From positions 186,001 through 250,000 of the IMG/VR virus record IMGVR_UViG_3300035212_003113: a stretch of 64,000 nucleotides of DNA; one strand, 5' to 3'. Of the stretch, positions 1 to 64,000 are shown one piece after another. The translations under genes were made by a program, and so were the position numbers. The notes below the pieces were generated by a model that was not told the origin of the DNA, did no database searches, and saw nothing but the letters and a program-made list of their open reading frames with translations. The number at the start of each line of letters is the position of its first letter. Positions within the stretch are counted from its first letter, which is position 1.

Positions 1-807
1 CCTGGTCGCAGAAAGATAGATACCGGCGCCAACATGGACGGAGCCCTTTCTGCAATAAGAGAGCTTAATAGAGCACTGATCAGAGGCACTAAGCTAGAGA
101 GAGCACAGCTGGATATGTTCCTTGATAGCATGCATCGCTTTGGCATAAAGACGGACGAGTTTGGCGCCGAGGTTATCGAGGTCACAGAGGATGTCGAGAC
201 CGCGCCGCTAGAGGCCACAGGTCCTACTGCAGAGGTCCAGGTCGAAGCACCGACAGAAGAGGACGTTTTGGAAATTAGTGAGGATGACGTAACTTCCCTA
301 GAGCCCCCCGCCGCAGAGTCAGGAAAAATGGCGCCTGATGAGGAGGAGCCGGTTGAAATCTCACAAGAGGATATTCAGCCGATTGAAGAGCCAGCCGCAG
401 AAGCCCCTCCGGCCCCTGTTGCCCCGGCCTATGACCTGACCGAGGCACATGATGCCTTGCACCAGGTCGCAGAAGGTACTTCGTCTGCTGCCAAGGCCGC
501 CGGCGCAGTTGGCGATACCGCCAACAAGCTCTCGACCCTGGTCAGCCGGCTCAGTGCAATGCTGCCCCCAACTGTGGACGTAGCTGCACTGCCCGCCAAG
601 TTGCATGCTGCAACTGAAACGGCCAAGGCGGTGCAGGCCCTGGTGTCCTCGTCTGTCCGCTCGCCCACATGGACGGCAGGTTCTGAGTTGCCGCACATGC
701 CCGAGTTGGACAAACTGATCTCCGAAGTAGATCAGATTATGTCGCCAACACGGCGGGCATCTAGGTCTCTCCGCTTCGTAAGAACAGGAGACTCCTGGTT
801 GATCTGA
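1..807 (+). CDS. Hypothetical acidic Pro/Ala/Glu-rich protein, probably 5'-truncated by the window edge
   Basis: Frame is open from base 1 through the ATG at 34 to TGA at 805-807; repeated EI(S/T)ED motifs; followed by a terminator. Confidence 0.65.
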   Translation, partial: PGRRKIDTGANMDGALSAIRELNRALIRGTKLERAQLDMFLDSMHRFGIKTDEFGAEVIEVTEDVETAPLEATGPTAEVQVEAPTEEDVLEISEDDVTSLEPPAAESGKMAPDEEEPVEISQEDIQPIEEPAAEAPPAPVAPAYDLTEAHDALHQVAEGTSSAAKAAGAVGDTANKLSTLVSRLSAMLPPTVDVAALPAKLHAATETAKAVQALVSSSVRSPTWTAGSELPHMPELDKLISEVDQIMSPTRRASRSLRFVRTGDSWLI

Positions 808-809
808 AG

Positions 810-838
810 AAAAGCCCGGCCCCAAGCCGGGCTTTTTT
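810..838. terminator. Intrinsic terminator, possibly bidirectional
   Basis: AAAAGCCCGGC-cccaa-GCCGGGCTTTTTT. Confidence 0.85.
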
Positions 839-860
839 GTCTGCTGCTTTTTGTGACAAG

Positions 861-866
861 TGTAAG
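861..866 (+). promoter_or_regulatory. Candidate leaderless-mRNA promoter element TGTAAG, 7 nt before ATG 874
   Basis: Same hexamer and spacing at 8905, 16839(-) and 25165; no SD. Confidence 0.55.
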
Positions 867-873
867 TCTTGGC

Positions 874-2112
874 ATGAACACACCAACCACAAAGCTAGTC
901 GAAAAAGACGGCAACTTTATAGTGTCAATTACTGTTCCAACCCGTGATGTCGAGGACGCACTAAATTCTGCCGCCTCGGCAATCATGCCTTCGGCCGAAG
1001 TGCCCGGGTTCCGCCCAGGGCACACGCCACTGCCAGTAATTCGTCAGCATTACTCTACGCAGCTAAAGACGCAGGTGTCGGCCAAGCTAGTGCAGGAGGC
1101 AACTCGCACTGCTCTAAAGCAGCTAAGCATCTCGGCCGGCGCCCGTCCTACGTTAGATGGCGACTGTCGTCCGCGCGGCATTCGCAAGTGGCTCGGCAAG
1201 TTCGATATCAATGGTTCATTTTCTTTTTCGGTTGTGACTCCGGTCCCACCAAGAGTAGAGGCGGTCTGTGTCGACGGACTCAACATCGACACTAATGCGG
1301 ACGACTCCTCTCGTGCCGTAGACGAGCAGCTGCACCACCTGCGTCATGACTTTGTCATCAAGACAGTTTCAGAACTGCCATCCGCCGACGGTGACGAGGT
1401 CGTTTGCTCGATTACCGCTACAGATAGCAACGGACAGGAGATCCCAGACTTACGCCTGACAAGCTTTCCACTTTCCATGGATTTGCAAGCCAGCAACATG
1501 CTTAGCAAGACAATGGCACAGCACCTTCTTGGCAAGCGCCCCGGAGATATCGCAGAATTCTCCGAAGACGGCACCACGTACCGCATGGCTGTGGAAAGCG
1601 TCAGCAACCAGCAGCTGCCCCCCCTTGATGACGAATTTGCGGTCAAGTGTGGTTTCACGTCGCTTGCAGATCTGCGCCAACAGGTACTTAATGAGTGGTT
1701 TCTGAAAAATGCCGGCAGGGTTCGACGAGCGCTACATCTGCAGGTTCGCGAGCAGCTTGTAAAGAACAATCCTTTTGAAGTTCCCTCGGAGTGGCTCGCA
1801 GATTACGACAACAAAGTCCGCGGTCTTGCTCAAAATGACGAAACACTCCAGGGAGCAGATGCAGCGGAGTTCGCAAGGGTTTACGCAGCATCAGACTACC
1901 TACTAGAGCTTCTAGAGGATCAGTTCCCGGCAGAGACTACAATTTCAGATGTAGATTTGATTCAGTACGCAAAAGAAGAGCTGGCAACTGCTGCCGTCAA
2001 GCCCGAAGACTATATCAAATTCCTAGTAAACAATGGCCAGTATGACTCGTGGGTAATTCAACAGAAAAAGACAAAGACCCTAGACTGGCTAATTTCGCGA
2101 TCAAATCAGTGA
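874..2112 (+). CDS. tig: Trigger factor (ribosome-associated chaperone/PPIase)
   Basis: Ribosome-binding signature VPGFRPGHTP (GFRxGxxP), FKBP-like middle (GDEV..., LLGKRPGD), LPPLDDEFA, C-terminal NPFEVP; ATG 874 preferred. Confidence 0.85.
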   Translation: MNTPTTKLVEKDGNFIVSITVPTRDVEDALNSAASAIMPSAEVPGFRPGHTPLPVIRQHYSTQLKTQVSAKLVQEATRTALKQLSISAGARPTLDGDCRPRGIRKWLGKFDINGSFSFSVVTPVPPRVEAVCVDGLNIDTNADDSSRAVDEQLHHLRHDFVIKTVSELPSADGDEVVCSITATDSNGQEIPDLRLTSFPLSMDLQASNMLSKTMAQHLLGKRPGDIAEFSEDGTTYRMAVESVSNQQLPPLDDEFAVKCGFTSLADLRQQVLNEWFLKNAGRVRRALHLQVREQLVKNNPFEVPSEWLADYDNKVRGLAQNDETLQGADAAEFARVYAASDYLLELLEDQFPAETTISDVDLIQYAKEELATAAVKPEDYIKFLVNNGQYDSWVIQQKKTKTLDWLISRSNQ

Positions 2113-2140
2113 GCCCCCAGTGGCAGAAAGAGAAAGAAAT

Positions 2141-2422
2141 ATGAACAAGAAGACCGTTACGTGCACCGTTAGTGGTTTCGCTGTCCGCAAGTACACGTCA
2201 GCCGAGGGCAAGAAAGAGGAAGATCCCGGCGTCGTATCCCTCGCGCTTATTGGCAACAAGGCCGATATCCGCCCAAATGAGGCCCTGGGTCAGCTGACCG
2301 TTTCGGATGTACTGGCCGCTCTTAACGTGCACCAGGAGTCGCGCGAGCAGGTAGAGATCACTCTGCACTTCTCAGTTCCAGAGGAGCTTGCCAACAAGAT
2401 CGAACAGGCCCGTCGAGGCTGA
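2141..2422 (+). CDS. Hypothetical protein
   Basis: Clean ORF with biased codons, followed by a terminator. Confidence 0.7.
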   Translation: MNKKTVTCTVSGFAVRKYTSAEGKKEEDPGVVSLALIGNKADIRPNEALGQLTVSDVLAALNVHQESREQVEITLHFSVPEELANKIEQARRG

Positions 2423-2429
2423 ACGAAAC

Positions 2430-2452
2430 GGGGCCCGCAAGGGCCCCTTTTT
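2430..2452 (+). terminator. Intrinsic terminator
   Basis: GGGGCCC-gcaa-GGGCCCC-TTTTT. Confidence 0.85.
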
Positions 2453-2458
2453 GCTTTT

Positions 2459-2770
2459 ATGAACAAGATTAAAGTAGCAAAAGCAACAACGTGTCCTAGG
2501 TGTAATTCTTTCATCTATTACCTGCCAACCCCGCTTGACGCCGGGTTAGCACAGCATCTTGCGATATTCGGGGAACCGTTTTATCCCCTTGATCGCTTCA
2601 AGGTGTTTAAAATAGAGACAGAGGGCATCTTAATCGATTCAATGATAGGTCGCGGCGAGATCCGAGTTAAGTTCAAGCAGAACGCGGTATCGATGTCTGC
2701 ACTTTTCCGGACAGCTCTTCTAGAGTGGGTACAAAGCAAAGTCGGAGCCGCCGAGTATATCGGCGCCTAG
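2459..2770 (+). CDS. Hypothetical protein with CxxC
   Basis: CPRC; fills the gap before dnaE. Confidence 0.6.
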   Translation: MNKIKVAKATTCPRCNSFIYYLPTPLDAGLAQHLAIFGEPFYPLDRFKVFKIETEGILIDSMIGRGEIRVKFKQNAVSMSALFRTALLEWVQSKVGAAEYIGA

Positions 2771-2779
2771 GTATTTAAA

Positions 2780-5700
2780 ATGAGCAAATTCGTAAACCTC
2801 CATGGCCACACATACGGTTCAGTTCTGGACGCGATCATTCGCCCTGCAGAGCTATTTAAGCGCGCCAAGGAGCTGGGCCACAAGGCAATTGCCATCACTG
2901 ATCACGGCAATATGTCGCAGATCTATCCCGCTTACAAAGAGTCAAAAAAGACCGGCGTAAAGCTTATTCCTGGCAATGAGGTTTACTTTGTCGAAGACCT
3001 AGATAATCCCAAGTCAAAGCGCCGGCATCTGGTGCTGCTCGCCGCCAACCATGAGGGGTACAAGAACTTGTGCCGCATTACATACGAGGGCTTCCTAAAT
3101 TCAGTTACCGTCATGGGTAAAGAGTTTCCTCGTATTACTGCGGACATACTTCGCAAGTACAACGCAGGTCTCTTTGCCACTTCTGCGTGCGGCGGCAGCA
3201 TCATTGCAGCACATCTGTATGAGGGCGACAACGATGGTGCTGATCGCCATGCAAAGATTTTTGCAGATATTTTCGGCGACCGCTTTTTCATAGAGATTCA
3301 GCCGCATACACTAAAGCGCGGCAATTTTGACCAGGTCCAGCTTAACAATATGCTCAAGGGCGTTGCAGAGCGCCTCGGCATTCGCATGGTTGCTACGTGC
3401 GATTCTCACTATCTAACTCCAGAGGACGAGAAGTTCCACGACATGGTTCTTGCTATCAGTGACAAGAAGTCGCTCTCTGATCTAACGCGTCATCGCTACG
3501 TGAGCAGCATTCCGTGTGGATCGTGCGCTGGCTCAGGCTGCGAGGAGTGCGGCAGCACTGGCATTGGAGAGATCATCCCATGCCCAGAGTTTTACCTGAA
3601 AACCGAAGATGAGGTCCGCGGCTTCTTCTCGAAGCAGTATTCCCCTGAGTTTGCCGAGCAGCTAATCTCGAACACCTCCATGATTGCCGACCAGTGCGAA
3701 GAGCCAAAGTATCTTGAGCCCAGCGGCGAGCGCATCCCGAAATATGATATGCGGATGATCACCTCCTGCAAAGACCACGACGAGTTTGTTGCCTGGCTGG
3801 CAGAGAAGCCTGCGCGACAGTCGATTCCAGTCGACAATGCATACCTGCGCTTTCGCGTGGCAAAGCGTTACCGCGATTACACTAAGGGCTTTGACCGAGT
3901 TAAGCAGAAGCAGTACTGGGAGCGCCTGGAAGCAGAGCTGGAGATTCTTGAGGCTCGAGGTTTTTGCAGCTATATGCTGATCGTAGCAGATGCCATCCAG
4001 TGGGCAGAGTCCGAGGAAATCTGGACAGGTATTGCTCGTGGATCGGCAGGCTCAAGCCTTATCGCATATTTTCTGGGCATTCACAAGCTGGATCCAATTC
4101 CTTATGGCCTGCTGTTCGAGCGCTTTCAGAATAAAGAGCGCGCTCAATGCCCAGATATCGATACCGATATTCTTTCATCTGGCCGTGATCGCCTGATTAA
4201 GTATATTTCTGAACGCTGGGGCCCAGAGTATGTTGCTCAGATCACTAACGTAAACCGCATCACTCCCAAGGTTGCTATCAAGGACATTGCCAAGTCCCTT
4301 GAAGTCGGCGGCACTCGCCAGGAGTCTTTTGCTATCGCTGAGAAGATCACAAAGGAAATCCCGCTCAAGGTTACAAAGCCCGATGGCAAAATTATCGAGA
4401 TTAATACGGTTGCTCTTGCAAAAGAGTACAGCCCAACTCTGGTAGATTTCTTCAAGCGGCACCCAGAGGTCGAGGCCCATGCAGAGAAGGTAGTCGGACT
4501 CCCCCGCAGCTGGGGCGTCCATGCCGGCGGCGTTATCGTCAGCGATGTCCCGCTACCCGAGTTCGTACCACTGCGCCGGGACTCAGATGGCACCGTCAGC
4601 GTGCACTATGACAAATACGTATCAGAGGAAGTCGGCCTAATCAAGATCGACATGCTTGGTCTCGATACCCTAGACGTCCTGCGCGAGGCGCATGCTGCCG
4701 CTCACAAGATGGGCATTGCGCTACCTAAACCTTGGGAAGTCCCAGAGGACGATCAGCGCGTCTACAAGATGATTTCTGATGGCGACGTTCTCGGTCTATT
4801 TCAGCTGGAAGGCGGAACGCTTGCACAGCTGTGCAAACCAATGCAGCCAAAGACTATAGAAGATATTTCTCTCATTAACGCACTCGGTCGACCTGGTGTT
4901 GACAAGGCCAAGCGCAAGCAATTTATTGAGCGCCGGCATGGTCGGCAGGAGGTCGAGTATGCTCACCCCGAGCTCGAGCACATCTCCAAGGCAACCCTTG
5001 GCATCTCTGTCTATGATGAAGATCTTCTAAAGATCGCGAACCACATCGCAGGCTGGAGTCTTTCTGAGGCTGACGGACTGCGCAAGCTAACAAAGCTAAA
5101 GGAAAAGGGCGCGGAGCTTGCGGCCAAGCTGGAGAAGAAGTTTGTGGATGATGCCGAAAAGCTCGGCCGTGTCACTCGTAAAGATGCTCAGTTCATCTGG
5201 GATAACGTTATTGCAGACTATGCAAAATACGGATTCTGCAAAGCACATTCTGTAGCTTATTCGCGAATGGGCTATGCAACTGCTTACTACAAGTATCACG
5301 CACGTGCCGCATTCCTGTGCGCCTACCTTAATCAGGAGATCTCTAAAAAGACGCCTGATACCGCTGCCTACATCGAGCAGATCAAGAAAGAGGTTCTTTC
5401 TAGCGGCATCTCTATCCGTGCCTGCGACATAAATCTGAGTGGAGACCGGTATCGCGCCATCAACAAGAAATCAATCGTTACAGGACTTAACGCCGTCAAC
5501 GGCGTTGGCGACGTAGCAATTGGGCATATCTTTGCCGGCCAGCCATATAACTCGCTTGCTGACTTCGTCTATCGTAGTCCTTCTTCTGTGAACCGCAAGA
5601 CCATTATCTCGCTCGCCAAGGCTGGCGCATTCGACGGCTTTAATATCTCGCGTCGCTGGATCTGCGAGGCTTTCTCTGAGGAGAAGCGCGCCAAGCAGCT

Positions 5701-6229
5701 GCGAACAAAGATCAACGCCCTTGGCGATGCCGCCACCAAAGACGGCAGCGATGCCCGCGATATTGATTGGTCTGGGTTTGACTATCTAGCTGATCAGAAT
5801 GCACTACGTGTAGAGTGGTCCCGCAAAGACATCCTACTCGGAGAAAAAGAAGCTCTTGGTGAATTTATCTCTGGCTCCGCAGAAGAGGTCTTTGGTGGTT
5901 TCTTCAAGAACATTGATAATCCTCTTACCAGGGCGAATATGATGGCTATGCCAAAATTCCATAAGGTAATTCTAGAAGGCATCGTACTTGGCATAGACCA
6001 GCTGCCAGTGCGCACTGGCAAGAATGCTGGTCGGATGCAAGGCAAGTTGCGCATAGAGTCACTTAAAAAAGAGGACTTTGAGGTGTCTATCTGGCCAGAC
6101 GACTGGGAGCTTGTAAAACCTCGCCTTGAGGTAGGACTGCCGGTAATAATGCGCTGTACTGTAAGAGAATGGAATGAATCTAAATCCCTTAACCTAGAAG
6201 ACATTGTCTCAATCTGGAAGGAAAAATGA
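2780..6229 (+). CDS. dnaE: DNA polymerase III alpha subunit (family C)
   Basis: PHP domain (LHGHT, TDHG, GNE, CDSH), RGSAGSSL, PDIDTD, HAGG, KIDMLGL, GFCKAHS, HhH, C-terminal OB fold. Confidence 0.97.
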   Translation: MSKFVNLHGHTYGSVLDAIIRPAELFKRAKELGHKAIAITDHGNMSQIYPAYKESKKTGVKLIPGNEVYFVEDLDNPKSKRRHLVLLAANHEGYKNLCRITYEGFLNSVTVMGKEFPRITADILRKYNAGLFATSACGGSIIAAHLYEGDNDGADRHAKIFADIFGDRFFIEIQPHTLKRGNFDQVQLNNMLKGVAERLGIRMVATCDSHYLTPEDEKFHDMVLAISDKKSLSDLTRHRYVSSIPCGSCAGSGCEECGSTGIGEIIPCPEFYLKTEDEVRGFFSKQYSPEFAEQLISNTSMIADQCEEPKYLEPSGERIPKYDMRMITSCKDHDEFVAWLAEKPARQSIPVDNAYLRFRVAKRYRDYTKGFDRVKQKQYWERLEAELEILEARGFCSYMLIVADAIQWAESEEIWTGIARGSAGSSLIAYFLGIHKLDPIPYGLLFERFQNKERAQCPDIDTDILSSGRDRLIKYISERWGPEYVAQITNVNRITPKVAIKDIAKSLEVGGTRQESFAIAEKITKEIPLKVTKPDGKIIEINTVALAKEYSPTLVDFFKRHPEVEAHAEKVVGLPRSWGVHAGGVIVSDVPLPEFVPLRRDSDGTVSVHYDKYVSEEVGLIKIDMLGLDTLDVLREAHAAAHKMGIALPKPWEVPEDDQRVYKMISDGDVLGLFQLEGGTLAQLCKPMQPKTIEDISLINALGRPGVDKAKRKQFIERRHGRQEVEYAHPELEHISKATLGISVYDEDLLKIANHIAGWSLSEADGLRKLTKLKEKGAELAAKLEKKFVDDAEKLGRVTRKDAQFIWDNVIADYAKYGFCKAHSVAYSRMGYATAYYKYHARAAFLCAYLNQEISKKTPDTAAYIEQIKKEVLSSGISIRACDINLSGDRYRAINKKSIVTGLNAVNGVGDVAIGHIFAGQPYNSLADFVYRSPSSVNRKTIISLAKAGAFDGFNISRRWICEAFSEEKRAKQLRTKINALGDAATKDGSDARDIDWSGFDYLADQNALRVEWSRKDILLGEKEALGEFISGSAEEVFGGFFKNIDNPLTRANMMAMPKFHKVILEGIVLGIDQLPVRTGKNAGRMQGKLRIESLKKEDFEVSIWPDDWELVKPRLEVGLPVIMRCTVREWNESKSLNLEDIVSIWKEK

Positions 6230-6771
6230 ACTGCATTAACTGTAACCTAGAGATTTCTCCAAGCTTCGTCGCATCTATTCGCGACAATAAATGCCCTGCC
6301 TGTGGCAAGTCATGTCTGTCGGAGGCCGACCACGGCGCCATCTTTTCAGTAGTTTCCATCATCACCTCCGCTGTTACCGACCTGTCAGAAGATATGACTG
6401 TTCGTCTCGCAACTGCTCTACACGGCAAATTTGATATCTTTCCGAAAGGCGTTGTTGTCGACGGTCAGGTGACAAAAGAGGTTGTCTACGTAAGCAGCAA
6501 TAGCCCGTCTATGCGCAAGCCTGCTCCACTGCCTGTCCGCAAAGCGCGCTCCGCACCAGAAGCTGAGCTTCCTGGTGAAAAGCTCACGCCGGCCCAGCTA
6601 GCGCGTCTCCGCCAGTTCCAGCAAATACAGGAACAAGAGGCGGGCGATGATGATGAGGCGGTCACCTTTGATGGTCCGGTTGCTGAAGATATTCGCGATG
6701 CCGAGGCGATCCGCCTGGCCAAACAAAAGATTGCAAAGATGCGAGCTGAGCAAGCCGGAATCAAGGGCTGA
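6226..6771 (+). CDS. Hypothetical protein with N-terminal zinc ribbon
   Basis: CINC...CPAC; ATGA overlap with dnaE. Confidence 0.7.
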   Translation: MNCINCNLEISPSFVASIRDNKCPACGKSCLSEADHGAIFSVVSIITSAVTDLSEDMTVRLATALHGKFDIFPKGVVVDGQVTKEVVYVSSNSPSMRKPAPLPVRKARSAPEAELPGEKLTPAQLARLRQFQQIQEQEAGDDDEAVTFDGPVAEDIRDAEAIRLAKQKIAKMRAEQAGIKG

Positions 6772-6774
6772 TAC

Positions 6775-7044
6775 ATGGAATGGAAAAAGCGCAACATAAG
6801 GAACGTGCATGTTTACTGCACAGATCTTGATGAGAAAAACTTAGAAGGCATGTTGGCAGAGTGCAAGATTGCAGATGCCCGCGGAATCATGTCCTGTGAT
6901 TTTGAAGGCAAAGTGATGCGCTTTTCTCCGGCCAAGAGTATGACATGGGGCGTTGTCTGGTATATTCAGAATCTTATGATTATGCAGCGATTGCACCAGG
7001 TTGATTCTGCTATAGAGATGCTTAAGAATCGCGGTGTGATTTGA
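6775..7044 (+). CDS. Hypothetical protein
   Basis: Tightly packed co-oriented ORF. Confidence 0.6.
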   Translation: MEWKKRNIRNVHVYCTDLDEKNLEGMLAECKIADARGIMSCDFEGKVMRFSPAKSMTWGVVWYIQNLMIMQRLHQVDSAIEMLKNRGVI

Positions 7045-7430
7045 AGTTAAAAGAGTACCTGTTGGCTACTAGTGACTTTTCTTCTCTCGGCGACATAGAT
7101 ATCCTGTTCGAAGAAGAACCGTGGGGGCGACCAGGTGCTATCATATGGGCTAGCGCAAGAAATTATTTCGTCCCTCATCGCGAGGACGTCATAGGACTGA
7201 CTATGACAATGGACTCTCATAATAAATTCTGGCGCGCCTATATTACGCAAAATCTGGACAGCTGCATATACGAAGAGCTTTCTTCAATCGGCAGACCAGC
7301 TCTCGGTCTACTGAGTATTCGCGTGCACCTAGAAGAGGAGAGCGACAGCAAGCACCGCGACACCTTGCACAGCATGAACTTTCTTGAAGATGATCACGGC
7401 TACTGGTCACATAATATCTGGAGCGAATAA
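7041..7430 (+). CDS. Hypothetical protein
   Basis: TTGA overlap with the upstream ORF; abuts the next ORF. Confidence 0.55.
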   Translation: MKLKEYLLATSDFSSLGDIDILFEEEPWGRPGAIIWASARNYFVPHREDVIGLTMTMDSHNKFWRAYITQNLDSCIYEELSSIGRPALGLLSIRVHLEEESDSKHRDTLHSMNFLEDDHGYWSHNIWSE

Positions 7431-7982
7431 ATGTCAGAAGAGCAAAAGTCTGAATCGATCATGGCCCAGCTGGAGGAGCAGATTCGTGCTGCTACTGGCT
7501 ATCCGAACATACGTATAATGATGCGTACAATTTCTGAGTACGTTAATCAGATTCCAGATACTGTCTCGACGGTAGATGGGCACACTGCTCGTGAACTAGC
7601 TGCTCGCTTCTTAAAGGGCCAGTCGCTCTGTGCAGACCTTGTTGCAATTGCAGAATTTTATGAGGGCAAGATGGCTCGTAAACAGAAGGCAACCTATTCT
7701 GAAGCGTTTATCGAGGCACACGACAAGTTCAAGACGCAGAAGGAGAAAGAGTCGTACGCAGAAATCTCTGCTACGCACGTCGATGCGGCTGAAGAGCACC
7801 TGCGTGCAAAGATGTTCCGACTTCTTATCGAGAATAAGCGCGAAGACCTAGAGAAAGCGCATTATTTTATGCGTAAGATTGCAGAGGGTGACACTATGGC
7901 TCCGCCAGATCTATCGTCTGTGCAAAATGCTCAAGGTGGTACTATTCAGCGAAGGAACGAGTCTGGTCGCGTGGGCTTCTAG
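7431..7982 (+). CDS. Putative UvsY-like recombination mediator
   Basis: All-helical; KTQKEKESYAE...LIENKREDLEKAH pattern resembles UvsY-type mediators; next to SSB, near recA. Confidence 0.45.
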   Translation: MSEEQKSESIMAQLEEQIRAATGYPNIRIMMRTISEYVNQIPDTVSTVDGHTARELAARFLKGQSLCADLVAIAEFYEGKMARKQKATYSEAFIEAHDKFKTQKEKESYAEISATHVDAAEEHLRAKMFRLLIENKREDLEKAHYFMRKIAEGDTMAPPDLSSVQNAQGGTIQRRNESGRVGF

Positions 7983-7988
7983 ACTACG

Positions 7989-8087
7989 GATAGTTCAGCA
8001 TAGCAACGCCACTATGTGGCAGTCAACTATTAACAACAGTCTGTAGGCGCAAGCCGGGATAAGAGTATCCTCACTATACGTGCAGAC
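7989..8087 (+). promoter_or_regulatory. Structured 5' leader of the SSB gene
   Basis: Stems ATAGTT/AACTAT enclosing GCCAC-tat-GTGGC; GTCTGTA/TGCAGAC enclosing GGC-gcaa-GCC and GGATA-agag-TATCC. Confidence 0.45.
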
Positions 8088-8102
8088 AAAAAGAGGAAAA
8101 AC

Positions 8103-8849
8103 ATGACTACAGTAAATGGACGTATTGCTTGGGGTGAGAAGGCTGGTGGCGGCGGTGCCGGTGCTTCAAAGCTAGATCAGAAGAACGACTTTCTGCGCCT
8201 CAAGGCTGATGGCGACTACATCATTCAGCTGCTCAGCGAAGCGCCAATGGCTTATCACGAGCACTGGAGTAAGACCGCTGATGGCGCAAACCGCAGCGTT
8301 CGATGCTCGCTACGCAATTGCACTCTTTGCAAGGAATACGAGATTGCCAAGAACTCGCCGGATGCAGCGCGACGGGAAGCCTCAAAGCAGATGCGCGCTA
8401 GCCCCAAGTATGCCATCGAGGCTTACTTGCTTGCCCAAGGCAATGAGCGCCTTGGTCAGAGCGTCGGCCGTGCGGTAATCTTTGAGTTTGGCAAGCAGAT
8501 CTATGACCAGATCTCGCAGGTCGCAAAGACTCTTGACAAGATCGGCGGTCAGCTCAACGGCAGCATTCTGCTAGTTAATCGCGAGGCTCGCCGTGGTCCG
8601 TCCGGCATGTACAGCGTCACGCTAGTGCCCACGGGTTACAAGATGAGCCAGCAGCAGCTTGACTCTGTCAAATCCTTCGAGGAGAAGGGCATTGATCTCA
8701 GCAAGCTCTATGCTCCACCAGAGGACGAGGCCAATATGCGCCGTCTTGGTCGTCTAGGCGGCCCAGGCGGAGAGGCACCGACTGCCACTGCTGCGCCATC
8801 TGATGCTGCTCCATCGGCTGGTGGTGCCAAGTGGGACGATAGCTGGTGA
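8103..8849 (+). CDS. Single-stranded DNA-binding protein, T4 gp32-like
   Basis: FLRLK..G, H...C..C-x2-C zinc ligands, IFEFGKQIYDQI, flexible tail ending acidic/aromatic (KWDDSW); SD GAGG. Confidence 0.7.
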   Translation: MTTVNGRIAWGEKAGGGGAGASKLDQKNDFLRLKADGDYIIQLLSEAPMAYHEHWSKTADGANRSVRCSLRNCTLCKEYEIAKNSPDAARREASKQMRASPKYAIEAYLLAQGNERLGQSVGRAVIFEFGKQIYDQISQVAKTLDKIGGQLNGSILLVNREARRGPSGMYSVTLVPTGYKMSQQQLDSVKSFEEKGIDLSKLYAPPEDEANMRRLGRLGGPGGEAPTATAAPSDAAPSAGGAKWDDSW

Positions 8850-8871
8850 TTAAAAATTGAATACAGCACAT

Positions 8872-8893
8872 AGCCGGCGTCAGCCGGCTTTTT
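8872..8893 (+). terminator. Intrinsic terminator
   Basis: AGCCGGC-gtca-GCCGGCT-TTTT. Confidence 0.85.
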
Positions 8894-8904
8894 GCTTTTT
8901 TTGA

Positions 8905-8910
8905 TGTAAT
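8905..8910 (+). promoter_or_regulatory. Candidate leaderless promoter element TGTAAT, 7 nt before ATG 8918
   Basis: Fixed spacing shared with three other genes. Confidence 0.55.
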
Positions 8911-8917
8911 TCTGAAA

Positions 8918-9628
8918 ATGGAACACGTATTAAGAATAGAATCTCTCCTCAGGGCTAGCTCACTCTTTCATACAATGGAAGACGTCTCTACGCAAAACCA
9001 TTTAGTGATCACCTCGCTGTCCGGACATGCAGTCGGACTGTCATATGTAATCATGACAGATGAGATCGTGCTCGACTATGACCTAGTCCTGCAGCCCACT
9101 TATGTAAATCTATATACGCTTGGTAAACTCTGCGACCTTGCCACAAATCTTGGCGTTAGTGTGCAGTCGCCGCGACCAACAGAAATGCGTACTACAAAGG
9201 TTGGCTTACGCCGCCGAGTATCTCCGGTACTTCTGCAAACACTGCAGGATGTCGAGTCAGCGATAAATATATTCTGTTTTGCAGTCGATTCTGCATCTGA
9301 ATATTTTCAGCGCGTTGCTGTATCTCATACTCTTCCGAACGTCGACATCTCTATGTGGGAAGGCGTTGATCTGAATTTCACAAACATCGACAGACTTACC
9401 GAGCGCAAGGCGATAACATATACGGACTGGCGTGCCCTAGCAGAAACAGTTGCAGAGCTAGATATTCCTGATGAGTACATAGAAGGCATGGTGGATATTG
9501 CCAACCGCTGCCAGCTTTTCGAGGAAGCAAATCCGCACCTGCCTATTGCCCAAGTAGTTGATCCGCTGCTTGCACTGCTAGAAGAAATGGATGAGCGTCC
9601 GCCACCAAACAGCTATGATGTGAATTGA
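8918..9628 (+). CDS. Hypothetical protein
   Basis: 236-aa ORF at the head of the ruvC-dnaJ-recA operon. Confidence 0.7.
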   Translation: MEHVLRIESLLRASSLFHTMEDVSTQNHLVITSLSGHAVGLSYVIMTDEIVLDYDLVLQPTYVNLYTLGKLCDLATNLGVSVQSPRPTEMRTTKVGLRRRVSPVLLQTLQDVESAINIFCFAVDSASEYFQRVAVSHTLPNVDISMWEGVDLNFTNIDRLTERKAITYTDWRALAETVAELDIPDEYIEGMVDIANRCQLFEEANPHLPIAQVVDPLLALLEEMDERPPPNSYDVN

Positions 9629-10344
9629 TGCGCCTATTATCCCTTGATATATCAAGCCGAAATACGGGCTGGACTCTGCTTGAGAACGGCGTGCCGCTAT
9701 TGACCGGAGATATAGCTCCTCCGGACACAGGACATCCAGCCAAGCTCCATTTTTTTCGGAGCAAGGTATTTGATCTCTGTAGCGCTCATTCCCCTGAGCA
9801 GTTGTGCATCGAGGATGTTTGGGCTGGTAAAAATAAACTAACGTACAAGATACTTTCCCTGTACCATGGAGTCGTCTATCAGCTATCGGCCGAGTTTGGC
9901 CTGCAGTTGCAAGTAATGACGCCAAGCCGGTTCCGACGACTGGTCGGAGCCGTCCACAAAGTAAAGCTAAACTACGCTGACCGCGAAGATGCAAAGGCAG
10001 CAGTTGGAACGCTTGTCTGCTCGCTTTATCCAGAGCTATCATCGGCTTCGGAAGACGTGCACGATTCTGTTGGAATTGCACTTGCAGCGCACTATTGGCA
10101 TGAGAACTTTTCATCCGCGCTTGAAGCTGCAAAAGCATCCAATCCAAAGATACGATCCGAGTCACGTCTCGCAGACATAGCAGACCGGGCGACCGAAGCC
10201 TACTTTAAAGACTTGGAGAAAGAAAATGCAAAATCCGTGGGAAACGCTGGGGGTGACTCCGGGAACGCCTCCGGAGGAACTAAAAAAGGCCTACAAAAAG
10301 CTGGCCCTGCAGTTCCATCCAGATCGAAATCCCGGCAATCCTGA
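9628..10344 (+). CDS. ruvC: RuvC-like Holliday junction resolvase
   Basis: LSLDISSRNTGW (catalytic Asp), CIED, EDVHDSVGIA. Confidence 0.8.
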   Translation: MRLLSLDISSRNTGWTLLENGVPLLTGDIAPPDTGHPAKLHFFRSKVFDLCSAHSPEQLCIEDVWAGKNKLTYKILSLYHGVVYQLSAEFGLQLQVMTPSRFRRLVGAVHKVKLNYADREDAKAAVGTLVCSLYPELSSASEDVHDSVGIALAAHYWHENFSSALEAAKASNPKIRSESRLADIADRATEAYFKDLEKENAKSVGNAGGDSGNASGGTKKGLQKAGPAVPSRSKSRQS

Positions 10345-11158
10345 GGCCGAAGAGCGGTTCAAGCAAATCACAGCAGCCTACGAAAGCATTACTTCTGGCA
10401 GTGCTGACCCGACGCCCGCAGAGCGCGAATTCACAGAAGATATGCTCAATGACCTTTTTGGGCAGTTCGGCTTTGGCTTTGGAAACCGCAGTCCTCGTAA
10501 TCAGGCATATGCAGAGGTAGAGCCAATCTCTATATCTGTGCGAGAGTACTGCACTGGTTCTAAGAAAAGCACAAAGATTCGTATCGACGGACCTTGTGCA
10601 ACTTGCTCTGGAATTGGCGCCACTCTTGGCAACTACACTCAATGCCAGCCTTGCCGCGGCACTGGCAAGGCTACATACCGACAGGGCTTCGTTACTGTGT
10701 CTATGGGCAACTGCCCTGCGTGCTCTGGGGCCGGTAGATCCATAAAAAAGGCATGCGAAGCCTGTGCGGGCGCTGGTCGGGGAATCCAGGAAAGCTCTAT
10801 TGCTGTCGATCTGCTGCCAGGGATCAGCAATGGTATCATGATTAATTATGGCGGTGCTCGCCTAGGTATTCCTATTGTTGTGCAAGACAGTGGAGATTTA
10901 CTTATCGAGGGCGCAAACATTCGCTCAAAAATCTCTATAAGCCTTGAGCAGGCGCTTTTCGGCTGCAAACTGCAGGTCGAAACTGCCCTTGGCACAAAAA
11001 CAGTTTCTATCGATCCCCTTAAATACGGGTCTGCTGAGCTGCGCCTGCGCGGTCTTGGTGTCCAGGGCACCAGTCCTGGCGACCATATGCTTGATGTAAG
11101 GGTAACGATGCCAGAAGACGATGTCCGAAGAAAGATAAAAGAGGCATTAGATGAGTAA
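10226..11158 (+). CDS. dnaJ: DnaJ/Hsp40 co-chaperone
   Basis: J domain with HPD, four CxxCxGxG repeats, C-terminal ISLEQALFG...LRGLG. Confidence 0.93.
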   Translation: MQNPWETLGVTPGTPPEELKKAYKKLALQFHPDRNPGNPEAEERFKQITAAYESITSGSADPTPAEREFTEDMLNDLFGQFGFGFGNRSPRNQAYAEVEPISISVREYCTGSKKSTKIRIDGPCATCSGIGATLGNYTQCQPCRGTGKATYRQGFVTVSMGNCPACSGAGRSIKKACEACAGAGRGIQESSIAVDLLPGISNGIMINYGGARLGIPIVVQDSGDLLIEGANIRSKISISLEQALFGCKLQVETALGTKTVSIDPLKYGSAELRLRGLGVQGTSPGDHMLDVRVTMPEDDVRRKIKEALDE

Positions 11159-12287
11159 TAATAAAGACTTCCTGAAGGCTTTTAACAAAGCATTCTCTAA
11201 GAATGGAACGGATGCTGCGCGCAAAGCCAGTGATCCGCAAGCGTACAAGGGGGAGGTGATTGAATTTCCGTCCTTGACGCTTGGCGACGCTAGCCACTAC
11301 TGGGGCTTGCCGCTTGGCAAGATCACCCAGTTCCACGGCCCGGAAGGCTGTGGAAAAACTTTTTTTGCCATGCTCATGGTAAAGCAGGCTCAGGACAAGT
11401 ATCCTGGCAGCAGCGTTGTGTGGTTCGATGCCGAGTATAGCTTCAATGAAACCTGGGCAAAGAATCTTGGAATCGATACGGACCGCCTCGTAATCGTGCC
11501 CGAGAATAACGCTGCGGTCATCTTTACGATGATCTGCGGTCGCTCCAATGACCAGGGCAAGAAGATCGATCTTGGTATTCTTGACCACGTTGGCGGGAAA
11601 ACGCTTGACTGCAAGCTGATTGTACTAGATAGCATCGCAAATCTTATCTACCCGATTGAGGAGAATCGCGGCTTCGATGAACAGGAGATGGCCGCTGGTG
11701 CTCGCTTCCTTATGAAGGGCATGAAGCGCACCACTCCAATGCTCGCTGAGACTGGCACGTCCTTTCTGTGTATCAATCAGGCGCGCGAGAAGATTGGCGA
11801 GCGAATCCCAACCCTCACGTATCCTGGTGGTCGTCCGTATCGCCACACTCTGAGTCTTGCTGTTCTCTTCAAAGCCTCTGGCTCAAAAGACGGCCAGATT
11901 CAGAGCGAGAACGAGCGCAAGCAGGGTCACAAGATTCTTGCAACAGTAGAGAAAACGCGCGCTGGTCCGGACAAGTGGAAGAGCGAATTCTGGCTCGATT
12001 TCTCTAAAGGCGTCGTCAATCGCGGTGCCGAAGCCGCAATGCTTGGAGATGCTTATGGCATCATCTCTCGTCCAAATGCTGTCACCTGGATCTATGAAGA
12101 TCTCACGGTAAAGGGCAAGGATGCGTTCGCCGCGGCCCTCGAGGCTCGACCCGATCTAGTAGAAAAACTAATCGCACATATTCAGGAGATTAAGACCAGC
12201 GGCAATGGCCGACCCGCTGTATTGTCAGAAGACGATACTGGTCCGGTTTCTGACTTCGAGGTCGGTGACAGTGGAGAGGTAGCTTGA
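11151..12287 (+). CDS. recA: RecA recombinase
   Basis: GLPLGKITQFHGPEGCGKT, FDAE, IVLDSIA, INQAREKIG, PGG. Confidence 0.95.
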   Translation: MSNNKDFLKAFNKAFSKNGTDAARKASDPQAYKGEVIEFPSLTLGDASHYWGLPLGKITQFHGPEGCGKTFFAMLMVKQAQDKYPGSSVVWFDAEYSFNETWAKNLGIDTDRLVIVPENNAAVIFTMICGRSNDQGKKIDLGILDHVGGKTLDCKLIVLDSIANLIYPIEENRGFDEQEMAAGARFLMKGMKRTTPMLAETGTSFLCINQAREKIGERIPTLTYPGGRPYRHTLSLAVLFKASGSKDGQIQSENERKQGHKILATVEKTRAGPDKWKSEFWLDFSKGVVNRGAEAAMLGDAYGIISRPNAVTWIYEDLTVKGKDAFAAALEARPDLVEKLIAHIQEIKTSGNGRPAVLSEDDTGPVSDFEVGDSGEVA

Positions 12288-12766
12288 AAACTCATTGTCC
12301 AGCCTGTGGCAAGTCGTCACTGAACTTCATACACAAGCAGACCGGACGCCTTTACTGCAGCTCATGCGGGCAGCAGATTGCTGCGTCAGAGACCATATTG
12401 GCGGCCCTTGTCCGTAAGGGCGCCTTTCTCCCTGATGACTTCTTCTCTCGGCCTGAGCCAGAAGTGGTCAAGGAGGTTGTTCCTGAGCCGTACGATGCGC
12501 GAGCAGCCGCCATGCGGCGAATACAGAGCTCTCAGCGTCAGCTTGACAGCGGTCGCGAGTCTGATATGTCCAGGAAAATTAACATTCCTAAGATGAGTCG
12601 CGAAGAGGCAACCGCTCGAAAGCGAGCGATAGTTGCAAGTCTGGCGAATACTGATGAGTTGATCTCTCAGGCAGCTCAACCACCTAGCCCGGATTTGGCC
12701 TCTGACTTTGCAGAGATCGGTCTTGACCTAGGGGAGGTTGATAGCATCCTGAAGAGCGACCAGTGA
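12284..12766 (+). CDS. Hypothetical protein with N-terminal zinc ribbon
   Basis: CPAC...CSSC; SD GGAGAGG; coupled to recA and primase. Confidence 0.7.
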   Translation: MKTHCPACGKSSLNFIHKQTGRLYCSSCGQQIAASETILAALVRKGAFLPDDFFSRPEPEVVKEVVPEPYDARAAAMRRIQSSQRQLDSGRESDMSRKINIPKMSREEATARKRAIVASLANTDELISQAAQPPSPDLASDFAEIGLDLGEVDSILKSDQ

Positions 12767-13497
12767 TCGAAAAAGAAGCATTAGATACGACAGTGCAACT
12801 GTGTGGCCTCGGGATCTGGACTGATCCCGAGGTCCTCTCTTATTGTCGTGAACGCGGCATAGCGGACAGCACTATTCGCGAGTGGGGGCTTGGAGCCTTC
12901 CCGGAAGATCCTAATCAGCTGTTTGCCCTCAGTTCAAAGATCAATACTCCGAAAATGTTCTCTGGCAGCATCCTGCGTCTCATTGATGGTTATTTTGAGT
13001 CTTCGTTTTTAAAGAATCGGCTGATCATACCTGTCAACGACCCATATGGCGTACCAATTGCTATCATGGGGCGCACTACACTGTCTCAAGAAGTTGTCAA
13101 GCAGCACGACTTCCCAAAGTACTACAATACTCACTATAATAAAACTCGCTCACTATTCGGACTTGATCGTGCGATAAGTACCGTTCTGCGTACAGGTGAG
13201 ATCATACTGGTCGAAGGCAACGTAGACGTCATCATGGCGCATCAGCATGGCCTAAAGAATGTTGTTGCCACCAGTTCTTCGAACATAAGCTCGCATCAAA
13301 TTTCGCTGGCTGCAAGATATGCTGAGCGCATCTACTTGGCGCTAGATGGAGACGAAGCTGGCCGAGCCGGAATACAAAGGGCGCTTGAAAAATATGGCGC
13401 GGCGGCCAAGCAGCTGGGAATCACGATAGCTCCCCTTCATATATCTGGAGGGAAGGATTTAGACGAAGCCCTAAGGGCAGGAGGTATAAGATGGTAG
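12763..13497 (+). CDS. dnaG: DnaG-type primase catalytic core (TOPRIM), no zinc-binding domain
   Basis: NRLIIP, GR, PKYYN, VEGNVDVI, LDGDEAG, KDLDE. Confidence 0.85.
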   Translation: MIEKEALDTTVQLCGLGIWTDPEVLSYCRERGIADSTIREWGLGAFPEDPNQLFALSSKINTPKMFSGSILRLIDGYFESSFLKNRLIIPVNDPYGVPIAIMGRTTLSQEVVKQHDFPKYYNTHYNKTRSLFGLDRAISTVLRTGEIILVEGNVDVIMAHQHGLKNVVATSSSNISSHQISLAARYAERIYLALDGDEAGRAGIQRALEKYGAAAKQLGITIAPLHISGGKDLDEALRAGGIRW

Positions 13498-13769
13498 AAG
13501 AGAATTGTCTTGTTAAGTTTTACGCTGATTGGTGCGGTCCCTGTAAGCAGTTTTCGCCCACGATTGACCGAGTTGTTGCCGAAACCGGCGTAAAGCTAGT
13601 CCAAATAAATGTAGATGCTCAGCCGGAGCTCGCCCAGCAATTTGGAGTGCGCAGCATTCCTGCTCTTTTTGCCGTCAAGGGCGGTGTACCGGTCGGCTCA
13701 GTATTTGGTAACAAGCCAGAAGCAGATGTCCGCGAGCTCGTTAGAAAGGTAGTAGGAACACCTGAATGA
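13491..13769 (+). CDS. trxA: Thioredoxin
   Basis: FYADWCGPC, VRSIP. Confidence 0.95.
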   Translation: MVEENCLVKFYADWCGPCKQFSPTIDRVVAETGVKLVQINVDAQPELAQQFGVRSIPALFAVKGGVPVGSVFGNKPEADVRELVRKVVGTPE

Positions 13770-14329
13770 AAGTTGTTATTTATGATGCCAGCTTTAGGGC
13801 CGGATGGGTGGGAAATTCCTGGGTACTGGGCGGACGTCTTTACCGAGCTCTGCGCAAAGTCGATCTTGTTATCCCAGTACTGCTGTGGGAGCAAGTAGCC
13901 TCAGAGCTACAGAAATTGCCTAACTATAGTATAAAAGACTTGCAGGTCTGGAGCCACGGCCATCCCGGCGGAGTGTCAATAAATGGCGAATCCATTAACA
14001 ATCGCAATATCAATCCTGCTTTCTGGGGCAGTATTGCTCGAAAGCTGCGTGGCGACGGACGAGTGTGGTTTCGCACCTGCGCTACGTTTTGTGGTTATGC
14101 CGGACATGAATTTGCAAAAAAGCTCGCCGATACCATGGATCGAACGGTAGTAGGTCATACATATATTATTGGTCCTTTTCAGTCGGGATTGCATGTGCAC
14201 CAACCTGGACGGGAGCCAAACTGGTCGCCTCAGGAAGGTTTGGAGGTTAGGAAAGATGGTAGCACGGGCATTAGAATGTCAGGTCCGCTTCAGCCGAACA
14301 CCGTGACATGCCTACATACTGATTTTTAA
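13766..14329 (+). CDS. DUF4347/caspase-fold-like protein with His-Cys dyad
   Basis: WSHGHPG and WFRTCATF followed by G..FAKKLAD. Confidence 0.5.
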   Translation: MKVVIYDASFRAGWVGNSWVLGGRLYRALRKVDLVIPVLLWEQVASELQKLPNYSIKDLQVWSHGHPGGVSINGESINNRNINPAFWGSIARKLRGDGRVWFRTCATFCGYAGHEFAKKLADTMDRTVVGHTYIIGPFQSGLHVHQPGREPNWSPQEGLEVRKDGSTGIRMSGPLQPNTVTCLHTDF

Positions 14330-14338
14330 CGAGGACAA

Positions 14339-14737
14339 ATGAGCAACCCGAAGCAGCCAAAGAAGATGTCCACAGAAGAGTGGATTCAATTACTTCTTGA
14401 TAACCAAGACGCTTGGAAAGATAGGCTAGCTTACGTAGATGAAGAAGCCCGGCGCATCTTCTTTAGCTCTTCGGGTCCTCCTCTAGACTCCAACCTACAA
14501 TTCGTAAGCGTTTACTTTTACGCTACTTATATGTTTAACTTCATATCTTCTCTCGTGGCAGACCCGGATATTGGAGTTCCAAAAGAAATACTAGAATACC
14601 ATTCTGAGCTAGCTGAAGAGCTGGCTCAAAGCGCTTACAAGGATTCCACTTCGCACCTGAAGCGCAAGCAGAAACTGTTAGATGGAGATGACATAGATCC
14701 AGAACTACTGGTAACAATGAAAAAAGGTGACGCATGA
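14339..14737 (+). CDS. Hypothetical protein
   Basis: SD GAGGA; ATGA overlap with the next gene. Confidence 0.7.
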   Translation: MSNPKQPKKMSTEEWIQLLLDNQDAWKDRLAYVDEEARRIFFSSSGPPLDSNLQFVSVYFYATYMFNFISSLVADPDIGVPKEILEYHSELAEELAQSAYKDSTSHLKRKQKLLDGDDIDPELLVTMKKGDA

Positions 14738-15432
14738 GGATACTGCTGGCTTTTTTACTTTCTTGCTTAATCGCTTGCCAACCAAAAAGCCCGCCGCCTC
14801 CTCTAGAAGTATCTGCTGAGAAAAATATATGGAAAATGCAGACCCTCACTTCACAATGCACTTCCTTCCAGATCGATAAAGAGCTGATTGTCACCGCAGC
14901 CCACTGCGCGCACTCTCAGCTCTTTTTATTTAAAAATGGACCAGATACCCTTGAAGGCAAGCTGGTGGGTCTTTCAGAAGAATCAGACATTGCAGTGTTT
15001 TTTGTTCCAGGCGCTGATCGCCCAGGATTCCCAGTAGGCGAGAATCCGCCGGCTCCAGGCGAAGAGCTGGTGGCAATCGGCTTCCCTGCTCGCGTTACAG
15101 ATAGCTACGTCTTTGTGCCGGTGCGAATTGCAGGACTTGCTCGCTCTCCTGATGGCAGCATATTTGCCCGAACTATGGGTCCGTCTGTGTGGCCAGGCAT
15201 GAGCGGCGGTCCACTGGTCAATTCGCGTGGCGAAGTTGTCGGCGTAGTCTCGAGCACTGGCCAAATATTCTTCGGCCCAGAAAACGATCCAACAAGCCTG
15301 ATGCGCGAAGCTGGTAACTTCTCAGTGGATCTAATGAAAACAATAACTGATATAATTGCTGCTGCGAATCGTCGTGCCTATGAGAACGGTGAATCAGAGG
15401 AAGAGCCAGAAACTTCCGGCACTAGCGAATAA
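14734..15432 (+). CDS. Trypsin-like serine protease with predicted lipoprotein signal
   Basis: TAAHC, SDIA, PGMSGGP triad; hydrophobic N-terminus ending LIAC. Confidence 0.85.
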   Translation: MRILLAFLLSCLIACQPKSPPPPLEVSAEKNIWKMQTLTSQCTSFQIDKELIVTAAHCAHSQLFLFKNGPDTLEGKLVGLSEESDIAVFFVPGADRPGFPVGENPPAPGEELVAIGFPARVTDSYVFVPVRIAGLARSPDGSIFARTMGPSVWPGMSGGPLVNSRGEVVGVVSSTGQIFFGPENDPTSLMREAGNFSVDLMKTITDIIAAANRRAYENGESEEEPETSGTSE

Positions 15433-15434
15433 AG

Positions 15435-15460
15435 AAACGGGGCCGCGAGGCCCCGTTTTT
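15435..15460. terminator. Bidirectional terminator between convergent genes
   Basis: AAACGGGGCC-gcga-GGCCCCGTTTTT. Confidence 0.9.
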
Positions 15461-16826
15461 ATTTAATCACGCCCGCCTTTGCGGCAGCAATCATCTCATG
15501 TCGTCTACCTGGATCTGCCCAGTCTGCTTGTGCAGACGACCCTAGTGATACCAGTGGATCATAGTAGCAAAAAACTTCACCGGGCTTTACGCTGGGCGCC
15601 GCATATACCGAGATGCCGCTGCTCCGGTCGTACGCCTCGAACGAGTGCGCATCGCGCTTGCCGCCCCCTCCAGGAGCGTCTACAACGAACACAGGCGTGT
15701 TGAAGCCGGCAGTACTGCCTCGCACCCCCTTCTCGATCTCAAGGGCCGTAGAAACCGCTGTACGCAAGTCCTCCGTGCCGCGCACCAAGTCGTGCACGTA
15801 TACATAATAAGGATGCACATTAATCCAGCTCAGCCGCTTTACCAGCATCTTCATAGTTTCTATGCTATCGTTCACGCCGCGCTGCAGTACGCTCTGGTTA
15901 CGGACAGTGACTCCGCGCTCCATCAGCAGATTGCACGCCCGTGCACTGATTCCTGTTATTTCCGCAGGATGATTAAAGTGCGTATGAATTACCACTTCCT
16001 TGTGCAGCTGGCGACCGCGAGCCGCAATATCGCAGATCGCATCAGTCCATGCTGTATCGGTCAGCACCTTCATTGGCTGGATTGCAAGCCCTTTTGTAGC
16101 GTAGCGCCACCGCCGTACATGCGGAATGGCCAGTAACCGCTCTCCAATAGCACGCACTTGATCGGCGCGCAGCCGGTAGCTGTCTCCGCCACTCACAACG
16201 ACATCCTCTACCTCGGGCCGCGATTCGATGTACTGGAAGATCCTCGACCAGCGCTCCTCGTCGGCCTTCAGACTGATCTTTTCTACCATATCTGTATCCA
16301 GGCCGACCGCATAACTGCGCGTACAAAAACGGCAATAGACCGGGCATGTATCAAGTGCTAGAAATAGTACTTTATCTGCATAGCGATGCGTCAACCCTGG
16401 CACCGGGCTGTCGTCCTGCTCGTGTAGCGAGTCCAGAGTCAACATGGGATGATCGGGCTCTAATTCACTGCCTACTGGCAGGAATTGCCGGCGAATTGGA
16501 TCAGTATACGGGCTTGACCAGTCGATCAGGCTCATTAGATACGGGCTTATGCGAACGGCCATGGGAGCAGCGGCAAATCCAGCTTGCACATCTGCAATGA
16601 AATCTTCTGACACAAGGTCGCGAACCGCGACTACTAGCCGGTCTGCTGAAGTTATCGCATTTTTTTCCTGCCAGGTGTGGCTTAGGAAAGCCCCCTCGTC
16701 GATCTCGCTCCACGCCGGAATCTTCCTCCAAAACTCGTCCGTGCGCAAGTTGCGGTGATCCAGGGCTGCGGCCGGAGCTGGCGGCTTAAGACTGTTAACG
16801 CTGTCAAGAATTTGTAGTTTGCTCAT
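15459..16826 (-). CDS. kamA: KamA-family radical SAM enzyme (lysine 2,3-aminomutase-like)
   Basis: DPIRRQ, GLTHRY, CPVYCRFCTR, SGGD, HFNHP, NQSVL, PYY, DAPGGGGK (PLP lysine); start moved to ATG 16826. Confidence 0.9.
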   Translation of the reverse strand: MSKLQILDSVNSLKPPAPAAALDHRNLRTDEFWRKIPAWSEIDEGAFLSHTWQEKNAITSADRLVVAVRDLVSEDFIADVQAGFAAAPMAVRISPYLMSLIDWSSPYTDPIRRQFLPVGSELEPDHPMLTLDSLHEQDDSPVPGLTHRYADKVLFLALDTCPVYCRFCTRSYAVGLDTDMVEKISLKADEERWSRIFQYIESRPEVEDVVVSGGDSYRLRADQVRAIGERLLAIPHVRRWRYATKGLAIQPMKVLTDTAWTDAICDIAARGRQLHKEVVIHTHFNHPAEITGISARACNLLMERGVTVRNQSVLQRGVNDSIETMKMLVKRLSWINVHPYYVYVHDLVRGTEDLRTAVSTALEIEKGVRGSTAGFNTPVFVVDAPGGGGKRDAHSFEAYDRSSGISVYAAPSVKPGEVFCYYDPLVSLGSSAQADWADPGRRHEMIAAAKAGVIK

Positions 16827-16833
16827 GGCTACT

Positions 16834-16839
16834 ATTACA
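16834..16839 (-). promoter_or_regulatory. Candidate leaderless promoter element TGTAAT, 7 nt before kamA ATG
   Basis: ATTACA on + strand; no SD. Confidence 0.55.
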
Positions 16840-16884
16840 AGATTGCCCATTCATGCGACCTTGAGGCTGGTAGTAGCGTGCAAC

Positions 16885-16910
16885 AAAAAACCCCGCTTTT
16901 TCAGCGGGGT
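16885..16910 (-). terminator. Intrinsic terminator after the adhesin gene
   Basis: ACCCCGCT/AGCGGGGT stem with T-tract on the minus strand. Confidence 0.8.
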
Positions 16911-16935
16911 CTCTTATTAAGATTACATCACCCTA

Positions 16936-19227
16936 TCAGCTGCCTGAAGTCGGATGCGAACCCGGAAGGCCAAAGTTCGCTGTATAGCGAGCAACGCCTT
17001 TGGTTATGCGGAAATCATCTATATGCCCAAAATAGCCAGAAGTACCTGGATTTGTTGTGGAGACTGAGCCAATTACAAGTGGTTCGCCGTTAGATGGAAT
17101 TGTGCCACTTGCCGTACCAATTGCTGCAGAAGTGCCATTGACGTATAGGGTAAACGTGCCTCCACTCCTAACAAATGCCAGGTGCGTCCAAGTGTTTGCA
17201 GGGATAATATCACCAGTCGCCGCGCTTACGGCCCAACTGGTACCATTAGTTGTGGCATAGTAATACGCACGGTACGCATTAAGTGACGAGTTGAACTGCA
17301 AGAATCCTATAACACCTCCGTAAATACTAAGCGACTGTCTTTTACCAAACAGGTATTTTTGCGTCCCATTTGCAAGGCCGTTAATAGGATTAATCCACAT
17401 TTCAATTGTATAGTTTCCAGATCCAAATTCAAGACTCTGGCTTGAAGGAACAGATAGATAATCTCCAACGCCATCAAAATATAAACTCGAGCCGCCATAT
17501 CTGCTTTGTGCCGTGCTAATAAAGGCATTGCCGACTCGTGATACCGCAAAGGCATTGGCGCTGCTGTCAACAAACGACGTGCTGCCATTTGCCCCATCGG
17601 CCTTCATTAGCAGCGAGACGCTTGAGAAGTACGGGTCCGAGACTGGGTGGGAGCCCGGAGGCGTAAAGTTCGCAGTGTATCGGGCGATACCTTTGGTCAC
17701 ACGCAAGTCGTCTATGTAGCCGTTGAGGTCGTAGGTGTAGCCGGGGACAGATGTTCTGCCGACGAGCTGGGCGTGCGTTGTAGTTACATTCTGACTCGAC
17801 AGTGTTGTCGAGCCTATCAGTGCCCCGTTGAGAAAAAATCGCGTCAGAGTCCCTTGCCGAGATACTGCTGCGTGGTGCCACTGGTTTTGGGCAACCGTGG
17901 CAGGAGCGTTGAGCCCGCCCCCGCTACCGGACTGGTAGTTCTCAAAGCCTAGCCCAGTTCCGGTGGTTGACGAGTCGCCTAGTATGTAAAAGTTGTAGCC
18001 CATGGAGGATCCTGAAGGTGCAAAACATGAAAATATGGTCGCGATTCGCTGGTTGCCCGCACTCAGCGGCGAGTTTCCAGCGATAAAAAACCAGCACTCT
18101 ATGGTGAAGTTGCCAGTCCCGAAGCTGAACAGCGCGGAGTTTGCAATAGATAGGTTGTCCCCGCTGCCATCAAAATATGCACTGGATCCGCCGAACTTAC
18201 TCTGTGCGGTTCTAATCGCAGCATTACCAAGCCTTGAGATGGCAAGATTATTAGCGCTGCTATCGACAAACGACGTGCTGTTATTTGCCCCGTCAGCCTT
18301 AAGTAATAGCGAGACGTTTGCGAAGGATGCGTCCACAGCGTCCGCAACCGTAAGCGTGACCGTAGCTGCAGCAGAATTCGCCGTGCCATCGTTGACCCTG
18401 AAGGTAAAGCTGTCTGAGCCGGAATAGCCGCTATTCGGAGTATACGTCAGGCTTGGAGCCGTACCGGTCAAGGAGCCGTTGGCAGGATTCGTCACAACCG
18501 TGTACGTCAATGCGCTGCCTTCGACATCGCTGCCCGCCAGAGTTATTGCAGTTGCGGTGTCACGGTTCACCGATACGCTCTGGGCAGTAGCCGCAGGCGT
18601 GTCATTGACGGCAGTTACTGTGATGCTAACGGTAGCAGTAGAAGAGTTCACGTACCCGTCGTTAACGCGGAACGTAAAGCTGTCCGAGCCGTTGTAGTTC
18701 GCATTGGGCGTATAGACCAGGTTCGGGGCGTTACCCGTCAGCACGCCATTGCTTGGGCCGGCGACTACTGCGTAGGTCAGCGGATTTCCGTCGATATCAC
18801 TGCCTGTCAGGGTAATAGCAACGTAGCCGTCTTCGAGCACGCTGACGCTCTGGGCAGTAGCCTCAGGCGTGTCATTAACCGCAGTTACTGTTATTGAAAC
18901 AGTAGCCACGGCCGAATCTGCTGTACCATCATTAGCTTTGAACGTAAAGCTGTCCGAGCCGTTGTAGTTTGCGTTAGGCGTATAAGTCAGGCTCGGAGCG
19001 GAGCCACTTAGGACGCCATTAGTCGGGCCGTCAACTACTGTATAGGTCAGTATATCGCCATTTGCATCACTGGCAGTGAGCACGATGTTGGCCGCAGCAT
19101 CCTCAGATGTCGAGATGTTCTGGCCTACAACTACGGGAGCCACAGGGCCGGTACCAGGTAGAACTGTATCCGAAGTCTGAGAGGTCGATAGTATAGCTGG
19201 ACTTAATAAACCAAAATTACTGGGCAT
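16936..19227 (-). CDS. Virion surface/adhesin protein: three Ig-like (Big_9/cadherin-like) repeats plus two LamG/ConA-like domains
   Basis: 3x LTYTPN..Y.GSDSFTF..NDG; 2x VSLL.KADGAN.STSFVDSS...FDG.GD..., DD.R.TKG.ARYTANF; SD GGAG before ATG 19227. Confidence 0.85.
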   Translation of the reverse strand: MPSNFGLLSPAILSTSQTSDTVLPGTGPVAPVVVGQNISTSEDAAANIVLTASDANGDILTYTVVDGPTNGVLSGSAPSLTYTPNANYNGSDSFTFKANDGTADSAVATVSITVTAVNDTPEATAQSVSVLEDGYVAITLTGSDIDGNPLTYAVVAGPSNGVLTGNAPNLVYTPNANYNGSDSFTFRVNDGYVNSSTATVSITVTAVNDTPAATAQSVSVNRDTATAITLAGSDVEGSALTYTVVTNPANGSLTGTAPSLTYTPNSGYSGSDSFTFRVNDGTANSAAATVTLTVADAVDASFANVSLLLKADGANNSTSFVDSSANNLAISRLGNAAIRTAQSKFGGSSAYFDGSGDNLSIANSALFSFGTGNFTIECWFFIAGNSPLSAGNQRIATIFSCFAPSGSSMGYNFYILGDSSTTGTGLGFENYQSGSGGGLNAPATVAQNQWHHAAVSRQGTLTRFFLNGALIGSTTLSSQNVTTTHAQLVGRTSVPGYTYDLNGYIDDLRVTKGIARYTANFTPPGSHPVSDPYFSSVSLLMKADGANGSTSFVDSSANAFAVSRVGNAFISTAQSRYGGSSLYFDGVGDYLSVPSSQSLEFGSGNYTIEMWINPINGLANGTQKYLFGKRQSLSIYGGVIGFLQFNSSLNAYRAYYYATTNGTSWAVSAATGDIIPANTWTHLAFVRSGGTFTLYVNGTSAAIGTASGTIPSNGEPLVIGSVSTTNPGTSGYFGHIDDFRITKGVARYTANFGLPGSHPTSGS

Positions 19228-19305
19228 TAATTCTCCCTGGATCACTGGCCTTGCACGAATTTTGCTTGGCCATACTGCAGTATATTTAGTACCGTCGGCA
19301 GCTCC

Positions 19306-19325
19306 CGGCCGGGGTACCCCGGCCG
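19306..19325. repeat. Perfect 20-bp palindrome between divergent genes
   Basis: CGGCCGGGGTACCCCGGCCG equals its own reverse complement. Confidence 0.9.
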
Positions 19326-19376
19326 CAAAACCTATCATTGCAGGCGCATAGAGGTAATGTCAAAAGCCGGAGCACC

Positions 19377-19793
19377 ATGATTTTTTCGCTTTTCAAACGC
19401 GCCAGCCCAGCGGTAGCAGCCGGAGCAGTCATAATAGCAAACAACACTGGCAGGATACTGCTACAACTACGCGCACCATACCTCAGTGCCGGCGGAAAAT
19501 GGAGCCTGGTTGGCGGCGGAGTCGAGCCCGGAGAATCACCAGAACGCGCCATGTTTCGCGAAATCGCCGAAGAAACAGGCGCCGCATTAGAAGGCAAACC
19601 TCAGTACCTGCACACGTATGAGAAAAAAGACTTCAAATATCACAGCTACCTGCTGCGCATTCCAGAAGAGTTCGAACCAGTAGGCAACCAGGAGTCTGCC
19701 GAGCACCGGTGGGTAGATATTGACGACCTGCCCGAACCGCTTCATCCCGGGATGAAGCCCCTAATACCCATAATCCTTCTCGCAATAAAATAA
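19377..19793 (+). CDS. Nudix hydrolase
   Basis: Nudix box GGVEPGESPERAMFREIAEETG; SD GGAG before ATG 19377. Confidence 0.92.
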   Translation: MIFSLFKRASPAVAAGAVIIANNTGRILLQLRAPYLSAGGKWSLVGGGVEPGESPERAMFREIAEETGAALEGKPQYLHTYEKKDFKYHSYLLRIPEEFEPVGNQESAEHRWVDIDDLPEPLHPGMKPLIPIILLAIK

Positions 19794-19820
19794 AACAGCC
19801 AGAAACCCGTCCGGCTTGCG

Positions 19821-19852
19821 GCCCGCAGATTGTTTGCGGGCTTCTTCTTTTT
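19821..19852 (+). terminator. Probable intrinsic terminator
   Basis: GCCCGCAGA-ttg-TTTGCGGGC-TTCTTCTTTT. Confidence 0.65.
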
Positions 19853-19985
19853 ACCTGCCAGCCAAAATATGCCAGACCGCCGGCTATAAAATGTAATTCA
19901 ATACGAGATAGGTTAAGATTTTTATTAGCAGTCGAGGTGATTTATTTCTAAGTCAAGCAATTCCCAGTATCTTTATCGCGAGGTC

Positions 19986-20378
19986 GTGGTCGACCCTGTT
20001 ATCCTTTCTACCGTTTATCTCAAAAACGCAACGTATAACATCAACGAAGTTGAGCTGATGGAAGAACTCAAAGAACTTCAGGATCGGCTGATTGCCAAGA
20101 TCAAAGAGGTCATTGATACGTGCTTGACCGAGAGGCAGCGCGAGGTGATGATACGGACGTATTTAGAGCAAAGAACGCAGATGGAAGTGGCAGACATGCT
20201 AGGGGTATGTCAGACGACTGTACATAAGATTATCTCTGGCAATATCGACTATTCCAACGGAGGGAGACGTTACGGCGGAGCGCTAAAGAAGATAAAGAAG
20301 ATCTGCGAAACTGATCAAGAAGTGGTGCAGATTCTCTCTCGTCTCGAGGAGATCAAGGGACTTCTGAGCGAAACCTAG
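19986..20378 (+). CDS. Stand-alone sigma70 region-4-like HTH protein
   Basis: LTERQREVM..TYLEQRTQMEVADMLGVCQTTVHK; start uncertain. Confidence 0.7.
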   Translation: MVDPVILSTVYLKNATYNINEVELMEELKELQDRLIAKIKEVIDTCLTERQREVMIRTYLEQRTQMEVADMLGVCQTTVHKIISGNIDYSNGGRRYGGALKKIKKICETDQEVVQILSRLEEIKGLLSET

Positions 20379-20470
20379 CGCTTTCAGGTCTTCGTCTGGC
20401 CATTATTTCCTATTAAACATGAAACCACAGAGCCCGTGATCCGGTGAACGGTTGTTTGCAGACACCAACA

Positions 20471-20493
20471 AAAAGCCCGCTTTGCGGCGGGCC
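20471..20493 (-). terminator. Intrinsic terminator (paralog of 21302-21326)
   Basis: GCCCGC-cgcaaa-GCGGGC-TTTTT on the minus strand. Confidence 0.75.
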
Positions 20494-20497
20494 ATTT

Positions 20498-20623
20498 TCA
20501 TTCTTCTTCTACAGCAAGTCCTAGCAGTACGCCGTCAACCGCGTCTCCTTCACGCGCCAGTTCAGCTGCATAAAGCTTGTTCACTACCTTTACAGGACTA
20601 GAGAGTAAATCGGCCTTGCGAGC
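20498..20623 (-). pseudogene. Start-less diverged copy of the 3' end of gene 21331-21672
   Basis: ARKADLLSSPVKVVNKLYAAELAREGDAVDGVLLGLAVEEE* vs ARKADLLTSLVKVANELDAAGLANEADAVDSVLRGLAAVEE* (29/41 identical by hand); in-frame TAG at 20642-20644 with no start codon between. Confidence 0.8.
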
Positions 20624-20654
20624 ACTTGGGGTAAAAACAACCTAGCCCGGTTGC

Positions 20655-21218
20655 TTATTTTTTGATCGTACTGAGCTCTGAACCTGCATGCCCTACCTTA
20701 CCAACGTTTATAGAGAACTTGCCCTCGTTGGTTTCAACATCCAGCGTATCACCGCTTTTTGCCCAAATAAGAATTGACTCTCCATGCTTGGTCTGTTCTG
20801 CTCCTTTTGCAGATGTTACAGTTACTTGTCCATCAGCTGAGTTATGTGTTAGAAAGAGTGCCATATAATTTGGAAAATACTCTACAGTTACGCTAGCAGA
20901 TTTGGTGGTTTCATCTTCTATTGGGACTATAGAGACGCCCCAGCCATGAGCATTTAGAAGTTTTAGAAGAGAATCGATTGTCCGTACTCCGTCTAGTGCA
21001 CCTGCGATCTGCATGCCGGGTAAAGAATGTCGGGTTTGTCCTTCTCCACCTTGTAGTGATGCGCCACAATGGGGGCAAACTTTTTCTTTGGCACCTGCAT
21101 CTACTGCAATTTTTTTAAACCGATCTCCGATATCCATGGCTAGGCGAGCATTTCGGGCATCACCCTTCTGTAGGAATTTCTGCGCAAGGTCATACGCAGC
21201 AGCAGTCTTTTTAAGCAT
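20655..21218 (-). CDS. Hypothetical protein (CPHC knuckle), N-terminal LKKTA motif
   Basis: SD GAGG; 187-aa ORF. Confidence 0.7.
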   Translation of the reverse strand: MLKKTAAAYDLAQKFLQKGDARNARLAMDIGDRFKKIAVDAGAKEKVCPHCGASLQGGEGQTRHSLPGMQIAGALDGVRTIDSLLKLLNAHGWGVSIVPIEDETTKSASVTVEYFPNYMALFLTHNSADGQVTVTSAKGAEQTKHGESILIWAKSGDTLDVETNEGKFSINVGKVGHAGSELSTIKK

Positions 21219-21301
21219 AAGGAGCCTCTTTATTTGGGGCCCTTTGCCTGAGCCCGGTCAAACTTTCATATTTCTTATTTTCGGATTCATAGAAGCAACT
21301 G

Positions 21302-21326
21302 AAAAACCCGCTTCGCAGCGGGCTTT
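21302..21326 (-). terminator. Intrinsic terminator
   Basis: GCCCGC-tgcgaa-GCGGGT-TTTT on the minus strand. Confidence 0.75.
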
Positions 21327-21330
21327 CAAT

Positions 21331-21672
21331 TCACTCTTCTACCGCAGCCAGCCCACGCAGTACACTATCAACTGCGTCTGCTTCGTTGGCCAATCCAGCT
21401 GCATCGAGCTCGTTCGCGACCTTTACGAGGCTAGTGAGCAGGTCGGCTTTACGAGCATTTAGGGCAAACTGAATCTGGCCTAATAGTTCTCGCTCGGCCT
21501 TTGTCAACTTCTTGTCGCCCTCTGCGCGCGCCTGGAGCTCCTTCTTTTTCTTTTTTAGAAGTGCGGTTGGGATCTTCTTGTCCGCAGGCACCTTGAGCTT
21601 TTTATGCAGCTCGCCCTTTTCCTCAAGATTAACGGCTCCCTGCATCCACTTGTTTTTTTTCTTAGCAGCCAC
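21331..21672 (-). CDS. Small Lys-rich basic protein with C-terminal shared helical module
   Basis: KWMQGAV...GELHKKLKVPADKKIP; SD GAGGTG; possible DNA-condensing core protein (inference). Confidence 0.75.
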   Translation of the reverse strand: MAAKKKNKWMQGAVNLEEKGELHKKLKVPADKKIPTALLKKKKKELQARAEGDKKLTKAERELLGQIQFALNARKADLLTSLVKVANELDAAGLANEADAVDSVLRGLAAVEE

Positions 21673-21769
21673 TGCGCACCTCTATAAAATGATCTAGCGC
21701 ATTGCTTTGCAATATTTAGTAGAGGGGCTGAACTGGCAGCCCTTGCTATTATTGAAGCAGTAGGAGCCC

Positions 21770-22522
21770 ATGAGCAACAAATTCCCTTTGTTTAAGACTG
21801 CTGGATCGGGGCTAAAGGCTGAGGCTGGCCTATCGGAGATTGCAGACAGCGTACTAGATAAGATAAAAGATCTTAGCGACAGTGATGCAGTCAAGACAAT
21901 AAAACAGTTGCCAAAGGACATCTATAACAAGCTATTTGGCGATGATGCCGACGAGCCTGTCAGTGATGACAAGCAGGCTCCGGCTCCTCCAAAGACAAAA
22001 AAGTATTATCAGCAGGTGCTCTCGGAGAGCGAGAAGAAGACGCCGGGTGGAAAGCCTATAACTGTCACAAAGCTGCAGACCATTCCTGGTCCCCCTGGAT
22101 CAGATGATGCTTTTTATGCACGAGTACTAAGTGGCATCGGCGCTCCTGTAACACCCGAGACAAAAAAATTTCTATATGCATGGAGAAAGGCAGAGGGAGG
22201 GATGGCTGCATTTAATCCATTTAATACCACAAGATCACTATCCGGCGAGACACTGACGAATTATAATAGCCACGGCGTAAAAAACTACCCCAGCGAAGAC
22301 CACGGGGTAGCTGCAACAATTGCCACGCTTCTGGGTGGAAAGTACAGTTCTATAGTGGATGCCCTCAGGGACCAGTCTCCTGGTGCCGCTATGCGTGCGG
22401 CGCAGGCATTGGCAAAGACTCCCTGGGGCACTGGTCGCGGAGTTATAAACGTACTGCGCAGCAAGCAGATCACTCGCATGCCAATTTACTGGCTACCTGA
22501 AGAAGGCAGTGCGCTGACCTAG
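21770..22522 (+). CDS. Putative lysozyme-fold/lytic transglycosylase-like protein
   Basis: AWRKAEGG...FNPFNTT...NSHGVKNYPS...G.AAT..TL..G.Y; SD AGGAG. Confidence 0.55.
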   Translation: MSNKFPLFKTAGSGLKAEAGLSEIADSVLDKIKDLSDSDAVKTIKQLPKDIYNKLFGDDADEPVSDDKQAPAPPKTKKYYQQVLSESEKKTPGGKPITVTKLQTIPGPPGSDDAFYARVLSGIGAPVTPETKKFLYAWRKAEGGMAAFNPFNTTRSLSGETLTNYNSHGVKNYPSEDHGVAATIATLLGGKYSSIVDALRDQSPGAAMRAAQALAKTPWGTGRGVINVLRSKQITRMPIYWLPEEGSALT

Positions 22523-22572
22523 ACAGGCTATTCATATGATCGGTTAATTCCGATCTTTATATGTAAAATTAC

Positions 22573-22583
22573 CTATTAATCCG
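22573..22583 (+). promoter_or_regulatory. Candidate late promoter CTATTAATCCG
   Basis: Identical 11-mer at 49822; CTA(T/A)TAA recurs upstream of structural genes. Confidence 0.5.
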
Positions 22584-22630
22584 GGAGCTCTATTTTGGCC
22601 ATAGGTCTAAATTACCGGTATTGGAGTAAC

Positions 22631-23110
22631 ATGAAGCTGGACATTGATTGGAATTCAATTGAGCAGGCGGTTCGGCCCTCAAAGCCTGCCACGCTGGACT
22701 TCTCAGCTGTTGGCAGCCAGTTTACAAAGGTAGCGTTTGACGTGTACAAGCGCACTGGCGAGGATTCGCTGTGGGAGCTTCGCGAGGCCGAGGACGGCCG
22801 CAAGATCCTGGTCGCTCTATATGAGGAATCAGAGGGCGAGACCGTTAAGACCGCATCTGCCTCTGAGTGGTCGGCACATGCCGACGCGTCGCGTCAATTT
22901 GTTACGCTAGCTTTCCAGGGCACTCCGGTCTACAAGTTCTCGTCCAAGGAGCACGGCTTTGATGAGGGCAGCGCAGCGCAGTTTGCTAACTACGTAGTTG
23001 CGCAGGCAAAGCAGCCCGACTTTATCGCAAAGATGGCATTCAGCCTTACCCCGGCTCGCCGGGCACACCTGCTAGGCATCGTCCGCAATCAGGGGAAAAC
23101 AAATGAGTGA
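22631..23110 (+). CDS. Hypothetical head-cluster protein
   Basis: SD GGAG before ATG 22631; TKVA, VKTA motifs. Confidence 0.75.
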   Translation: MKLDIDWNSIEQAVRPSKPATLDFSAVGSQFTKVAFDVYKRTGEDSLWELREAEDGRKILVALYEESEGETVKTASASEWSAHADASRQFVTLAFQGTPVYKFSSKEHGFDEGSAAQFANYVVAQAKQPDFIAKMAFSLTPARRAHLLGIVRNQGKTNE

Positions 23111-24602
23111 TATTAAGCACCAGCTTGATGCTTTTATTAAGGCTGCCTCTGCAGCGATTGTCGAAGACTCCAAAGATTATTTTATATCGGATGTACTCGG
23201 CCGCATTGAGACTGCCTATGGTCGTACAAAAGATGCCAGCCTGCATGCGCTTCACAACATCGTGAAGTCGCACAAGGACAGCGTAATCATCAGCCGCGCC
23301 GAACTGCGCAGCGGTTGGGAGCGCGTTGCTAGCCTTGGGCGTGCAGATGTGGTTCGCGACGAGATCGGCGACCTCCTGGGTGCCGCTGCTCCGGACACTG
23401 GTGTTGTGCGCAGCTCGGAAAAGACCGCAATGAATGCAGGTGGCGCTGCCATTGATATCTCGGTTGACGAGTCTGCCAAGTACGCAGCGCTATTTGGTGA
23501 GCACGTCGCCACCCGCTCTATCCGCAGTGGTGCCGATGCAGTGTCTGCCGAAATTCGCGACTATGGTCTTGACGCCAAGCTTACGCTGGCTGCCCAGGAT
23601 TCGCGCTTTGCTGTATTCGCAGCAGAGCTAAGCGATGGCAAGCGCACCGCCAGTGCACTGATTCCTGTTGAAGTAAAAAACGGCAACGTCCTGCTCCCGT
23701 CGGTATTCTTCGGCTCCACCTTTTCTGAATTTAATGCAGACAATCTCAACAAGTGGGCATCCGCTGGTGGTGCCGCATCGGTATCTGCCGTAGGCCTTCT
23801 GGATCATTTGAATAATCTTGCTGGTCCAGCGCTGGTCGAGGCCGGCAAGGCAGAGTGGGACGCCGGGATTGGCATTGCTGGCGGTACAGGCGTTGACCTT
23901 GGCCAGGCCGCTTCGCCTGTCCTAGCTAACGCAGAAGTTCCGGCCGAGCTCACTGCGGCTGCCCGTGATCTGGGTGGCACTGATTTCGAGCAGATCTTTA
24001 AAGAGGCTACTGTCAAGTGCGGCCAGGAGAAGCTTGCATCTGCTCGCCAGATGCTCGCCAATGAGCTGCGCTTTGCAAACGTTCGCCATGATAAGATTGT
24101 AGTCGACAGCGAGCTGGAGAACGGCATTCGCCTTGGCACGCATGTCCGCACGGCTGCTGGCAAACAGTACATAACCGTCCCAGTAGAATTTGATGGCAAG
24201 AGCGTACTGCTCCCCGGCTTCTTCCAGGCCGGCAACCGCGTACTTGAATTCTCGGATCACGCTCTGCACTCTGTTGCAGCAGATGGCGAGACGTCATTCC
24301 GGTCAATTGCAAGCAGCATGCGCACTGCTTCATTCTCTGACCTCTACAAAGTAGTCATCAAGAATGCTCAGTTTGGCAACCTAGCTGGTGCCGAAGAGGC
24401 GATGGCAGTTATCCTAGAAGAACATGGTGAAGAGCTCCATCGTCAGGCATTCCAGGATATGATCTCTGTCATTCAGAAGAGCGCCACCATGGAGCGTAAC
24501 GATTTCGACAAGTACGCAGCAGACCTGGCCGACGGCGGCAGCGAGACGGCTAATTATGTCTCTAACAAGGTAAACCTGGCCATGTTTGGCCTTCTGGATT
24601 GA
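23103..24602 (+). CDS. Hypothetical head-cluster protein with internal duplication
   Basis: IPVEVKNGNVLLPSVF vs VPVEFDGKSVLLPGFF. Confidence 0.8.
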   Translation: MSDIKHQLDAFIKAASAAIVEDSKDYFISDVLGRIETAYGRTKDASLHALHNIVKSHKDSVIISRAELRSGWERVASLGRADVVRDEIGDLLGAAAPDTGVVRSSEKTAMNAGGAAIDISVDESAKYAALFGEHVATRSIRSGADAVSAEIRDYGLDAKLTLAAQDSRFAVFAAELSDGKRTASALIPVEVKNGNVLLPSVFFGSTFSEFNADNLNKWASAGGAASVSAVGLLDHLNNLAGPALVEAGKAEWDAGIGIAGGTGVDLGQAASPVLANAEVPAELTAAARDLGGTDFEQIFKEATVKCGQEKLASARQMLANELRFANVRHDKIVVDSELENGIRLGTHVRTAAGKQYITVPVEFDGKSVLLPGFFQAGNRVLEFSDHALHSVAADGETSFRSIASSMRTASFSDLYKVVIKNAQFGNLAGAEEAMAVILEEHGEELHRQAFQDMISVIQKSATMERNDFDKYAADLADGGSETANYVSNKVNLAMFGLLD

Positions 24603-24604
24603 TT

Positions 24605-25129
24605 ATGCTTAAAATCGCAAGTATAGAAAAAGAAATCACAGAACTAGATGGTGCTGGTAGCGACGAGAAAACTCGTGCTGCCGCAGCTCTTGATTTTGCA
24701 GCATACGATACGGATGATCTGCGTCGCGTAGCTGCACTTGTAGTGGGCTTTGCCGATGCATTTGACGCAGACGGCCACAAGACTGCTGCAGATGCACTTG
24801 ATCGCGTTCTGAATAAGTTCGCTGCCTCGCCAGAAGCATTCTGGGATCCGCCAAAGCGCCGTCCTATGGACCTGGTGCCGCCAGTACGCTCTTCCCTGGG
24901 GGACATTGGACACAGTCTCAGTACGAGACACTCGCCCGATCTTCCTGGTGTCCAGCTCGTACGCGTTTCAGATGGCGTATACCGCGATCCAGTAACCAAC
25001 AAGACATATGACTTTCATCGTGGCTTTGTGCTGGATGACGGCACAAAATACGTCGGAGGCTCTGTATCGGCCCAGACGCCGGCCGGAAACGAGAAGTTTA
25101 GGCCACTGAAGCAGCAAATAGACTACTGA
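24605..25129 (+). CDS. Hypothetical head-cluster protein carrying the shared helical module
   Basis: MLKIAS N-terminus; FADAFDADGHKTAADALDRVL. Confidence 0.75.
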   Translation: MLKIASIEKEITELDGAGSDEKTRAAAALDFAAYDTDDLRRVAALVVGFADAFDADGHKTAADALDRVLNKFAASPEAFWDPPKRRPMDLVPPVRSSLGDIGHSLSTRHSPDLPGVQLVRVSDGVYRDPVTNKTYDFHRGFVLDDGTKYVGGSVSAQTPAGNEKFRPLKQQIDY

Positions 25130-25164
25130 CTTCAGAGGGGCTCTTAAACGGGCCCCTAATTATT

Positions 25165-25170
25165 TGTAAT
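25165..25170 (+). promoter_or_regulatory. Candidate leaderless promoter element TGTAAT, 7 nt before ATG 25178
   Basis: Fixed spacing; no SD. Confidence 0.55.
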
Positions 25171-25177
25171 TAGCTTT

Positions 25178-25882
25178 ATGGCAACAAAAAACAAAGTACT
25201 GTCTCATATCGACCGAGATATAATTATCAAGATGCTTTCTGATGGCGAAAGTCCACAGAAAGTTGCCGAGTTTCTACAGACAAAGTATCCTGGGAAACAC
25301 AATGCACATCTAAATATTCATTGGCGAACAATCCACGACTTCCGTGATCGCTTCATGCCTTCTGGCAAACTAAGCAAAATTGCTATACAGGAGTCAGAGG
25401 TTCCGCGCTGGGCAAAAGAGAACGCGGATATAAAAGCCGAGCTAATGAAGAGCTCTGCGTACCAGAATGCAATAGCGAAGCTGGCCGAGGAAGAGATTAG
25501 CGTAAAAAAAGAATTGGTTCAGTTGCTTACTCTTGTCAAAGGCCGTATGGAGTTCTACTACAACGAGCTGGCAGTGAATAATAAGATGGATGAGCGCAAT
25601 GAGAAAGTGCTGCTAGAGCAGATGAAACTGCTGCTGTCCATACTCAGTCAACATGATAAAGCAGAGACGACGGCTGCTGCGGCTGCAACAGAAGTCAACG
25701 TTAGCATTAATATCGTAAAAGATCATGCACTTATAATAAGAGAAGCAGTGCGCGATACGCTAGACAGCGTAGACCCAAACCTCGCGATAGAGTTTATGGA
25801 GCGCCTTAATCTTAAAATGAAGGAGCTTGAGTATACGGAAACTACAGGTATTATTCCTATAGGCGGGAGAATAAATGTTTGA
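25178..25882 (+). CDS. Hypothetical protein, possible terminase small subunit
   Basis: N-terminal HTH-like segment, helical middle, VNVSINI strand; function is inference only. Confidence 0.4.
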   Translation: MATKNKVLSHIDRDIIIKMLSDGESPQKVAEFLQTKYPGKHNAHLNIHWRTIHDFRDRFMPSGKLSKIAIQESEVPRWAKENADIKAELMKSSAYQNAIAKLAEEEISVKKELVQLLTLVKGRMEFYYNELAVNNKMDERNEKVLLEQMKLLLSILSQHDKAETTAAAAATEVNVSINIVKDHALIIREAVRDTLDSVDPNLAIEFMERLNLKMKELEYTETTGIIPIGGRINV

Positions 25883-27233
25883 CTATTCCGATCCAAAGCT
25901 AGATGGCGAGATGCTCCAGATCCTGGAGCGTATAGCTGCGCGTGCAGCTGGCAGTGGCGTAAATCCAAATGACCTAGTAAAGTATCTTTTCTTAGAGAGG
26001 ATTGTACACGATGGACTGCGGCACATTGGACTGCATTTCTCCGATGCAGAACGAAGACCTCTGATTATGCACCTAATGCGGTGCGACGTGGATGATCTAA
26101 AAGGTATAGCAGATGAGATGGTCTCTGTGCTCAAGGGCATGAGTGATAAGAATATCACTTACAGCTTTAAGTTAGGAGACAGGATCAAGAAGGCTTATCC
26201 AGTACGGGTAGATACAGCTGTATATACGGGTATAAATAAAGATTTCCCGGGTCTGGCGTCGCGGGCCGCAAACTTAATATCTTCGGGCCTATTAGAACCA
26301 GACGCAATTCGTAGAACAATCTCTCACCTCCCAGTGAGCGACCGACTTGACTTCTTGACCTGGTATGGATTAAAGTACAAGTCAGGAAAAAATATTTCTT
26401 ACTTGGCTGCCCAGGAGGACGTCTTGATCAAAAAAGTTGCTAATGGGGACGATCAGTTTCCTAGCTATATCTACGAGTTTGAGCGCCGAAACAAGCCTGC
26501 TGCAGAGGTTCCGGTTTCGGTAAGCTTTGCAAAAGATTCTGACGCAGATCCAATGTCTGCCGCTGAGTTTAAAAAGATGCGGGAGAAGATGGTCGGCAGG
26601 ACATTTGCCATTGACAAACTTCTGGAGAAATACCGTCACCTTCTCAAGGAAGAGCAGTTTGATGCGGTAGAAGATAGCCTTAATGCGCTGCGCAAAAACA
26701 TCCGCAGACTAAAGGTTGCTACACTTAGTGACGCAATAGAAAAAACTGCATTCATGGCAGAGCAAAACGACTGGTTCGAGGGAGCAGATCTTATTCGCCG
26801 CCTGGCAGCTAGTGATGAGCAATTCGTAAAGATTGCAAATCTAATATCACGTCCAGAGGACTTGGGCAAGGTATTGAAGTCTCTTGATGAAATCTCCGGC
26901 TTCCTGCGTCAGCGCGCCATAATAAGAGAGCTGTCGGCGCGTGATATCGATATCTTTAATCTTGGATTTGGCCATATGCCCGAGATTGGCGACGCAGCGG
27001 CAAAGCTAATGGAGGCATTTAATGGCGCTGCAAATAAAATAGACGATCTTGTTAGCAAGCTTCGCGCAGAGCTCCAGCAGCAGACCGCTCCGAAGATGGC
27101 TCCGGAAGTGGTTAAAACGCTCGTCAAGCCCCAGGACCTGCCCCTTGTCAAGGCTCTTGAGCCAGGCGTCGCTCCTGCGCAACCAGAGCCATCTGGCGAA
27201 TTAGCTCCTCTGCCCAAGAAGCCTCTTCTATGA
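25875..27233 (+). CDS. Hypothetical head-cluster protein
   Basis: Several KxA motifs, one helical module, Pro-rich tail. Confidence 0.75.
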   Translation: MFDYSDPKLDGEMLQILERIAARAAGSGVNPNDLVKYLFLERIVHDGLRHIGLHFSDAERRPLIMHLMRCDVDDLKGIADEMVSVLKGMSDKNITYSFKLGDRIKKAYPVRVDTAVYTGINKDFPGLASRAANLISSGLLEPDAIRRTISHLPVSDRLDFLTWYGLKYKSGKNISYLAAQEDVLIKKVANGDDQFPSYIYEFERRNKPAAEVPVSVSFAKDSDADPMSAAEFKKMREKMVGRTFAIDKLLEKYRHLLKEEQFDAVEDSLNALRKNIRRLKVATLSDAIEKTAFMAEQNDWFEGADLIRRLAASDEQFVKIANLISRPEDLGKVLKSLDEISGFLRQRAIIRELSARDIDIFNLGFGHMPEIGDAAAKLMEAFNGAANKIDDLVSKLRAELQQQTAPKMAPEVVKTLVKPQDLPLVKALEPGVAPAQPEPSGELAPLPKKPLL

Positions 27234-27937
27234 AAACCGTAGCGCATCTTATGAAAAAAGTTGCCGATATAGCTCGCATGTGCGGACTACCGCGGCCTTT
27301 TATCGTTGGAGGCGCAGTTCGCAATATGATATCTGGGACGGACCCTGCGGACTATGACATAACTTGTGGCTCTGAGCATAATCTACGCCTTGCAGACGAA
27401 GTCGCCAAACACTTTGGCGTACCGGTTTATGAAACCGGGGTCGGCGCCAAGAAAATGGTTATAGATGGTGTAGAGCTGGACTTCAGTCCTCATGTCATCT
27501 ATCATCACAGCGAGAAAGGTCCTTTTGAATCAGAGACCTATAGCCGCGATTTCACCATAAATACCATGATGGTGGCATGCGACAATGGTGAATTCGTAGA
27601 CCTATGTGGCGGGCTACAGGATCTAGAGAGCAGGATCATAAGATGTCCAGTCAGTCCTCAGGTAACTTTCAAGGACCCGGCCCGACTACTCAGGCTGCTG
27701 CGCCATATCGCAGACGGCCTAAGCCCTGATTCAGAAACAGAGGCGGAAGCATGCGCTCAATTTCACAATGTGGCGAAGCTGCATCACCGGCATGCGGGCA
27801 AGATGATAAATGATGCTATTCGCAAGAATCCGGCCGTGCTAGACTGGCTGCATAGTCGTGGTTTAATTAAGCATGTTCCAATGACAAAACTTATAATAGG
27901 AGAGCTGGCACGCCGTCGGCTACTGCACCATGCATGA
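27230..27937 (+). CDS. CCA-adding enzyme/poly(A) polymerase-family nucleotidyltransferase (short)
   Basis: FIVGGAVRN, DYDI, SRDFTIN, GGLQDL, KDPARLLR. Confidence 0.85.
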   Translation: MKTVAHLMKKVADIARMCGLPRPFIVGGAVRNMISGTDPADYDITCGSEHNLRLADEVAKHFGVPVYETGVGAKKMVIDGVELDFSPHVIYHHSEKGPFESETYSRDFTINTMMVACDNGEFVDLCGGLQDLESRIIRCPVSPQVTFKDPARLLRLLRHIADGLSPDSETEAEACAQFHNVAKLHHRHAGKMINDAIRKNPAVLDWLHSRGLIKHVPMTKLIIGELARRRLLHHA

Positions 27938-28322
27938 CTTAAAGAAGTGGAAACACAAGATAATAAATGAGGCGCTTGCAATTCACAATGAATGTGGACC
28001 AGACTCGTCCCCGCTGATCATGGCGCTTGCTGATTGGTCACGGGATCATCCACTGTGCGGGGACGATGCTCGAGTGCCGCCGTTCTTTAGGAACAATTAC
28101 GATTATGGCTCCGGAGAGGGTTTGACCGGCGCGCTTGAAGAGTACCGGAAGAAGTCTGCGCGATCACTCAAAAAGCGCGTTTACGAAGCGTATGCTACAG
28201 ACTCAGCAATTCCTACAGAGGCTTATTGCGGCAAAGAGCGCAATCGTCGGTACTGGCGATCTGCTGGATCCACAAAAGCAGTAAGAGATTTCTTGAAATA
28301 TATAGACCAGGTGAGCTGTTGA
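27930..28322 (+). CDS. Hypothetical protein
   Basis: Packed co-oriented ORF. Confidence 0.65.
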   Translation: MHDLKKWKHKIINEALAIHNECGPDSSPLIMALADWSRDHPLCGDDARVPPFFRNNYDYGSGEGLTGALEEYRKKSARSLKKRVYEAYATDSAIPTEAYCGKERNRRYWRSAGSTKAVRDFLKYIDQVSC

Positions 28323-28861
28323 AAAAGCTAGCGATTATCCGAACCCAGGACGGCGTGCACCGCTGTCCTTTTGGCCTAAGTATACAGACTGCCTGCAGGA
28401 ATGCGGGTAACTCCGTACTACGCATGGAAGCACTTGATAATGTCGAGGCGGATGATCGCGATCTGCAACTAGAGCACAATGTTGCCGCATATGCTTTGCA
28501 TGGGGCAGGGCGCTGCATATTTGCAGACAAGCTTGCGGAGAATGGCCGCGTAGTTCACTGTGACTATGGCGAGCCTGGCGCAGGCATGAGAGACTCCCCT
28601 ATGGATGCCATACAGGTGTATCCGCGAATGTTCGGCGCTATGGGTATTCACGGTTATTATAGCTATCCGCTGGCTAGCTACTGGGATAATCCTGGCAATG
28701 CCAATTTATTCGACGGCATCTATGGCTATGCATCCCAAGAAGAGCCTGGCCTTATAATTAATGCAGATTCTACGGAAAACACAGAATTAGATAGCGCTGA
28801 TGCGGAGAGGGTTTCTGCAGCGATTTCAGATCTAATTGGACACGGAGATGCAGATGAATGA
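28319..28861 (+). CDS. Hypothetical Cys-containing protein
   Basis: TTG start overlapping the upstream TGA with SD AGGTG gives MKKLAIIR. Confidence 0.7.
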   Translation: MKKLAIIRTQDGVHRCPFGLSIQTACRNAGNSVLRMEALDNVEADDRDLQLEHNVAAYALHGAGRCIFADKLAENGRVVHCDYGEPGAGMRDSPMDAIQVYPRMFGAMGIHGYYSYPLASYWDNPGNANLFDGIYGYASQEEPGLIINADSTENTELDSADAERVSAAISDLIGHGDADE

Positions 28862-29720
28862 CGAACTCCTAAATATAATCGATGACGACCTCATGCTTGA
28901 GGAGGATGGCGACTCTGGTGCAGACATCCATGTGATTCCAGGGTCAGGGCTTTCTGTCGTTGACCTAAAGGAGCCCGAGCGCGAGACCGATTGGGAAACC
29001 GATGGCGATCATGATAAATTTCTAGTCTATCTAGCCGATAAAATGAAGTCAATTCCGCGCCACCGCGGTCATACGACCGTAGGTGTAGAGCGCGCAATAT
29101 CCTATCTCAAGAAGCTTGATGGTGAGATTAGCAAGGCAATCCGCTCGGACGAGAAGAATATTATTGACGAGGAAGAGGCTGAGGGAATCCGTGATCAGAT
29201 TTATGATTATGTTGATCGCCTAGAAGAGGCTCTTCAGAATCTTAGTGACAAGAAGCACCGCCGCCGCAGCTCCAACGTGAAGATTTCTTCCTCGGTCTAC
29301 TCCCGCATCGGGCCAAATGGCGACCCAATGTATTATATTCGTGCAGAGAATGATGGCGAGGAGTCGCTGCTGCAGGTTGCGCTCGAGGAGCCTAGCGACC
29401 TACAGGTACGTGCCTATATTGAGTGGGAGGAGGGCAAGTTTAAGAAAGAGGCCTCCTCTGCTCGCATTGTCCTCATGGCCGATCCGTTTCTCCACGAGGT
29501 AACGAACATCATCATTCGCTCCCACGTAACCTATGGTCGCAACATCGAGTCAGTTTATCGTGATCTGGCTAAGAAGTATACCTTCACAAACCGTGATCAT
29601 CTCGCAGTCCACTCCCTCCTTCGGGAAAAGGGCTTGCTGATAGATCGTGATCTAAGTCGCCTAGGCGAGGAAGTTGAGATTGGCACCCAGAGTGTTGGCG
29701 CCAAATCTTATCCAGCCTGA
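28854..29720 (+). CDS. Hypothetical head-cluster protein
   Basis: SD GGAG; acidic N-terminus; FKKEA motif. Confidence 0.75.
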   Translation: MNDELLNIIDDDLMLEEDGDSGADIHVIPGSGLSVVDLKEPERETDWETDGDHDKFLVYLADKMKSIPRHRGHTTVGVERAISYLKKLDGEISKAIRSDEKNIIDEEEAEGIRDQIYDYVDRLEEALQNLSDKKHRRRSSNVKISSSVYSRIGPNGDPMYYIRAENDGEESLLQVALEEPSDLQVRAYIEWEEGKFKKEASSARIVLMADPFLHEVTNIIIRSHVTYGRNIESVYRDLAKKYTFTNRDHLAVHSLLREKGLLIDRDLSRLGEEVEIGTQSVGAKSYPA

Positions 29721-29728
29721 GGAGAAGC

Positions 29729-30226
29729 ATGACCATTTGGGATGATCTCTATAAAGACCTAGTAAAGAGCGAGCTTCGCCAGGATGGCGTATCGCCGCTA
29801 GATGGCGAGTTCCGTACTGTCGAGGCCAAAGTCGATGAACTGCGCAAGCGAGTAGGTCTAGATGCAGTACAGAGTATGACAAAAGAAGCATCTATGCGCA
29901 AGTCTGCCGCTGATTCTGGCCGAGACAAGCAGATGGAGCAGTGCGCCATTGATGCAAAGTCATATGCCTCTGGTCTCGTTGATCTGCGTCGTGCCGGCAT
30001 AACGCTGCGAGCTGTGATGGATGACCTAAAAAATAAATTCCATGATAAGCTTGAGCTAATTCGAGATATGGAGAATGAACTGGAAGAGTTCGTTCAAAAG
30101 CAGTTAGATAAATACAAAGTTGACTCACCTGCGCCGATACCAGTGCTATATAACAAGCCAGAAGGCGGGCAAAGAGACGAAGACAACAATATATTCGAAA
30201 ATATCTCTGATAAGCTAAAGCACTGA
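29729..30226 (+). CDS. Hypothetical head-cluster protein
   Basis: SD GAGGAG; MTKEASMRKSA. Confidence 0.75.
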   Translation: MTIWDDLYKDLVKSELRQDGVSPLDGEFRTVEAKVDELRKRVGLDAVQSMTKEASMRKSAADSGRDKQMEQCAIDAKSYASGLVDLRRAGITLRAVMDDLKNKFHDKLELIRDMENELEEFVQKQLDKYKVDSPAPIPVLYNKPEGGQRDEDNNIFENISDKLKH

Positions 30227-30246
30227 AAAGCGCCTGTAGTTGCAAT

Positions 30247-30279
30247 AAGTCCGGCTTAAAATGCCGGATTTATGTTTTT
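30247..30279 (+). terminator. Hairpin/possible terminator before terL
   Basis: AAGTCCGGC-ttaaaat-GCCGGATTT followed by a T-rich tract. Confidence 0.5.
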
Positions 30280-30290
30280 GTGGAGCAAGC

Positions 30291-32150
30291 ATGGTAAGCC
30301 CTAAGAAAATAAAAGCTTTAACACCGAAAGACATTTTTGATGAAATCAAGAAAGATATCTCAAAAATAGATCCAGTTAGCTTTGCAGAAAATCATTTGAC
30401 AATAGACGGAAAGCCATTCGACTTATCGGGCTCGGGCTGGAAGTACATGGCGGAAATCTATCGGATGATATCTGCTCAGGTAGAGAATAAAGAGGCGCGC
30501 CCAATTGTTCTACTGAAGGGACGTCAGGTCGGTGCAACCATCATGGCAGGGGTGCTCAGCCTACACATGGGTAGCTCTGGCCTATATGGTATTGAATCCG
30601 GCAAACCCCCGATCCGAGTCATGCATGTTTTTCCTGATCTGAAGCGCTGCGGCGTGTATGCAAAGGATATTCTTGCAAGTCTAATTAGCGGTGCTAAAGA
30701 GAATTATATCTCAAGGCGTGCGCTTAAGGTTGCAAAGGTCGTAGATCTGGAGGACACGCAGACCCAGAAGAATTTTGTCGGCATGAACAAGATTCGTATC
30801 GACTCCATAGGGAAGTCAGGCGACCGTATTCGCGGTAGCACGCAGGATGTTTTGCTTTATGATGAAATCCAAGACATGGGGCGCACTGCCATAGAGAATA
30901 CTCTCAAGGTTCTAACTGCAACCCCATACGGTGCTCCTACTAAGGGGGTACAGGTATTCTTTGGAACGCCTAAGCATGCAGGCTCATACTTCTGGTCTCT
31001 CTGGGAAGACTCTGATCAGCGATTTTATCAACTGCGCTGCAAGCATTGCGACCACCATTTCTTTCTCTATAATCTTGAAAATGATGACTGGAACGAGACT
31101 TGGGTAAAAGAGCAACTAGTAAAGTGTCCTTCCTGCCTAAAGACTCAGGACAAGAGAGAGGCAGTAGACCTGGGAAGGTGGGTCGCAACTAAGCCGTTTA
31201 ATGCAAAGGGCGAGCCGCAGAAATTCGTAGGATATCATTTTAACATGATGCTTAGCCCTCTCTTCACAAAAGAGAATGTGCTTGAGTACTGGCCGCAGCA
31301 TAATAAAAATGCATCCGAGCGGGCATGGAGAAACGAGACCAAGGGGCAATTTTACTCTGCTAGCGAAGTACCGCTTACCTTGGAAGAGGTTTATGCAAAT
31401 GCTCTCGACGAGAGTCGCGGCGTTGCAAAAAGTATATCCTCTCCAGCCGGCAAGAGTTACTTCCTTGGGATGGACTGGGGTGAGAAGGTTGAATCTGATT
31501 CAGACCTAGAGGCGAAACGCGGCAAATCTTTCACCTGTGCTGTCATACTATCAGTGGATCACACAGGCGTTCTCACTATAGAGAATGCGGTTCGCCTAAA
31601 AAAGAATGACCCGGATTACAAGATGAATGTTGTCCGCAAACTAATGTCTGATTTTCACATAGATCAGGCGGCAGCAGACTTTTATTACGGCAACGACTTT
31701 GTTCGACTGGTTCAGCATAACGAGGGCCTAAAGGATAAATTCTTGGGCTGCACAAATCTCAGTAACTCTAAGCGAGCTTTCTCTTATGATGAGAAAGACC
31801 TAATGGTAGGCGTGAACAAGGACCAGGTCCTTGATGAGATATTTGCTCTATTTAAGAGAGGGCGTATAAAAATACCGGCCAAAGGCGACTCACTAGAGCT
31901 ACTGAGTTGGCTAGTTGATCATATTACGTCCATGGAAACACACACCAAGACAAAAGACGGCATTGTGCTAAAAACATATAAAAAGGGCGTAATACAGAAC
32001 GACGGATTAATGGCACTAATGTACGCATATACAGCGTACAAATTCATGGTAACTCGCAAATTCAGCGAATTTGCAGTCGAGGGTGTAAATAAAAAACGCC
32101 AAGAAGAGGTAGTTGTTCCAGTTGTGGGCTACATTCCGCGCATGCACTGA
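30291..32150 (+). CDS. terL: Terminase large subunit (lambda gpA-like)
   Basis: Walker A KGRQVGAT, Walker B LLYDEIQD, motif III FGTP, CxxC...CxxC, nuclease GMDWG and NDGLMA; SD GGAG before ATG 30291. Confidence 0.9.
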   Translation: MVSPKKIKALTPKDIFDEIKKDISKIDPVSFAENHLTIDGKPFDLSGSGWKYMAEIYRMISAQVENKEARPIVLLKGRQVGATIMAGVLSLHMGSSGLYGIESGKPPIRVMHVFPDLKRCGVYAKDILASLISGAKENYISRRALKVAKVVDLEDTQTQKNFVGMNKIRIDSIGKSGDRIRGSTQDVLLYDEIQDMGRTAIENTLKVLTATPYGAPTKGVQVFFGTPKHAGSYFWSLWEDSDQRFYQLRCKHCDHHFFLYNLENDDWNETWVKEQLVKCPSCLKTQDKREAVDLGRWVATKPFNAKGEPQKFVGYHFNMMLSPLFTKENVLEYWPQHNKNASERAWRNETKGQFYSASEVPLTLEEVYANALDESRGVAKSISSPAGKSYFLGMDWGEKVESDSDLEAKRGKSFTCAVILSVDHTGVLTIENAVRLKKNDPDYKMNVVRKLMSDFHIDQAAADFYYGNDFVRLVQHNEGLKDKFLGCTNLSNSKRAFSYDEKDLMVGVNKDQVLDEIFALFKRGRIKIPAKGDSLELLSWLVDHITSMETHTKTKDGIVLKTYKKGVIQNDGLMALMYAYTAYKFMVTRKFSEFAVEGVNKKRQEEVVVPVVGYIPRMH

Positions 32151-32158
32151 GGTAGGAT

Positions 32159-34000
32159 ATGACAGATAATCACAATAAATGGGGCACAGTAGATTGGCAG
32201 ACTCCACCAGAGCCGCTCGCCTTGGCGTCCCGCCCTGATGGCAAGACGCCGTATCGCCCACCTGCGTATTCTAATGTCTCCGTTCCTGAGCGCACGCGGG
32301 ACTTTGCCATTAGCGAGGCATCCCTGCGCTCATTAGGCCCGGAGCGCCGTGCTCAAGTAGAGGATGAGATGCTGCGCAAGACAGCGGTAGCTGGCGATCC
32401 TCGCGTACAGTTAGGCAATGCAGTTGCAGCTGGCAAGCAAAGCCTTATCAAGACTGCTGCTGCTTCAGAACTAGGCGGACAGCTGCATATCGCTGGTCGT
32501 GGCAATACCACGAACATGATGCCTAATCTGTATTCGCCTCTGTTTCTGACTGCCAACCTACAGCTGCCGCGTGATCGCATAACCGCTAATGCGTGGAATC
32601 GCGCATTCTACGAGACAAATCCTCTTGTACGTAATGCAATCAACCTTCATGCTACTTATCCGATTAGCAAGCTAGTTATCAAGTGCAAGGATAAGAAAAT
32701 CGAGCGCAAGTACTTGGACATGGCGAAGCGCGTTGATCTTTTCAACGTAGTTCAGCAGGTAGCCCTCGAGTACTGGATGATTGGCGAAGTATTTCCATAT
32801 GCGGAGTACGACGAAGACCGCAACATGTGGTCGAAGATATACTGCCACAATCCAGACTACGTTGTAGTAAAGCGTACCCCGATTCCAGGTGAATCGATTA
32901 TTGCTCTTAAGCCAGACCCCAAGCTGCTGCAAATAGTTCAGTCAAATGACCCGGTCCATCGCGCGTATCGCGAGAAAATGGATCCGTCGCTGCTAGATGC
33001 AATTGCTCGCAACGAGTACATTCCACTCGATGGCTTTAATATTAGCCACATCAAGAACGAGTCGACAGCATACAATACCCACGGATCCTCTGTTATAGTT
33101 TCTGTCTGGAAAGATCTCGTGCTGTGGGACCTTTTCCGCGAGAATAAGTTTATTCAGGCAGATGCCATGGTAAATCCCATGACACTGGTAAAGGTAGGCG
33201 CCTCGAATGCAGATGGTCACTATCCGCGACAGGAAGAGCTGTCGGCTATGCGTGATGTGTTCGAGCATGCGCAGTACGATAAGGATTTTAAGATATTTAC
33301 GCACCCAGATGTTGCAATAGAGAGAATCGGCTACAACGGCGGTATCCTCGACATATCTGGAGACTTGAATTTTATACTTGATAATATATTCATTGGCCTT
33401 ATGGTCCCGAAGGCAGTGATTACGCAGGAGGGTGCGTCCTACGCCTCGGCGTCAGTCGCTCTCGACGTCATTCGTCAGCGATATAATAACTTCCGCACGA
33501 AGATGACAAACTGGCTTGTGAATAAGATCTTTGCGCCCATGGCAGAGGCCAATGACTTTTATGAGACCATTGATGGCCAGAAGCATCTGGTCCTGCCCGA
33601 GATAGAGTGGAATCAGATGACGCTCTATGACGTCGATACGTACATAGGTCATCTCCTGAATTTGCTTGACAAGACTCCGCCTACTGCGCCGGTAGGCGTA
33701 AGTCGCACAACCGTGTACCGCAGTCTTGGGCTAGATTTCCAGGACGAGCTAGCGAATCAGAGGAAAGAGGCAATTCAGATGGCAATTGTTGCCAAAGAGA
33801 TGGCTGCGATTGCAGGCATGTCCTTGTCCGAGCTCCGTACGCTTGATCCCGATCAGCCGATCATAGAAAAAGAGGATGCGCTGCTGCCCGGAGTTGCTCC
33901 AGAGGGTGCCCCTCCAGGCGGAGACATGGGGATGCCTCCTTCGGGACCTGATGCCGGTCCACCGCCTGGTGGCGCCGAGCTACCTATGCCGCCGATGTGA
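32159..34000 (+). CDS. Portal protein
   Basis: Follows terL; FYETNPLVRNAINLH, EYWMIGEVFPY, NPDYV, helical C-half, Pro/Gly tail. Confidence 0.8.
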   Translation: MTDNHNKWGTVDWQTPPEPLALASRPDGKTPYRPPAYSNVSVPERTRDFAISEASLRSLGPERRAQVEDEMLRKTAVAGDPRVQLGNAVAAGKQSLIKTAAASELGGQLHIAGRGNTTNMMPNLYSPLFLTANLQLPRDRITANAWNRAFYETNPLVRNAINLHATYPISKLVIKCKDKKIERKYLDMAKRVDLFNVVQQVALEYWMIGEVFPYAEYDEDRNMWSKIYCHNPDYVVVKRTPIPGESIIALKPDPKLLQIVQSNDPVHRAYREKMDPSLLDAIARNEYIPLDGFNISHIKNESTAYNTHGSSVIVSVWKDLVLWDLFRENKFIQADAMVNPMTLVKVGASNADGHYPRQEELSAMRDVFEHAQYDKDFKIFTHPDVAIERIGYNGGILDISGDLNFILDNIFIGLMVPKAVITQEGASYASASVALDVIRQRYNNFRTKMTNWLVNKIFAPMAEANDFYETIDGQKHLVLPEIEWNQMTLYDVDTYIGHLLNLLDKTPPTAPVGVSRTTVYRSLGLDFQDELANQRKEAIQMAIVAKEMAAIAGMSLSELRTLDPDQPIIEKEDALLPGVAPEGAPPGGDMGMPPSGPDAGPPPGGAELPMPPM

Positions 34001-34006
34001 TGAGAG

Positions 34007-34423
34007 ATGCTTAAGAATGATATAAAACTGTACAAGGATGGCAATCGAGCCGCAGAGATGCGGCTCATCTCCTTTATTCTTGACTGCGAAAAGCGCTTGG
34101 ATCGCAATGCTGCAGCCGCGCTGGTCAGTGTCGGAGGGAAGGTAGGAACAATAGCGAGACTTGCTACTGAAAAGATTGCGGCTGAGCTACTCAAGAAACA
34201 GGCCCAGGTGCAACTAAAGATCAGGATCCAGAGCTGCCTAAATACTATTGAAAGCTCCGGCTTTTTTCGTGATGCCGGTGCGAGCAAAAGCGTATGGGTG
34301 CCGCTTCTTAAGGAGGCCTCGGCACTGCGCTGGAGATTGAAAACCGACCAGGAAGTATATAATATTGATCTAAGAATAAGAAGAATGATAGATCTTGCGC
34401 GCCAAATCGGGATTAGCATATGA
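34007..34423 (+). CDS. Hypothetical protein
   Basis: Packed ORF with KIA/KQA/KEA motifs. Confidence 0.65.
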   Translation: MLKNDIKLYKDGNRAAEMRLISFILDCEKRLDRNAAAALVSVGGKVGTIARLATEKIAAELLKKQAQVQLKIRIQSCLNTIESSGFFRDAGASKSVWVPLLKEASALRWRLKTDQEVYNIDLRIRRMIDLARQIGISI

Positions 34424-35586
34424 CCAAAAAGATCGAGCCGATACAAAAAAAATCTTGGACACTGAAAAGCATTGAAAAAGATATATTAGGCGCCCTTCCA
34501 GATATAAAAAAGGAGAAGGATCGTCTAGTCAAGATGGTGACAGACAAGTTTTCAGATGAGGGCGACGCTGATGAGACCAAGAGGGAGGATGTTCGGCCAC
34601 AGAGCCAGAAGCGCCCTCCTAAACCCGTAATAGCTCAGCAGGATGCCATACTGGTGCCGCCTGGAACCAGAGTTCATGCAATAAGGGACGGCATTGCTTC
34701 TGTGCACAGAGATACGGTAGAAGGTCATATAGTGACTATAGCAGATCCAGTTTTCTACGGGATTGGTAATTTTCTTGGATTTGGAAAGGACGATGCCTAT
34801 GTTTATTCCGGGTTTGCATCAATACAGGTAAAAGACGGCGACGAGATAAAGAGTGGACAGGTAATAGGTATTGCGCGGCCAATGCCAGGCTCATCAGGCA
34901 AGTCGTATATCAGGATAACAAAAAAAGTGGACGGTTCCCGCTCCACTATGGCCCAATCAGAACTGCACTCTGCAGTCAAGACTTCTGATTTTTCAAAGAT
35001 TCCTCGCGAGGGCATAACGAGCACGAATGCCTCTCGCCCCGTAGATGCTCCGATCAAAGGGTCACCAGGGACTAGAGACACCAACACCTATAACAGCGTT
35101 ATAGATCAATTTCAAGTAGATAAGAATCCAAGATATACCCCTCGCGCGCACAAGCCAGGCGGGAGCCTCCAGACATTTTGCAATATATTTGTCTGGGATG
35201 TGACAGAGGCGATGGGCTCCCCGCTGCCTCACTGGGTCGATGGGAATGGAAATCCTGCTCAGCCTGGCAAGGGAAGTCGCGAACTAAACGGCAATGCTAG
35301 CGTAGACTGGCTGGCCCAGCATGGCTCTAGATTCGGCTGGAAAGAGGTCGATGAGGCAGAGGCGCAGGAGTACGCTAACAAGGGTCATGCCGTCGTTGCA
35401 GGCCAGAAAGAAATCGGCAAATCAAAGATTGGTCACGTTGCAATGGTTAGACCGGGAAAGATAACAAGGCATGGACCGTCTGTAGCAAATGCTGGGGGCA
35501 GGAATATAAACAAGGCTCAGGTGGCACAGGTATTTGGAGCTGGCTACAAGAATGGTCTAATAAGATATTGGGCAAACCTTGCATAA
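34420..35586 (+). CDS. Degenerate M23-like domain fused to a CHAP/NlpC-like Cys-His peptidoglycan hydrolase
   Basis: PGTRVHAIRDG...VKDGDEIKSGQVIG without metal-ligand His; TFCNIFV and GHVAMV. Confidence 0.7.
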   Translation: MTKKIEPIQKKSWTLKSIEKDILGALPDIKKEKDRLVKMVTDKFSDEGDADETKREDVRPQSQKRPPKPVIAQQDAILVPPGTRVHAIRDGIASVHRDTVEGHIVTIADPVFYGIGNFLGFGKDDAYVYSGFASIQVKDGDEIKSGQVIGIARPMPGSSGKSYIRITKKVDGSRSTMAQSELHSAVKTSDFSKIPREGITSTNASRPVDAPIKGSPGTRDTNTYNSVIDQFQVDKNPRYTPRAHKPGGSLQTFCNIFVWDVTEAMGSPLPHWVDGNGNPAQPGKGSRELNGNASVDWLAQHGSRFGWKEVDEAEAQEYANKGHAVVAGQKEIGKSKIGHVAMVRPGKITRHGPSVANAGGRNINKAQVAQVFGAGYKNGLIRYWANLA

Positions 35587-35601
35587 AATCGGAGCAAGAA
35601 T

Positions 35602-36495
35602 ATGCCAAAGTTCCTTTCTAAACGAGAAGAAAAGACCTGGAAAAAGGCCAAGTCTGCTTTTAAGAAGCAGAAGGGCCGAGCTCCGGGAAAAAAAGATTGG
35701 CCGCTAGTGATGCATATTTTCCAGGGCATGGAAAAGCGTGCAGTGAACATAGTTATTAAGCCGTACGAAATTTTTGTAAAAGAAGGCCTCGACCTGGTTG
35801 AACAGGTCTTTGGTGCTGGCTATTTCTCTGGCGTAAGTACCATTGTTGTGCAGCCGCACCAGACGCATCACTATGGAGAAGTCATTTCTGACGATCCAGA
35901 GACAATATACATATCGGCAGACAGGATAGAGCAGGAGTTTGCGCAGCATCCGTTAGAGAGGGCGTTTCAAATGGCCTCTACTCTTGTTCACGAAATGGGA
36001 CACATTAAATCTGGATTCAAGGGCGGAGAGGGCCCGGCCGAGGCCGAGGAGCATCGTTTTGCTCAGGTATTTAAGGAAAAGATTAAGTCAAATCCTGAGG
36101 CATTCAAGAAGTTCGATAAGAAATCCGTACTGCACGCCGACTTGGTTCGCCTCGCCAATGATGCAGATCTAGATGGTCACGTTGCGGCGGCCGACTTCTT
36201 AGATTCTGCTTTGCACAAAAAGGCAGATTCAACTGCAGATGTTGAGCAGATAATCCAAGGGATTATTGCACTTATCCGATACATGGTTAGCCGTGTATCA
36301 GATGAGAACAAGCAGAGCTTCAAAAACAGCCTTTTGCTAAAAATACGTCAGATATCCCCAGAGCTGTCTCAGAAAAGGAAGAACCCTTCTGCTGGCATAG
36401 GTGCCGTTTTTGGTCTTCTGAAGAACTTGATGGCAGGATTAGATCCTGCTCAGATAGGGTATATAGTTGGGCAGATTGCTTCGAGGGCAGCATGA
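35602..36495 (+). CDS. HExxH metallopeptidase-motif protein with shared helical module
   Basis: TLVHEMGH...GE..AE; LVRLANDADLDGHVAAADFLD. Confidence 0.65.
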   Translation: MPKFLSKREEKTWKKAKSAFKKQKGRAPGKKDWPLVMHIFQGMEKRAVNIVIKPYEIFVKEGLDLVEQVFGAGYFSGVSTIVVQPHQTHHYGEVISDDPETIYISADRIEQEFAQHPLERAFQMASTLVHEMGHIKSGFKGGEGPAEAEEHRFAQVFKEKIKSNPEAFKKFDKKSVLHADLVRLANDADLDGHVAAADFLDSALHKKADSTADVEQIIQGIIALIRYMVSRVSDENKQSFKNSLLLKIRQISPELSQKRKNPSAGIGAVFGLLKNLMAGLDPAQIGYIVGQIASRAA

Positions 36496-37184
36496 AGAAG
36501 AATGCAAGCACAGAGATGACCTCTCAGACCGACCCTGTTACCGGCAACAAGATATACGTAACTACCACGGCTCGCCTGCTCTTCAGGAAGATGCATCCTG
36601 AATGGGCAAAGGTAAAAAACGATATATTGAATGAGGCAATAGCAAAGGCATTTGCCTCTGCGAAGGTGATTCAAACCTTTAAATCTAAGAAATGGGAAGA
36701 GGAAGGCGATATCCGTGGCAGCGATTCGAGCAAGTTCATATGCATTCATCGCGGCTCTTTTCTCATAATTATAGCTGCAAAAGGCAGTCACAATCTGCCG
36801 CCTCCGCCAGCCAGATCGTCAAAAGCTAGCGCCCGCGTTGCGCTAGAGAAAAGTGCTGAAGGGCGGGACGATGCTATGCGCGCCCACCGCGGCTGGCTAG
36901 CGGAGCACTATTTTGATTTCTTTGTCGGGCATGCTGCGCTTGATGCCGAGAGTGAGAAGTCTCTTAAGGAGTATATAAAAAACAATGGTGGGCTCAAGAG
37001 TATGAAAGGCGCATCTCCTAAAGAACTCGCGGCCAAGGCTAAGAAAAAGCCGAGTGATGTTGCCAGCCAAATGGCCAGGACCATGCTCAGCGAGGATCAG
37101 CGCGGCCAGCTGACGCGCGAACCAGGTCTTTTGAACGATAGGCCTGGCAATCTTTCTGTTCCGTTTTCATTTCCACTGGAGTGA
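36492..37184 (+). CDS. Hypothetical basic protein
   Basis: ATGA overlap; MKKNA, LEKSA. Confidence 0.7.
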   Translation: MKKNASTEMTSQTDPVTGNKIYVTTTARLLFRKMHPEWAKVKNDILNEAIAKAFASAKVIQTFKSKKWEEEGDIRGSDSSKFICIHRGSFLIIIAAKGSHNLPPPPARSSKASARVALEKSAEGRDDAMRAHRGWLAEHYFDFFVGHAALDAESEKSLKEYIKNNGGLKSMKGASPKELAAKAKKKPSDVASQMARTMLSEDQRGQLTREPGLLNDRPGNLSVPFSFPLE

Positions 37185-37187
37185 GTG

Positions 37188-37748
37188 ATGTCTAGTATTA
37201 CCAAGAAATCTGCAGTGGAGTTTTCCGTTCCAGTCTCAGATGGCGAAAAAGAGCGCGCTGTCGCACTGAAGGATCGCATACATGATTTTTGCGATAGAAT
37301 AAAGAAGTTCAAGGATTTTTTCGATGCCTTTTTTACTTCTCTTGAGCAGATCAGCTCAGGCAAAGACCTAATTCCAATTGGCGCCACACTAAAGCGCTAT
37401 CAGTATAAGCTGCGCTCTCACTTTAATAACTGCGTCAAGACCCTTTCCCTGGTACTGGTTTCATATAGGAGTCTTTATTCTGAGTCACGTACGGATCAGA
37501 TAAGGGACGTAATGATGAATACTTTTTCTGAGGCACGGCTCAAGTTCATAGAGCTGATGAGTCTGATGGATGATTTTGACTCAGATAATTTTATAGCAGG
37601 GGCCAAGGAAAACTATCAACAGATCAATAATTATATGGAAAAGGTATTGGCCAGCTGCCAAGAAGAGTGGATTTCGCATATAGATAAGAATATTCTGGGT
37701 AAATTGAAGCTAGCTTCGAGTTTTTCGCTTGTAAGGACTACCAAATGA
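37188..37748 (+). CDS. Hypothetical helical protein
   Basis: SD GGAG; ITKKSA. Confidence 0.7.
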   Translation: MSSITKKSAVEFSVPVSDGEKERAVALKDRIHDFCDRIKKFKDFFDAFFTSLEQISSGKDLIPIGATLKRYQYKLRSHFNNCVKTLSLVLVSYRSLYSESRTDQIRDVMMNTFSEARLKFIELMSLMDDFDSDNFIAGAKENYQQINNYMEKVLASCQEEWISHIDKNILGKLKLASSFSLVRTTK

Positions 37749-37885
37749 TAATTAAATACGGGACATCCGAGGCCGCCGAAGTAATCGATGCGAAGAATAT
37801 TCCTTCGTGGGTGACTCGCGATCCGCCGAAATCCGAGCAGGATGGCGTGACGGAGTCTGACGATAATACAGAGGAAAAAGAATGA
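37745..37885 (+). CDS. 46-aa micro-protein absent from the ORF track
   Basis: MIIKYGTSEAAEVIDAKNIPSWVTRDPPKSEQDGVTESDDNTEEKE; ATGA overlaps at both ends, SD AAGGA. Confidence 0.65.
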   Translation: MIIKYGTSEAAEVIDAKNIPSWVTRDPPKSEQDGVTESDDNTEEKE

Positions 37886-40800
37886 GTATTGTCAAGCATG
37901 CCTTTATCGATGGCGTTTCTATTGGAATACTAGATAACAACAAACTCAATGATGATCCGGGCGTACAAGCCCGGTTTGCGGCCGTCACGAACAAGCTTCG
38001 TGACGAGCAAAAGAAGCGCGGCAGCAAGGAGCTCTCTCCTTATGTGGATGACTTCCTTTATGCCAGCTGCATTATGATGCATGCTGCAGAGGCAGCACTT
38101 GTCAATCAGGAGACGGGTGAACCGATCAAGACTGCGGCCGGCAAGTCGGCTGCAGGTTGGTTCGAGAAATACGATATCGATGGCGGCAAAGAGACTGCTC
38201 GCTGGGTATCGCCAGATGGCATTCGCCCAGTAAAGAATAACAATGGAGATATCTTCCCAGAATCCGAGCTACTAAAGGCCTATAAGAACTGGGTCGGCAA
38301 GCCGCTCTGCAAAGATCATGTGTCTAGCTCCGTAGACGGCATCCGCGGCGTAATCGTAGATACGTATTATGATCCAAAGTTTAAGCGTGTTCACGCGCTA
38401 TTTGCACTTGATAAGAAGAACTATCCCGATCTCGCCCGCAAGGTAGAGGCCGGCTATGCCACCAATGTCTCTATGGGCACGGCGGTTGGTCGCTCTATCT
38501 GCAGCGAGTGCCAGAACGTTGCAACCGTAGCATCTGAATTCTGCTCGCACGTCAAGTCGCGTACGCATTACGGCGAGATCAACTTTGATCTAAATCCAAT
38601 TGAGCTGAGCATCGTTGTCACCGGTGCAGATCCGCGTGCGAAGATTCGCAAGATTGTTGCAAGCCTAGACGAGTACCGTGCCCAGGCAGAGGAGCTGCGC
38701 AAGGTAAAAGGCGCTCCGCTAGAGGAGCTTGATCAGATTTCTGCAAACATCAAGGCTGCCGCAGCAGTTGCGGAAGAGATCGACGTAAAGCCGGTACTGT
38801 CCGACATAATCAGTATAATGGAGACATCAGAGCCTGGCAGTGGCGCCTTTGGTGATGCAACAGATAAGCTTGTCGCTCTGCTCTCGGAAGAGGGTAATGC
38901 TGAAGCCGTTTACTCTAACATCAAAGATGATCGCCCTCTGGTCGATTCGTTGCTAAATGCTCTACGAAGAGCTAAGGCACAGGATCTGGTGGAAAAGCTG
39001 AATTCTCTAAGGATTCAGAATGTGTCAGTGCCATCGATGCAGTCAACGGATACGACCAAGACGGTTGGCAGTGTAGATGGCGCGCTATCTAATTTGAATA
39101 CTAGCATAAAACCCAGCTCAACGCTGGGAGATATAGAGCTAGAGAACCAGGTAAGTGCGTTTGCTCCAGGTACCCGTGACATGTCCGGTCTGCAGCAATT
39201 TGCAGCATTATATACAGATGGCGTAGCCACAAAAGACGGGCAGCTGCTTGAAAAAGCAGCTAATGATCTGGCAGGCAGAATAACATCTATTAAAAACAGT
39301 TTGGATAGTTTGAAATCGTGTCTCCCGACCCAGAAGGCGGGAGTGGGAACAGGAGATATTATGACGTTTGATGAACTACGGAAGCGTGCTAACCTGCGGA
39401 AGAAGGCTTACATGCAGGGAACTGAGGAACCAAAGTCTTACCCCGCCATGGGAAATCCGGATCTACGTGATGGCGACCATCACCTACACGGTGAAGAGCT
39501 CGACACCTCCGTAGCTAATCCAGACCAGAAGACGAAGGAAATGCTGCTTCGCGCGTCGCTTAACGAGCGCCGTACTGCCCGCGCAGAGAAGCTGAAGGCC
39601 ATTGCTGAAATGGCTGTTGTCGTCAAGGACCAGTCAGGCAATCCAGCCGGCGCAATTGTCAACAAGAAGTTCGTTCCAAAGGCAATGGCTGATGATGGCC
39701 ACGACGCCGATGACGCCGATCACGCTGAAGACGGCGATCACGCCGCTGATGCCGAGCTCAAGAAGGCAGAGGCCGCTCTCGTTCAGCGCCTTGAGATGCT
39801 GAAGGAAGCCGCTAAGAAGAAGGCCAAAAAGCCAGTTAAGGAAGAAGAAGAGGATAAGCCTGCCAAGGGCGGCAAGGATGCCAAGAAGGCTAAGCCAACC
39901 AAGGGCGACGACAAGATGGACAAGATGAAGAAGAAGGCTTATCCACAGGGCACTGCTGAGCCAGAGTCATACAAGCCAATGGGCGATCCAGACCTCCGCG
40001 ACGGCGATCATCACCTGGGTGGCAAGGAGCTCGACACCAAGGCAGGCAATCCTGATCAGAAGGTCAAGGAGCTAATTCAGCGCGCCGGCCTAAAGGCTCG
40101 TCTCACCAAGTCGGCCAACGTTGCAAACTCACGTTGGGCAGTCCTCGCAGGCGACAAGGAAGTGTTCTCGGTCACCGCCGGCGATGCGTACAATGTTCAC
40201 CTTAATAAGCAGAGCGATGTTGCTGGCAAGACCTGGGGCGATCTGTTCGTTTCGCCAGCCTATGGCAAGCAGCTTATGGCGCAGATTCGCGCTGGCAAGA
40301 TTAGCAAGTTGGCAGAAGAGCTTGATGCTGCGAAGCAGTCAGTTGATGCTCCGGCCGCTGATGCAGCTCCAGCCCCCGCCGCTGCACCAGCTCCGGCCCC
40401 AATGGTAGATGTCGTTCCAGAAGCCAAGGGCGATGACGACATGAAGGACAAGCTCATGGCCGCTCTCGAGAAGCTCGAGGAGTGCATGCAGAATCTAAAA
40501 GACATTGTCATGGGCTCCGATAAGGGCGTAGACAACGTTGATGTAGATACCATGGCCGCTACGGCTTCACTCGACCGTGGCATGTTCGAGGCTCACGCAG
40601 AGCTGGCTTCGCTGGCTAGCGAGCTCAGCTTCCTCGCCAAGGAAGCAAATCTGAGCGTTCCGTCGGTACGCCTTGCTGCTCGCGCGGCAATCCGTGACGG
40701 TCACCTCGCTGCAATCGAGGCTAACGAGCGCATCGCTGAGTACGCCGATGCCTGCGACGGCGGCATGTATGTTCTCGATGAGGAGGAGCTAGAAGAGGTC

Positions 40801-41691
40801 GCCGAGGAAGTCGAGGAGGCTATTGAAGAGCACGATGAGGAGGAGCACGGCGATCTAGACAAGGCCCTAGAGGACCTCCGCAAGGAGCTTGCCGAGCTCG
40901 AGGACAAGGTTGATGAGCTCGAGGAAGAGGTCGAGGAAGGCGAAGAGGACGAGGAGAAGGAGTCGGACGCTATGGACGACAAACTCGCCGCCCGCGCCGC
41001 AATGCGCCAGCAGCTCGTTGCTCGCGCCGCGAAGGCTGATATGGTCACCGCAGATCCGATGTTGAATATTCACGGCAAGGGCGAGGGCAAGCTCGACCTC
41101 GGCATGAATATCTCGGATGATGGCGATGTCGTTGAGAGCGTATTCGAGGTACAGCAGAAGGTCATGAATACTCTTGGCGAGAAAGTCAAGAAGGCCGCTG
41201 CCGGTATCGCTGAGGCCGTCCGCAAGGGCGTCCTGAAGGATTCGCAGCTCGATGTACTCGTTGCTACCGCTGCAGTCGATGCAGAGGCCGTTAAGTACTA
41301 CCGCGATTACTTCGCCGGCGCCGATGCCGACTTCGCCAAGGGCCTTGTTGCAGAGTTCAAGAAGTCTGCTTCCGCCACAGAGGACGTTGGCTTCCGTTAC
41401 AAGCGCGCATACGCAGTAGCAATCGATGCACAGGCTCGCAACCTAATTGGCACCGGCCGCGCCGCTCTTGATGAGTGCGCCGACACGCTGGCCAACGGCA
41501 GCGACGCGAACTTCGATAGCTTCAAGCGCATGGTTGGCAGTGTCAAGACCTCTGTCCGTACGGCCGGTGTCGTACCCCAGATGGGCGTCGTTGATGGCGG
41601 CGAAGCCACGAATACGCGCACGGCCTCGGACAATGGTTCCGTTGATGTACGCGATTGGCGCAGCCTAGGCAAAGCGCTGTTCGATATCTGA
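37882..41691 (+). CDS. Prohead maturation protease fused to scaffold/core protein
   Basis: NNNGDIF, GKPLCKDH (His), VSMG (Ser), CxxC...CxH, ELSIV..GAD as in HK97/assemblin-fold proteases; long charged coiled-coil C-terminus. Confidence 0.8.
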   Translation: MSIVKHAFIDGVSIGILDNNKLNDDPGVQARFAAVTNKLRDEQKKRGSKELSPYVDDFLYASCIMMHAAEAALVNQETGEPIKTAAGKSAAGWFEKYDIDGGKETARWVSPDGIRPVKNNNGDIFPESELLKAYKNWVGKPLCKDHVSSSVDGIRGVIVDTYYDPKFKRVHALFALDKKNYPDLARKVEAGYATNVSMGTAVGRSICSECQNVATVASEFCSHVKSRTHYGEINFDLNPIELSIVVTGADPRAKIRKIVASLDEYRAQAEELRKVKGAPLEELDQISANIKAAAAVAEEIDVKPVLSDIISIMETSEPGSGAFGDATDKLVALLSEEGNAEAVYSNIKDDRPLVDSLLNALRRAKAQDLVEKLNSLRIQNVSVPSMQSTDTTKTVGSVDGALSNLNTSIKPSSTLGDIELENQVSAFAPGTRDMSGLQQFAALYTDGVATKDGQLLEKAANDLAGRITSIKNSLDSLKSCLPTQKAGVGTGDIMTFDELRKRANLRKKAYMQGTEEPKSYPAMGNPDLRDGDHHLHGEELDTSVANPDQKTKEMLLRASLNERRTARAEKLKAIAEMAVVVKDQSGNPAGAIVNKKFVPKAMADDGHDADDADHAEDGDHAADAELKKAEAALVQRLEMLKEAAKKKAKKPVKEEEEDKPAKGGKDAKKAKPTKGDDKMDKMKKKAYPQGTAEPESYKPMGDPDLRDGDHHLGGKELDTKAGNPDQKVKELIQRAGLKARLTKSANVANSRWAVLAGDKEVFSVTAGDAYNVHLNKQSDVAGKTWGDLFVSPAYGKQLMAQIRAGKISKLAEELDAAKQSVDAPAADAAPAPAAAPAPAPMVDVVPEAKGDDDMKDKLMAALEKLEECMQNLKDIVMGSDKGVDNVDVDTMAATASLDRGMFEAHAELASLASELSFLAKEANLSVPSVRLAARAAIRDGHLAAIEANERIAEYADACDGGMYVLDEEELEEVAEEVEEAIEEHDEEEHGDLDKALEDLRKELAELEDKVDELEEEVEEGEEDEEKESDAMDDKLAARAAMRQQLVARAAKADMVTADPMLNIHGKGEGKLDLGMNISDDGDVVESVFEVQQKVMNTLGEKVKKAAAGIAEAVRKGVLKDSQLDVLVATAAVDAEAVKYYRDYFAGADADFAKGLVAEFKKSASATEDVGFRYKRAYAVAIDAQARNLIGTGRAALDECADTLANGSDANFDSFKRMVGSVKTSVRTAGVVPQMGVVDGGEATNTRTASDNGSVDVRDWRSLGKALFDI
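39361..41691 (+). CDS. Predicted nested in-frame scaffold protein (776 aa) from internal ATG
   Basis: AGGAG at 39351-39355, CTATTAA at 39287, apparent codon-usage shift downstream. Confidence 0.6.
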   Translation: MTFDELRKRANLRKKAYMQGTEEPKSYPAMGNPDLRDGDHHLHGEELDTSVANPDQKTKEMLLRASLNERRTARAEKLKAIAEMAVVVKDQSGNPAGAIVNKKFVPKAMADDGHDADDADHAEDGDHAADAELKKAEAALVQRLEMLKEAAKKKAKKPVKEEEEDKPAKGGKDAKKAKPTKGDDKMDKMKKKAYPQGTAEPESYKPMGDPDLRDGDHHLGGKELDTKAGNPDQKVKELIQRAGLKARLTKSANVANSRWAVLAGDKEVFSVTAGDAYNVHLNKQSDVAGKTWGDLFVSPAYGKQLMAQIRAGKISKLAEELDAAKQSVDAPAADAAPAPAAAPAPAPMVDVVPEAKGDDDMKDKLMAALEKLEECMQNLKDIVMGSDKGVDNVDVDTMAATASLDRGMFEAHAELASLASELSFLAKEANLSVPSVRLAARAAIRDGHLAAIEANERIAEYADACDGGMYVLDEEELEEVAEEVEEAIEEHDEEEHGDLDKALEDLRKELAELEDKVDELEEEVEEGEEDEEKESDAMDDKLAARAAMRQQLVARAAKADMVTADPMLNIHGKGEGKLDLGMNISDDGDVVESVFEVQQKVMNTLGEKVKKAAAGIAEAVRKGVLKDSQLDVLVATAAVDAEAVKYYRDYFAGADADFAKGLVAEFKKSASATEDVGFRYKRAYAVAIDAQARNLIGTGRAALDECADTLANGSDANFDSFKRMVGSVKTSVRTAGVVPQMGVVDGGEATNTRTASDNGSVDVRDWRSLGKALFDI
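39394..40092 (+). repeat. Two copies of a 56-aa repeat (39394-39561, 39925-40092)
   Basis: KKAY.QGT.EP.SY..MG.PDLRDGDHHL.G.ELDT...NPDQK.KE...RA.L, 38/56 identical by hand. Confidence 0.9.
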
Positions 41692-41714
41692 GTAAAATAG
41701 TACTCAGATAAACG

Positions 41715-41744
41715 AGTCCCCGCTCCGGCGGGGACTTCTTTTTT
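41715..41744 (+). terminator. Intrinsic terminator
   Basis: AGTCCCCGC-tccg-GCGGGGACT-TCTTTTTT. Confidence 0.9.
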
Positions 41745-41841
41745 ATAAATCGCGCCGGCAGATCAATAAATGTAAATATTTTTGTCCGTCTAGCGGACCG
41801 TAATTTATTGAAAAGGAACATATAAGCCAGGTGAGGCATTT

Positions 41842-41985
41842 ATGTTTGACTTAGACCGGCTTGAGATGCAGTCAGAAATGCAAGAGCTGAAAGAGTTGGG
41901 CCTAGATCCGGAGGAAATACGAGGATATATATGTTTTTTCTGGGTAGATTCTGAAGAAAGTGAGGTAGGAAATGTCATCAATTGA
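41842..41985 (+). CDS. 47-aa acidic micro-protein absent from the ORF track
   Basis: MFDLDRLEMQSEMQELKELGLDPEEIRGYICFFWVDSEESEVGNVIN; SD GAGG. Confidence 0.55.
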   Translation: MFDLDRLEMQSEMQELKELGLDPEEIRGYICFFWVDSEESEVGNVIN

Positions 41986-42178
41986 TATCGCAGATGAGAT
42001 CGCAAAGGGAATGCAGGATGCCTTGACAGAGAATGCTCCCAAGATCGAAGGGCACTTTTCAGGCGTTGCTAACCAGCTGGCCAATACTGCCAATGCGTTA
42101 GATGCTGCCGGTAGCCCGTTGGCTGCACGAGTAGACTCGCTGCTTGGTCAGATGGTCAGTGTACTAGGAGAGGACTGA
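41972..42178 (+). CDS. Small protein consisting largely of the shared helical module
   Basis: LANTANALDAAGSPLAARVDSLL; SD GAGG/AGGA. Confidence 0.7.
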   Translation: MSSIDIADEIAKGMQDALTENAPKIEGHFSGVANQLANTANALDAAGSPLAARVDSLLGQMVSVLGED

Positions 42179-42885
42179 TGCTTAGGCCAATTCACGTAGG
42201 TAGAAATTGGCCAACGCAGCGGCCTCTTGATCCTAATGCGACCTTCCTGCCTGGCATGATTGCCCAGCACAAGCTGATCGGCAATGAAATCGTACTGGGC
42301 GTAAGCGACGGTATCGCACCATTTGGCATAATAGAGGACGTGCGCGAGGTAGCTCACGTAAGGCCATCTATTGATGAAATAGTTGTTATAACTCCTGATT
42401 CATCAGAAATAGATGTGTCAACGGGTGTTCCAGCACTTGCAATAAGCAAGGTTGCATTTCTTAAAAACGCCAATGTGCTGCAGCACAGCTTTGCCTCGGA
42501 CATTCCCGGCGTAGAGCTGATTGCAATAAATGGCGCAGTCAATGTCGTCGCAGGCACTGTTCTGAATGCCAAGCTTAGCCCGATATCTACAACTAATGAC
42601 AGCGTAATGATACGTGTTAGATATTCCTATTATGTGCCGAACCGGCCAGGAGACGATACTACGCTAGGCAGCAACAAGGTAACCGTATGGCCAAATCCCA
42701 GTGGCTGCATATTTGCTACTGATCAGTATGAGACAGCAGTGCCATATCCGCTTAATGCAGCGCTCTATGTAAGCTCTGGCGGTCGTCTGACTACCGAGCA
42801 GCTAATGGATGCCCAGCCGGCCGTAGCAATGGTTTGTGTGCCACCCACTAGCGTAAACCCAATGCTAGAGTTTATGTGGCTGTGA
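42178..42885 (+). CDS. Putative capsid decoration-like protein (paralog of 49117)
   Basis: TTLGSNKVTVW...G.LT vs TSTASGKVTLW...GLL. Confidence 0.5.
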   Translation: MLRPIHVGRNWPTQRPLDPNATFLPGMIAQHKLIGNEIVLGVSDGIAPFGIIEDVREVAHVRPSIDEIVVITPDSSEIDVSTGVPALAISKVAFLKNANVLQHSFASDIPGVELIAINGAVNVVAGTVLNAKLSPISTTNDSVMIRVRYSYYVPNRPGDDTTLGSNKVTVWPNPSGCIFATDQYETAVPYPLNAALYVSSGGRLTTEQLMDAQPAVAMVCVPPTSVNPMLEFMWL

Positions 42886-42892
42886 GGAGTTT

Positions 42893-43477
42893 ATGAAAAA
42901 AGATCTTTCATCGTTTGCGCGTATGTTCGAGGCGGATTCCGGCATGGATCGCCGCGACCCATTTGTTTCTGCGTGGTCAGATGCGCTCATGCAGAGCAAT
43001 TCACAGCGCAATCGCAAGTTTATTGCTACTGACGTAGACAACTGGCTGAATACCATGATGAAAGAGGCGGCGGGCGCCGATGACTCTGCCACGGTAGATG
43101 TTTGGCTTGATGGCAGCAATGACCTATTCTGCGTATCGCTAACGGATACGTCAGGCTGCTCAGAGTTCTGTGTAGCTCCGCCACGCAGTCCTAAAACGGA
43201 CAAAGAGCGCCTCATTCTTTCTGTAATCAACGGCGGACAGGATGCTTACGACGCTCTGCGCAAGACCGTTATGAAATTCAAAGCTGGCGATGCGCCAGCA
43301 GTGACTGAGTCGGACAAGCGCGAAGCAGAGATCGTCGAAGAAGAGATGTCCGATGACCAAATAGATGAGATCTCTGGTAAACTAGATAAGGCTGCTTCCC
43401 TAGTTGCTAATAATCAAGCTGCAGCATACATGATCGAATTAGCAGCCTCTCGCATCAGAGAGCTTAAGAACGGGTGA
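42893..43477 (+). CDS. Hypothetical protein
   Basis: SD GAGGAG; MMKEA. Confidence 0.7.
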   Translation: MKKDLSSFARMFEADSGMDRRDPFVSAWSDALMQSNSQRNRKFIATDVDNWLNTMMKEAAGADDSATVDVWLDGSNDLFCVSLTDTSGCSEFCVAPPRSPKTDKERLILSVINGGQDAYDALRKTVMKFKAGDAPAVTESDKREAEIVEEEMSDDQIDEISGKLDKAASLVANNQAAAYMIELAASRIRELKNG

Positions 43478-43482
43478 AAAAT

Positions 43483-43872
43483 ATGTCTAAGTTTGTTGAT
43501 GTAGACGGCATTCTTGCCGAGGTTCAGAAGAAGATGGCCGGCCAGTCGACCATGCCGAAGAGCGTCTTCAAGCAGGACGCCGCTCGTGAAGACGTTGATG
43601 TTCAGAGCGAGCTAAACAAGCGCGCCGAGGCCTACTTCAGTAAGATCCTTGACGAAGCTCACCCGAAGTCAGTAAAGCTCGAGGGCATCGACGCAACGGT
43701 AATGACTCTAGAGGATCGCCATGCTGCGGCCATGGAGACCTTGAGCGACGCAAAGCGCAAGAAGCTTGCGGCCGTTGCTATGCAGCTAGTTCATGTTGCG
43801 AATCAGGCTGAAAAAGATGGCCTAACAAAGCAGGCCGCTGATCTTCGTATTGCTGCTCGCAAGCTAGTTTGA
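43483..43872 (+). CDS. Hypothetical internal protein with AHP motif and helical module
   Basis: ILDEAHPK; LVHVANQAEKDGLTKQAADL. Confidence 0.75.
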   Translation: MSKFVDVDGILAEVQKKMAGQSTMPKSVFKQDAAREDVDVQSELNKRAEAYFSKILDEAHPKSVKLEGIDATVMTLEDRHAAAMETLSDAKRKKLAAVAMQLVHVANQAEKDGLTKQAADLRIAARKLV

Positions 43873-43884
43873 AGTGGTTTTTCA

Positions 43885-44826
43885 ATGAGTACCAAGAAAC
43901 AAAAAATAGGCGAGATATTCGCGTCGCTTCAATCAGACCTCTTGCGGCTCAATGAGGTAGCAGCCTCTCGCTTCGTAAAGCGCGCATGGATGTTCGAAAG
44001 TGCTTATACAAATACTGCGGATGCGCTTAAGAATTTAAAGTCTGCAAAAGAGAGTGCCGAAGAAGCAGTGAAAGGCGTTCCAGTTCTCGCCAGAGAGGGC
44101 AAGATAAAAGATCCTACCGCCGTTTTACGCGACTTTCAGCTATTGAATAAGAGCATCTCTGCTCAGGTGCGTGCTTTTGAGCTCGAGCTGGAAAAGCCAC
44201 TAAGGCAGCTTGATTACTGGGCAAAGACTGGTCCATCGTTCCTGAAGCAAAAGAAGGCAGAGATAGAGAGTATGCTTGATGCTGCTAAAAAAAGTAGCGC
44301 TGCTCCAACATCTCTTGCCATATTTGATACTCCGGCGGAGGATCTCCTTGATCCGATTACAAGGGCCCTCTCGGATGCAGTTGATGAAATAGAGAATGCG
44401 CAGTCGGCCCTTGGTGATTCTGCTGATGCGGCATCTGTACCGGCAGCACAGCCCGATGCAGCAGTTGCTCCATCGCCTGATGGCGCCGCAGCCGGTGACG
44501 AGGCTTCTCAGGCGTACGACACATATATACTTGGCGGAAAGAAGGCTCTGGATGAGTTCTTTGACAAGTATAATGTAGAGCAAGACCCCAAAGATCCAAA
44601 CTTTATCAAAGAGTATTTTGATATAGTCAAGAAACACATAATTGACAGCAAACAAGTGCAGACATTGATGCTGAATGCTGACAAACAGGGCGAGGCGAGA
44701 GAGAAGCTGATTCGCATGCCCAGATTTATCGAGGCAGCCCAGAAGGCGCATAATGCAGTTGTGGATCAAATACAAATCGCCTCGAATCAAATTGATCAGG
44801 CAGACGCAACTCTTCCAGAGAGATAA
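43885..44826 (+). CDS. Hypothetical helical protein
   Basis: FVKRA motif; packed ORF. Confidence 0.7.
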   Translation: MSTKKQKIGEIFASLQSDLLRLNEVAASRFVKRAWMFESAYTNTADALKNLKSAKESAEEAVKGVPVLAREGKIKDPTAVLRDFQLLNKSISAQVRAFELELEKPLRQLDYWAKTGPSFLKQKKAEIESMLDAAKKSSAAPTSLAIFDTPAEDLLDPITRALSDAVDEIENAQSALGDSADAASVPAAQPDAAVAPSPDGAAAGDEASQAYDTYILGGKKALDEFFDKYNVEQDPKDPNFIKEYFDIVKKHIIDSKQVQTLMLNADKQGEAREKLIRMPRFIEAAQKAHNAVVDQIQIASNQIDQADATLPER

Positions 44827-44828
44827 GC

Positions 44829-45995
44829 ATGGCAAAATTCAGCACAAGTAACATTCCTCGTCCTGACGCAGCCAGCGGCACCGGAGGTCGTGCATCTGGC
44901 GGTTCGGGCAAGCCAGCCAAGACGGTTAAGCAGGACTGGGTCACGTCTCTGCAGAATAAGCTAGTGGAGCAATCCAAGAAGCTAAATGCGCCAATTGACC
45001 TTGGTCCTACTGGCGTCGATGGCGTTTATGGCAAAAAGACGCGCGGAGCCGTAGAGGTAGTCGCCAAGGCTCTAAAAATAGAGAATCCTCTTGATGCGAA
45101 TGGCCGTCCGACAAAGGAATTTAATGATAAAGTTGGACTGGGTGACAATGTCGCTGCACCAGGGACTCCTACTGCACCAGGGACTCCTGCTGCACCAGGA
45201 TCACCAGATGCGCCGGAAAAAGAAGGCGAGGCGGTTCAATTTCTCAATGATGTCGATGTAGATGGCAAGAACATAAGCATAGGTGTTCTTGAGGCCGGAC
45301 TTCCGACGACAATGACCAAAACATTAGATGCCGGAGGGCAAGAGCTTCCGCTGTCTCCAGCCGAGGCACTGTCTAGGTTTAAGATGATAAGAGACGCAAT
45401 GCTTGCCGCTGGATTTTCTGTTTCATCCGAAATGCCTAATGTTCGCAGTCTTTCGAGTTCATCAGACTATGCTCGTGCATCGGAACAACTTGAGACCGTC
45501 TGGAAAGAACTGACTTCTCATCTGGAGAGTCTTGAAAAGGCTATAGTTGCAAAAATTACAGAAAAGCGAAAGGCAATGGGTCTGTCTGCCGGCTCTACTC
45601 AGAGAGCATACAAGGCTGAGAGGAGTACGTCTCTTTTTCCGAAAGCAATAAATGCGGGGCTGATTACGGCGTACAAATGGCTAAGCGGATATCTTAAAGA
45701 GATGGAGAAGGGCGACGAGACCAACCCCCGGCCGCTTTTAGAGGTAATGAAGCGGAACACGGGCGTCGCAGTCGACCGAAACTATCCGCATGACATGTGG
45801 AACGACGAACAGGCTCGTAAGGTGGGCCAGATACTGCGATCAGCCGGAGGCTGGCTTGGAGAGAGGATTGTTCCAGCAGACACCTCTCAGTACTACAAAG
45901 GGCCGTATAGAGACGACATTGTAGATAAGGAATGGACGAATGCTTTCAAAGAGAACAGCAATGAAATCTGGAAAATAATTAGAGGCCAGAAATGA
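44829..45995 (+). CDS. Protein with PG_binding_1-like peptidoglycan-binding domain
   Basis: VTSLQNKL...DLGPTGVDGVYGKKTRGAV; APGTP linker repeats. Confidence 0.65.
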   Translation: MAKFSTSNIPRPDAASGTGGRASGGSGKPAKTVKQDWVTSLQNKLVEQSKKLNAPIDLGPTGVDGVYGKKTRGAVEVVAKALKIENPLDANGRPTKEFNDKVGLGDNVAAPGTPTAPGTPAAPGSPDAPEKEGEAVQFLNDVDVDGKNISIGVLEAGLPTTMTKTLDAGGQELPLSPAEALSRFKMIRDAMLAAGFSVSSEMPNVRSLSSSSDYARASEQLETVWKELTSHLESLEKAIVAKITEKRKAMGLSAGSTQRAYKAERSTSLFPKAINAGLITAYKWLSGYLKEMEKGDETNPRPLLEVMKRNTGVAVDRNYPHDMWNDEQARKVGQILRSAGGWLGERIVPADTSQYYKGPYRDDIVDKEWTNAFKENSNEIWKIIRGQK

Positions 45996-47209
45996 GCGTA
46001 GTCAAAGACATCTTCAAGGCATACAAGGCATCCGGCTATCGCGATGTTGAATTTGACAGCATGTTGAGCTCGGCCAAGGGTGCGCTCGGCCTCTCTGAGG
46101 ACGAGGTCATAGGTATGCTTGCCGAGGCGTGGGACAGCGGTGCTCTCAAAAACCTAGAGTCGTATGCTTCGTTCGCTCCGCCGGTTGAGTCAGGCGAGAT
46201 GCTTCTTTTTAAAAAAGCAAATCCTGGGACTCCCGAATTCGACTATGTAGAGGCGCTACTCGACTCTCTTGATAGTGCGGTTGCGGCAAAAAATGCGCAA
46301 GATGTGCAGGATCTGACAAAGAAAATTGATGCAGTCGCGAAATCAAGTAACACTGAATATAAAAAGGCGCTATTTGATATAATAGAGAGCAAGAGATCGC
46401 CAACAGAGACAATTGATGACATGCCCATAATGAGGGGCATAAGTGGCGCTAGCGGGGACACATTTGATTCGATTAAAGCGATTCATGAATACGGCACTAC
46501 GAGAGGCTTTGCCGTGCCAGGCGCTGCATCGGCATATGTTCCGCGCCTAGGTTCTGTTAACGAGGTCGCCGATATAGCGAAAGAATTAAAAAAACCATCG
46601 CCAGATCCGAGGGCAATAGAAAGATTTAAAAACATATCCGAGGCGAAGGTTGGTCTCTGGGGCAAAGATGCCGATGCTGCCAGGCAACTGGCTAGGGACT
46701 TTAATGAAAATGAGATGCGCGGCCTGTTAAGTAAATTGGGACTGCCCCCTGATCAAGAGATGAAGCTCCTCAATAACTTTTTGGAGAATAAGGGCTCAAG
46801 AATGACCAAGCTCTTGGAAAGAGAGAAGGGGGTTCTCGGGGCCCTTACCAAAATATTTTCCAAGAACAAAGGGGTAAGTGCTCTCGAAAAGTTTAAGGCT
46901 GGCGGCACGCTTTTGGGCGCTCCTGCACGAGCATTTTTGTGGATGCCAAAAATGTTATGGAAGCTCAAGGGTTTTCCTGTGTTAGGCCCGATTGCAGGCA
47001 TTTTAGCTGGCCTGGGTCAGACTGCGGCCGCTGGATACATTGGTCTTAAGACATTTTTTGGCGACGATGACAAGCCAGACGTATCTGCGCCTGTTGAAGC
47101 ACCCGCTGGCAATGGCTCTGTACCCGGATCAATCGCAGATCCTGCTCTCGCTGGCAACTTGCATCAAAAGATGCGCACAATTCTAAAAAGGACCTTTGGT
47201 CCCCGCTGA
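45992..47209 (+). CDS. Hypothetical protein with C-terminal hydrophobic Gly-rich segments
   Basis: GFPVLGPIAGILAGLGQTAAAGYIGL; LFKKA. Confidence 0.7.
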   Translation: MSVVKDIFKAYKASGYRDVEFDSMLSSAKGALGLSEDEVIGMLAEAWDSGALKNLESYASFAPPVESGEMLLFKKANPGTPEFDYVEALLDSLDSAVAAKNAQDVQDLTKKIDAVAKSSNTEYKKALFDIIESKRSPTETIDDMPIMRGISGASGDTFDSIKAIHEYGTTRGFAVPGAASAYVPRLGSVNEVADIAKELKKPSPDPRAIERFKNISEAKVGLWGKDADAARQLARDFNENEMRGLLSKLGLPPDQEMKLLNNFLENKGSRMTKLLEREKGVLGALTKIFSKNKGVSALEKFKAGGTLLGAPARAFLWMPKMLWKLKGFPVLGPIAGILAGLGQTAAAGYIGLKTFFGDDDKPDVSAPVEAPAGNGSVPGSIADPALAGNLHQKMRTILKRTFGPR

Positions 47210-47236
47210 ACAGATTCGGTAAAATAGGAGTACGCT

Positions 47237-49045
47237 ATGTCTATCGCTGACAATATAGAAAAAGAATTTGCCAGACTGCTTCGCGAGTCCAGATCTGTTG
47301 CGCGCCATAAGCTAGTTGCCCAGGCCGCCGACAAGGAAGACGCCATAAGAGCCAAGCGCCCTCGCAAAGAGAAGAACAAGAAGAGCGTCATCGAAGAAGC
47401 TCATCCGGGCGAAGTGTTTGTTGCCGAGTCTGACGGGCTTGGTGGCCTAGCCGGAAACCCAGAGCAGGTACAACAGCAGATACTCGACGCACTGAATCGC
47501 CGTCCTTCTGCTTTTCCATATCAGGGCCTTGTGGCAAATGCCATGGCTGACTTTGAGAAGACCGCAGAAGTGCTCGAATCACACAATCTATTTAGCGAGG
47601 CCGCAGCAATCCGCAAGGTTGCCGCGGAGTGGCTATCGGTGTTAGAAAGGCGAGGGGGCTTAAAAAAAAAGGCATCAGATGGGGTTCCGGATCAAGTGAT
47701 CTCTCCTAGCGGAGAGGTGATAGAAGATTTTATCAATGTCCCTAGTGCTCGTCCAAATGCGCCCGGATCGGCAAAGACGCCTCCTTCTGCTTCTCCTCCC
47801 CCATCCGGAGCGTTCATCCCTGATGCAGAAGAGGTCCGCGGCGGTGCGGCAGCAGCTTCAGCCGAAGGGAAGGCGGCTACTCGTGTTGTTGGTCCAGTAC
47901 CAGTAGATCCATCTGCGGCCGTGGCAGATGCAAAAAAAGCTGCAGATGCTACACAGCCTCTTGCCGATGCTGGAAAAGCTGCCGCAAAGGCAAAAGGCTT
48001 CTTCTCAAAGGCACTGAAATATCTTGGCGTGGCTGGCGATGCGGCCATGATCGGCTCGTATGCCCTTGACAAGGATTGGACATCTGTAATAGGTACTGTT
48101 GGCGCGGGCGGTGTGGCCGCAGCTGCTGCCGCATTGAGTGCACCGTTGGCCGCAGCTGCAGGAGGAGTAACAGCAGCAGCAGGAATAGGCATAGGCATAT
48201 ACAGCTTGATCAATGAGACTATTCTCGGAGCTTGGCAAGAGGATCTAGAAACGGACATAAATGATGCCATTGGGGCTGTCCAGTCAGTTCTAGATGATAA
48301 TGACACGGATACTGCCCAGAGGTCTGCAGCCCAGACCATGATGAATGAGCTGCAAGCTATTGTCAAAAATATATCCGTTTTGCGCCAGGAGGCTAAGAAA
48401 GGTGAGCGGGCAAACATGAACGCAGTGGCCCAAGGGATGTCTGATATCGAAGATTCTGTGCGCGCGGCTCGCATAGCGGCAGATGATCTAAAAGGTGCGA
48501 CCGTATTTGATCTTGGGGTGCGAAAAGTCATCGCCACTCTTGATGATATAGAAGAGTCTAATCAGGAGTTCAACGAAGAACTGCAGAGCAAGGTAGATCC
48601 ATCAATGTCCAAACTTACGGATGCCATTAAGCAGATTTCTGCTGCGGCAGCAGCGAGAAAGGGCATAATAGGAGAGCTTAATATAAATGTGGGCGGCTCT
48701 TCGCCAGGCTCCTCATCATCCTCTTCGTCTCAAGGCTCTCCAGCTGTCTCCACGGATGATCCTGCTCATATCAAAGAAGTGCAGGCTGCAATAAACGACC
48801 TGCAGGCCGCAGACGCAGGATTCAGCCCAAGGCTTGCTCTAACTGGAAAGTGGGATCCGCCGACAGAAAAGGCGCTTGAGTCCTACGTTCAGCTTTGGTT
48901 AGAAGTCGACCCAGGTCTTGTCCAGGTTATAAGTGTTGAAAGCCTTAAGGACGCTGAGGGCAGCGTTATACGCGCCATGAATCGCGACTATCGCAATAAA
49001 GAGGAAGTAATCGCCTCTATCATGAGAGCTTCGACTAATAAATAG
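47237..49045 (+). CDS. Putative ejection/internal protein with hydrophobic hairpin and C-terminal PG-binding-like domain
   Basis: AHP motif, helical module, LKKKAS, long Ala/Gly hydrophobic stretch, IKEVQAAIN...LTGKWDPPTEKAL. Confidence 0.6.
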   Translation: MSIADNIEKEFARLLRESRSVARHKLVAQAADKEDAIRAKRPRKEKNKKSVIEEAHPGEVFVAESDGLGGLAGNPEQVQQQILDALNRRPSAFPYQGLVANAMADFEKTAEVLESHNLFSEAAAIRKVAAEWLSVLERRGGLKKKASDGVPDQVISPSGEVIEDFINVPSARPNAPGSAKTPPSASPPPSGAFIPDAEEVRGGAAAASAEGKAATRVVGPVPVDPSAAVADAKKAADATQPLADAGKAAAKAKGFFSKALKYLGVAGDAAMIGSYALDKDWTSVIGTVGAGGVAAAAAALSAPLAAAAGGVTAAAGIGIGIYSLINETILGAWQEDLETDINDAIGAVQSVLDDNDTDTAQRSAAQTMMNELQAIVKNISVLRQEAKKGERANMNAVAQGMSDIEDSVRAARIAADDLKGATVFDLGVRKVIATLDDIEESNQEFNEELQSKVDPSMSKLTDAIKQISAAAAARKGIIGELNINVGGSSPGSSSSSSSQGSPAVSTDDPAHIKEVQAAINDLQAADAGFSPRLALTGKWDPPTEKALESYVQLWLEVDPGLVQVISVESLKDAEGSVIRAMNRDYRNKEEVIASIMRASTNK

Positions 49046-49116
49046 TGTAATAACTGATGTTTTAGAGGTCGAGACGCGGTCTGGCCACTTTAAACGAAAT
49101 AAGTGAGGTAATTAAA

Positions 49117-49767
49117 ATGGCTCTATATCCTGTTCAGCCCGGCATCCAACCACTAGGTCTTTTCGACGTTCTCGACACCGAGCTCGCCACCATCAAGGGC
49201 GGCGAGGTTATGACCCTCGGTTCAGCTGCTACCACCAACTCAGGCACGGAGACCGCTGCTCCCGACGTTCTCGACGGCTACACCTTCGAGGCGACCGCCA
49301 GCCGTCCAGTTGCTCAGAAGGCTTCGCTCGCAGCGAACGCTTTCGTTGCTCTCGCCGATGAGGGCACTGGTCCCGACTACTTCACCATGCTCGGCACGGT
49401 AGTAGGCGGCAAGACCGGTCTCGTTGTCAGCGGCGGCGCCGTCCTCGGCCCACACACCTCGACCGCTTCGGGCAAGGTCACCCTATGGGACAAGCCCGGT
49501 CTCTACGAGGTTACCCTCGATGCAGTAGCTTCGGACTTCGCCAGCACGGCTCTCGTTCCTGGTAAAGTTCTCGGCTTCACCGCCGCGGGCTTGCTGCAGC
49601 GTAACGGCGGCGTCGGCGCTCTCGCCGACAGCGGCTGCGCAGTATTCGTCGAGTTCTCGCAGTCGTCCAGCCTCGTCACCACGCCAGCTCGTCTGGTCGG
49701 CGGTGCGAATGCTCCTGACCGCGTCAAGATCATGTTCCTCGGCGCTGCTGGCAAGGCTCTGACCTGA
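49117..49767 (+). CDS. Abundant capsid decoration/cement-like protein
   Basis: Codon bias similar to the MCP, own promoter motif and terminator, SGKVTLW; position near MCP. Confidence 0.6.
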   Translation: MALYPVQPGIQPLGLFDVLDTELATIKGGEVMTLGSAATTNSGTETAAPDVLDGYTFEATASRPVAQKASLAANAFVALADEGTGPDYFTMLGTVVGGKTGLVVSGGAVLGPHTSTASGKVTLWDKPGLYEVTLDAVASDFASTALVPGKVLGFTAAGLLQRNGGVGALADSGCAVFVEFSQSSSLVTTPARLVGGANAPDRVKIMFLGAAGKALT

Positions 49768-49792
49768 TATATACCTAAAAGGTATGGGATTT

Positions 49793-49820
49793 GGGCCGCT
49801 AAATGCGGCCCTTTTCTTTT
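49793..49820 (+). terminator. Intrinsic terminator
   Basis: GGGCCGC-taaat-GCGGCCC-TTTTCTTTT. Confidence 0.88.
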
Positions 49821-49907
49821 GCTATTAATCCGCCCAGATAGTTGTATCAAGGGTGGCCACCTATTGTAAAATAAAAAGGTTCTGCCATTGGAATTACGGA
49901 GTAAGCG

Positions 49908-51917
49908 ATGCCATATGTTTGTGATGTTCGTAGAGATAACAAGTTAACGGTCATAGAGGTAGATGGGCGTCTGTATATCGAAAGTCAAGAGTACACCCCA
50001 ACAAATCTTGCTCCAATTGCTTTTTCACAGGGCCCTACTACGTGGCCCCCCGCTGCATCGAGTGCCTCTGGTAGATTTCCTGCTCAACAGCTATCCCTTT
50101 CACGAGTATATTCTCGCGGCTACACCGGTCTTTACCCATTTACTGATACAGATGGCGAGGCCTATGACACAACTCGTACGATGTGCGGACTGAGCGTACT
50201 TGGTCCAGTTGTCTATTCTTCGGCTTACGAGAGGTTCTATTGCTGGGGCAATAGCTCGTCTGCAAACAACGCCGTATCGTCATTTGACGATTCATTTAGA
50301 ATGGTTTCTGGTAGCCTTGGGACAATAGGTGGCACTTATTCTGTTTATGGCTTCTTTTTGCCTTCACAGAATAACAGATGGTTTGCCATAGCGCCTCATG
50401 GGCCAGGAATCGGAGCTGATGGAACTAGCGCTCTGACTGCAGCCACGGTAGGGTCTTTGCTGGAAAGCGGCGTAGTGTCTACCAATTCAGCATCGAGCTG
50501 GTGGCATCAGCTACATGTTCCCTACCTCGGTACCGATTGGCTGGTATCAGTTCTATCTCCTTGGCAGAATGGATTTAGTTCCGTGGTAGCATATAACGAC
50601 GTTAGAATTGCTTATTATAATCGCAATACAGGGGCTGGTACTGACCTCGGTATATGGCTGGACGTTGCCACTACGTTTCTGCCGAGTGCCGGGCTGTCCG
50701 CATTCTCAACGCTCGGGTGCTCTCCCAGTAATCACATAAGGACGAGCACTGATGAAGTTTATTTCTATTTCCCTATTCTTAGTAGTACCAATGAGACAAC
50801 AACTGGTCTTCCTGGCTTTAAGGTAGCCATCGGCACGATCAGCGGGTTAAATTCCACCCCTACTCGTACGCCGATCAGTACTGCCTATACAATAAGTGCA
50901 GTCGATACCGTAGCCAATACCATTACGACAAGTGCGGATGCTCCGAACTTTTCAGTTGTGCGCTTTACTGCAACAGGAGTAGGAGCGGCTGTTCCGCCGC
51001 CACTTGAGACTGGGCGCGACTACTGGACGATCAGACAGTCGGCCAATATAAGCAAGATCGCAACGACCTATCAAAATGCGGTCGATGGCTACTCTGTAGA
51101 TCTTACTGGTGCTGGCGCCGGAACTCGCGTGGCCACTGCATTTGAATTCCTGACGCTAGATGTCAATTCGATTTCATCAGGTGGAGCTGCAGTCACAAAC
51201 AGGAACGCAATTCCAGGCACTATTACTCGTATGTGGGTATTCGAGGATGCCGGCATCAAATACCTATGCATGGGCGTCTCTGAAGGCGGCACCCGAGCGA
51301 CGCTTAACTCCAGCGTCATGAATCTTTATTTGTGGCGTCTAGATAGCAAGCGCCAGGCAACATTCCTGCAGAAGGTCACGGCAGGCAGCGCTGGTCGCGT
51401 AAGAAGCTTCTTTACGCTTGATGAGGCGCAGAAGCGGATAGCCATGATTTACGATGATCGCATAATGTTCTACCAGTGGAACCCATCTACAAACTGGACC
51501 TTTCAGTCAACACAGGATGTGCAGGTGCAGGACGTAGGTGTGGATACGCTTGGTCGCACATGGGTAACAAACCGCGGAACATATGCTGGTCCAATGGCAG
51601 GTATTCCGGCTAACCAGCAGCAACTGTATGTGTTTGAGCCATCTGGCGCTGCGGCAAACATAGTGGTTTCATTTGCGCAGAATGCTTATACGTACAGCGG
51701 GACCCCTGTTGCCTCAAATATAATCGTAAATGCCTATGACACAACTGGCGCCCGCGTCGCACTTGGCGTAACGCTTACTCGCGACTCTACGAATTTCTCA
51801 TTTACTGCCGACGCACCGTCAGCATCAGTAGTTACGAGTACTTCGGCCGATACTCTTGTGCCGATCTCTATATTCTCTACCGGATTGCTTTCCGTACTTG
51901 CTGTGCCAGGAACATGA
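49908..51917 (+). CDS. Beta-rich putative virion surface/receptor-binding protein
   Basis: Ser/Thr/aromatic-rich; VRFT...PPPLETGRDYW...KIATT...VDLTGAG module typical of phage fibres. Confidence 0.6.
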   Translation: MPYVCDVRRDNKLTVIEVDGRLYIESQEYTPTNLAPIAFSQGPTTWPPAASSASGRFPAQQLSLSRVYSRGYTGLYPFTDTDGEAYDTTRTMCGLSVLGPVVYSSAYERFYCWGNSSSANNAVSSFDDSFRMVSGSLGTIGGTYSVYGFFLPSQNNRWFAIAPHGPGIGADGTSALTAATVGSLLESGVVSTNSASSWWHQLHVPYLGTDWLVSVLSPWQNGFSSVVAYNDVRIAYYNRNTGAGTDLGIWLDVATTFLPSAGLSAFSTLGCSPSNHIRTSTDEVYFYFPILSSTNETTTGLPGFKVAIGTISGLNSTPTRTPISTAYTISAVDTVANTITTSADAPNFSVVRFTATGVGAAVPPPLETGRDYWTIRQSANISKIATTYQNAVDGYSVDLTGAGAGTRVATAFEFLTLDVNSISSGGAAVTNRNAIPGTITRMWVFEDAGIKYLCMGVSEGGTRATLNSSVMNLYLWRLDSKRQATFLQKVTAGSAGRVRSFFTLDEAQKRIAMIYDDRIMFYQWNPSTNWTFQSTQDVQVQDVGVDTLGRTWVTNRGTYAGPMAGIPANQQQLYVFEPSGAAANIVVSFAQNAYTYSGTPVASNIIVNAYDTTGARVALGVTLTRDSTNFSFTADAPSASVVTSTSADTLVPISIFSTGLLSVLAVPGT

Positions 51918-52264
51918 CGGACTACTATCTTAATACAACGAGCGGTACCGCTACGTCTGCAGTGCGGGCCGCCTCTTATGTCAGGCAAGAGATTCCATTT
52001 GTCCCTCTGCCTGACCAGGTGTCTGCGTCATCGAATGTCTCGTGGGGGTCGGTGGCCGTTGCCATTGCCTTTTCTTTTCAGGCCAGTGACCTACCTCCTG
52101 CAATTTATCCAGAGTCCGCGACAGCGTCTGCCGTATCATCCAGCGGACTGTTTTTTGGAGCGAATCTTGCGCCAGTAGCGGCATCGGCAATTGTATTACA
52201 GACCGACACTCCGGAGCCACCTCCTTCTGGTGGTGGAGCTGGGTTGCGTTTTTATTGGGGTTGA
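51914..52264 (+). CDS. Small Ala/Ser-rich hypothetical protein
   Basis: ATGA overlap; SGGG linker ending in FYWG. Confidence 0.65.
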   Translation: MTDYYLNTTSGTATSAVRAASYVRQEIPFVPLPDQVSASSNVSWGSVAVAIAFSFQASDLPPAIYPESATASAVSSSGLFFGANLAPVAASAIVLQTDTPEPPPSGGGAGLRFYWG

Positions 52265-52266
52265 AT

Positions 52267-52452
52267 GTGAAAAAGATAGATATAAAAATAGAGGAAGAGT
52301 CTCCGCACACGGTCAGTATTTATGTTGACGAGCATCATGTTGCTTGGCAGCCATTTGAACCAGGAAGCTTATTGCCATGGTCATCAAAGGCGGCTGCTCA
52401 GGCATGGGGTGATGAATGGGTACTGAAAAATGTATCACAAGAAAGCGAATAA
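52267..52452 (+). CDS. Small hypothetical protein, possible fibre-assembly chaperone
   Basis: QPFEP...PWSSKAAAQAW; start uncertain. Confidence 0.55.
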   Translation: MKKIDIKIEEESPHTVSIYVDEHHVAWQPFEPGSLLPWSSKAAAQAWGDEWVLKNVSQESE

Positions 52453-52458
52453 TAGAGG

Positions 52459-52484
52459 AAGGGCCGTCGGCCCTTTTTCTTTTT
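52459..52484 (+). terminator. Intrinsic terminator
   Basis: AAGGGCC-gtc-GGCCCTT-TTTCTTTTT. Confidence 0.75.
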
Positions 52485-52614
52485 GGCTATCAATTTGGAT
52501 AGCACTGTTTAAGCATGCCTATTAATTCTGTAGGTAATTTTCGTAATTAATTTTGGTGACTCTTGTCCCCAAAGTGCAAGTAAGAGTAAGTAAAGTTCAC
52601 TTCGGAGAAAAACA

Positions 52615-53619
52615 ATGTCAAATCTTTTTGATAACTCAGGCGAGCTCGGTGGTCTGACCACCCGCGACGCGCTGAAGAGCCTCGTTCGCATTGCCAAGGT
52701 TCTAGAGGAGGGCATGCCCTCGAACGCCGTCGCCGCTGGTCGTCCTTCGACCACCGAGACGCAGCGTGATGAGCTCGTCCGCCAGGCCATCCTCGATCAG
52801 GGCGGCAAGGTCGCTCTCGCCCAGGCCATGGCGCTCCCAATCCGCCGCAACCTTGATTACTCGGGCGTTGCTCGCCGCGGCCTCGTCGTTGACGAGCTCG
52901 CCACCGGCGTTCTCCCGCTTTACGAGCGCGATATCGATGTCGCTGCATTCGTAATCTCGGCCAATGGCGCAGTTCCAGAGAGCCCCGTCCGTGGCGACCG
53001 CGTATTCGTTCCAGAGTTCGACATCGCCTGTCACCCACTCGTTCGTATCCGTGAGGCTCGCCAACGCCGCTTCAACGTCATCGAGCGCACCGTTCAGAAG
53101 GCCAAGCAGGAGATCGCCGCGACCGAGGACGCTAACTTCTTCGCCGCTCTCGACTTCGCTGCTGACGCCGCCCTCGGTGGTGAGAACACCGCCCAGGTTC
53201 TCGGTGCCCGCATCTCGCGCGCCGACATGGTTGAGATCAAGTCAGAGGTCGATCAGTGGGACTTGCTCACCAGCAAGTTCTTCATGAACATCCGCGACTT
53301 CCAGGACCTGCTCCTCTGGACGTCACAGGGTGGTACGTCGGCTGCCGAGGTTGATCCGGTAACGCACCGCGAGATCCTCCAGACCGGTCTCTACGCCAAG
53401 CTGTTCACCGCTGACATCATCGTCAGCAAGCTCGTTCCCTTCGGCAGCGTCTTCGGCTGCGCAGAGCCCGACATGGTCGGCGTAATGCCAATTCGCCAGA
53501 ACGTCGAAGTCGTTCCGAACGACAAGATGGATCGCCTCAGCCTCGGCTGGACGGTATTCGAGACCATCGGCATCGGCGTAGTCAACGCTCGCGGCGTTGC
53601 AGTCGGTCGCAAGGCCTGA
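52615..53619 (+). CDS. Major capsid protein (HK97 fold)
   Basis: LAQAMALPIRRNLDYSG..R..L.VD.L..G..P.Y, VPEFDIA, AKQEIAATEDANF, GWTVFETIGIGVVNARG; strongest codon bias in the window; SD GGAG. Confidence 0.85.
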   Translation: MSNLFDNSGELGGLTTRDALKSLVRIAKVLEEGMPSNAVAAGRPSTTETQRDELVRQAILDQGGKVALAQAMALPIRRNLDYSGVARRGLVVDELATGVLPLYERDIDVAAFVISANGAVPESPVRGDRVFVPEFDIACHPLVRIREARQRRFNVIERTVQKAKQEIAATEDANFFAALDFAADAALGGENTAQVLGARISRADMVEIKSEVDQWDLLTSKFFMNIRDFQDLLLWTSQGGTSAAEVDPVTHREILQTGLYAKLFTADIIVSKLVPFGSVFGCAEPDMVGVMPIRQNVEVVPNDKMDRLSLGWTVFETIGIGVVNARGVAVGRKA

Positions 53620-53643
53620 TAGTAGCTTAAAAAGCTAAAGATT

Positions 53644-53671
53644 GACCGCCGCAAGGCGGTCTTCTTTTTTT
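53644..53671 (+). terminator. Intrinsic terminator
   Basis: GACCGCC-gcaa-GGCGGTC-TTCTTTTTTT. Confidence 0.92.
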
Positions 53672-53736
53672 GCGCCGACTGCTGCATATGGCTCGAGCAG
53701 TATAGAATTCATGTGAGGCATGCTCCAGGAGCGCAC

Positions 53737-54090
53737 GTGAATTTTCTAGATTTTATTTTTCGCAAGTACGAGGAACCGGTTGAGCCAGCCGATGGCTATC
53801 TTACTCACTCACCTGTAACACATTCTATAATGCGTCCAGGCGTCTATGAGTGCTTTGGACGAGAAGTAAAGATCCTTGGATTCGACCAGGCCGGGCAGCT
53901 CTTTGCCACCTTATATATGTGCCACAAGGGTACCGGAGAATGCTCAGAATGGCGTACGCTGGGTTTCCATAGGATGTCCAGCGGAGATGGTGACGAGACG
54001 TGGGACTGTCTGATAGATAAGTGCGCAATCGTCCTTCACGCTGCTGAGCAAGGTGGAAGGCTTAAAGTAAAGATAGAGGTAGATAAATGA
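53737..54090 (+). CDS. Hypothetical protein
   Basis: SD AGGAG before GTG 53737; coupled to thyA. Confidence 0.6.
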   Translation: MNFLDFIFRKYEEPVEPADGYLTHSPVTHSIMRPGVYECFGREVKILGFDQAGQLFATLYMCHKGTGECSEWRTLGFHRMSSGDGDETWDCLIDKCAIVLHAAEQGGRLKVKIEVDK

Positions 54091-54941
54091 CAGAAGCAGC
54101 TTACCTAGATACAATGCGCCAGATAATAGATCATGGCATCGAAATAGGTGATCGCACAGGAGTAGGTACGCGAGCGATATTTGGAGCTCAGCTTAAATTT
54201 GATATGGCTGATGGGTTTCCTCTTTTGACGACACGTCGCATCGCATTCAGGATTGCATTTGAAGAAATGATGTGGTTTCTCAGAGGGCAGACCGATTCAA
54301 AGATCCTTGAGGGCAAAAAGATCAATATATGGAAGGGTAACTCTACCCGGCATTTTCTAGATTCTCGTGGCCTGCATCATCTGAGCGAAGGCGACATAGG
54401 GGCGGGATATGGTCACCAGTTACGAAATTTTAATGGTAGCGCTGCTTCTCCTGGCCATGATCAGCTAGCGGCAATTGTTTCAGAGGTCCAGAGAAATCCT
54501 CATAGCCGCCGCCACTTTGTTAGTTACTGGAATCCTCAGCAGGTTCTAACAGAAGCCGCTTTGCCGCCGTGTCATGTGAGTTGGGCGCTGCAGGTTGCCG
54601 CTGGTCGCCTTAATCTATCTTTTCAGATGAGGTCTAATGACTTTTACCTGGGGAATCCTACGAACATAGCTGGCTACGGTTTTTTGCTGCATGCTCTTTC
54701 AAGGCTATTTTCGCTTGAGCCAGGCTTGCTTGTATTCCAGGGCTCGGATGTGCACCTGTATTCCAACCAGCTAGAAAATGCCAAGATTCAGGTAACAAGG
54801 CAGCCACTGCAGCTTCCGCAGTTGCGGATAATTCCAGATCTGCAGTCACTTGACGACCTGCTGCGCCTAGAATTCTCAGACATAGAGCTGCTCAATTATA
54901 GTCATCATCCAGATCTGCCGAAAGTCGAGATGGCCGTATGA
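54087..54941 (+). CDS. thyA: Thymidylate synthase
   Basis: DRTGVGT, FPLLTT, YGHQLR, SRR, ALPPCH, MRSND..LG.P.N, DVHLY. Confidence 0.97.
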   Translation: MTEAAYLDTMRQIIDHGIEIGDRTGVGTRAIFGAQLKFDMADGFPLLTTRRIAFRIAFEEMMWFLRGQTDSKILEGKKINIWKGNSTRHFLDSRGLHHLSEGDIGAGYGHQLRNFNGSAASPGHDQLAAIVSEVQRNPHSRRHFVSYWNPQQVLTEAALPPCHVSWALQVAAGRLNLSFQMRSNDFYLGNPTNIAGYGFLLHALSRLFSLEPGLLVFQGSDVHLYSNQLENAKIQVTRQPLQLPQLRIIPDLQSLDDLLRLEFSDIELLNYSHHPDLPKVEMAV

Positions 54942-55393
54942 GAGCATTCCGGCTAATAGGCATCGCCGCTGTTTCAGAAAATGGTGTAATCGGAGCTGAC
55001 AACTCTCTGCCATGGAATTTGCCAGAAGACCTGGCTTGGTTCAAGAGCATTACTCTTGGTAGTACTCTTGCAATGGGTCGAGCTACATTTGAATCAATAG
55101 GGCGTCCTCTGCCTGGTCGTACCACGTATATACTTACGCGTAGCCCTCGCACAGAGATGGAGATCTCCTCAATCGACGACATATCCAAGCACACTGGGAG
55201 AGTTTTCCTCTGTGGTGGCTCAGAGATATATGCCAGGTATTTGTTTGAGTGTGACGAGCTGCTAGTTACCCGTGTTTTCGGCGAGTATGCAGGCGACAAA
55301 TATTTTCCTTATTTTGCTCACAAATTTTCGCTTGCAGAGATAATAAAGGAAACGGCTGCATTTCGTATAGAAAGGTATAGCAGAAACAAATGA
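54938..55393 (+). CDS. folA: Dihydrofolate reductase
   Basis: NGVIG..NSLPWNLPEDL, MGRATFESIGRPLPGR, CGG, GDKYFP. Confidence 0.96.
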   Translation: MRAFRLIGIAAVSENGVIGADNSLPWNLPEDLAWFKSITLGSTLAMGRATFESIGRPLPGRTTYILTRSPRTEMEISSIDDISKHTGRVFLCGGSEIYARYLFECDELLVTRVFGEYAGDKYFPYFAHKFSLAEIIKETAAFRIERYSRNK

Positions 55394-55821
55394 AAATATG
55401 CAAGGCAGAAATGAGATGGGGTACCGCAGACATCCGGGCTGCAGCTATAGAGAAGTGTTTTGCTGACTTGCTGTCGGAGTCGTCATACTCTTTTGAGAGT
55501 GGATCTGTTCAAAAAGCTGTCCTAAACAGTGGATGCTTGATTGACTCGGATGGCATAATGCCGATCCTTGTAGGAAGTATAGCAGAATTTATTTCATTCG
55601 AGGTCACGCCAGGAGAGAGCTACACATCAAGCGGGTCTCTGATAGACTATGCTGTGTCACAGTTTTATCAAGGGAGGCGGAGATCATCTGGCTGCTTTAG
55701 CTTGCGACTAAAGCTCGGTGCACAGGAAGTGCCGCTGCTTGCCGGAGGACTTGTGCTGGTGGCAGGCCGGGAGACGCCTAAATCATCAAGCTTTTTTGAG
55801 AGTTATCGCGATTTTGACTAA
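55390..55821 (+). CDS. Hypothetical protein
   Basis: ATGA overlap with folA. Confidence 0.55.
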   Translation: MKICKAEMRWGTADIRAAAIEKCFADLLSESSYSFESGSVQKAVLNSGCLIDSDGIMPILVGSIAEFISFEVTPGESYTSSGSLIDYAVSQFYQGRRRSSGCFSLRLKLGAQEVPLLAGGLVLVAGRETPKSSSFFESYRDFD

Positions 55822-55977
55822 AGAAGCAGACTATTCATATTTTATCTGAGCTGTGTGCTACGATAAATAATGGAAACAGCTCAATTAAAGTAGTAATAGA
55901 TACTATGGTACCATGAAGAAAGGCAGGCGCTGTCCAATCTGCAGGCGCAGGCGACAGAAAGGCCTCGGAGGAAGTTA

Positions 55978-56874
55978 GTGGCAAAGGTAGAGCCAGTTTT
56001 ACCTAAATTCTTGGTAAAGAATATAAGCGGCGGCGACCTGCTTATTCTTAACTCATTTCCTATTCGCCCAGGCCAAACAATCGACGTATACAAGTCTGCA
56101 GAGTACCAGTCTGATCGCGTAGATGTCACTAATATGATCTTGCGCGGCCTGGAGATGCCAGATGGCGACATTTATGTTAAATGGAAGATTAAGCGCAAGA
56201 TAGAGGTTCTTGAATTCCAGAATCCCAATTACCAGGGAAATGGAATTACTGCAAACAAGATACAGACGACGAACGACTACTTTGAGGGTGCTGTTCTATC
56301 TGTCGTCGGCGGCAAGCTCGTGTGGATGGATTCAGCAGCCAGTGCAATGGCTTCTGATTTCTTGCTTCTTGCTCCAGACAGTGGTCTTCCTAATAGCCGT
56401 GTTCTTACTGGAGAAGTTGGCGAAATAGATCTTCAGGATGCTGGGCCGGGCAGCAGCGTCAACATTGCTCTTGCAGATACTGCAGTCTCTCCTGGTAGCT
56501 ATGGCTCTACGCTTCAGATTCCTAACTTCACAGTAGACGGCAAAGGACGCATAACCTTTGCAGCAAATACGCCACTGCCTCCTATTGGCCAGAATATAAA
56601 TGGCATCAGAAGGGTGAGTACCGATGTATCAATCTCTTCCGAGACAGATTTTACGCTTCTTGTTGACGCCAGTGCTGGGCAGGTAGTCATAACATTGCCG
56701 ACACCAACAATCGATGGCATGCTCTTTAACATAAAGAAGGTCGACACTAGCGATAACTTCGTAGTAGTTTCGCCGGAGACAGGGCTGCTCGACGGAGACA
56801 GCACGCAGCTCATCATAGATCCATGGCAAAGCATGTCTGTTCAATCCCTTGATGGCGACTGGTTCATCATATAG
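55978..56874 (+). CDS. Virion fibre/adaptor protein with shared C-terminal beta domain
   Basis: TAVSPGSYG...FTVDGKGRITFA fibre repeat; TLP...IKKVD...DG...DGDWFII; SD GGAGG. Confidence 0.7.
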   Translation: MAKVEPVLPKFLVKNISGGDLLILNSFPIRPGQTIDVYKSAEYQSDRVDVTNMILRGLEMPDGDIYVKWKIKRKIEVLEFQNPNYQGNGITANKIQTTNDYFEGAVLSVVGGKLVWMDSAASAMASDFLLLAPDSGLPNSRVLTGEVGEIDLQDAGPGSSVNIALADTAVSPGSYGSTLQIPNFTVDGKGRITFAANTPLPPIGQNINGIRRVSTDVSISSETDFTLLVDASAGQVVITLPTPTIDGMLFNIKKVDTSDNFVVVSPETGLLDGDSTQLIIDPWQSMSVQSLDGDWFII

Positions 56875-56966
56875 CCGTTTGCGTTATCTTATAATAATTG
56901 TGTATAACGCGAAAGCAAAAGTGTAGCCAAGGAAAGCAGGAAGGTCAGCCAACAAAGGGAGCATAA

Positions 56967-58346
56967 ATGACCTTTAGACCATATACTGGTAAGGTCAGGC
57001 TTGGCGACTCGGATATCTTCCTAGATATTTCCGATTTTTCGCAGCCTGAATATGATGGATATGTACTTTCTCGTAGTGGAGAGACAATTGTCGCCACTCT
57101 TATCGGCCAGAGCAAACTGGCACTGTCAGAGCCTCAGAATCCAAGTGATGCCGCAACGAAGGCATACGTAGATTCAGTTGTCGCCTCGGTTGATCCGGCT
57201 GGCGACGTAGGCCAGATCCAGTTTAACCTGGATAACGACAACATGGGCGCCAGCCCGAATTTTGCATGGAATGACTCTACCAGCACCCTGAGTGTTTCTG
57301 GTAAGGTCTCAGTAAGTGGCGAATTCGTAATTGCCGAGAGCGTAAACCTGCCAGCCGGTCAGTCCGGTGCAGGCAAGCTGGCAGCCAAGGATAACGGAGC
57401 CCTGTACTTCGTTGATTCCGACGGCTACTCGCACTACGTAATGCCCGATGGCCTCGTGACGCTATCTGGTCTTTCGCCTGTTGTTGACTTCTCGCCAGAG
57501 CTGCCCTCATTCAGAACGATCAACCTTTCGGGCACAACTGCTTTCTCCGCTTCCAACTACGGCAGCGGCCGCGCAGTCAGCGTAAGAATGGTTGCTGGCG
57601 CTAGCACAAGAGCAATCAGTTTTCCAAATGGTTGGAAGTGGCTTGGCGGCGGCAGTGGTCCAACCTCTGTCCCAGCAAACAAGGTCGCGATGGTCTCGGT
57701 CGTATCCTATGGATCCGATGAGTCTGATGTAGTTGCCGGTTGGTCGTACACTGACTCTGCGGTTATCACTGGTAACGCCACCACTGGTCAAATAGCATTT
57801 TTCAATGGTGATCGTAATATTTCAGGCGAAACAAACCTGCAGTGGGATGCAGCTAATGATCGCCTGCTTATCGGCAGCGTAGCATCGCCAGCAGCAAGTC
57901 TGCATGTAGCAGGCACAGTTCAGGTCGATGGTACAGCGTCTTTCACTCAGTCGCCTTCTATGGGCGGCAACAGAGTTACGGATGTTGCTTCGCCTTCGGC
58001 AGATACTGATGCTGTTAACAAGAGCTATGTAGAGTCAAGAAGGCTATATAGCATACAGATGGTAACGGCAGACGCGTCTATTGAAGCCGACAAGGATCTT
58101 GTGTTCGTGGGCGGCGCTGGTAGTTCAGTACTTAGACTGCCTCTCGCCACTGTCTCGAATGCAGGCAAGGCCATTACGATCAAGAAGACGAATACAGGAG
58201 AAGCAGATCTCGTAGGCACTCAGATTGGCTCAGGCCAGTCGGTCGACGGGACGCAGGTCGACGGAACCTCCGTCTACTACAACATTTTCCTGCAGAATGA
58301 AACTGTCACGCTTGTTAGCGATGGCAGCAACTGGTTCGTAATCTGA
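56967..58346 (+). CDS. Fibre protein 1 (MTFRPY family)
   Basis: Shared N-terminus, DAATKAYVD/DAVNKSYV neck motifs, shared C-terminal domain ending SDGSNWFVI. Confidence 0.8.
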   Translation: MTFRPYTGKVRLGDSDIFLDISDFSQPEYDGYVLSRSGETIVATLIGQSKLALSEPQNPSDAATKAYVDSVVASVDPAGDVGQIQFNLDNDNMGASPNFAWNDSTSTLSVSGKVSVSGEFVIAESVNLPAGQSGAGKLAAKDNGALYFVDSDGYSHYVMPDGLVTLSGLSPVVDFSPELPSFRTINLSGTTAFSASNYGSGRAVSVRMVAGASTRAISFPNGWKWLGGGSGPTSVPANKVAMVSVVSYGSDESDVVAGWSYTDSAVITGNATTGQIAFFNGDRNISGETNLQWDAANDRLLIGSVASPAASLHVAGTVQVDGTASFTQSPSMGGNRVTDVASPSADTDAVNKSYVESRRLYSIQMVTADASIEADKDLVFVGGAGSSVLRLPLATVSNAGKAITIKKTNTGEADLVGTQIGSGQSVDGTQVDGTSVYYNIFLQNETVTLVSDGSNWFVI

Positions 58347-58394
58347 TAGACTGGGAAGGTCGCCGCCGCGTCGTCATGCGGCCTTTCCCGTCTA
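58347..58394. other. Long intergenic hairpin without T-tract
   Basis: TAGAC..GGGAAGGTCGC / GCGGCCTTTCCC.GTCTA. Confidence 0.55.
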
Positions 58395-58466
58395 ATAATA
58401 ATATAGCATAGTCCGCAAGCGAACATAGTTAGGTAAGCGAGCAAGCCTAAACAAATAGGAGTCCAC

Positions 58467-61229
58467 ATGACTTTTAGACCATATGCCGGAAAAGTCCGTC
58501 TTGGTGATTCGGACGTTTTCCTTGATATCTCAGAGCTGCAGGACGGGTATGTCCTTTCGCGCAGCGGCAGCGAAGTCGTTGCCACCCTAATCGGCCAGGA
58601 CAAGCTGGCCCTCGGCACCCCTTCACGCGGCTCAGATGCTGCGACGAAGGAGTACGTTGACGGCCTGGTTGATTCCGAAGAGGCCCGCGCCATCGCCGCA
58701 GAGTCTGCAATCCAGGCAGAAGTTGACGCAGAGGAAGTTGCCCGCGCAGCTGGTGACACGACTCTCACCACGAACCTCAATGCAGAGATTGCCCGCGCAA
58801 CCTCCGCAGAGGCCGGCCTGCAGAGCCAGATCAGCAGCATCGTCTCAAACGTTGACCCAGCTGCTCTCGACTCACTGACCGAGATCGTTGATGCTTTCCA
58901 GGGTGCCGACGGTTACATCCTCGATTCACTCGCCTCGCTCTCGACCGGTTCAAACTCGGCCCTCCAGGCAGAGATCAACCGTGCTACCGCTGCAGAAGTT
59001 GCCCTCCAGGCAGCTCTTGATGCAGAAGTAGTTGCTCGTGGCGCCGATGTTGATGCAGAAGAGGCTCGTGCAATGGCAGCAGAGGCTGATCTTGCCTCTG
59101 ACCTCTCCGACGAGGAAGCTGCCCGCATTGCAGGCGATGCAGCTCTTTCTGCCAGCCTTGCTGCAGAGGTTGCTCGTGCGACCGCCGCTGAGGGTGTCCT
59201 CACGACCAATCTCAGCAATGAGGTTGCCCGCGCAACCGCCGCTGAGGGCGTTCTGCAGAGCAACATCGATGCAGAAGAGGCCCGTGCTCTCGCCGCAGAG
59301 GCCGGTCTCCAGAGCGACATCGACGCAGAGGAGGCTCGTGCTCTTGCTGCTGAAGGCGCTCTTCAGAGCGAGCTTGATGCAGAAGAGGCCCGTGCTCTCT
59401 CGGCCGAAGGCGTTCTTCAGGACAATATCGATGCAGAGCAATCCGCTCGTGTATCGGCAGACAGCGTAGAGCAGGCTGCTCGTATCGCTGGCGACGCAGC
59501 ACTTCAGGCTGCTATCGATGCAGAGGCCGCTGCCCGCGCCGCTGGCGACCTTTCGCTCCAGGGCGATCTTACCTCCGAGGTAAATCGCGCAACTGCTGCA
59601 GAGGCCGCTCTGCAGGCAGAGATTGACGCAGAGGAAGTCCGCGCCGCTGCCGCAGAGGCAACGCTGACCTCCAACCTTGCAGCAGAGATTGCTCGTGCAA
59701 CGGCCGCAGAGGGCGTTCTTACGACCAACCTCAGCAACGAGGTTTCACGCGCAACTGCCGCCGAGACCGCTCTCCAGGGCGAGATCGACGCAGAAGAGGT
59801 CCGTGCTCTCGCAGCCGAGGCCGCCATTCAGGCAGAAGTCGATGCAGAAGAGGTTCGTGCCCTCGCTGCAGAGGCCGGTCTCCAGGGCGAGATTGACGCA
59901 GAGGAAGTTGCCCGCGCAGCTGGCGACACGACTCTCACCACGAACCTCAATGCAGAGATTGCCCGTGCAACCTCCGCAGAGGCCGGTCTGCAGAGCCAGA
60001 TCAGCAGCATCGTTTCGAACGTTGATCCAGCTGCTCTTGACTCGCTGACCGAGATCGTTGATGCCTTCCAGGGTGCCGACGGCTACATTCTCGACTCACT
60101 CGCCGCACTGTCGTCCGGTTCAAACTCCGCCCTCCAGGCAGAGATCAACCGTGCAACGGCTGCAGAGGTAGCTCTCCAGGCATCAATTGATGCCGAGGTC
60201 TCAGCCCGCACTGCAGACGTCAATGCAGAGGAGAGCCGCGCTCTCGCTGCAGAGGCAACCCTCCAGAGCAACATCGACGCAGAGGCAGTTGCCCGCGCAG
60301 CAGATGTTGATGCAGAAGAGGCTCGTGCACTTGCCGCCGAGGCAGGTCTCCAGAGCGATATCGATGGTGAAGAGGCCCGCGCTCTCGCCGCCGAAGGCGT
60401 GCTCCAGGGCAACATTGATGCAGAAGTTGCTCGCGCAACCGCTGCAGAGGGTGTTCTTACGACCAACCTCTCCAACGAGGTTTCCCGTGCAACGGCCGCT
60501 GAGGGCGTTCTTCAGGGCAACATCGACTCCGAGATTGCTCGCGCTCTTGCCGCAGAGGATGCACTCGATGCAGCCATCACTGCAGAAGAGACCCGCGCAA
60601 TGGCAGCCGAGTCCGCAGAGGCTGCTGCTCGTGCCGCTCAGGACACCGTCCTCGAGGGCATGATCAACACCGAGACCGTGAATCGCCAGGCTGATGTCGA
60701 TGCAGAAGAGGCCCGCGCTCTTGCTGCAGAGGCAGTTGTTCAGGCCGCCGTTGATGCAGAGGTTGCTCGCGCAACCGCCGCAGAAGGCGTCCTCACGACC
60801 AACCTGAGCAACGAGGTTTCCCGTGCAACCGCTGCAGAGACCGCTCTTCAGAGTGAGATTGATGCAGAGGAAGTTGCTCGCGCAGCAGCAGACTCGGCCC
60901 TTGATGGTCGCGTCGGCTCGCTCGAGGCAACCCGCGCTCGCATGTCGGGCGTCCAGAGCGTTTCGGCTGATGCAGGCGTTGCTGGCGACAAGGACATTGT
61001 CCTCGTCACCTGCTCGTCGGTTGACGTTGTTGTCACGCTGCCCGCAGCATCGTCTGCTTCCGGCCGCATGATCTTCATCAAGAAGATCGATGCCACCAGC
61101 CACGATGTCGTTGTCAAGTCGGTCTCCGGCTCCATCGACGGTACGGCTGCCAGCACCGGCAAGCACATCTACCTGCAGTACGAAGCAATGACCGTTGTTT
61201 CGGATGGCTCGAACTGGTACATCGTCTGA
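58467..61229 (+). CDS. Fibre protein 2: long Ala/Glu coiled-coil stalk
   Basis: Shared N-terminus, 18-residue repeats (AEGVLTTNLSNEVARATA), two DPAALDSLTEIVDAF necks, shared C-terminal domain. Confidence 0.85.
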   Translation: MTFRPYAGKVRLGDSDVFLDISELQDGYVLSRSGSEVVATLIGQDKLALGTPSRGSDAATKEYVDGLVDSEEARAIAAESAIQAEVDAEEVARAAGDTTLTTNLNAEIARATSAEAGLQSQISSIVSNVDPAALDSLTEIVDAFQGADGYILDSLASLSTGSNSALQAEINRATAAEVALQAALDAEVVARGADVDAEEARAMAAEADLASDLSDEEAARIAGDAALSASLAAEVARATAAEGVLTTNLSNEVARATAAEGVLQSNIDAEEARALAAEAGLQSDIDAEEARALAAEGALQSELDAEEARALSAEGVLQDNIDAEQSARVSADSVEQAARIAGDAALQAAIDAEAAARAAGDLSLQGDLTSEVNRATAAEAALQAEIDAEEVRAAAAEATLTSNLAAEIARATAAEGVLTTNLSNEVSRATAAETALQGEIDAEEVRALAAEAAIQAEVDAEEVRALAAEAGLQGEIDAEEVARAAGDTTLTTNLNAEIARATSAEAGLQSQISSIVSNVDPAALDSLTEIVDAFQGADGYILDSLAALSSGSNSALQAEINRATAAEVALQASIDAEVSARTADVNAEESRALAAEATLQSNIDAEAVARAADVDAEEARALAAEAGLQSDIDGEEARALAAEGVLQGNIDAEVARATAAEGVLTTNLSNEVSRATAAEGVLQGNIDSEIARALAAEDALDAAITAEETRAMAAESAEAAARAAQDTVLEGMINTETVNRQADVDAEEARALAAEAVVQAAVDAEVARATAAEGVLTTNLSNEVSRATAAETALQSEIDAEEVARAAADSALDGRVGSLEATRARMSGVQSVSADAGVAGDKDIVLVTCSSVDVVVTLPAASSASGRMIFIKKIDATSHDVVVKSVSGSIDGTAASTGKHIYLQYEAMTVVSDGSNWYIV
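58723..60182 (+). repeat. Near-identical ~290-bp direct repeat (58723-59012 and 59893-60182)
   Basis: Colinear at offset 1170 with mostly synonymous differences; related third copy near 62640-62870. Confidence 0.9.
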
Positions 61230-61256
61230 TAATTAGCTATTAAAGCTAATTAAGGC

Positions 61257-61286
61257 CCGGCCCCAGAGATGGGGCCGGTTCTTTTT
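61257..61286 (+). terminator. Intrinsic terminator
   Basis: CCGGCCCCA-gaga-TGGGGCCGG-TTCTTTTT. Confidence 0.9.
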
Positions 61287-61427
61287 CTATTAAAAAACTG
61301 GCGTTCTTGCGCGCTAGGATAGCATTTGGCGTTTCAGCGAGCTCGATGCTAGGGTACACTCTCTTGGTATGCAGAAGTCCCATGGCAAGAGTAAGTGAAA
61401 TCATAAAGGTAAAGCAGGAGTAAAAAG

Positions 61428-64000
61428 ATGACTTTTAGACCGTATGCTGGCAAGGTACGCCTTGGCAACACAGATGTGTTTCTTGATATCTCAGAGCTGC
61501 AGGATGGCTATGTGCTATCGCGCGAAGGCTCAGAAATCGTCGCAACTCTTATCGGGCAGGATAAGCTTAGCCTAAGTGCTCCGCTTAATGATTCCGATGC
61601 AGCGACCAAAGCCTATGTTGACGCGGCCCTTTCTGGCGCTGTTTCAGATGGATATGTCGATCTTGAGGCTGAGCGCATTGCCCGCATTGCTGCGGACAGC
61701 TCGCTACAGGGCCAGATTGACAACATTGTATCAAATCTCGACCCGGCTGCGCTGGACTCGCTAACTGAAATCGTTGCAGCTTTCCAGGGAGCCGACGGCG
61801 ACCTGAGCACGTCCATCAGCTCGCTTGCAGCATCTGCGAGCTCTGCTCTGGCTGCAGAGACTGCAGAGCGCATTGCTCAAGACGGTTATATTTCTGCAGA
61901 TTTGGATGCAGAGATTGCCCGCGCCACGGCAGCCGAGGCCGCACTGGAAGCAGAATTGGCCACAGAAGAGGCTCGTGCTATTGCTGCTGAGGCACTGCTC
62001 CAGGCCGCGGTTGACGCAGAGGCTGCTCGTGCAGCTGCCGCAGAGGCAGCTCTGGCTGACGATATTGCCGCAGAACAGGCTGCTCGTATTGCTGGTGATG
62101 CAGCACTCGCCGCAGATCTTGATACTGAAGAGGCTCGCGCCCTCGCCGCAGAGGCAGATCTTGCTGCAGATATTACTGCAGAAGAGAACGCTCGCCAGGC
62201 CGCAGATCTTGCTGAAACCGCTGCCCGTATTGCTGGTGACGAGAGCCTTCAGGCGGCTCTGACGAGTGAGATAAATGATCGCCTTGCCGCAGACCTTGCT
62301 GTTCAGGCCGACCTGACCTCCGAGGTTAGCCGTGCTCTTGCTGCAGAAGCCGCAATTCAGGCAGAAGTTGATGCAGAAGAGGTAGCCCGTGCTGCCGGTG
62401 ACGCACAGCTGACGTCTGATCTCGCTGACGAGGTTTCCCGTGCAACCGCTGCAGAGACCGCTCTCCAGGGCGAGATCGACGCAGAGGAGCTTGCTCGCGC
62501 TGCTGCTGATACCGCTCTTGAGGCAGATATCGCAGCAGAAGAGGTACGCGCTCTGGCTGCGGAGGCAGCTCTACAGAGCGACCTCTCGGACGAGACCGCT
62601 GCCCGCATTGCTGGTGACGCAACACTGACTGCAGACCTGTCTGCAGAAGTCGTTCGTGCAACGGCTGCAGAGGCCGGCCTACAGAGCCAGATCAGCAGCA
62701 TTATCTCGAACGTGGATCCTGCGGCACTCGACTCCCTTACGGAGATCGTTGACGCATTCCAGGGTGCAGATGGTTATATTCTAGATTCGCTCGCTGCGCT
62801 TTCAAGCGGCACGAACTCTGCTCTCCAGGCAGAGATTGTTCGCGCAACTGCGGCAGAAGTTGCCCTGCAGGCAGCTATCGATGCAGAGGCTGCAGCTCGC
62901 GCAGCAGATGTTGACGCAGAAGAGGCCCGTGCTCTTGCGGCAGAAGTTGCCCTCCAGGCAGCCATTGATGCCGAGGCAGTAGCCCGCGCCGCTGACGTTG
63001 ATGCAGAGGAAGTTCGTGCCCTTGCTGCAGAGGCAGCACTGGCAGCCGATATTGCCACGGAAACTGCTCGTGCCACAGCGGCCGAGGCGGTTCTGACGGC
63101 AGATCTCGCTACAGAGGTTGCTCGCGCCACGGCAGCCGAAGGCGTTCTGACGTCAAATCTTAACTCCGAGATTGCTCGCGCTCTTGCTGCAGAGGATGCA
63201 CTCGACGCGGCAATCGCTGCCGAGACTGCTCGTGCAACGGCAGCAGAAGGCACGCTGACCGCCAATCTAAATAGCGAAATTATACGCGCCACGGCCGCCG
63301 AGCTGGCTCTTGATAATGCAATAGATGCAGAGGCAGCCGAGCGCGCAGCGCAGGACGGTTATCTTGCTGCAGATATTGCCGCAGAGGAGGCTCGTGCTCT
63401 GGCTGCTGAGGCCGCAGAGGCAGCTGCCCGCGCCGCCGCTGACGACGCGCTCGATGCTCGCCTTGACGGCATGGAGTCTGAGCGTAGCCAGATGGTACTG
63501 TTTGAGACGGCACCACAGGTTTATGCAGACGGTTCGCCTGGCTCGATTGATCCGATTGATGTCTCGCGTCTTCTGTTGTCGCCACCGCAGTCGCCTGTTC
63601 GCAATGGCTGGTATTTCCGCAACGCGGTAGCTAGCTCGAAGATCAACTGGTACCTGTTCGACGGTCTTGCGAATCCGGTAAAGGTCGGCAGCACGGCTGC
63701 GCCTGACCTTAATGGCTATATGGTCGTCACTGTTGACGGCAATGGTCTTTCGACCGGTCAAAACGTTCCAGTCTCTGGCCGTCCTTGGTTCTCGATGTAC
63801 GCAGGCACAAATATTGCTGCATTCCTGAATCGCGTAACCTTCCAGGTTCCATCGACAACCTCTCTCCCGGCCAAGACAAAGGTGATTCTTTACTTTGGTC
63901 AGGATCCGGGTGCCACGGTATATCCCGCCGATCAGACTCTGCAGCGCATTGCAATGACCTCTGTTTCTACCTCGGGTTCGCCTACGGCCGGAACGCAGGT
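61428..64000 (+). CDS. Fibre protein 3 (3'-truncated; absent from the ORF track)
   Basis: SD AGGAG, MTFRPYAGKVRLGNTDVFLDISELQDGY, coiled-coil stalk, then a different beta domain (GWYFRN...KINWYLFDG); open to the window edge. Confidence 0.9.
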   Translation, partial: MTFRPYAGKVRLGNTDVFLDISELQDGYVLSREGSEIVATLIGQDKLSLSAPLNDSDAATKAYVDAALSGAVSDGYVDLEAERIARIAADSSLQGQIDNIVSNLDPAALDSLTEIVAAFQGADGDLSTSISSLAASASSALAAETAERIAQDGYISADLDAEIARATAAEAALEAELATEEARAIAAEALLQAAVDAEAARAAAAEAALADDIAAEQAARIAGDAALAADLDTEEARALAAEADLAADITAEENARQAADLAETAARIAGDESLQAALTSEINDRLAADLAVQADLTSEVSRALAAEAAIQAEVDAEEVARAAGDAQLTSDLADEVSRATAAETALQGEIDAEELARAAADTALEADIAAEEVRALAAEAALQSDLSDETAARIAGDATLTADLSAEVVRATAAEAGLQSQISSIISNVDPAALDSLTEIVDAFQGADGYILDSLAALSSGTNSALQAEIVRATAAEVALQAAIDAEAAARAADVDAEEARALAAEVALQAAIDAEAVARAADVDAEEVRALAAEAALAADIATETARATAAEAVLTADLATEVARATAAEGVLTSNLNSEIARALAAEDALDAAIAAETARATAAEGTLTANLNSEIIRATAAELALDNAIDAEAAERAAQDGYLAADIAAEEARALAAEAAEAAARAAADDALDARLDGMESERSQMVLFETAPQVYADGSPGSIDPIDVSRLLLSPPQSPVRNGWYFRNAVASSKINWYLFDGLANPVKVGSTAAPDLNGYMVVTVDGNGLSTGQNVPVSGRPWFSMYAGTNIAAFLNRVTFQVPSTTSLPAKTKVILYFGQDPGATVYPADQTLQRIAMTSVSTSGSPTAGTQ

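What the first reader, a model, noticed from the sequence alone, without database searches (positions are those of the whole stretch)
20471..21456. Decayed duplicate of the helical-module-plus-terminator unit flanks an inserted gene
Seen: 20498-20623 repeats the last 41 codons of gene 21331-21672 (29/41 aa identical), beginning exactly at ARKA, keeps the stop codon and a paralogous terminator, but has no start. Gene 20655-21218, itself beginning MLKKTA, lies between the copies. Inference: a footprint of how cargo genes are gained, by tandem duplication or recombination at the module, and independent evidence that KxA plus helix moves as one unit.
Basis: partly seen in the sequence, partly recalled or inferred. 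Interest (0 to 1): 0.6.

Follow-up and report, generated by a model that had tools for sequence, protein, structure and literature searches.

The report
Dead gene-end inside a swappable phage cassette
A 150-base dead copy of the end of a small gene sits behind its neighbour in a lake-water jumbo phage; it is a scar of the ordinary recombination that swaps small gene cassettes at this variable spot, not a working part.

Summary
Window 20498-20647 (- strand) is a diverged copy (73% nt; 29/41 aa from ARKA) of the last 49 codons plus stop of gene A (21331-21672), and a related hairpin terminator follows each copy. The copy is dead: it has no start, a TAG where every A homologue has Gln, and lost invariant residues. 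It lies +1 out of frame with gene B.

- Homology starts 8 codons before ARKA, inside A's conserved core helix.
- The two terminators, T1 and T2, also flank B-type genes in relatives that have no remnant.
- The remnant is not a copy of the resident A. It is equally far from four A alleles, and half of its differences are states seen in other alleles.

Relatives show this interval is a hotspot, 0.96 to 10.4 kb long. I found an empty site (A-T), sites with a different B-type gene, and a second lineage where B plus the remnant sits 6.3 kb from A. That block is 99.5% identical to the window, while the flanking genes are only 69-84% identical.

Best reading: the remnant is a pseudogenised fragment of an A allele. 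Recombination in A's 3' end created it, and it now hitch-hikes in a cassette exchanged through B's conserved N-terminal coding segment and the terminator hairpin. This is a known kind of phage mosaicism (PeSL- or moron-like).

The parts
21331..21672 (-). Gene A, 113 aa. It has a conserved Lys-rich helical core (residues about 8-76, ending ...GQIQFALNARKA) plus a variable C-terminal helix-turn-helix module.
   Evidence: ORF. 19 homologues with an invariant core and a variable tail. AlphaFold2 model mean pLDDT 77, helices 58-91 and 95-111. No Pfam or PHROG family.
21331..21480 (-). The intact copy of the repeat: A codons 65-113 plus stop.
   Evidence: the repeat finder family D1, BLAST, codon alignment.
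21307..21322 (-). T1, the hairpin terminator after A. It is orthologous to the hairpin that precedes B-type genes in relatives.
   Evidence: Terminator scan. Window 21326-21250 matches the region upstream of B-like genes in four relatives at 75-91%. Alignment with L045 and L048.
21219..21306 (-). Conserved leader between T1 and B, containing ...CTATGAAT...AAATATGAAAG... and the RBS. It is a single copy in this genome and is repeated before every B-family gene in relatives.
21105..21218 (-). B N-terminal segment (about codons 1-38), shared at 62-92% aa by all B-family genes. It is the left homology arm of the exchanged block.
   Evidence: Helical hairpin with block-mean pLDDT 72-91. Differences from the BUCK lineage stop at 21126.
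20655..21104 (-). B C-terminal domain 'Y'. It is an orphan: relatives exist only at 90% identity or more. GC is 44% and GC3 0.31, against 51% for the genome.
   Evidence: Word search of 5.8 billion proteins and exhaustive HMMER search of 1.84 billion. No paralogue in the genome. Composition.
20648..20654 (-). The 7-nt junction between B's TAA and the first homologous base of the remnant. An A6 run (20658-20663) lies just before the TAA.
   Evidence: Sequence and frames.
20498..20647 (-). The remnant: a pseudogenised copy of A codons 65-113 plus stop. It is in the +1 frame relative to B, with TAG at 20642-20644.
20474..20493 (-). T2, a bidirectional hairpin terminator. It is orthologous to the terminator after B-like genes in relatives and is the right homology arm.
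   Evidence: Window 20497-20431 is 95.5% identical to the post-B-like region in two relatives. The identity block with BUCK ends at 20485.
20431..20473 (-). The 'post-T2' conserved spacer. In contig L047 it directly follows A-T.
20485..21125 (-). A 641-nt block (B codon about 32 to stop, the junction, the remnant and half of T2) with 3 differences from a lineage whose flanking genes are 69-84% identical.
   Evidence: Seen again in an independent run (record 14).
19986..20378 (+). Convergent sigma-70 region-4-like gene. It is the conserved right flank of the variable interval.
   Evidence: Pfam PF04545, E 1.6e-8. 94-96% aa identity in relatives.

Best explanation
The remnant is a non-functional 3' fragment of an A-family gene (codons 65-113 plus stop). 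It was left behind when a small gene cassette was joined next to, or into, an A gene by recombination inside A's 3' end. The event was either a single crossover with a circle or fragment carrying [A 3' end - T1 - leader - B], or an unequal exchange between two co-infecting relatives. Either event leaves the homologous segment as a direct repeat. The upstream copy stays attached to A and remains a gene. The downstream copy has no 5' part and decays.

Since then the remnant has travelled as a passenger inside a cassette made of B's C-domain, the remnant and T2. Related freshwater jumbo phages exchange this cassette by homologous recombination between two conserved arms: the sequence coding for the B-family N-terminal hairpin on the left and the T-type terminator hairpin on the right. 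Recombination between T hairpins also deletes or stacks whole cassettes.

Shown here: the homology, the lesions, the empty, alternative and stacked site states, and the 99.5% block.
Inferred: the order of events, the type of crossover, and that the hairpin and N-terminal segment act as recombination arms.
For: 1. Homology and lesions. The repeat is statistically solid. The remnant has no start, TAG at the invariant Gln66, and changes at invariant A70 and L71 and nearly invariant N72. The module's conserved Asp and the turn Gly are also lost. A module profile built without the remnant scores it 10 bits, over the last 11 positions only, against 33-40 bits for working A modules of other lineages.

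2. Polarised differences. The 19 remnant-only changes fall 8/8/3 over the codon positions, at sites invariant in six alleles, which indicates relaxed constraint. The other 22 differences are states present in other A alleles, 16 of them at third positions, which is ordinary allelic divergence. The remnant is equidistant from four alleles.

3. Site states among relatives:
- A-T-postT2 with no cassette (L047).
- A-T1-leader-N segment-domain X (L045, L048).
- T-leader-X-T-leader-Y-remnant-T2 (BUCK contigs L025, L043).
- A followed by convergent fibre genes (four IMG/VR contigs, L050).

Remnant-T2-postT2 aligns collinearly with L047's A 3' end-T-postT2.

4. Recent exchange. There are 3 differences in 641 nt against 69-84% identity in the flanks, with edges at B codon about 31 and inside T2.

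5. The same N-terminal segment precedes four unrelated C-domains. One of these also occurs fused behind A's module.

6. Recoding is unlikely. Reaching the remnant needs a +1 shift and TAG read-through. The five tRNAs include no suppressor. TAG ends 19 of 117 long ORFs and ends the neighbouring sigma-like gene. The RNA fold is unremarkable, z = -0.29.
Against: - No intermediate was found: no A allele close to the remnant (best 65% aa), no Y gene without the remnant, and no genome with A split by the cassette.
- The direction of the recent transfer and the place where the Y-remnant junction arose are not determined. The window's own lineage remains a candidate, because the remnant belongs to its A clade.
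- Only 49 codons are available, so rate arguments are weak. A dN/dS of 0.22 is compatible with several histories.
- The T hairpin arm is only about 30 nt, and promoter activity of the leader is not shown. No sigma-70-like site was reported there.
- Retention of 150 nt of apparently useless DNA over about 13% unique divergence is unexplained.
Confidence: 0.7

Rival explanations
1. Local tandem duplication in this genome's direct ancestor. A's last 49 codons plus terminator were duplicated around B in situ, and the downstream copy has decayed neutrally ever since. The copy in the other lineage was exported from here.
For: - A and the remnant are adjacent only in the window's lineage.
- The remnant belongs to the same A clade as the window's gene and is far from the BUCK lineage's A.
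- The repeat spacing of 833 nt equals one unit of [A 3' end-T1-leader-B].
- The remnant-only changes look unconstrained.
Against: - The remnant is no closer to the window's A (41/147) than to L047, L048 or L045 (42-46/147), while those alleles differ by 24-35.
- 22 of the 41 differences are states found in other alleles, mostly synonymous. Total dN is less than half of what neutral decay since the split predicts from dS.
- T1/T2 paralogy is older than the remnant.
- The window's B N-terminal segment matches L048's X-type gene, which suggests that Y plus the remnant replaced X here.
Confidence: 0.2
2. The remnant was once B's own C-terminal tail. In this model B was a single ORF (N hairpin - domain Y - A-like tail) ending at the stop before T2, later broken by a one-base change in the A6 run and a CAG-to-TAG change.
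For: - Only 7 nt separate B's TAA from the first homologous codon.
- The TAA directly follows an A6 run, and the remnant is in the +1 frame.
- The remnant's stop sits at the same distance from T2 as the stop of B-like genes in relatives.
- A-module-domain fusions exist in the family (P0015, P0022, P0024).
Against: - No intact fusion appears in 5.8 billion or 1.84 billion protein searches, nor in about 20 contigs.
- Two independent lesions are needed.
- The fragment begins mid-helix in A's core, which is not a domain boundary.
- The fragment has lost the module's conserved positions.
Confidence: 0.07
3. The region is still used, either as a product or as an RNA element. The options are a product made by frameshift plus read-through, a 27-aa micro-ORF from the internal GTG, or a 3' UTR or terminator-context element of the B transcript.
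For: - There are zero differences in 150 nt between two lineages.
- One public gene call of 27 aa lies inside the region.
- The region has been retained for a long time.
Against: - The zero differences are explained by the recent transfer of the whole block: 3 differences in the 641-nt block, all 3 within the 449 nt of B's C-domain.
- Translation would need a +1 shift and TAG suppression, with no suppressor tRNA.
- The fold energy is not different from shuffles.
- Conserved module positions are lost.
- The AGG is only about 3 nt before the GTG.
Confidence: 0.03

Closest known systems
PeSL-mediated modular shuffling in the hyperplastic regions of T4-type phages (Arbiol et al. 2010, PMC2839356; Comeau et al. 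2014, PMC4122927)
   Same: - Small orphan genes sit in a hypervariable interval and are flanked by a repeated stem-loop terminator plus conserved leader.
- Close relatives show an empty site with a single element, occupied sites and alternative genes.
- Recombination between the flanking elements explains deletion, insertion and stacking.
   Different: - Here the element is local: two T hairpins, one similar hairpin at 16890-16910, and one leader in 371 kb. It is not a genome-wide family.
- No sigma-70-type promoter was detected in the leader.
- One homology arm is coding sequence, the B-family N-terminal hairpin.
- A gene fragment is carried inside the cassette.
- Mini-circles were not tested.
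Morons of lambdoid and other phages (my knowledge: Juhala et al. 2000; Hendrix et al. 2000)
   Same: - A single extra gene with its own terminator lies between genes that are adjacent in a relative.
- Its base composition differs from the surroundings: domain Y has 44% GC and GC3 0.31, against 51% for the genome.
   Different: - A promoter is not demonstrated.
- The cassette shares a coding N-terminal segment with sister cassettes.
- It is flanked by a duplicated piece of the neighbouring gene.
Displaced gene ends at insertion sites, such as the icd 3' end duplicated by prophage e14, or tRNA 3' ends at att sites (my knowledge)
   Same: - A direct repeat of the last about 50 codons of a gene brackets inserted DNA.
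- The copy contiguous with the gene keeps it intact, and the other copy is a diverged orphan.
   Different: - There is no integrase or other recombinase in the 833-nt unit.
- The repeat is a by-product of general or illegitimate recombination between phage genomes, not of site-specific integration.
Mosaic exchange at conserved linker or boundary sequences in phage genomes (my knowledge: Susskind and Botstein 1978; Clark et al. 2001)
   Same: - There are sharp transitions from about 75% to 99.5% identity at short conserved segments.
- Domain swapping occurs behind a conserved N-terminal segment.
   Different: - The scale is small: a 641-nt block.
- The setting is an uncultivated freshwater jumbo phage.

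Membership tests
Pseudogene / gene remnant | Homology to a functional gene, but no start and an internal stop | tested here: met
   TAG at 20642-20644 in place of the invariant Gln66. There is no in-frame start before an internal GTG.
Pseudogene / gene remnant | Loss of residues conserved in the family, and changes not biased to synonymous sites | tested here: met
   The 19 remnant-only changes fall 8/8/3 by codon position at sites invariant in six alleles. The profile score is 10 bits, against 33-40 for functional modules.
Pseudogene / gene remnant | Not translated | not testable with these tools
   Only DNA contigs were available. The single RNA run held 5% of the sampled words.
PeSL-type regulatory-cassette shuffling | Repeated stem-loop terminator plus conserved leader flanking variable ORFans | tested here: met
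   T hairpin plus leader precede each B-family gene, and a T hairpin follows the last one, in the window, L045, L048, L049, L051 and the BUCK contigs.
PeSL-type regulatory-cassette shuffling | Empty-site relative carrying a single element | tested here: met
   L047 has the A stop, one hairpin with a T1-type 5' flank and a T2-type 3' flank, then postT2.
PeSL-type regulatory-cassette shuffling | Strong sigma-70-like promoter inside the element | tested here: inconclusive
   The consensus scan lists no - strand site in 21219-21306. Phage-specific promoters are not covered by that scan.
PeSL-type regulatory-cassette shuffling | Many copies spread over the genome's hyperplastic regions | tested here: not met
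   T-type hairpins occur only at T1 and T2, plus one similar hairpin at 16890-16910. The leader is a single copy.
PeSL-type regulatory-cassette shuffling | Excised mini-circles | not testable with these tools
   This needs outward PCR or read-level joints. Only contigs were laid, and no joints were seen.
Moron | Extra gene between genes that are adjacent in a relative, with its own terminator | tested here: met
   L047 lacks B. T2 is predicted as a terminator.
Moron | Own promoter | tested here: inconclusive
   There is a conserved leader but no recognisable promoter.
Site-specific (integrase) insertion with a duplicated gene end | Recombinase encoded by the inserted element | tested here: not met
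   The 833-nt unit holds only B, which matches no Pfam or PHROG family.
Programmed recoding (frameshift or read-through extension) | The shifted frame stays open into the extension, with means to decode any stop | tested here: not met
   The +1 frame hits TAG after five codons. There is no suppressor tRNA, and TAG is a normal stop in this genome.
Genome-wide helix-turn-helix terminal module (profile consensus roughly LAxxLDxxG....AD.LD) | Significant match to the profile built from at least 15 copies in this genome | tested here: met
   This row is for gene A's tail. The remnant matches only partially (10 bits). B's N-terminus does not match (0.1 bit).

The most novel reading that the evidence does not exclude
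The short terminal helical hairpins may be address or docking tags. These comprise the module on A and on at least 15 other proteins of this phage, and the separate B-family N-terminal hairpin. They could, for example, load proteins into the procapsid or onto a common hub. If so, the phage population would use the tag-coding DNA together with a terminator hairpin as fixed homology arms, so that new 'cargo' domains can be plugged in behind a ready-made address. That would be a tag-guided cassette system for diversifying delivered proteins. The remnant would then be a fossil of one such plug-in event.
Probability: 0.12. Interest if true: 0.7.

Novelty: new member of a known kind. Interest (0 to 1): 0.33.

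Why it matters
This is a clean natural example, from an uncultivated 372-kb lake-water phage, of how small orphan genes are gained, swapped and lost. All the states are observed in environmental relatives: the empty site, alternative cassettes, stacked cassettes and a fossil junction. The breakpoints can be placed within a few dozen bases. It shows that a conserved N-terminal coding segment can serve as a recombination arm, which explains why four unrelated domains share one N-terminus.

The result warns against reading the repeat as evidence for a 'KxA plus helix' unit. The mechanism itself (mosaicism at short conserved elements) is well known, so the finding refines rather than changes the picture. 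The more interesting open question lies beside it: what the terminal helical module carried by at least 16 proteins does.

Tried and rejected
- Phage GenBank collection, blastn distant mode, with 19900-22600: no match.
- Pfam and PHROGs on A, B and ten module-bearing proteins: nothing informative for A or B.
- ESM Atlas feature search for A and for B residues 40-187: no usable lead.
- AlphaFold2 of B without an alignment: only the N-terminal hairpin is confident, overall mean pLDDT 57, so no fold search was made.
- Foldseek of the A model against the PDB: no match at E <= 0.001.
- Exhaustive HMMER search for B: the C-domain is an orphan. Two weak repetitive hits (P0029, P0034) were not pursued.
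- Metagenome contig scan with the A alignment: six loci and no allele closer to the remnant.
- Laying contigs of four runs on the locus: no length variation at the A6 run, no change at the TAG and no joints. The data are contigs only, so rare variants would be missed.
- RNA fold of the remnant region: z = -0.29.
- Alternative genetic code: rejected.
- Genome-wide search for the T hairpin and the leader, to see whether they are a dispersed family: they are local only.
- P0009, a 189-aa B variant: it differs only in the last three residues and comes from an 884-bp contig. I treated this as a probable contig-end effect.
- Complex prediction was not used. I make no binding claim, and there is no well-founded partner for the module.
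- Paper search for a described jumbo-phage terminal targeting helix: nothing matching.
Full report
**Setting**

The window is bases 186001-250000 of a 371,675-bp virus record with direct terminal repeats. GC content is 51% and the genome carries five tRNAs, none a suppressor. Near-identical DNA occurs in lake-water and other freshwater metagenomes from several studies.

The window also holds the head-morphogenesis genes:
- large terminase, 30261-32150
- portal, 32159-34000
- a 1269-aa protein with a prohead-protease domain, 37882-41691
- major head protein, 52615-53619

The finding lies in a short leftward-transcribed island between a rightward block (21770 onward) and a convergent sigma-70 region-4-like gene (19986-20378).

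**Anatomy of the locus on the - strand**

| Element | Window coordinates | Note |
|---|---|---|
| Gene A (113 aa) | 21672-21331 | |
| Hairpin T1 | 21322-21307 | |
| Leader (88 nt) | 21306-21219 | |
| Gene B (187 aa) | 21218-20655 | ends AAA AAA TAA |
| Junction (7 nt) | 20654-20648 | |
| Remnant (49 codons + TGA) | 20647-20498 | |
| Hairpin T2 | 20493-20474 | |
| Conserved spacer, postT2 | 20473-20431 | |

**Check of the observation**

- From ARKA onward the two peptides share 29 of 41 residues.
- At DNA level, 21302-21468 and 20471-20635 are 73.7% identical over 167 nt, with E 1e-22 in a local search.
- The repeat finder reports 151 nt at 73% with 833-nt spacing.
- A six-frame search of the whole genome gives E 2.5e-11 for the remnant.

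So the repeat is real. However, ungapped homology continues eight codons upstream of ARKA: GQIQFALN in A against G-stop-VVFTPS in the remnant, 16 of 25 bases. The copy therefore starts inside A's conserved core, 7 nt after B's stop.

**The remnant is dead**

- It is in the +1 frame relative to B, and a TAG sits five codons after any shift.
- TAG is an ordinary stop in this genome. It ends 19 of 117 long ORFs and ends the neighbouring sigma-like gene.
- The TAG replaces Gln66, which is invariant in 18 A homologues. Invariant A70 and L71 and the nearly invariant N72 are also changed.
- In the tail, a Pro interrupts the first helix, and the module's conserved Asp and turn Gly are replaced.
- A profile of the module built without the remnant scores it 10 bits, over the last 11 positions only. 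Functional A tails of other lineages score 33-40 bits.
- The RNA does not fold better than shuffled sequence (z = -0.29).
- Public gene callers leave the region empty in all but one record.

**What A and B are**

A belongs to a family of about 110-aa phage proteins. They have an invariant Lys-rich helical core and a fast-evolving C-terminal helix-turn-helix tail.

Two homologues (P0027, P0028) carry the tail-like hairpin at the N-terminus instead and end at ...NARKAKR or ...NARKS.... So ARKA belongs to the core, not to the portable part. AlphaFold2 predicts a single helix from residue 58 to 91, running across ARKA.

The tail belongs to a module found in at least 16 ORFs of this genome, mostly at the extreme N-terminus. 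Its profile consensus is roughly ILKDLVAIANELDAAGLEAAADAVDSVLEKLA.

B consists of a 38-residue N-terminal helical hairpin (block-mean pLDDT 72-91) and an orphan C-domain, here called 'Y'. Y has no relatives below 90% identity in either large protein search, no paralogue in the genome, and a low GC3 of 0.31. B's hairpin is not detectably a member of the genome-wide module.

**Relatives: a recombination hotspot**

Four IMG/VR contigs keep both flanks. The sigma-like gene, NUDIX gene and radical-SAM gene are conserved on one side, and the 250-, 171- and 499-aa genes on the other. Between A and the sigma-like gene they carry 6.1 to 10.4 kb, against 0.96 kb in the window. That content is one or two opposite-strand fibre-like genes of 870-1270 aa, in one case a LamG protein, a B-like gene, and an opposite-strand gene of 357 to 606 aa.

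DNA comparison of the window with these relatives shows the following:
- T1, the leader and B's first ~38 codons are orthologous to the region in front of the relatives' B-like gene.
- T2 plus 67 nt is orthologous, at 95.5%, to the region just behind that gene.
- Domain Y and the remnant have no counterpart.

Hence T1 and T2 are an older pair of related hairpins that bracket B-type genes. They are not a product of the remnant's duplication.

**Closer A alleles give the other site states**

| Contig (% aa identity to the window's A) | State |
|---|---|
| L047 (96%) | A, a single hairpin and postT2; no B |
| L045 (91%), L048 (93%) | A-T1-leader followed by a B-type gene with domain 'X'. L048's N-terminal hairpin is identical in amino acids to the window's. 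|
| L049 (85%) | A fused through its tail to a third domain, which elsewhere follows the B hairpin (P0030) |
| L050 (78%) | A followed by a convergent fibre-like gene |

Altogether the B hairpin precedes four unrelated domains. The window's remnant-T2-postT2 aligns collinearly with L047's A 3' end-T-postT2.

**A second lineage carries Y and the remnant**

In the 'BUCK' contigs the gene order is as follows:
1. A, 112 aa, with another tail and another terminator
2. a fibre-like gene, 754 aa, opposite strand
3. a LamG protein
4. T-leader-X gene
5. T-leader-Y gene
6. the 7-nt junction
7. the remnant
8. T2, then postT2
9. a 591-aa gene, opposite strand
10. the sigma-like gene

A lies 6.3 kb from B in this lineage. 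Between the window and this lineage there are 3 differences in 641 nt (window 21125-20485). The B hairpin differs at 11 of 115 positions, and the leader and the post-T2 sequence are largely different. Flanking genes are 69-84% identical. An independent run shows the same pattern.

This block has therefore been exchanged recently, with edges in the hairpin-coding segment and inside T2. The remnant moved with it.

**Origin of the remnant**

The remnant differs from the window's A at 41 of 147 sites. Its distances to L047, L048 and L045 are 42, 44 and 46. Those four alleles differ from each other by 24-35.

- Of the 41 differences, 22 are states present in other alleles, and 16 of these are at third positions.
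- The other 19 are unique to the remnant, distributed 8/8/3 over the codon positions, at sites invariant in the alleles.
- Overall dN/dS is 0.22, with dS near saturation.

The simplest reading has two parts. The first is ordinary divergence between functional A alleles. The second is about 13% unconstrained change after truncation.

A single crossover between a resident A 3' end and a circle or fragment carrying [A 3' end-T1-leader-B] would produce exactly the observed direct repeat with 833-nt spacing. So would an unequal exchange between two co-infecting genomes. It would also explain why the downstream copy is followed by T2-postT2, as in the empty site.

I cannot exclude an old local duplication. 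The remnant belongs to the window's A clade and not to the BUCK lineage's. I also cannot exclude that B once read through into the fragment.

**Comparison with what is known**

The anatomy matches PeSL-mediated shuffling in T4-type phages (PMC2839356) and the moron concept. It differs in three ways:
- The element is local: only two T hairpins, one similar hairpin and one leader in the genome.
- No sigma-70-type promoter was detected.
- One arm is coding sequence.

The displaced gene end resembles what site-specific insertions leave (e14 in icd; my knowledge), but no recombinase is present in the unit.

**Verdict**

The claimed unit 'KxA plus helix plus terminator' is not what moved. The remnant is a hitch-hiking pseudogene fragment, not a feature of a module. 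This is a new example of a known process and of modest interest. The separate question of what the terminal helical module does remains open and is more interesting.

Noticed in passing
Window 24599-25129, 35602-36495, 41969-42175 and 21331-21672. Genome loci L032-L042 (genome coordinates 14625, 19503, 20280, 24783, 25286, 61508, 64865, 77052, 100746, 265859, 336062).: A helix-turn-helix module of about 32 residues (LAxxLDxxG....AD.LD) occurs in at least 16 ORFs. It mostly starts within the first 10 residues, and is sometimes C-terminal or internal. The carriers are otherwise unrelated and mostly without family matches (DUF7178, DUF5661, one tape-measure-like). Several lie in the head-gene cluster. 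A docking or targeting role is my guess only.
   Followed up: partly
Proteins P0027, P0028, P0015, P0022 and P0024 (homologues of the gene at window 21331-21672): In the A family the tail hairpin can sit at the N-terminus instead of the C-terminus. In three members the tail is followed by an extra domain of about 55 aa that elsewhere follows the B-family hairpin (P0030). This looks like domain shuffling at the hairpins.
   Followed up: partly
Window 20378-21331 compared with relatives (merged loci L008-L016, L043, L044): The interval between A and the sigma-like gene is a hypervariable island. In relatives it holds fibre-like (YadA-stalk, Ala-rich repeats) and LamG proteins, probably host-range genes, plus an opposite-strand gene of 357-606 aa. 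One homologue (L047) carries a CxxCH-type HNH-like motif. All of these are absent from the window.
   Followed up: partly
Window 21138-21159, 21445-21466 and 20612-20633: A 22-nt stretch in B's hairpin (coding DARNARLA) resembles the A core stretch coding ALNARKA (18/22) and its copy in the remnant. By my estimate about 0.04 such matches are expected by chance in this region. It may be microhomology or distant kinship between B's hairpin and A's core helix.
   Followed up: no
Window 20655-20663: B ends with an A6 run directly before TAA, and the remnant's frame is +1 from B's. No length variants of the run were seen in contigs from four runs.
   Followed up: partly
Window 16890-16910 and 16936-19338: A third hairpin similar to T1 and T2 follows the 800-aa Big_9/cadherin/LamG protein. 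Public gene calls for that protein differ in start (735, 763 or 800 aa).
   Followed up: no
Protein P0032 (261 aa, B family): Its C-terminus (...ADNRSPDHGL) is the translation of the 'post-T2' spacer. So in that lineage the ORF appears to run through the place where T2 lies in the window.
   Followed up: no
Window 15459-16850, 27230-27937 and 54087-54941: Auxiliary genes: a radical-SAM / lysine-2,3-aminomutase-like protein, a tRNA nucleotidyltransferase-like protein and a thymidylate synthase.
   Followed up: no

What the first reader, a model, noticed from the sequence alone, without database searches (positions are those of the whole stretch)
21331..52712. A shared ~30-aa helical module on many unrelated head-cluster proteins: candidate capsid-targeting address
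Seen, consensus L-x-x-h-A-[ND]-x-[LA]-[DE]-x-x-G-x3-[EA]-A-D-x-[LV]-D: 21331 LVKVANELDAAGLANEADAVDSVL; 24605 VVGFADAFDADGHKTAADALDRVL; 35602 LVRLANDADLDGHVAAADFLDSAL; 41972 LANTANALDAAGSPLAARVDSLL; 43483 LVHVANQAEKDGLTKQAADLRIAA; 47237 FEKTAEVLESHNLFSEAAAIRKVA; 25875 IEKTAFMAEQNDWFEGADLIRRLA. Weaker copies occur in 42893 and 20655. The MCP N-arm has a half copy (LVRIAKVLEEG). The module sits at the N-terminus, middle or C-terminus and is usually bordered by KxA. Established: T4 internal proteins use a short capsid-targeting sequence that the prohead protease removes. Inference: a portable helix-turn-helix tag that co-assembles with the scaffold or MCP N-arm and loads diverse cargo, giving a programmable protein-delivery system that I do not know to be described.
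Basis: partly seen in the sequence, partly recalled or inferred. Interest (0 to 1): 0.85.

Follow-up and report, generated by a model that had tools for sequence, protein, structure and literature searches.

The report
Portable helical-hairpin tag in huge phages
Seven otherwise unrelated proteins of this uncultivated huge phage share a real, about 32-residue two-helix module that is found almost only in phages, is in no Pfam family, and most likely acts as a docking tag, possibly for loading proteins into the head, although that role is not proven.

Summary
The window is part of a 371-kb IMG/VR huge-phage contig whose capsid protein is 45% identical to that of Bacillus phage G. It carries seven copies of a helix-turn-helix module.

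- **Clear copies (5):** g21331, g24599, g35602, g41972 and g43474 score 46-60 bits. The next real hit scores 5.5 bits and the shuffled maximum is 12.4.
- **Diverged copies (2):** g47237 and g25875 are supported by orthology and profile comparison.
- **Unsupported claims:** the "weaker copies" in g42893 and g20655, and the capsid-protein "half copy".

The module is a large undescribed family. A profile search found 1166 protein clusters at E<=1e-3, and no Pfam model matched. It is essentially phage-specific: a strict DNA pattern hit 43 IMG/VR loci but only one genuine copy in 596 Gb of cellular genomes. About half of the copies sit at the extreme N-terminus, often on runs of neighbouring small genes. 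Orthologues carry it on either side of the same domain. AlphaFold2 predicts a hairpin resembling a single TPR repeat (pLDDT 90).

Carriers are concentrated between the portal, protease and capsid genes, and their other domains include cell-wall hydrolases and a membrane-segment protein. This fits a head-loading tag like the T4 capsid targeting sequence. No cultured relative or virion proteome exists, and some carriers lie outside the head genes, so targeting is plausible (about 0.4) but unproven.

The parts
21358..21429 (-). Canonical module copy at the C-terminus of g21331 (21331-21672, aa 82-105 of 113)
   Evidence: 48.5 bits in the six-frame scan. Retrieved by leave-one-out at 12.9 bits against a decoy maximum of 7.5. 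Coordinates.
24740..24811 (+). Canonical module copy near the N-terminus of g24599 (24599-25129, aa 48-71 of 176), upstream of a conserved C-terminal domain (aa 107-160)
   Evidence: 48.1 bits. Leave-one-out score 16.0 bits. Orthologues in L059, L072, L075, L078, L079, L084 and L095 carry the module on either side of the same domain.
26736..26807 (+). Diverged module copy inside g25875 (25875-27233, aa 288-311 of 452), followed by an acidic, Pro-rich linker in orthologues
   Evidence: Orthologue alignment shows T-A-N-x-h-x-K-x-G-h-x-x-x-A-E-x-L-x-K-h-A-Q-E. hhalign against the module profile gives probability 85%, E 6e-6, in register.
36142..36213 (+). Canonical module copy in the middle of g35602 (35602-36495, aa 181-204 of 297). 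The carrier also has an HEMGH zinc-peptidase motif.
   Evidence: 46.6 bits. Leave-one-out score 11.6 bits against a decoy maximum of 8.0. The orthologue in L051 keeps the module.
42077..42145 (+). Canonical module copy, one residue shorter, at the C-terminus of the 68-aa protein g41972 (41972-42178), just upstream of the conserved gene g42178
   Evidence: 60.0 bits. Orthologues in L003-L008 keep it. A small module or module-like protein sits upstream of the g42178 homologue in L029, L033, L034, L043, L082 and L140.
43786..43857 (+). Canonical module copy at the C-terminus of g43474 (43474-43872, aa 105-128 of 132)
   Evidence: 50.2 bits. Found by the three-seed model at E 0.0035 before it was added to any model.
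47552..47623 (+). Diverged module copy in g47237 (47237-49045, aa 106-129 of 602). The carrier continues into Gly/Ala-rich hydrophobic segments.
   Evidence: The region around the module is orthologous to L008, L010 and L011 proteins (the three alignments together span aa 26-142). The L010 copy scores 11.1 bits and the L011 copy 47.5 bits at the same place. Close relatives P0153-P0179 conserve it.
43657..43665 (+). 'AHP' motif of g43474, about 45 aa upstream of its module. It is part of a recurring unit AHP ... h-x-E-[NTD] ... module.
   Evidence: The same unit occurs in the g47237 family and between the two modules of about 1000-aa proteins of relatives.
47399..47407 (+). 'AHP' motif of g47237, about 50 aa upstream of its module
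37882..41691 (+). Context: 1269-aa protein with an N-terminal prohead-protease-like domain. It is a candidate core or scaffold partner (inferred).
   Evidence: phrog_18299 'head maturation protease', aa 117-228, E 7e-14. 42% identity to the phage G gp19 ORF over aa 119-261. Runs of tagged genes sit directly upstream of its homologues in L054, L076 and L077.
52615..53619 (+). Context: major capsid protein. Its conserved N-terminal helix (aa about 17-33, 52663-52713) is a candidate partner only and is not a module copy.
   Evidence: PHROG 2522, E 8e-63. 45% identity to the phage G capsid protein. The N-terminus is conserved in 15 relatives. No module-model score.

Best explanation
**What it is (shown).** The seven peptides are copies of one mobile protein-protein interaction module of about 32 residues. 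It is phage-specific and absent from Pfam. It forms an alpha-hairpin: helix, a D-x-x-G turn, helix. Its residue spacing resembles a single TPR repeat. A global consensus is M-I-K-E-L-I-K-L-A-N-x-L-D-x-K-G-L-x-K-E-A-D-x-L-D-x-I-I-K-K-x-A. L9, A13, L16, D17, G20, A25 and D29 are at least 96% conserved.

**What it does (inferred).** A lone hairpin exposes a hydrophobic face, so it probably docks onto a common partner or onto other copies. The most likely role is as an assembly address. It would recruit varied proteins into the prohead core of this huge-phage clade so that they are packaged and later ejected. Such proteins include peptidases, cell-wall hydrolases, a membrane-segment protein and many small variable proteins. 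This would parallel the capsid targeting sequence of the T4 internal proteins.

**Candidate partners (inferred).** The long C-terminal part of the protease-domain protein g37882, the conserved N-terminal helix of the capsid protein, or other copies of the module.
For: Family is real and portable:
- Searches give the statistics.
- 1166 clusters at E<=1e-3 among 1.84 billion representatives, often with 2-3 copies per protein.
- 163 of 314 strong copies start within the first six residues and are followed by an acidic, disordered stretch.
- The module lies on either side of the same domain in g24599 orthologues.

Hairpin: AlphaFold2 gives pLDDT 90 with helices at 2-17 and 21-38.

Phage-specific: 43 IMG/VR loci match a strict DNA pattern, against one genuine copy in 596 Gb of cellular genomes.

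Head association:
- All seven window carriers lie among the 36 genes at 20-54 kb. None lies among the 40 genes of the replication and tail-fibre flanks (Fisher p=0.004).
- Four carriers lie between portal and capsid genes.
- In the relative L140, four of the eight genes between the protease-protein homologue and the g49117 homologue next to the capsid gene carry the module.
- Runs of tagged genes sit just upstream of the protease-protein homologue in L054, L076 and L077.
- Other domains on carriers include LysM with a cell-wall hydrolase, and an HEMGH peptidase motif.
- g47237 has membrane-like segments typical of ejection proteins.
- Phage G, Tunturi_5 and LR745208 have no module in their head regions. 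Phage G's annotated capsid protein is about 45 residues shorter at the N-terminus, and the other two lack the conserved helix.
Against: - There is no direct evidence of packaging. No cultured relative or virion proteome exists.
- Three window carriers (g21331 on the minus strand, g24599, g25875) lie in a block of unknown function that includes a poly(A)-polymerase-like nucleotidyltransferase.
- In relatives some tagged small genes lie downstream of the capsid gene on the opposite strand, or in regions without recognisable structural genes.
- The resemblance to the capsid-protein N-arm is not significant.
- Whether the tag is cleaved off is unknown. In the g47237 family a possible cleavage site lies upstream of the module, which would leave the module on the mature protein, unlike the T4 sequence.
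- The link between module absence and a short capsid-protein N-terminus rests on three phages and is confounded by phylogeny.
Confidence: 0.4

Rival explanations
1. Generic self-association module. The hairpin pairs with another copy, either as a Rop-like four-helix bundle or by TPR-like stacking. It simply makes its carriers dimeric or multimeric, with no link to the capsid.
For: - A lone hairpin needs a partner for its hydrophobic face.
- Many proteins have 2-3 copies separated by long linkers.
- The nearest structural shapes include Rop, designed hairpin dimers and TPR units.
- Carriers also occur outside head genes.
Against: - Near-invariant surface-type residues (N14 73%, D17 99%, D29 98%) across hundreds of unrelated carriers point to one common conserved partner surface.
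- Placement at the extreme N-terminus followed by a disordered acidic linker looks like a tag rather than a structural dimer interface.
- Carriers are enriched in the head-morphogenesis interval.
Confidence: 0.25
2. Hub-binding tag for a partner outside the capsid. The module would tether many phage proteins to one host or phage hub, such as a chaperone, a protease adaptor for timed turnover, or a replication or assembly compartment.
For: - N-terminal tags sit on runs of small variable genes, in regions with no recognisable structural genes in L064, L085, L088 and L089/L092.
- g21331 and similar genes lie on the opposite strand from the late genes.
- The other domains on carriers are very diverse: PilZ, EF-hand, zinc ribbons, ferritin-like, MgtE_N-like.
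Against: - No candidate hub was identified.
- The module is essentially absent from cellular genomes, so it does not copy a host motif.
- Carriers are concentrated next to the protease, capsid and portal genes in this window and in L140, L076, L077 and L082.
Confidence: 0.2
3. No real feature: chance resemblance among amphipathic Ala/Asp/Leu-rich helices, or a recent local duplication.
For: - The module is short and of simple composition.
- The best sequence matches in the PDB are designed helical-repeat proteins.
Against: - Leave-one-out and decoy tests.
- Conservation in orthologues.
- 1166 significant clusters worldwide.
- Nucleotide identity between copies of only 32-53%.
Confidence: 0.02

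Closest known systems
Capsid targeting sequence (CTS) of the phage T4 internal proteins IPI-III and Alt (established knowledge; reviewed in PMC3012670)
   Same: A short conserved address is attached to unrelated, fast-evolving small proteins whose genes are often clustered. Here the carriers lie near prohead core and protease genes, and a protease-domain core protein is encoded nearby.
   Different: The T4 sequence is about 10 residues, always N-terminal, has a different sequence, and is cut off by gp21 at L/I-x-E. This module is a hairpin of about 32 residues. It can be N-terminal, internal, C-terminal or repeated. Neither its cleavage nor its packaging has been shown.
Helix-turn-helix coat-binding domain of scaffolding proteins (P22 gp8 C-terminus, phi29 gp7; established knowledge)
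   Same: A small helical hairpin. Here several copies are C-terminal (g41972, g43474, g21331) and encoded just upstream of the capsid gene region. One distant carrier gave a weak Phage_T7_Capsid match (E 1e-4).
   Different: Those domains occur once, on a dedicated scaffolding protein. This module is spread over many unrelated proteins and gene runs. No sequence similarity to solved scaffolding proteins was found. Binding to the coat protein is untested.
Tetratricopeptide (TPR) repeat
   Same: Unit length of about 34 residues. Helix-turn-helix with small or hydrophobic residues at a TPR-like spacing (L9, L12, A13, L16, G20, A25, I32). Designed TPR and helical-repeat proteins are the nearest sequence and shape matches.
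   Different: The units are single or widely spaced, not tandem arrays. No Pfam TPR model matches, even at E<=10. Invariant D17 and D29 are not TPR features. Structural matches are not significant (E>1).
Encapsulin cargo-loading peptides
   Same: The concept of a short portable tag that loads varied cargo into an HK97-fold shell.
   Different: Those peptides are short, extended terminal sequences with Gly/Ser/Leu-type motifs, not helical hairpins. There is no sequence relationship (my own knowledge; not tested beyond Pfam and PDB searches).

Membership tests
T4-type capsid targeting sequence | About 10-residue N-terminal propeptide with the T4 consensus | tested here: not met
   The module is a hairpin of about 32 residues with a different consensus. 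In the window it is internal or C-terminal.
T4-type capsid targeting sequence | Removed by the prohead protease at L/I-x-E after assembly | not testable with these tools
   There is only a suggestive h-V-E-[NT] motif upstream of the module in the g47237 family. No proteomic data exist.
T4-type capsid targeting sequence | Sufficient to load a foreign protein into the prohead core | not testable with these tools
   Needs an experiment. No cultured relative exists.
TPR repeat (Pfam TPR clan) | Recognised by TPR profile models | tested here: not met
   No TPR family was reported for the 10 window proteins scanned (E<=0.1) or among 137 + 82 carriers (E<=1e-3). None was reported for isolated modules at E<=10.
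TPR repeat (Pfam TPR clan) | Tandem array of three or more 34-residue units forming a superhelix | tested here: not met
   Copies are single, or 2-3 per protein separated by tens to hundreds of residues.
TPR repeat (Pfam TPR clan) | Helix-turn-helix unit with the characteristic small/hydrophobic spacing | tested here: inconclusive
   AlphaFold2 predicts a hairpin. The spacing matches by eye. PDB sequence hits are to designed TPR or helical-repeat proteins. Foldseek matches to TPR units have E>1.
Scaffolding-protein coat-binding helix-turn-helix (P22 gp8 type) | Helical hairpin at the C-terminus of a dedicated scaffolding protein encoded next to the coat gene | tested here: inconclusive
   The hairpin is predicted, and three copies are C-terminal on small proteins in the head region. 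No scaffolding protein has been identified, and the module also sits on many other proteins.
Scaffolding-protein coat-binding helix-turn-helix (P22 gp8 type) | Binds the coat-protein N-arm | not testable with these tools
   No multimer prediction or binding assay is available. The resemblance to the capsid-protein N-arm is not significant.

The most novel reading that the evidence does not exclude
The hairpin is a universal cargo address of a large clade of uncultivated huge phages. Dozens of proteins per genome would be loaded into the prohead by docking a single TPR-like unit onto a common core (the protease-scaffold protein or the capsid-protein N-arm) or by stacking on each other. They would then be delivered into the host with the DNA. 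That would be a modular, evolvable effector-packaging system far larger than the T4 internal-protein system, and one that could be re-used to load foreign cargo.
Probability: 0.3. Interest if true: 0.8.

Novelty: new variant of a known kind. Interest (0 to 1): 0.62.

Why it matters
Huge phages carry hundreds of genes of unknown function, and how their large heads recruit internal and ejected proteins is largely unknown outside T4 and the phiKZ-like phages. A sequence-defined tag shared by more than a thousand protein clusters would give two things. It would allow the packaged or ejected proteome of uncultivated huge phages to be predicted from sequence alone. It would also provide a handle for loading experiments. 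If the tag turns out to bind something other than the head, it is still a large unannotated phage-specific interaction module that links many orphan genes into one network.

Tried and rejected
- **DNA search of the terminase-portal region against cultured phages:** no match.
- **Protein searches against cultured phages** with P0003, P0029 and the L011 g47237-like protein: no match, so no proteome could be borrowed.
- **Phage G, Tunturi_5, LR745208 and Rctr197k head regions:** no convincing module.
- **Pfam and PHROG scans** of carriers and neighbours: no family for the module, and most neighbours are unannotated.
- **Locus search with the module alignment:** Replaced by a degenerate DNA pattern.
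- **Literature searches** for capsid-targeting and jumbo-phage terms and for the motif strings found no description. The jumbo-phage survey PMC7824862 has no passage on such a module under the terms searched (packaged into, helical domain, N-terminal, phage G, TPR).
- **ESM Atlas:** only viral hypothetical clusters.
- **Structure of the conserved neighbour g42178:** low confidence (pLDDT 57), all-beta. It was not used for fold search.
- **Homologue search for g47237:** only close, unnamed relatives.
- **Context of gene runs outside head regions:** uninformative.
- **Rejected as module copies:** g42893, g20655 and the capsid-protein N-arm.
- **Rejected as explanations:** recent duplication and chance similarity.
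Full report
**Setting.** The window matches, at 100% protein identity for the two genes tested, a 371,675-bp IMG/VR contig, IMGVR_UViG_3300035212_003113.

- 0-15 kb is a replication module with a Pol III alpha-like polymerase, a UvsX-like recombinase and a primase.
- From about 20 kb a mostly plus-strand block runs through a sigma-70 region-4 protein (g19986), several unannotated genes and a poly(A)-polymerase-like nucleotidyltransferase (g27230).
- It continues with the large terminase (30261-32150), the portal (32159-34000) and a 1269-aa protein with a prohead-protease-like N-terminal domain (g37882).
- Further on lies the major capsid protein (52615-53619). It matches PHROG 2522 at E 8e-63 and is 45% identical to the Bacillus phage G capsid protein.
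- No cultured phage is closer than phage G, whose portal is 29% identical.

- A model of any two of the three best copies recovers the third as the best non-seed hit at 11.6-16 bits. The maxima in 100 locally shuffled proteomes were 7.5-8.6 bits.
- A three-seed model found g43474 and g41972 on its own, at E 0.0035 and 0.0067.
- A 21-sequence model built from the window's five clear copies plus copies from related loci, scanned over all six frames, gives exactly five strong hits at 46-60 bits. The next hit scores 5.5 bits and the decoy maximum is 12.4.
- g47237 is a diverged copy. Its N-terminal region is orthologous to proteins of L010 and L011 that carry a canonical copy at the same position.
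- g25875 is also a diverged copy. Its orthologues show T-A-N-x-h-x-K-x-G ... A-E-x-L-x-K-h-A-Q-E followed by an acidic, Pro-rich linker. This segment aligns in register with the module profile at hhalign probability 85% and E 6e-6.
- A model of the diverged subtype cross-retrieves g21331 (21.8 bits) and g24599 (12.6 bits), against a decoy maximum of 9.1.
- The suggested copies in g42893 and g20655, and the capsid-protein 'half copy', get no support.
- Nucleotide identity between copies is 32-53%, so they are old.

**What the module is.**

- AlphaFold2 on the module alignment predicts helix 2-17, a three-residue turn and helix 21-38, at pLDDT 90.
- A profile search of 1.84 billion representative proteins found 1166 with E<=1e-3. 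Many have two or three copies.
- Of 314 strong copies in the retrieved proteins, 163 begin within the first six residues. After the [KR]-K-x-A end of helix 2 the sequence turns acidic and unconserved.
- L9, A13, L16, D17, G20, A25 and D29 are 96-99% conserved.
- No Pfam or PHROG model covers the module.
- The only PDB sequence matches are designed helical-repeat or TPR proteins. The nearest shapes are TPR units and Rop-like hairpins, none of them significant.
- The residue spacing resembles one TPR unit, but copies are never in tandem arrays.

**Distribution.** A strict DNA pattern for L-A-N-x-L-D-x-x-G-x3-E-A-D hit 43 stretches in IMG/VR.

- Roughly two-thirds of these loci belong to the same broad phage clade. 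About half of the 43 carry a terminase or portal about 33-50% identical to the window's, and others share the g22595-g28836 block upstream of the terminase or a g37882 homologue.
- The same pattern in 596 Gb of bacterial and archaeal genomes gave 41 stretches. Only one is a genuine module, on a 1.5-kb binned contig. The rest are partial TPR-like look-alikes.
- Related phages hold runs of neighbouring small genes that each begin with the module, in L064, L067, L076, L077, L085, L088, L089/L092 and L091.
- Orthologues of g24599 carry the module on either side of the same conserved domain. This demonstrates portability directly.
- Other domains on carriers include LysM plus a cell-wall hydrolase, MgtE_N-like helices, PilZ, EF-hand, zinc ribbons and a ferritin-like domain.

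**Link to the head.**

- All seven window carriers lie among the 36 genes at 20-54 kb. None lies among the 40 flanking genes (Fisher p=0.004).
- Four carriers lie between the portal and capsid genes.
- In L140, four of the eight genes between the protease-protein homologue and the g49117 homologue next to the capsid gene are carriers.
- In L054, L076 and L077 the tagged runs abut the protease-protein gene.
- g43474, the g47237 family and the roughly 1000-aa two-module proteins share a larger unit: AHP ... G-x-V-E-[NT] ... P-x-G ... module. Its V-E-[NT] resembles a T4-type cleavage site, which is inference only.
- g47237 continues into Gly/Ala-rich hydrophobic segments like those of ejection proteins.
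- Phage G, Tunturi_5 and LR745208 show no module in their head regions. Phage G's annotated capsid protein is about 45 residues shorter at the N-terminus, and the other two lack the conserved helix. That is only three cases, and they are confounded by phylogeny.

**Weighing.** The family, its hairpin nature, its portability and its restriction to phages are well supported. The head-targeting role fits the gene neighbourhoods, the kinds of carrier proteins and the analogy with the T4 internal-protein loci. It remains inference for four reasons. No virion proteome exists. Three window carriers lie in a block of unknown function. Some tagged genes in relatives lie on the opposite strand or far from structural genes. 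No partner has been identified. I put head targeting at about 0.4, plain self-association at about 0.25 and a non-capsid hub at about 0.2.

**Novelty.** I found no description of the module in Pfam, PHROGs, the PDB or the searchable literature. As a concept it would be a new variant of a known kind, namely a portable capsid or assembly address.

Noticed in passing
window 43657-43665 and 47399-47407; L010:336-1751, L011:7719-9167, L014:7278-8603, L140:6910-8205: A second shared element: an 'AHP' motif, followed about 15-25 residues later by G-x-V-E-[NT], then P-x-G and the module. The same unit lies between the two modules of about 1000-aa proteins of relatives. The V-E-[NT] resembles a T4-type prohead-protease site.
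   Followed up: partly
window 47237-49045 (aa about 250-330): After its module, g47237 has long Gly/Ala-rich hydrophobic stretches and a weak tape-measure PHROG match. It looks like a membrane-inserting ejection protein rather than a scaffold.
   Followed up: no
window 35602-36495 and 34420-35586: g35602 carries an HEMGH zinc-peptidase motif upstream of its module. Its neighbour g34420 has a weak Peptidase_M23 match (E 9e-4).
   Followed up: no
window 24917-25078 (g24599 aa 107-160): A small conserved domain, 36-61% identical in eight related loci, with no Pfam family. The module moves around it in different orthologues.
   Followed up: partly
window 37882-41691: The prohead-protease-like domain (aa about 119-261, 42% identical to the phage G gp19 ORF) is fused to about 1000 further residues. 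Relatives keep this long form at 730-1250 aa.
   Followed up: partly
window 42178-42885: g42178 is a 235-aa all-beta protein, 38-66% identical across the clade, with no annotation. A small module or module-like protein sits just upstream of it in the window and in at least seven relatives. The AlphaFold2 model was poor (pLDDT 57).
   Followed up: partly
L140:9080-12367; L042:15906-17654; L059:1871-4714 and L073:5137-7947: Core genes of relatives are interrupted. The capsid gene of L140 is split around two LAGLIDADG endonuclease genes. The L042 terminase is in four ORF pieces. Two portal ORFs carry an insertion of about 370 residues.
   Followed up: no
window 55978-61229: g55978, g56967 and g58467 share N-terminal and C-terminal segments (30-50% identity) with weak tail-fibre matches. 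This looks like a cassette of related fibre-like genes.
   Followed up: no
window 19986-20378: A small protein with a sigma-70 region 4 domain (E 1.6e-8) sits at the head of the conserved block that leads into the terminase. It may be a late transcription factor.
   Followed up: no
L139 (Virus Rctr197k, KX853510.1): Many genes in this distant relative are annotated only as misc_feature 'similar to ...' rather than CDS. Its capsid protein has a Gln-rich N-terminal extension of about 150 residues.
   Followed up: no

What the first reader, a model, noticed from the sequence alone, without database searches (positions are those of the whole stretch)
39287..41691. Scaffold gene nested in the protease gene with its own promoter, hairpin and RBS
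Seen: inside the 1269-aa ORF, CTATTAA (39287), a CTCCCG/CGGGAG hairpin (about 39322-39343) and AGGAG (39351) precede in-frame Met494 (39361). The ~300 nt before it are AT-rich with unbiased codons, and downstream codons switch to the MCP-like bias. Established: lambda C/Nu3 and herpesvirus UL26/UL26.5 use nested scaffolds, the latter with its own transcript. Inference: a herpes-like arrangement producing little protease-scaffold and much 776-aa scaffold.
Basis: partly seen in the sequence, partly recalled or inferred. Interest (0 to 1): 0.7.

Follow-up and report, generated by a model that had tools for sequence, protein, structure and literature searches.

The report
Scaffold gene nested in protease gene
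A giant lake-water phage carries one long gene for a capsid-maturation protease fused to a probable scaffolding protein, with a second conserved in-frame start inside it that should yield the scaffold part alone and in larger amounts; this arrangement is already known from phages lambda and Mu and from herpesviruses.

Summary
ORF 37882-41691 (1269 aa) contains CTATTAA (39287), a 6-bp hairpin (39322-39343), AGGAG (39351) and in-frame Met494 (39361).

- **Protease.** The N-terminal 290 aa model as a herpesvirus-assemblin/T4 gp21-fold prohead protease (Z about 10).
- **Fusion.** All 72 complete IMG/VR homologues are single ORFs of 1119-1406 aa.
- **Internal start.** All 72 keep the internal ATG. 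97% have a Shine-Dalgarno core, against 12% of other in-frame ATGs. The linker upstream is hypervariable.
- **Ultraconserved island.** In seven relatives at about 70% protein identity, nt 39277-39377 are identical except at one site. Third codon positions are invariant at 97% there and 17-20% elsewhere.
- **Promoter motif.** CTAT(T/C)AA is enriched and strand-specific in intergenic regions. It is conserved behind terminators upstream of the capsid gene in relatives.
- **Codon bias.** MCP-referenced bias is 0.45 in the protease part, 0.27 in the linker and 0.60 in the nested part. The genome's 95th percentile is 0.45.
- **Terminator.** A strong terminator follows the stop codon.

The conserved internal translation start is well supported. 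The internal promoter is plausible but seen only in this clade. The scaffold role is inferred. No RNA data were listed. I file it as a new member of a known kind.

The parts
37746..37883 (+). 45-aa upstream ORF whose stop overlaps the protease start codon (ATGA). This suggests translational coupling of the full-length protease-scaffold ORF to upstream genes.
   Evidence: Sequence read. Similar small ORFs lie directly upstream in distant relatives L057, L067, L073 and L077.
37882..41691 (+). Full-length ORF of 1269 aa (about 137 kDa): a protease-linker-scaffold fusion.
   Evidence: All 72 complete IMG/VR homologues are single ORFs of 1119-1406 aa. The same DNA, with no differences, occurs in contigs of four lake or river runs.
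38035..38676 (+). Core of the prohead protease domain (residues about 52-265). His146 and Ser197 are invariant, as are Cys143, Cys207, Cys210 and Cys221.
   Evidence: PHROG head maturation protease, E 7e-14. Phage G gp19 is 42% identical. AF2 model has pLDDT 75. VIA-align gives Z 10.5 to VZV protease and 10.1 to T4 gp21. Invariant residues.
38752..39276 (+). Hypervariable, AT-richer linker (residues 291 to about 465) with weak codon bias. Its reading frame stays open in every relative.
   Evidence: Amino-acid conservation is 0-10% among relatives at about 70% identity. The internal Met sits anywhere from residue 339 to 529 across the family. GC3 is 0.44 and CAI 0.27.
39277..39377 (+). Ultraconserved 101-nt island covering the putative promoter, leader, ribosome-binding site, start codon and first 5 codons.
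   Evidence: Invariant runs of 41 and 59 nt in 7 relatives; the next longest run in the gene is 13 nt. 97% of third codon positions are invariant here, against 17-20% elsewhere.
39287..39293 (+). CTATTAA, a putative phage (late) promoter element 74 nt upstream of the internal ATG.
   Evidence: 11 copies in oriented upstream intergenic regions against 1.85 expected (maximum 6 in 300 simulations); reverse complement only 2. Conserved upstream of the MCP gene in relatives down to 66% MCP identity, and interchangeable with CTATCAA at orthologous sites. L008 has CTATCAA at this internal site.
39322..39343 (+). Hairpin CTCCCG-N10-CGGGAG in the putative leader.
   Evidence: It forms in the minimum-free-energy fold, but z is only -0.2 to -1.4 against shuffles. 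L008 keeps the stems with an unrelated loop. It was not seen in distant clades.
39351..39355 (+). Shine-Dalgarno sequence AGGAG, 5 nt before the internal ATG.
   Evidence: Anti-SD duplex -7.4 kcal/mol. An SD core is present in 97% of 72 homologous sites, against 12% of 2,481 other in-frame ATGs.
39361..41691 (+). Nested in-frame gene of 776 aa (83.6 kDa, pI 4.8, net charge -47, 16% Ala). It is the putative scaffolding or core protein.
   Evidence: The Met is conserved in 72 of 72 homologues. The AF2 model is mostly long helices and disorder. CAI of 0.60 is above the genome's 95th percentile. Composition.
39403..39567 (+). Repeat 1 (residues 508-562) of a conserved module of about 55 aa, containing KKAY.QGTEEP and NPDQK.KE.
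   Evidence: Seen in the translation. Its key residues are invariant or nearly so across the family.
39931..40095 (+). Repeat 2 (residues 684-738) of the same module.
41377..41538 (+). Conserved C-terminal helical segment (nested residues 673-726) that resembles phage G gp21.
   Evidence: hhalign probability 89.5%, E 2e-6, against phage G gp21. That is a separate 486-aa gene two genes downstream of the stand-alone protease gp19. pLDDT is 81-94 here.
41714..41747 (+). Intrinsic terminator (10-bp GC-rich stem followed by a T-run) 23 nt after the stop codon. It would end both the long and the nested transcript.
52519..52525 (+). Reference copy of CTATTAA, 96 nt upstream of the MCP gene (52615-53619). 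A CTATCAA copy and a terminator precede it.

Best explanation
One 3.8-kb reading frame makes two proteins that share a C-terminus.

**Long product.** Translation from 37882 gives a fusion of about 137 kDa. It consists of an assemblin/T4 gp21-fold prohead protease, a hypervariable linker, and a 776-aa acidic, mostly helical protein. This start is probably coupled to a small upstream ORF on a long late transcript.

**Short product.** A second initiation site at Met494 (AGGAG, 5 nt, ATG at 39361) gives the 776-aa protein alone. I take this protein to be the scaffolding or core protein of the procapsid.

**Transcription in this clade.** The internal start most likely has its own transcript. It would begin just downstream of a CTATTAA promoter element at 39287 and end at the same terminator (41714-41747) as the long mRNA. 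That would give much scaffold and little protease-scaffold.

**Role of the fusion.** The shared C-terminal part would carry the protease into the procapsid along with the scaffold, as in phage Mu I/Z, lambda C/Nu3 and herpesvirus UL26/UL26.5.

**Shown here:** the sequence elements, their conservation, the fold of the protease domain and the step in codon bias.

**Inferred:** use of the start codon, promoter activity, the ratio of the two products and the scaffolding function.
For: 1. **The fusion is under selection.** 72 of 72 complete homologues keep one ORF of 1119-1406 aa across a linker with almost no sequence conservation. A profile search found 621 clusters at 50% identity, most of 1100-1600 aa.
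2. **The internal start is conserved.** The Met494 equivalent is the only conserved Met outside the protease domain: 70 of 72 as aligned, and 72 of 72 after a one-residue shift in two sequences. All 72 sites pair with the anti-SD at -4 kcal/mol or better. 97% have an SD core, against 12% of 2,481 other in-frame ATGs and 74% of the ORFs' own leftmost starts. The encoded peptide upstream differs between clades (GTGDI, NKEIP, SKEENN, KQEEN and others) while GGAG or GAGG is retained.
3. **Constraint acts on the nucleotides.** Positions 39277-39377 are identical in 7 relatives except at one site. 97% of third codon positions are invariant, against 17-20% elsewhere.
4. **CTAT(T/C)AA behaves like a promoter motif.** It occurs 11 times in oriented intergenic regions against 1.85 expected, with only 2 reverse complements. 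It is conserved upstream of the MCP gene behind terminators, amid flanks that are not conserved. T and C alternate at orthologous sites. The leader of 74 nt falls within the 22-141 nt seen at other sites. A 262-aa ORF with sub-threshold sigma-factor matches is present, and no phage RNA polymerase was found.
5. **Codon bias.** The nested part scores 0.60, the protease part 0.45 and the linker 0.27. The nested part exceeds the protease part in 9 of 10 genomes with an MCP reference.
6. **Terminator** directly after the stop codon.
7. **Protease fold.** Z 10.5 and 10.1 to VZV protease and T4 gp21.
8. **Modularity.** In phage G the protease is a 300-aa stand-alone gene, and a segment of the nested protein matches the separate downstream gene gp21. 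One metagenomic homologue, P0060, has in-frame stops upstream of its start.
9. **Precedent.** In-frame scaffold starts inside protease genes are described for Mu and Mu-like phages (PMC4378225) and for lambda C/Nu3 (Shaw and Murialdo 1980, cited in PMC8508860). Separate, roughly 10-fold more abundant scaffold transcripts are described for herpesviruses (PMC11565193).
Against: - There are no transcript, ribosome-profiling or proteomic data. None of the listed sequencing runs was RNA.
- Outside the near clade, only 5 of about 60 loci have CTAT(T/C)AA within 150 nt upstream of the internal ATG, against about 1 expected. The promoter is therefore not a family feature, and the motif has never been tested.
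- The hairpin is not statistically unusual.
- The nested protein matches no known scaffold family in Pfam, PHROGs, PDB sequences, BFVD folds or the ESM Atlas.
- 84 kDa is large for a scaffolding protein.
- The match to phage G gp21 covers only 56 residues, and gp21 itself has no assigned function.
- The sequences compared are related to each other, so counts such as 72 of 72 are not independent events.
Confidence: 0.62

Rival explanations
1. The nested scaffold is made by internal translation initiation only, as in lambda C/Nu3 or Mu I/Z. There is a single long late mRNA. The conserved 60 nt upstream of the ribosome-binding site, including CTATTAA and the hairpin, then serves another purpose. 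It could be an RNA structure or standby site that keeps the internal ribosome-binding site open inside a translated ORF, a binding site for a regulator, or an RNA processing site.
For: The SD and ATG are universal (72 of 72), whereas CTAT(T/C)AA is found upstream in only the near clade plus 5 of about 60 other loci. In the L018-L033 clade, conservation upstream is largely confined to the ribosome-binding site. The phage precedents use internal translation starts (PMC4378225).
Against: The heptamer at 39287 is exactly the one conserved behind terminators upstream of the MCP gene and another late gene. L008 carries the same T-to-C variant that is tolerated at those sites. The island begins only 10 nt upstream of the heptamer. 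The size of the codon-bias step suggests a large difference in expression.
Confidence: 0.22
2. The nested product exists but is not a scaffolding protein. It could be an abundant internal head, ejection or inner-body type protein, or a polyprotein precursor of several such proteins. It would enter the procapsid with the protease and be cleaved there.
For: Giant phages pack many protease-processed internal proteins (PMC10052503, PMC7552025). The protein is unusually long, at 776 aa. It carries two conserved repeats of about 55 aa and a small confidently modelled beta/alpha domain (nested residues 241-330), which suggests several modules. It has no homology to any annotated scaffold.
Against: In every characterised case, the protein fused in frame behind a prohead protease is the scaffold (lambda, Mu, P2, herpesviruses). 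The protein is acidic, Ala-rich, largely helical or disordered and fast-evolving, at 67-78% identity where the MCP is 99% identical. That profile is typical of scaffolds. Among the ORFs translated between the portal and MCP genes (47237-49045, 49117-49767, 49908-51917), none looks like a classical helical scaffold. The others gave no scaffold hit in Pfam or PHROGs.
Confidence: 0.2
3. No separate product is made. The whole 1269-aa polyprotein is the only translation product, and the protease releases the C-terminal part by cleavage. The conserved Met and SD-like sequence would then be a relic of an ancient gene fusion, a translational pause site or part of a protein motif.
For: From this genome alone, an AGGAG-ATG inside a Glu-rich ORF is not rare: 3 occur in this ORF, and 0.9% of internal ATGs have one. 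P2 gpO shows that a fusion alone can be enough (my own knowledge).
Against: A relic would not survive in 72 of 72 lineages down to 25% identity beside a hypervariable linker, with SD cores re-encoded through different peptides. This reading does not explain the step in codon bias in 9 of 10 genomes. A 1:1 ratio of protease to scaffold would be unlike any known system.
Confidence: 0.05

Closest known systems
Phage Mu gene I/Z and Mu-like phages (protease with an in-frame internal start for the scaffold); phage lambda C/Nu3
   Same: The protease is N-terminal. The scaffold is the C-terminal part of the same frame and is also made alone from an internal start codon preceded by a Shine-Dalgarno sequence 5-9 nt upstream. 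The gene lies between the portal and MCP genes (PMC4378225; Shaw and Murialdo 1980, cited in PMC8508860).
   Different: Here the ORF is three to four times longer: 1269 aa in all, with a 776-aa nested product and a hypervariable linker of about 200 aa. The phage is a 372-kb jumbo phage. An internal promoter-like element with a 100-nt ultraconserved island precedes the start, whereas in lambda and Mu, as far as I know, both products come from the one late mRNA. No sequence similarity to these genes was detected beyond the protease fold. The lambda C protease belongs to a different fold family (my own knowledge).
Herpesvirus UL26/UL26.5 (assemblin-scaffold fusion with a separately transcribed nested scaffold gene), including OsHV-1
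   Same: The protease domain has the assemblin fold (Z 8-10.5 to VZV, PRV, HSV, HCMV, KSHV and EBV proteases). It is fused in frame to the scaffold. A promoter-like element lies inside the ORF. The two transcripts are expected to share a 3' end. Codon bias implies an excess of the short product; in herpesviruses the scaffold transcript is about 10-fold more abundant (PMC11565193).
   Different: This is a bacterial system using a Shine-Dalgarno sequence and a bacterial-type terminator. Promoter activity is inferred, not measured. The release (R) and maturation (M) cleavage sites were not identified. There is no sequence similarity in the scaffold part.
Bacillus phage G gp19 (protease) and gp21
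   Same: This is the closest named relative of the protease domain: 42% identity over residues 119-261. The gene order portal, protease, MCP is the same. A conserved C-terminal segment of the nested protein matches gp21 (hhalign probability 89.5%).
   Different: In phage G the protease is a stand-alone 300-aa gene and gp21 is a separate 486-aa gene. Here the two are fused and nested.
Bxz1-like mycobacteriophage gp94 (for example Catera; PHROG 2774)
   Same: It has a homologous protease domain at the N-terminus of a protein of about 1370 aa. Its strongest internal SD-ATG is at residue 593.
   Different: The C-terminal parts show no detectable similarity (hhalign probability 2%). Whether its internal site is conserved was not tested.

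Membership tests
Prohead (capsid maturation) serine protease of the assemblin / T4 gp21 / HK97 gp4 fold | Sequence similarity to annotated prohead proteases | tested here: met
   PHROG 18299 'head maturation protease', E 6.9e-14. tblastn matches phage G gp19 (E 1e-23) and annotated proteases of Rhodococcus E3, Gordonia phages and BcepSaruman. No Pfam family reached its threshold.
Prohead (capsid maturation) serine protease of the assemblin / T4 gp21 / HK97 gp4 fold | Assemblin-like fold | tested here: met
   AF2 model with pLDDT 75 and pTM 0.67. VIA-align: Z 10.5 to VZV protease (rmsd 2.8 A, 115 aligned residues), Z 10.1 to T4 gp21, and Z 8-10 to six other herpesvirus proteases. Unrelated MCE-domain hits score 6.9 or less. 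Foldseek probability 0.99 for T4 gp21, but E is only 3e-3.
Prohead (capsid maturation) serine protease of the assemblin / T4 gp21 / HK97 gp4 fold | Catalytic His and Ser conserved | tested here: inconclusive
   His146 (in the DH motif) and Ser197 (in VSMG) are invariant in 59 and 25 sequences and lie 51 residues apart. Their superposition on the catalytic residues of gp21 or assemblin was not checked residue by residue. The third catalytic residue was not identified.
Nested protease-scaffold gene (lambda C/Nu3, Mu I/Z type) | In-frame internal start codon with a ribosome-binding site inside the protease ORF | tested here: met
   AGGAG, 5 nt, ATG at 39361. The ATG is conserved in 72 of 72 homologues. 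The SD core is present at 97% of these sites, against 12% of control ATGs. Nucleotide-level constraint across the site.
Nested protease-scaffold gene (lambda C/Nu3, Mu I/Z type) | Two proteins with a common C-terminus are actually made | not testable with these tools
   No RNA, ribosome-profiling or proteome data exist for this uncultured phage. The step in codon bias is indirect support only.
Nested protease-scaffold gene (lambda C/Nu3, Mu I/Z type) | The C-terminal product acts as the scaffolding protein | not testable with these tools
   Its composition, predicted helices and disorder, gene position and fast evolution all fit. There is no homology to any annotated scaffold.
Herpesvirus UL26/UL26.5-type transcription unit | Separate promoter inside the protease ORF driving a 3'-coterminal scaffold transcript | tested here: inconclusive
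   For: CTATTAA is identical to the conserved heptamer upstream of the MCP gene. The ultraconserved island reaches -84. The terminator at 41714 would be shared by both transcripts. Against: the motif is missing in most distant relatives and there are no transcript data.
Herpesvirus UL26/UL26.5-type transcription unit | Release and maturation cleavage sites flanking the linker and the C-terminal tail | not tested
   No cleavage motif is known for this protease clade. The two conserved repeats of about 55 aa and the conserved C-terminal tail are candidate sites only.

The most novel reading that the evidence does not exclude
A large, previously undescribed family of jumbo phages (at least 600 clusters at 50% identity) expresses its scaffold as herpesviruses do. 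A dedicated promoter inside the assemblin-fold protease gene would drive an abundant, 3'-coterminal scaffold mRNA. The promoter, leader and ribosome-binding site would be written into a 100-nt stretch that also codes for protein and is frozen at every nucleotide. If so, the nested protease-scaffold expression strategy, including its transcriptional layer, would be shared between tailed phages and herpesviruses. The finding would also define a new minimal phage promoter, CTAT(T/C)AA, possibly read by a phage-encoded sigma-like factor.
Probability: 0.5. Interest if true: 0.62.

Novelty: new member of a known kind. Interest (0 to 1): 0.5.

Why it matters
- **Annotation.** Thousands of metagenomic giant-phage genomes carry this ORF of about 1,200 aa labelled 'hypothetical' or simply 'prohead protease'. 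Here it resolves into a protease, a linker and a nested gene for the probable scaffold. How giant capsids are scaffolded is poorly understood, so this is a useful candidate.
- **Evolution.** The work extends the protease-scaffold nesting known from lambda, Mu and herpesviruses to an assemblin-fold protease in jumbo phages. It therefore bears on how old this expression strategy is within Duplodnaviria.
- **A testable regulatory element.** The 100-nt ultraconserved island is a clear case of regulatory signals embedded in coding sequence. It also gives a testable candidate promoter motif, CTAT(T/C)AA, for an uncultured phage clade.
- **Limits.** The principle is already established, and the expression claims remain computational.

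Tried and rejected
- **RNA evidence.** Two run searches listed only DNA metagenomes from lakes, rivers, sediments and estuaries, and no RNA run. Laying four DNA runs confirmed the sequence and the continuity of the ORF but says nothing about expression.
- **Complex prediction.** A job pairing the MCP with the C-terminal 187 aa of the nested protein returned no verdict (score 0.00). It is not evidence either way.
- **Identity of the nested protein.** There were no significant hits in Pfam or PHROGs for 10 family members. The PDB sequence profile gave only coiled-coil noise, with E 1.5e-3 or worse. BFVD Foldseek gave TM below 0.1 and the ESM Atlas feature scores were about 0.8.
- **Possible homologues.** hhalign against BcepSaruman gp084, the 568-aa gene after its stand-alone protease, found nothing. 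The same was true for phage G gp20 and the C-terminal part of Catera gp94.
- **Hairpin as a significant structure.** Rejected on energy, with z -0.2 to -1.4, and +1.0 for L008.
- **GGATAG as a second promoter element.** It is enriched in intergenic regions (17 copies against 4.4 expected), but its contexts are mixed and partly SD-like.
- **CTATTAA as a family-wide internal promoter.** Rejected, because it occurs in only 5 of about 60 distant loci.
- **Other internal AGGAG-ATG sites (Met869, Met1031).** These Met residues are not conserved.
- **Short representatives as stand-alone scaffold genes.** Three of the four with DNA are fused genes cut by a contig end. Only P0060 has in-frame stops upstream.
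- **Phage RNA polymerases.** No multisubunit or T7-type RNA polymerase was found, but the T7-type search lacked a working positive control.

Full report
**Setting**

The window is bases 186001-250000 of a 371,675-bp phage genome whose ends overlap by 127 bp, so the assembly is circular and complete. IMG/VR records it as having direct terminal repeats and as 100% complete. The same DNA is found in lake-water and riverine metagenomes. No phage in GenBank resembles it at the DNA level.

The head-gene module reads as follows:
- large terminase, 30261-32150;
- portal, 32159-34000;
- four unassigned genes;
- the 1269-aa ORF, 37882-41691;
- about ten further genes;
- major capsid protein (MCP), 52615-53619.

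**Check of the observation**

They are CTATTAA at 39287, CTCCCG/CGGGAG at 39322-39343, AGGAG at 39351 and in-frame Met494 at 39361.

The composition claim holds as well:

| Part of the ORF | GC3 | MCP-referenced CAI |
|---|---|---|
| Protease, residues 1-290 | 0.56 | 0.45 |
| Linker, residues 291-493 | 0.44 | 0.27 |
| Nested part, residues 494-1269 | 0.65 | 0.60 |

The 95th percentile of CAI among 242 genes of this genome is 0.446. Apart from the MCP itself, which is the reference, only two other genes reach the value of the nested part.

Taken from this genome alone, the signals are modest:
- 0.9% of internal in-frame ATGs carry AGGAG at the right distance, and this Glu-rich ORF has three such sites.
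- CTATTAA is not over-represented genome-wide.
- The hairpin region folds no better than shuffled sequence.

The case therefore rests on comparison with relatives.

**The protease part**

- PHROGs places residues 117-228 in a head-maturation-protease family.
- The best named relative is the 300-aa stand-alone protease gp19 of Bacillus phage G.
- An AF2 model of residues 1-300 (pLDDT 75) aligns with varicella-zoster virus protease at Z 10.5 and with T4 gp21 at Z 10.1. It aligns with six other herpesvirus assemblins at Z 8-10. Unrelated hits score 6.9 or below.
- His146 and Ser197 are invariant, as are four cysteines.

**A large family of fused genes**

A word-indexed search found about 50 proteins of 840-1396 aa. 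IMG/VR gave 79 loci, and all 72 complete genes are single ORFs of 1119-1406 aa. A profile of the nested part found 621 clusters at 50% identity, mostly of 1100-1600 aa.

The frame therefore stays open across a linker that is almost unalignable. Among relatives at about 70% identity, 0-10% of its columns are conserved. The linker also varies in length, so the internal Met lies anywhere from residue 339 to 529.

Four of the shorter hits that begin at the internal Met had DNA available. Three are fused genes cut off by a contig end. One, P0060, has in-frame stops and AT-rich DNA upstream and may be a true stand-alone copy.

**The internal start**

In the 72-sequence alignment, Met494 is the only conserved Met outside the protease domain. 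It is conserved in 70 of 72 as aligned, and the other two are offset by one residue.

At the DNA level, all 72 sites have an ATG preceded by a Shine-Dalgarno element. The anti-SD duplex is -4 kcal/mol or better in 100% of them, and an SD core is present in 97%. For comparison, 12% of 2,481 other in-frame ATGs in the same genes have an SD core, and 74% of the ORFs' own leftmost starts do.

The peptide encoded over the SD differs between clades while GGAG or GAGG stays. That pattern is expected if the nucleotides, not the amino acids, are under selection. Directly after the Met the conserved protein begins, with K-K-A-Y-F-Q-G.

**Nucleotide-level constraint**

Seven relatives are 68-95% identical to each other in protein, and their synonymous sites are saturated elsewhere. 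In these, nt 39277-39377 are identical except at one position (39318). The two invariant runs are 41 and 59 nt long, and the next longest run in the 3.8-kb gene is 13 nt. Third codon positions are invariant at 97% in the island and at 17-20% in the protease and the rest of the nested gene.

The island starts abruptly 10 nt before CTATTAA, after the hypervariable linker, and ends 16 nt after the ATG. A ribosome-binding site alone would explain roughly -20 to +16. The extra 60 nt upstream need another function.

L008, at 48% identity, keeps four of the elements:
- CTATCAA;
- both hairpin stems, with an unrelated loop;
- AGGAG;
- the ATG.

**Is CTATTAA a promoter?**

Evidence in favour:
- In gene-oriented intergenic DNA of this genome it occurs 11 times, against 1.85 expected from a first-order Markov model (maximum 6 in 300 simulations). 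Its reverse complement occurs twice.
- The sites lie 22-141 nt before start codons, several directly behind terminators. One lies 96 nt before the MCP gene.
- Upstream of the MCP gene the heptamer is kept in relatives down to 66% MCP identity, although its flanks are not. It is often tandem with a CTATCAA copy.
- At the orthologous site before the 669-aa gene, L081 has CTATCAA where the window has CTATTAA.
- The genome has a 262-aa ORF with sub-threshold sigma region 2 and region 4 matches. No multisubunit RNA polymerase was found.
- A strong terminator at 41714-41747 follows the ORF, so a nested transcript would share its 3' end with the long one.

Evidence against a general role:
- Only 5 of about 60 distant loci have the motif within 150 nt upstream of the internal ATG, against about 1 expected.
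- Their MCP upstream regions show no common motif that I could recognise.

I conclude that internal translation initiation is the family-wide mechanism. The internal promoter is a well-motivated hypothesis for the window's clade.

**The nested protein**

It is 776 aa and 83.6 kDa, with pI 4.8, net charge -47, 16% Ala and 20% Asp plus Glu. The AF2 model (pLDDT 63) shows:
- long helices and helical hairpins separated by disorder;
- one small confidently modelled beta/alpha domain (nested residues 241-330);
- a helical C-terminal domain, followed by a short terminal helix.

Two repeats of about 55 aa (residues 508-562 and 684-738) are conserved across the family.

No database names the protein. 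One conserved C-terminal segment matches phage G gp21, a separate gene just downstream of that phage's protease (probability 89.5%, E 2e-6).

The protein evolves much faster than the MCP: 67-78% identity where the MCP is 99-100% identical in the same relatives.

The MCP-like codon bias of the nested part exceeds that of the protease part in 9 of 10 genomes where an MCP reference was available, including five distant ones.

Three neighbouring ORFs were translated:
- 47237-49045 is Ala-rich with membrane-like hydrophobic segments;
- 49117-49767 is beta-rich;
- 49908-51917 is beta-rich.

Together these points make 'scaffolding or core protein' the best reading. An abundant internal head protein or polyprotein cannot be excluded.

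**Comparison with known systems**

In-frame scaffold starts inside protease genes are established for Mu and predicted for Mu-like phages, with an SD 8-9 nt upstream (PMC4378225). The same overlap was found in lambda C/Nu3 (Shaw and Murialdo 1980, cited in PMC8508860).

Herpesviruses, including the mollusc virus OsHV-1, transcribe the nested scaffold separately, at about 10-fold the level of the fusion. The accepted rationale is that the fusion brings a little protease into the procapsid (PMC11565193).

The present gene works in the same way as far as sequence can show. It combines the assemblin fold with a probable internal promoter, which brings it nearer to the herpesvirus arrangement than lambda or Mu are. 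It differs in four ways: its size, the hypervariable linker, the repeats, and its occurrence in a large clade of uncultured jumbo phages.

**Verdict**

- The nested start has about 0.85 support.
- Its own promoter in this clade has about 0.55-0.6.
- The scaffold function has about 0.65.
- The hairpin is real but unremarkable.
- This is a new member of a known kind of gene arrangement. It has one feature, the internal promoter written into an ultraconserved coding island, that would be new for phages if confirmed.

Noticed in passing
window 37746-37883 (+): A 45-aa ORF ends in ATGA, overlapping the protease start codon. Small ORFs beginning M.FIKHGDGKI sit at the same place in distant relatives. 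Their N-terminus resembles that of the protease ORF itself (F.K.G...I).
   Followed up: partly
whole genome G000, oriented intergenic regions: The motif CGCCCGATCCTG is the most enriched oriented intergenic word. GATCCTG occurs 17 times against 1.3 expected, with 7 reverse complements. It could be a second promoter class or a regulatory repeat.
   Followed up: no
window 52455-52614 and loci L081-L089: The MCP gene has a conserved leader of about 95 nt behind tandem CTATCAA/CTATTAA copies and a terminator. The MCP protein is 99-100% identical in relatives whose protease-scaffold ORF is only 67-78% identical.
   Followed up: partly
L129 (Mycobacterium phage Catera) 3839-7948: gp94 of Bxz1-like mycobacteriophages is 1369 aa with the homologous protease domain at its N-terminus. 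Its strongest internal SD-ATG is at residue 593 and reads MTFE, like MTFD here. The same nesting may exist there, but conservation was not tested.
   Followed up: partly
G000:C1:177957-178745 (about 7.3 kb upstream of the window; L128:1351-2139): A 262-aa ORF has sub-threshold matches to sigma-70 region 2 (19.9-22.2 bits, cut-off 24) and to a region 4-like helix-turn-helix. It is a candidate phage sigma factor for the CTATTAA sites.
   Followed up: partly
L132 (JGI 3300022532 contig, 2.8 kb) 93-2693: P0060 is a full-length homologue of the nested protein alone, with in-frame stop codons and AT-rich DNA upstream. It may be a stand-alone scaffold gene, but the contig is too short to show the neighbouring genes.
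   Followed up: partly
window 38308-38544 (residues 143-221 of the ORF): Four invariant cysteines (Cys143, Cys207, Cys210, Cys221) lie around the catalytic His and Ser. This suggests a metal-binding insertion in the protease domain.
   Followed up: no
window 49117-49767 (+): A 216-aa beta-rich protein has the second-highest MCP-like codon bias in the genome (CAI 0.71, GC3 0.70) and no family hit. It is probably an abundant capsid decoration or other structural protein.
   Followed up: partly
representative proteins P0057, P0063, P0077, P0083 and others: A subclade has versions of 1490-1665 aa in which the nested part starts at about residue 711-807. These carry some 350 extra residues between the N-terminus and the scaffold part.
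   Followed up: no
window 41842-42177 (+): The 487-nt gap after the terminator has low GC. It contains two short ORFs starting at 41842 and 41973; the second ends with a TGATG overlap onto the next gene at 42178.
   Followed up: no
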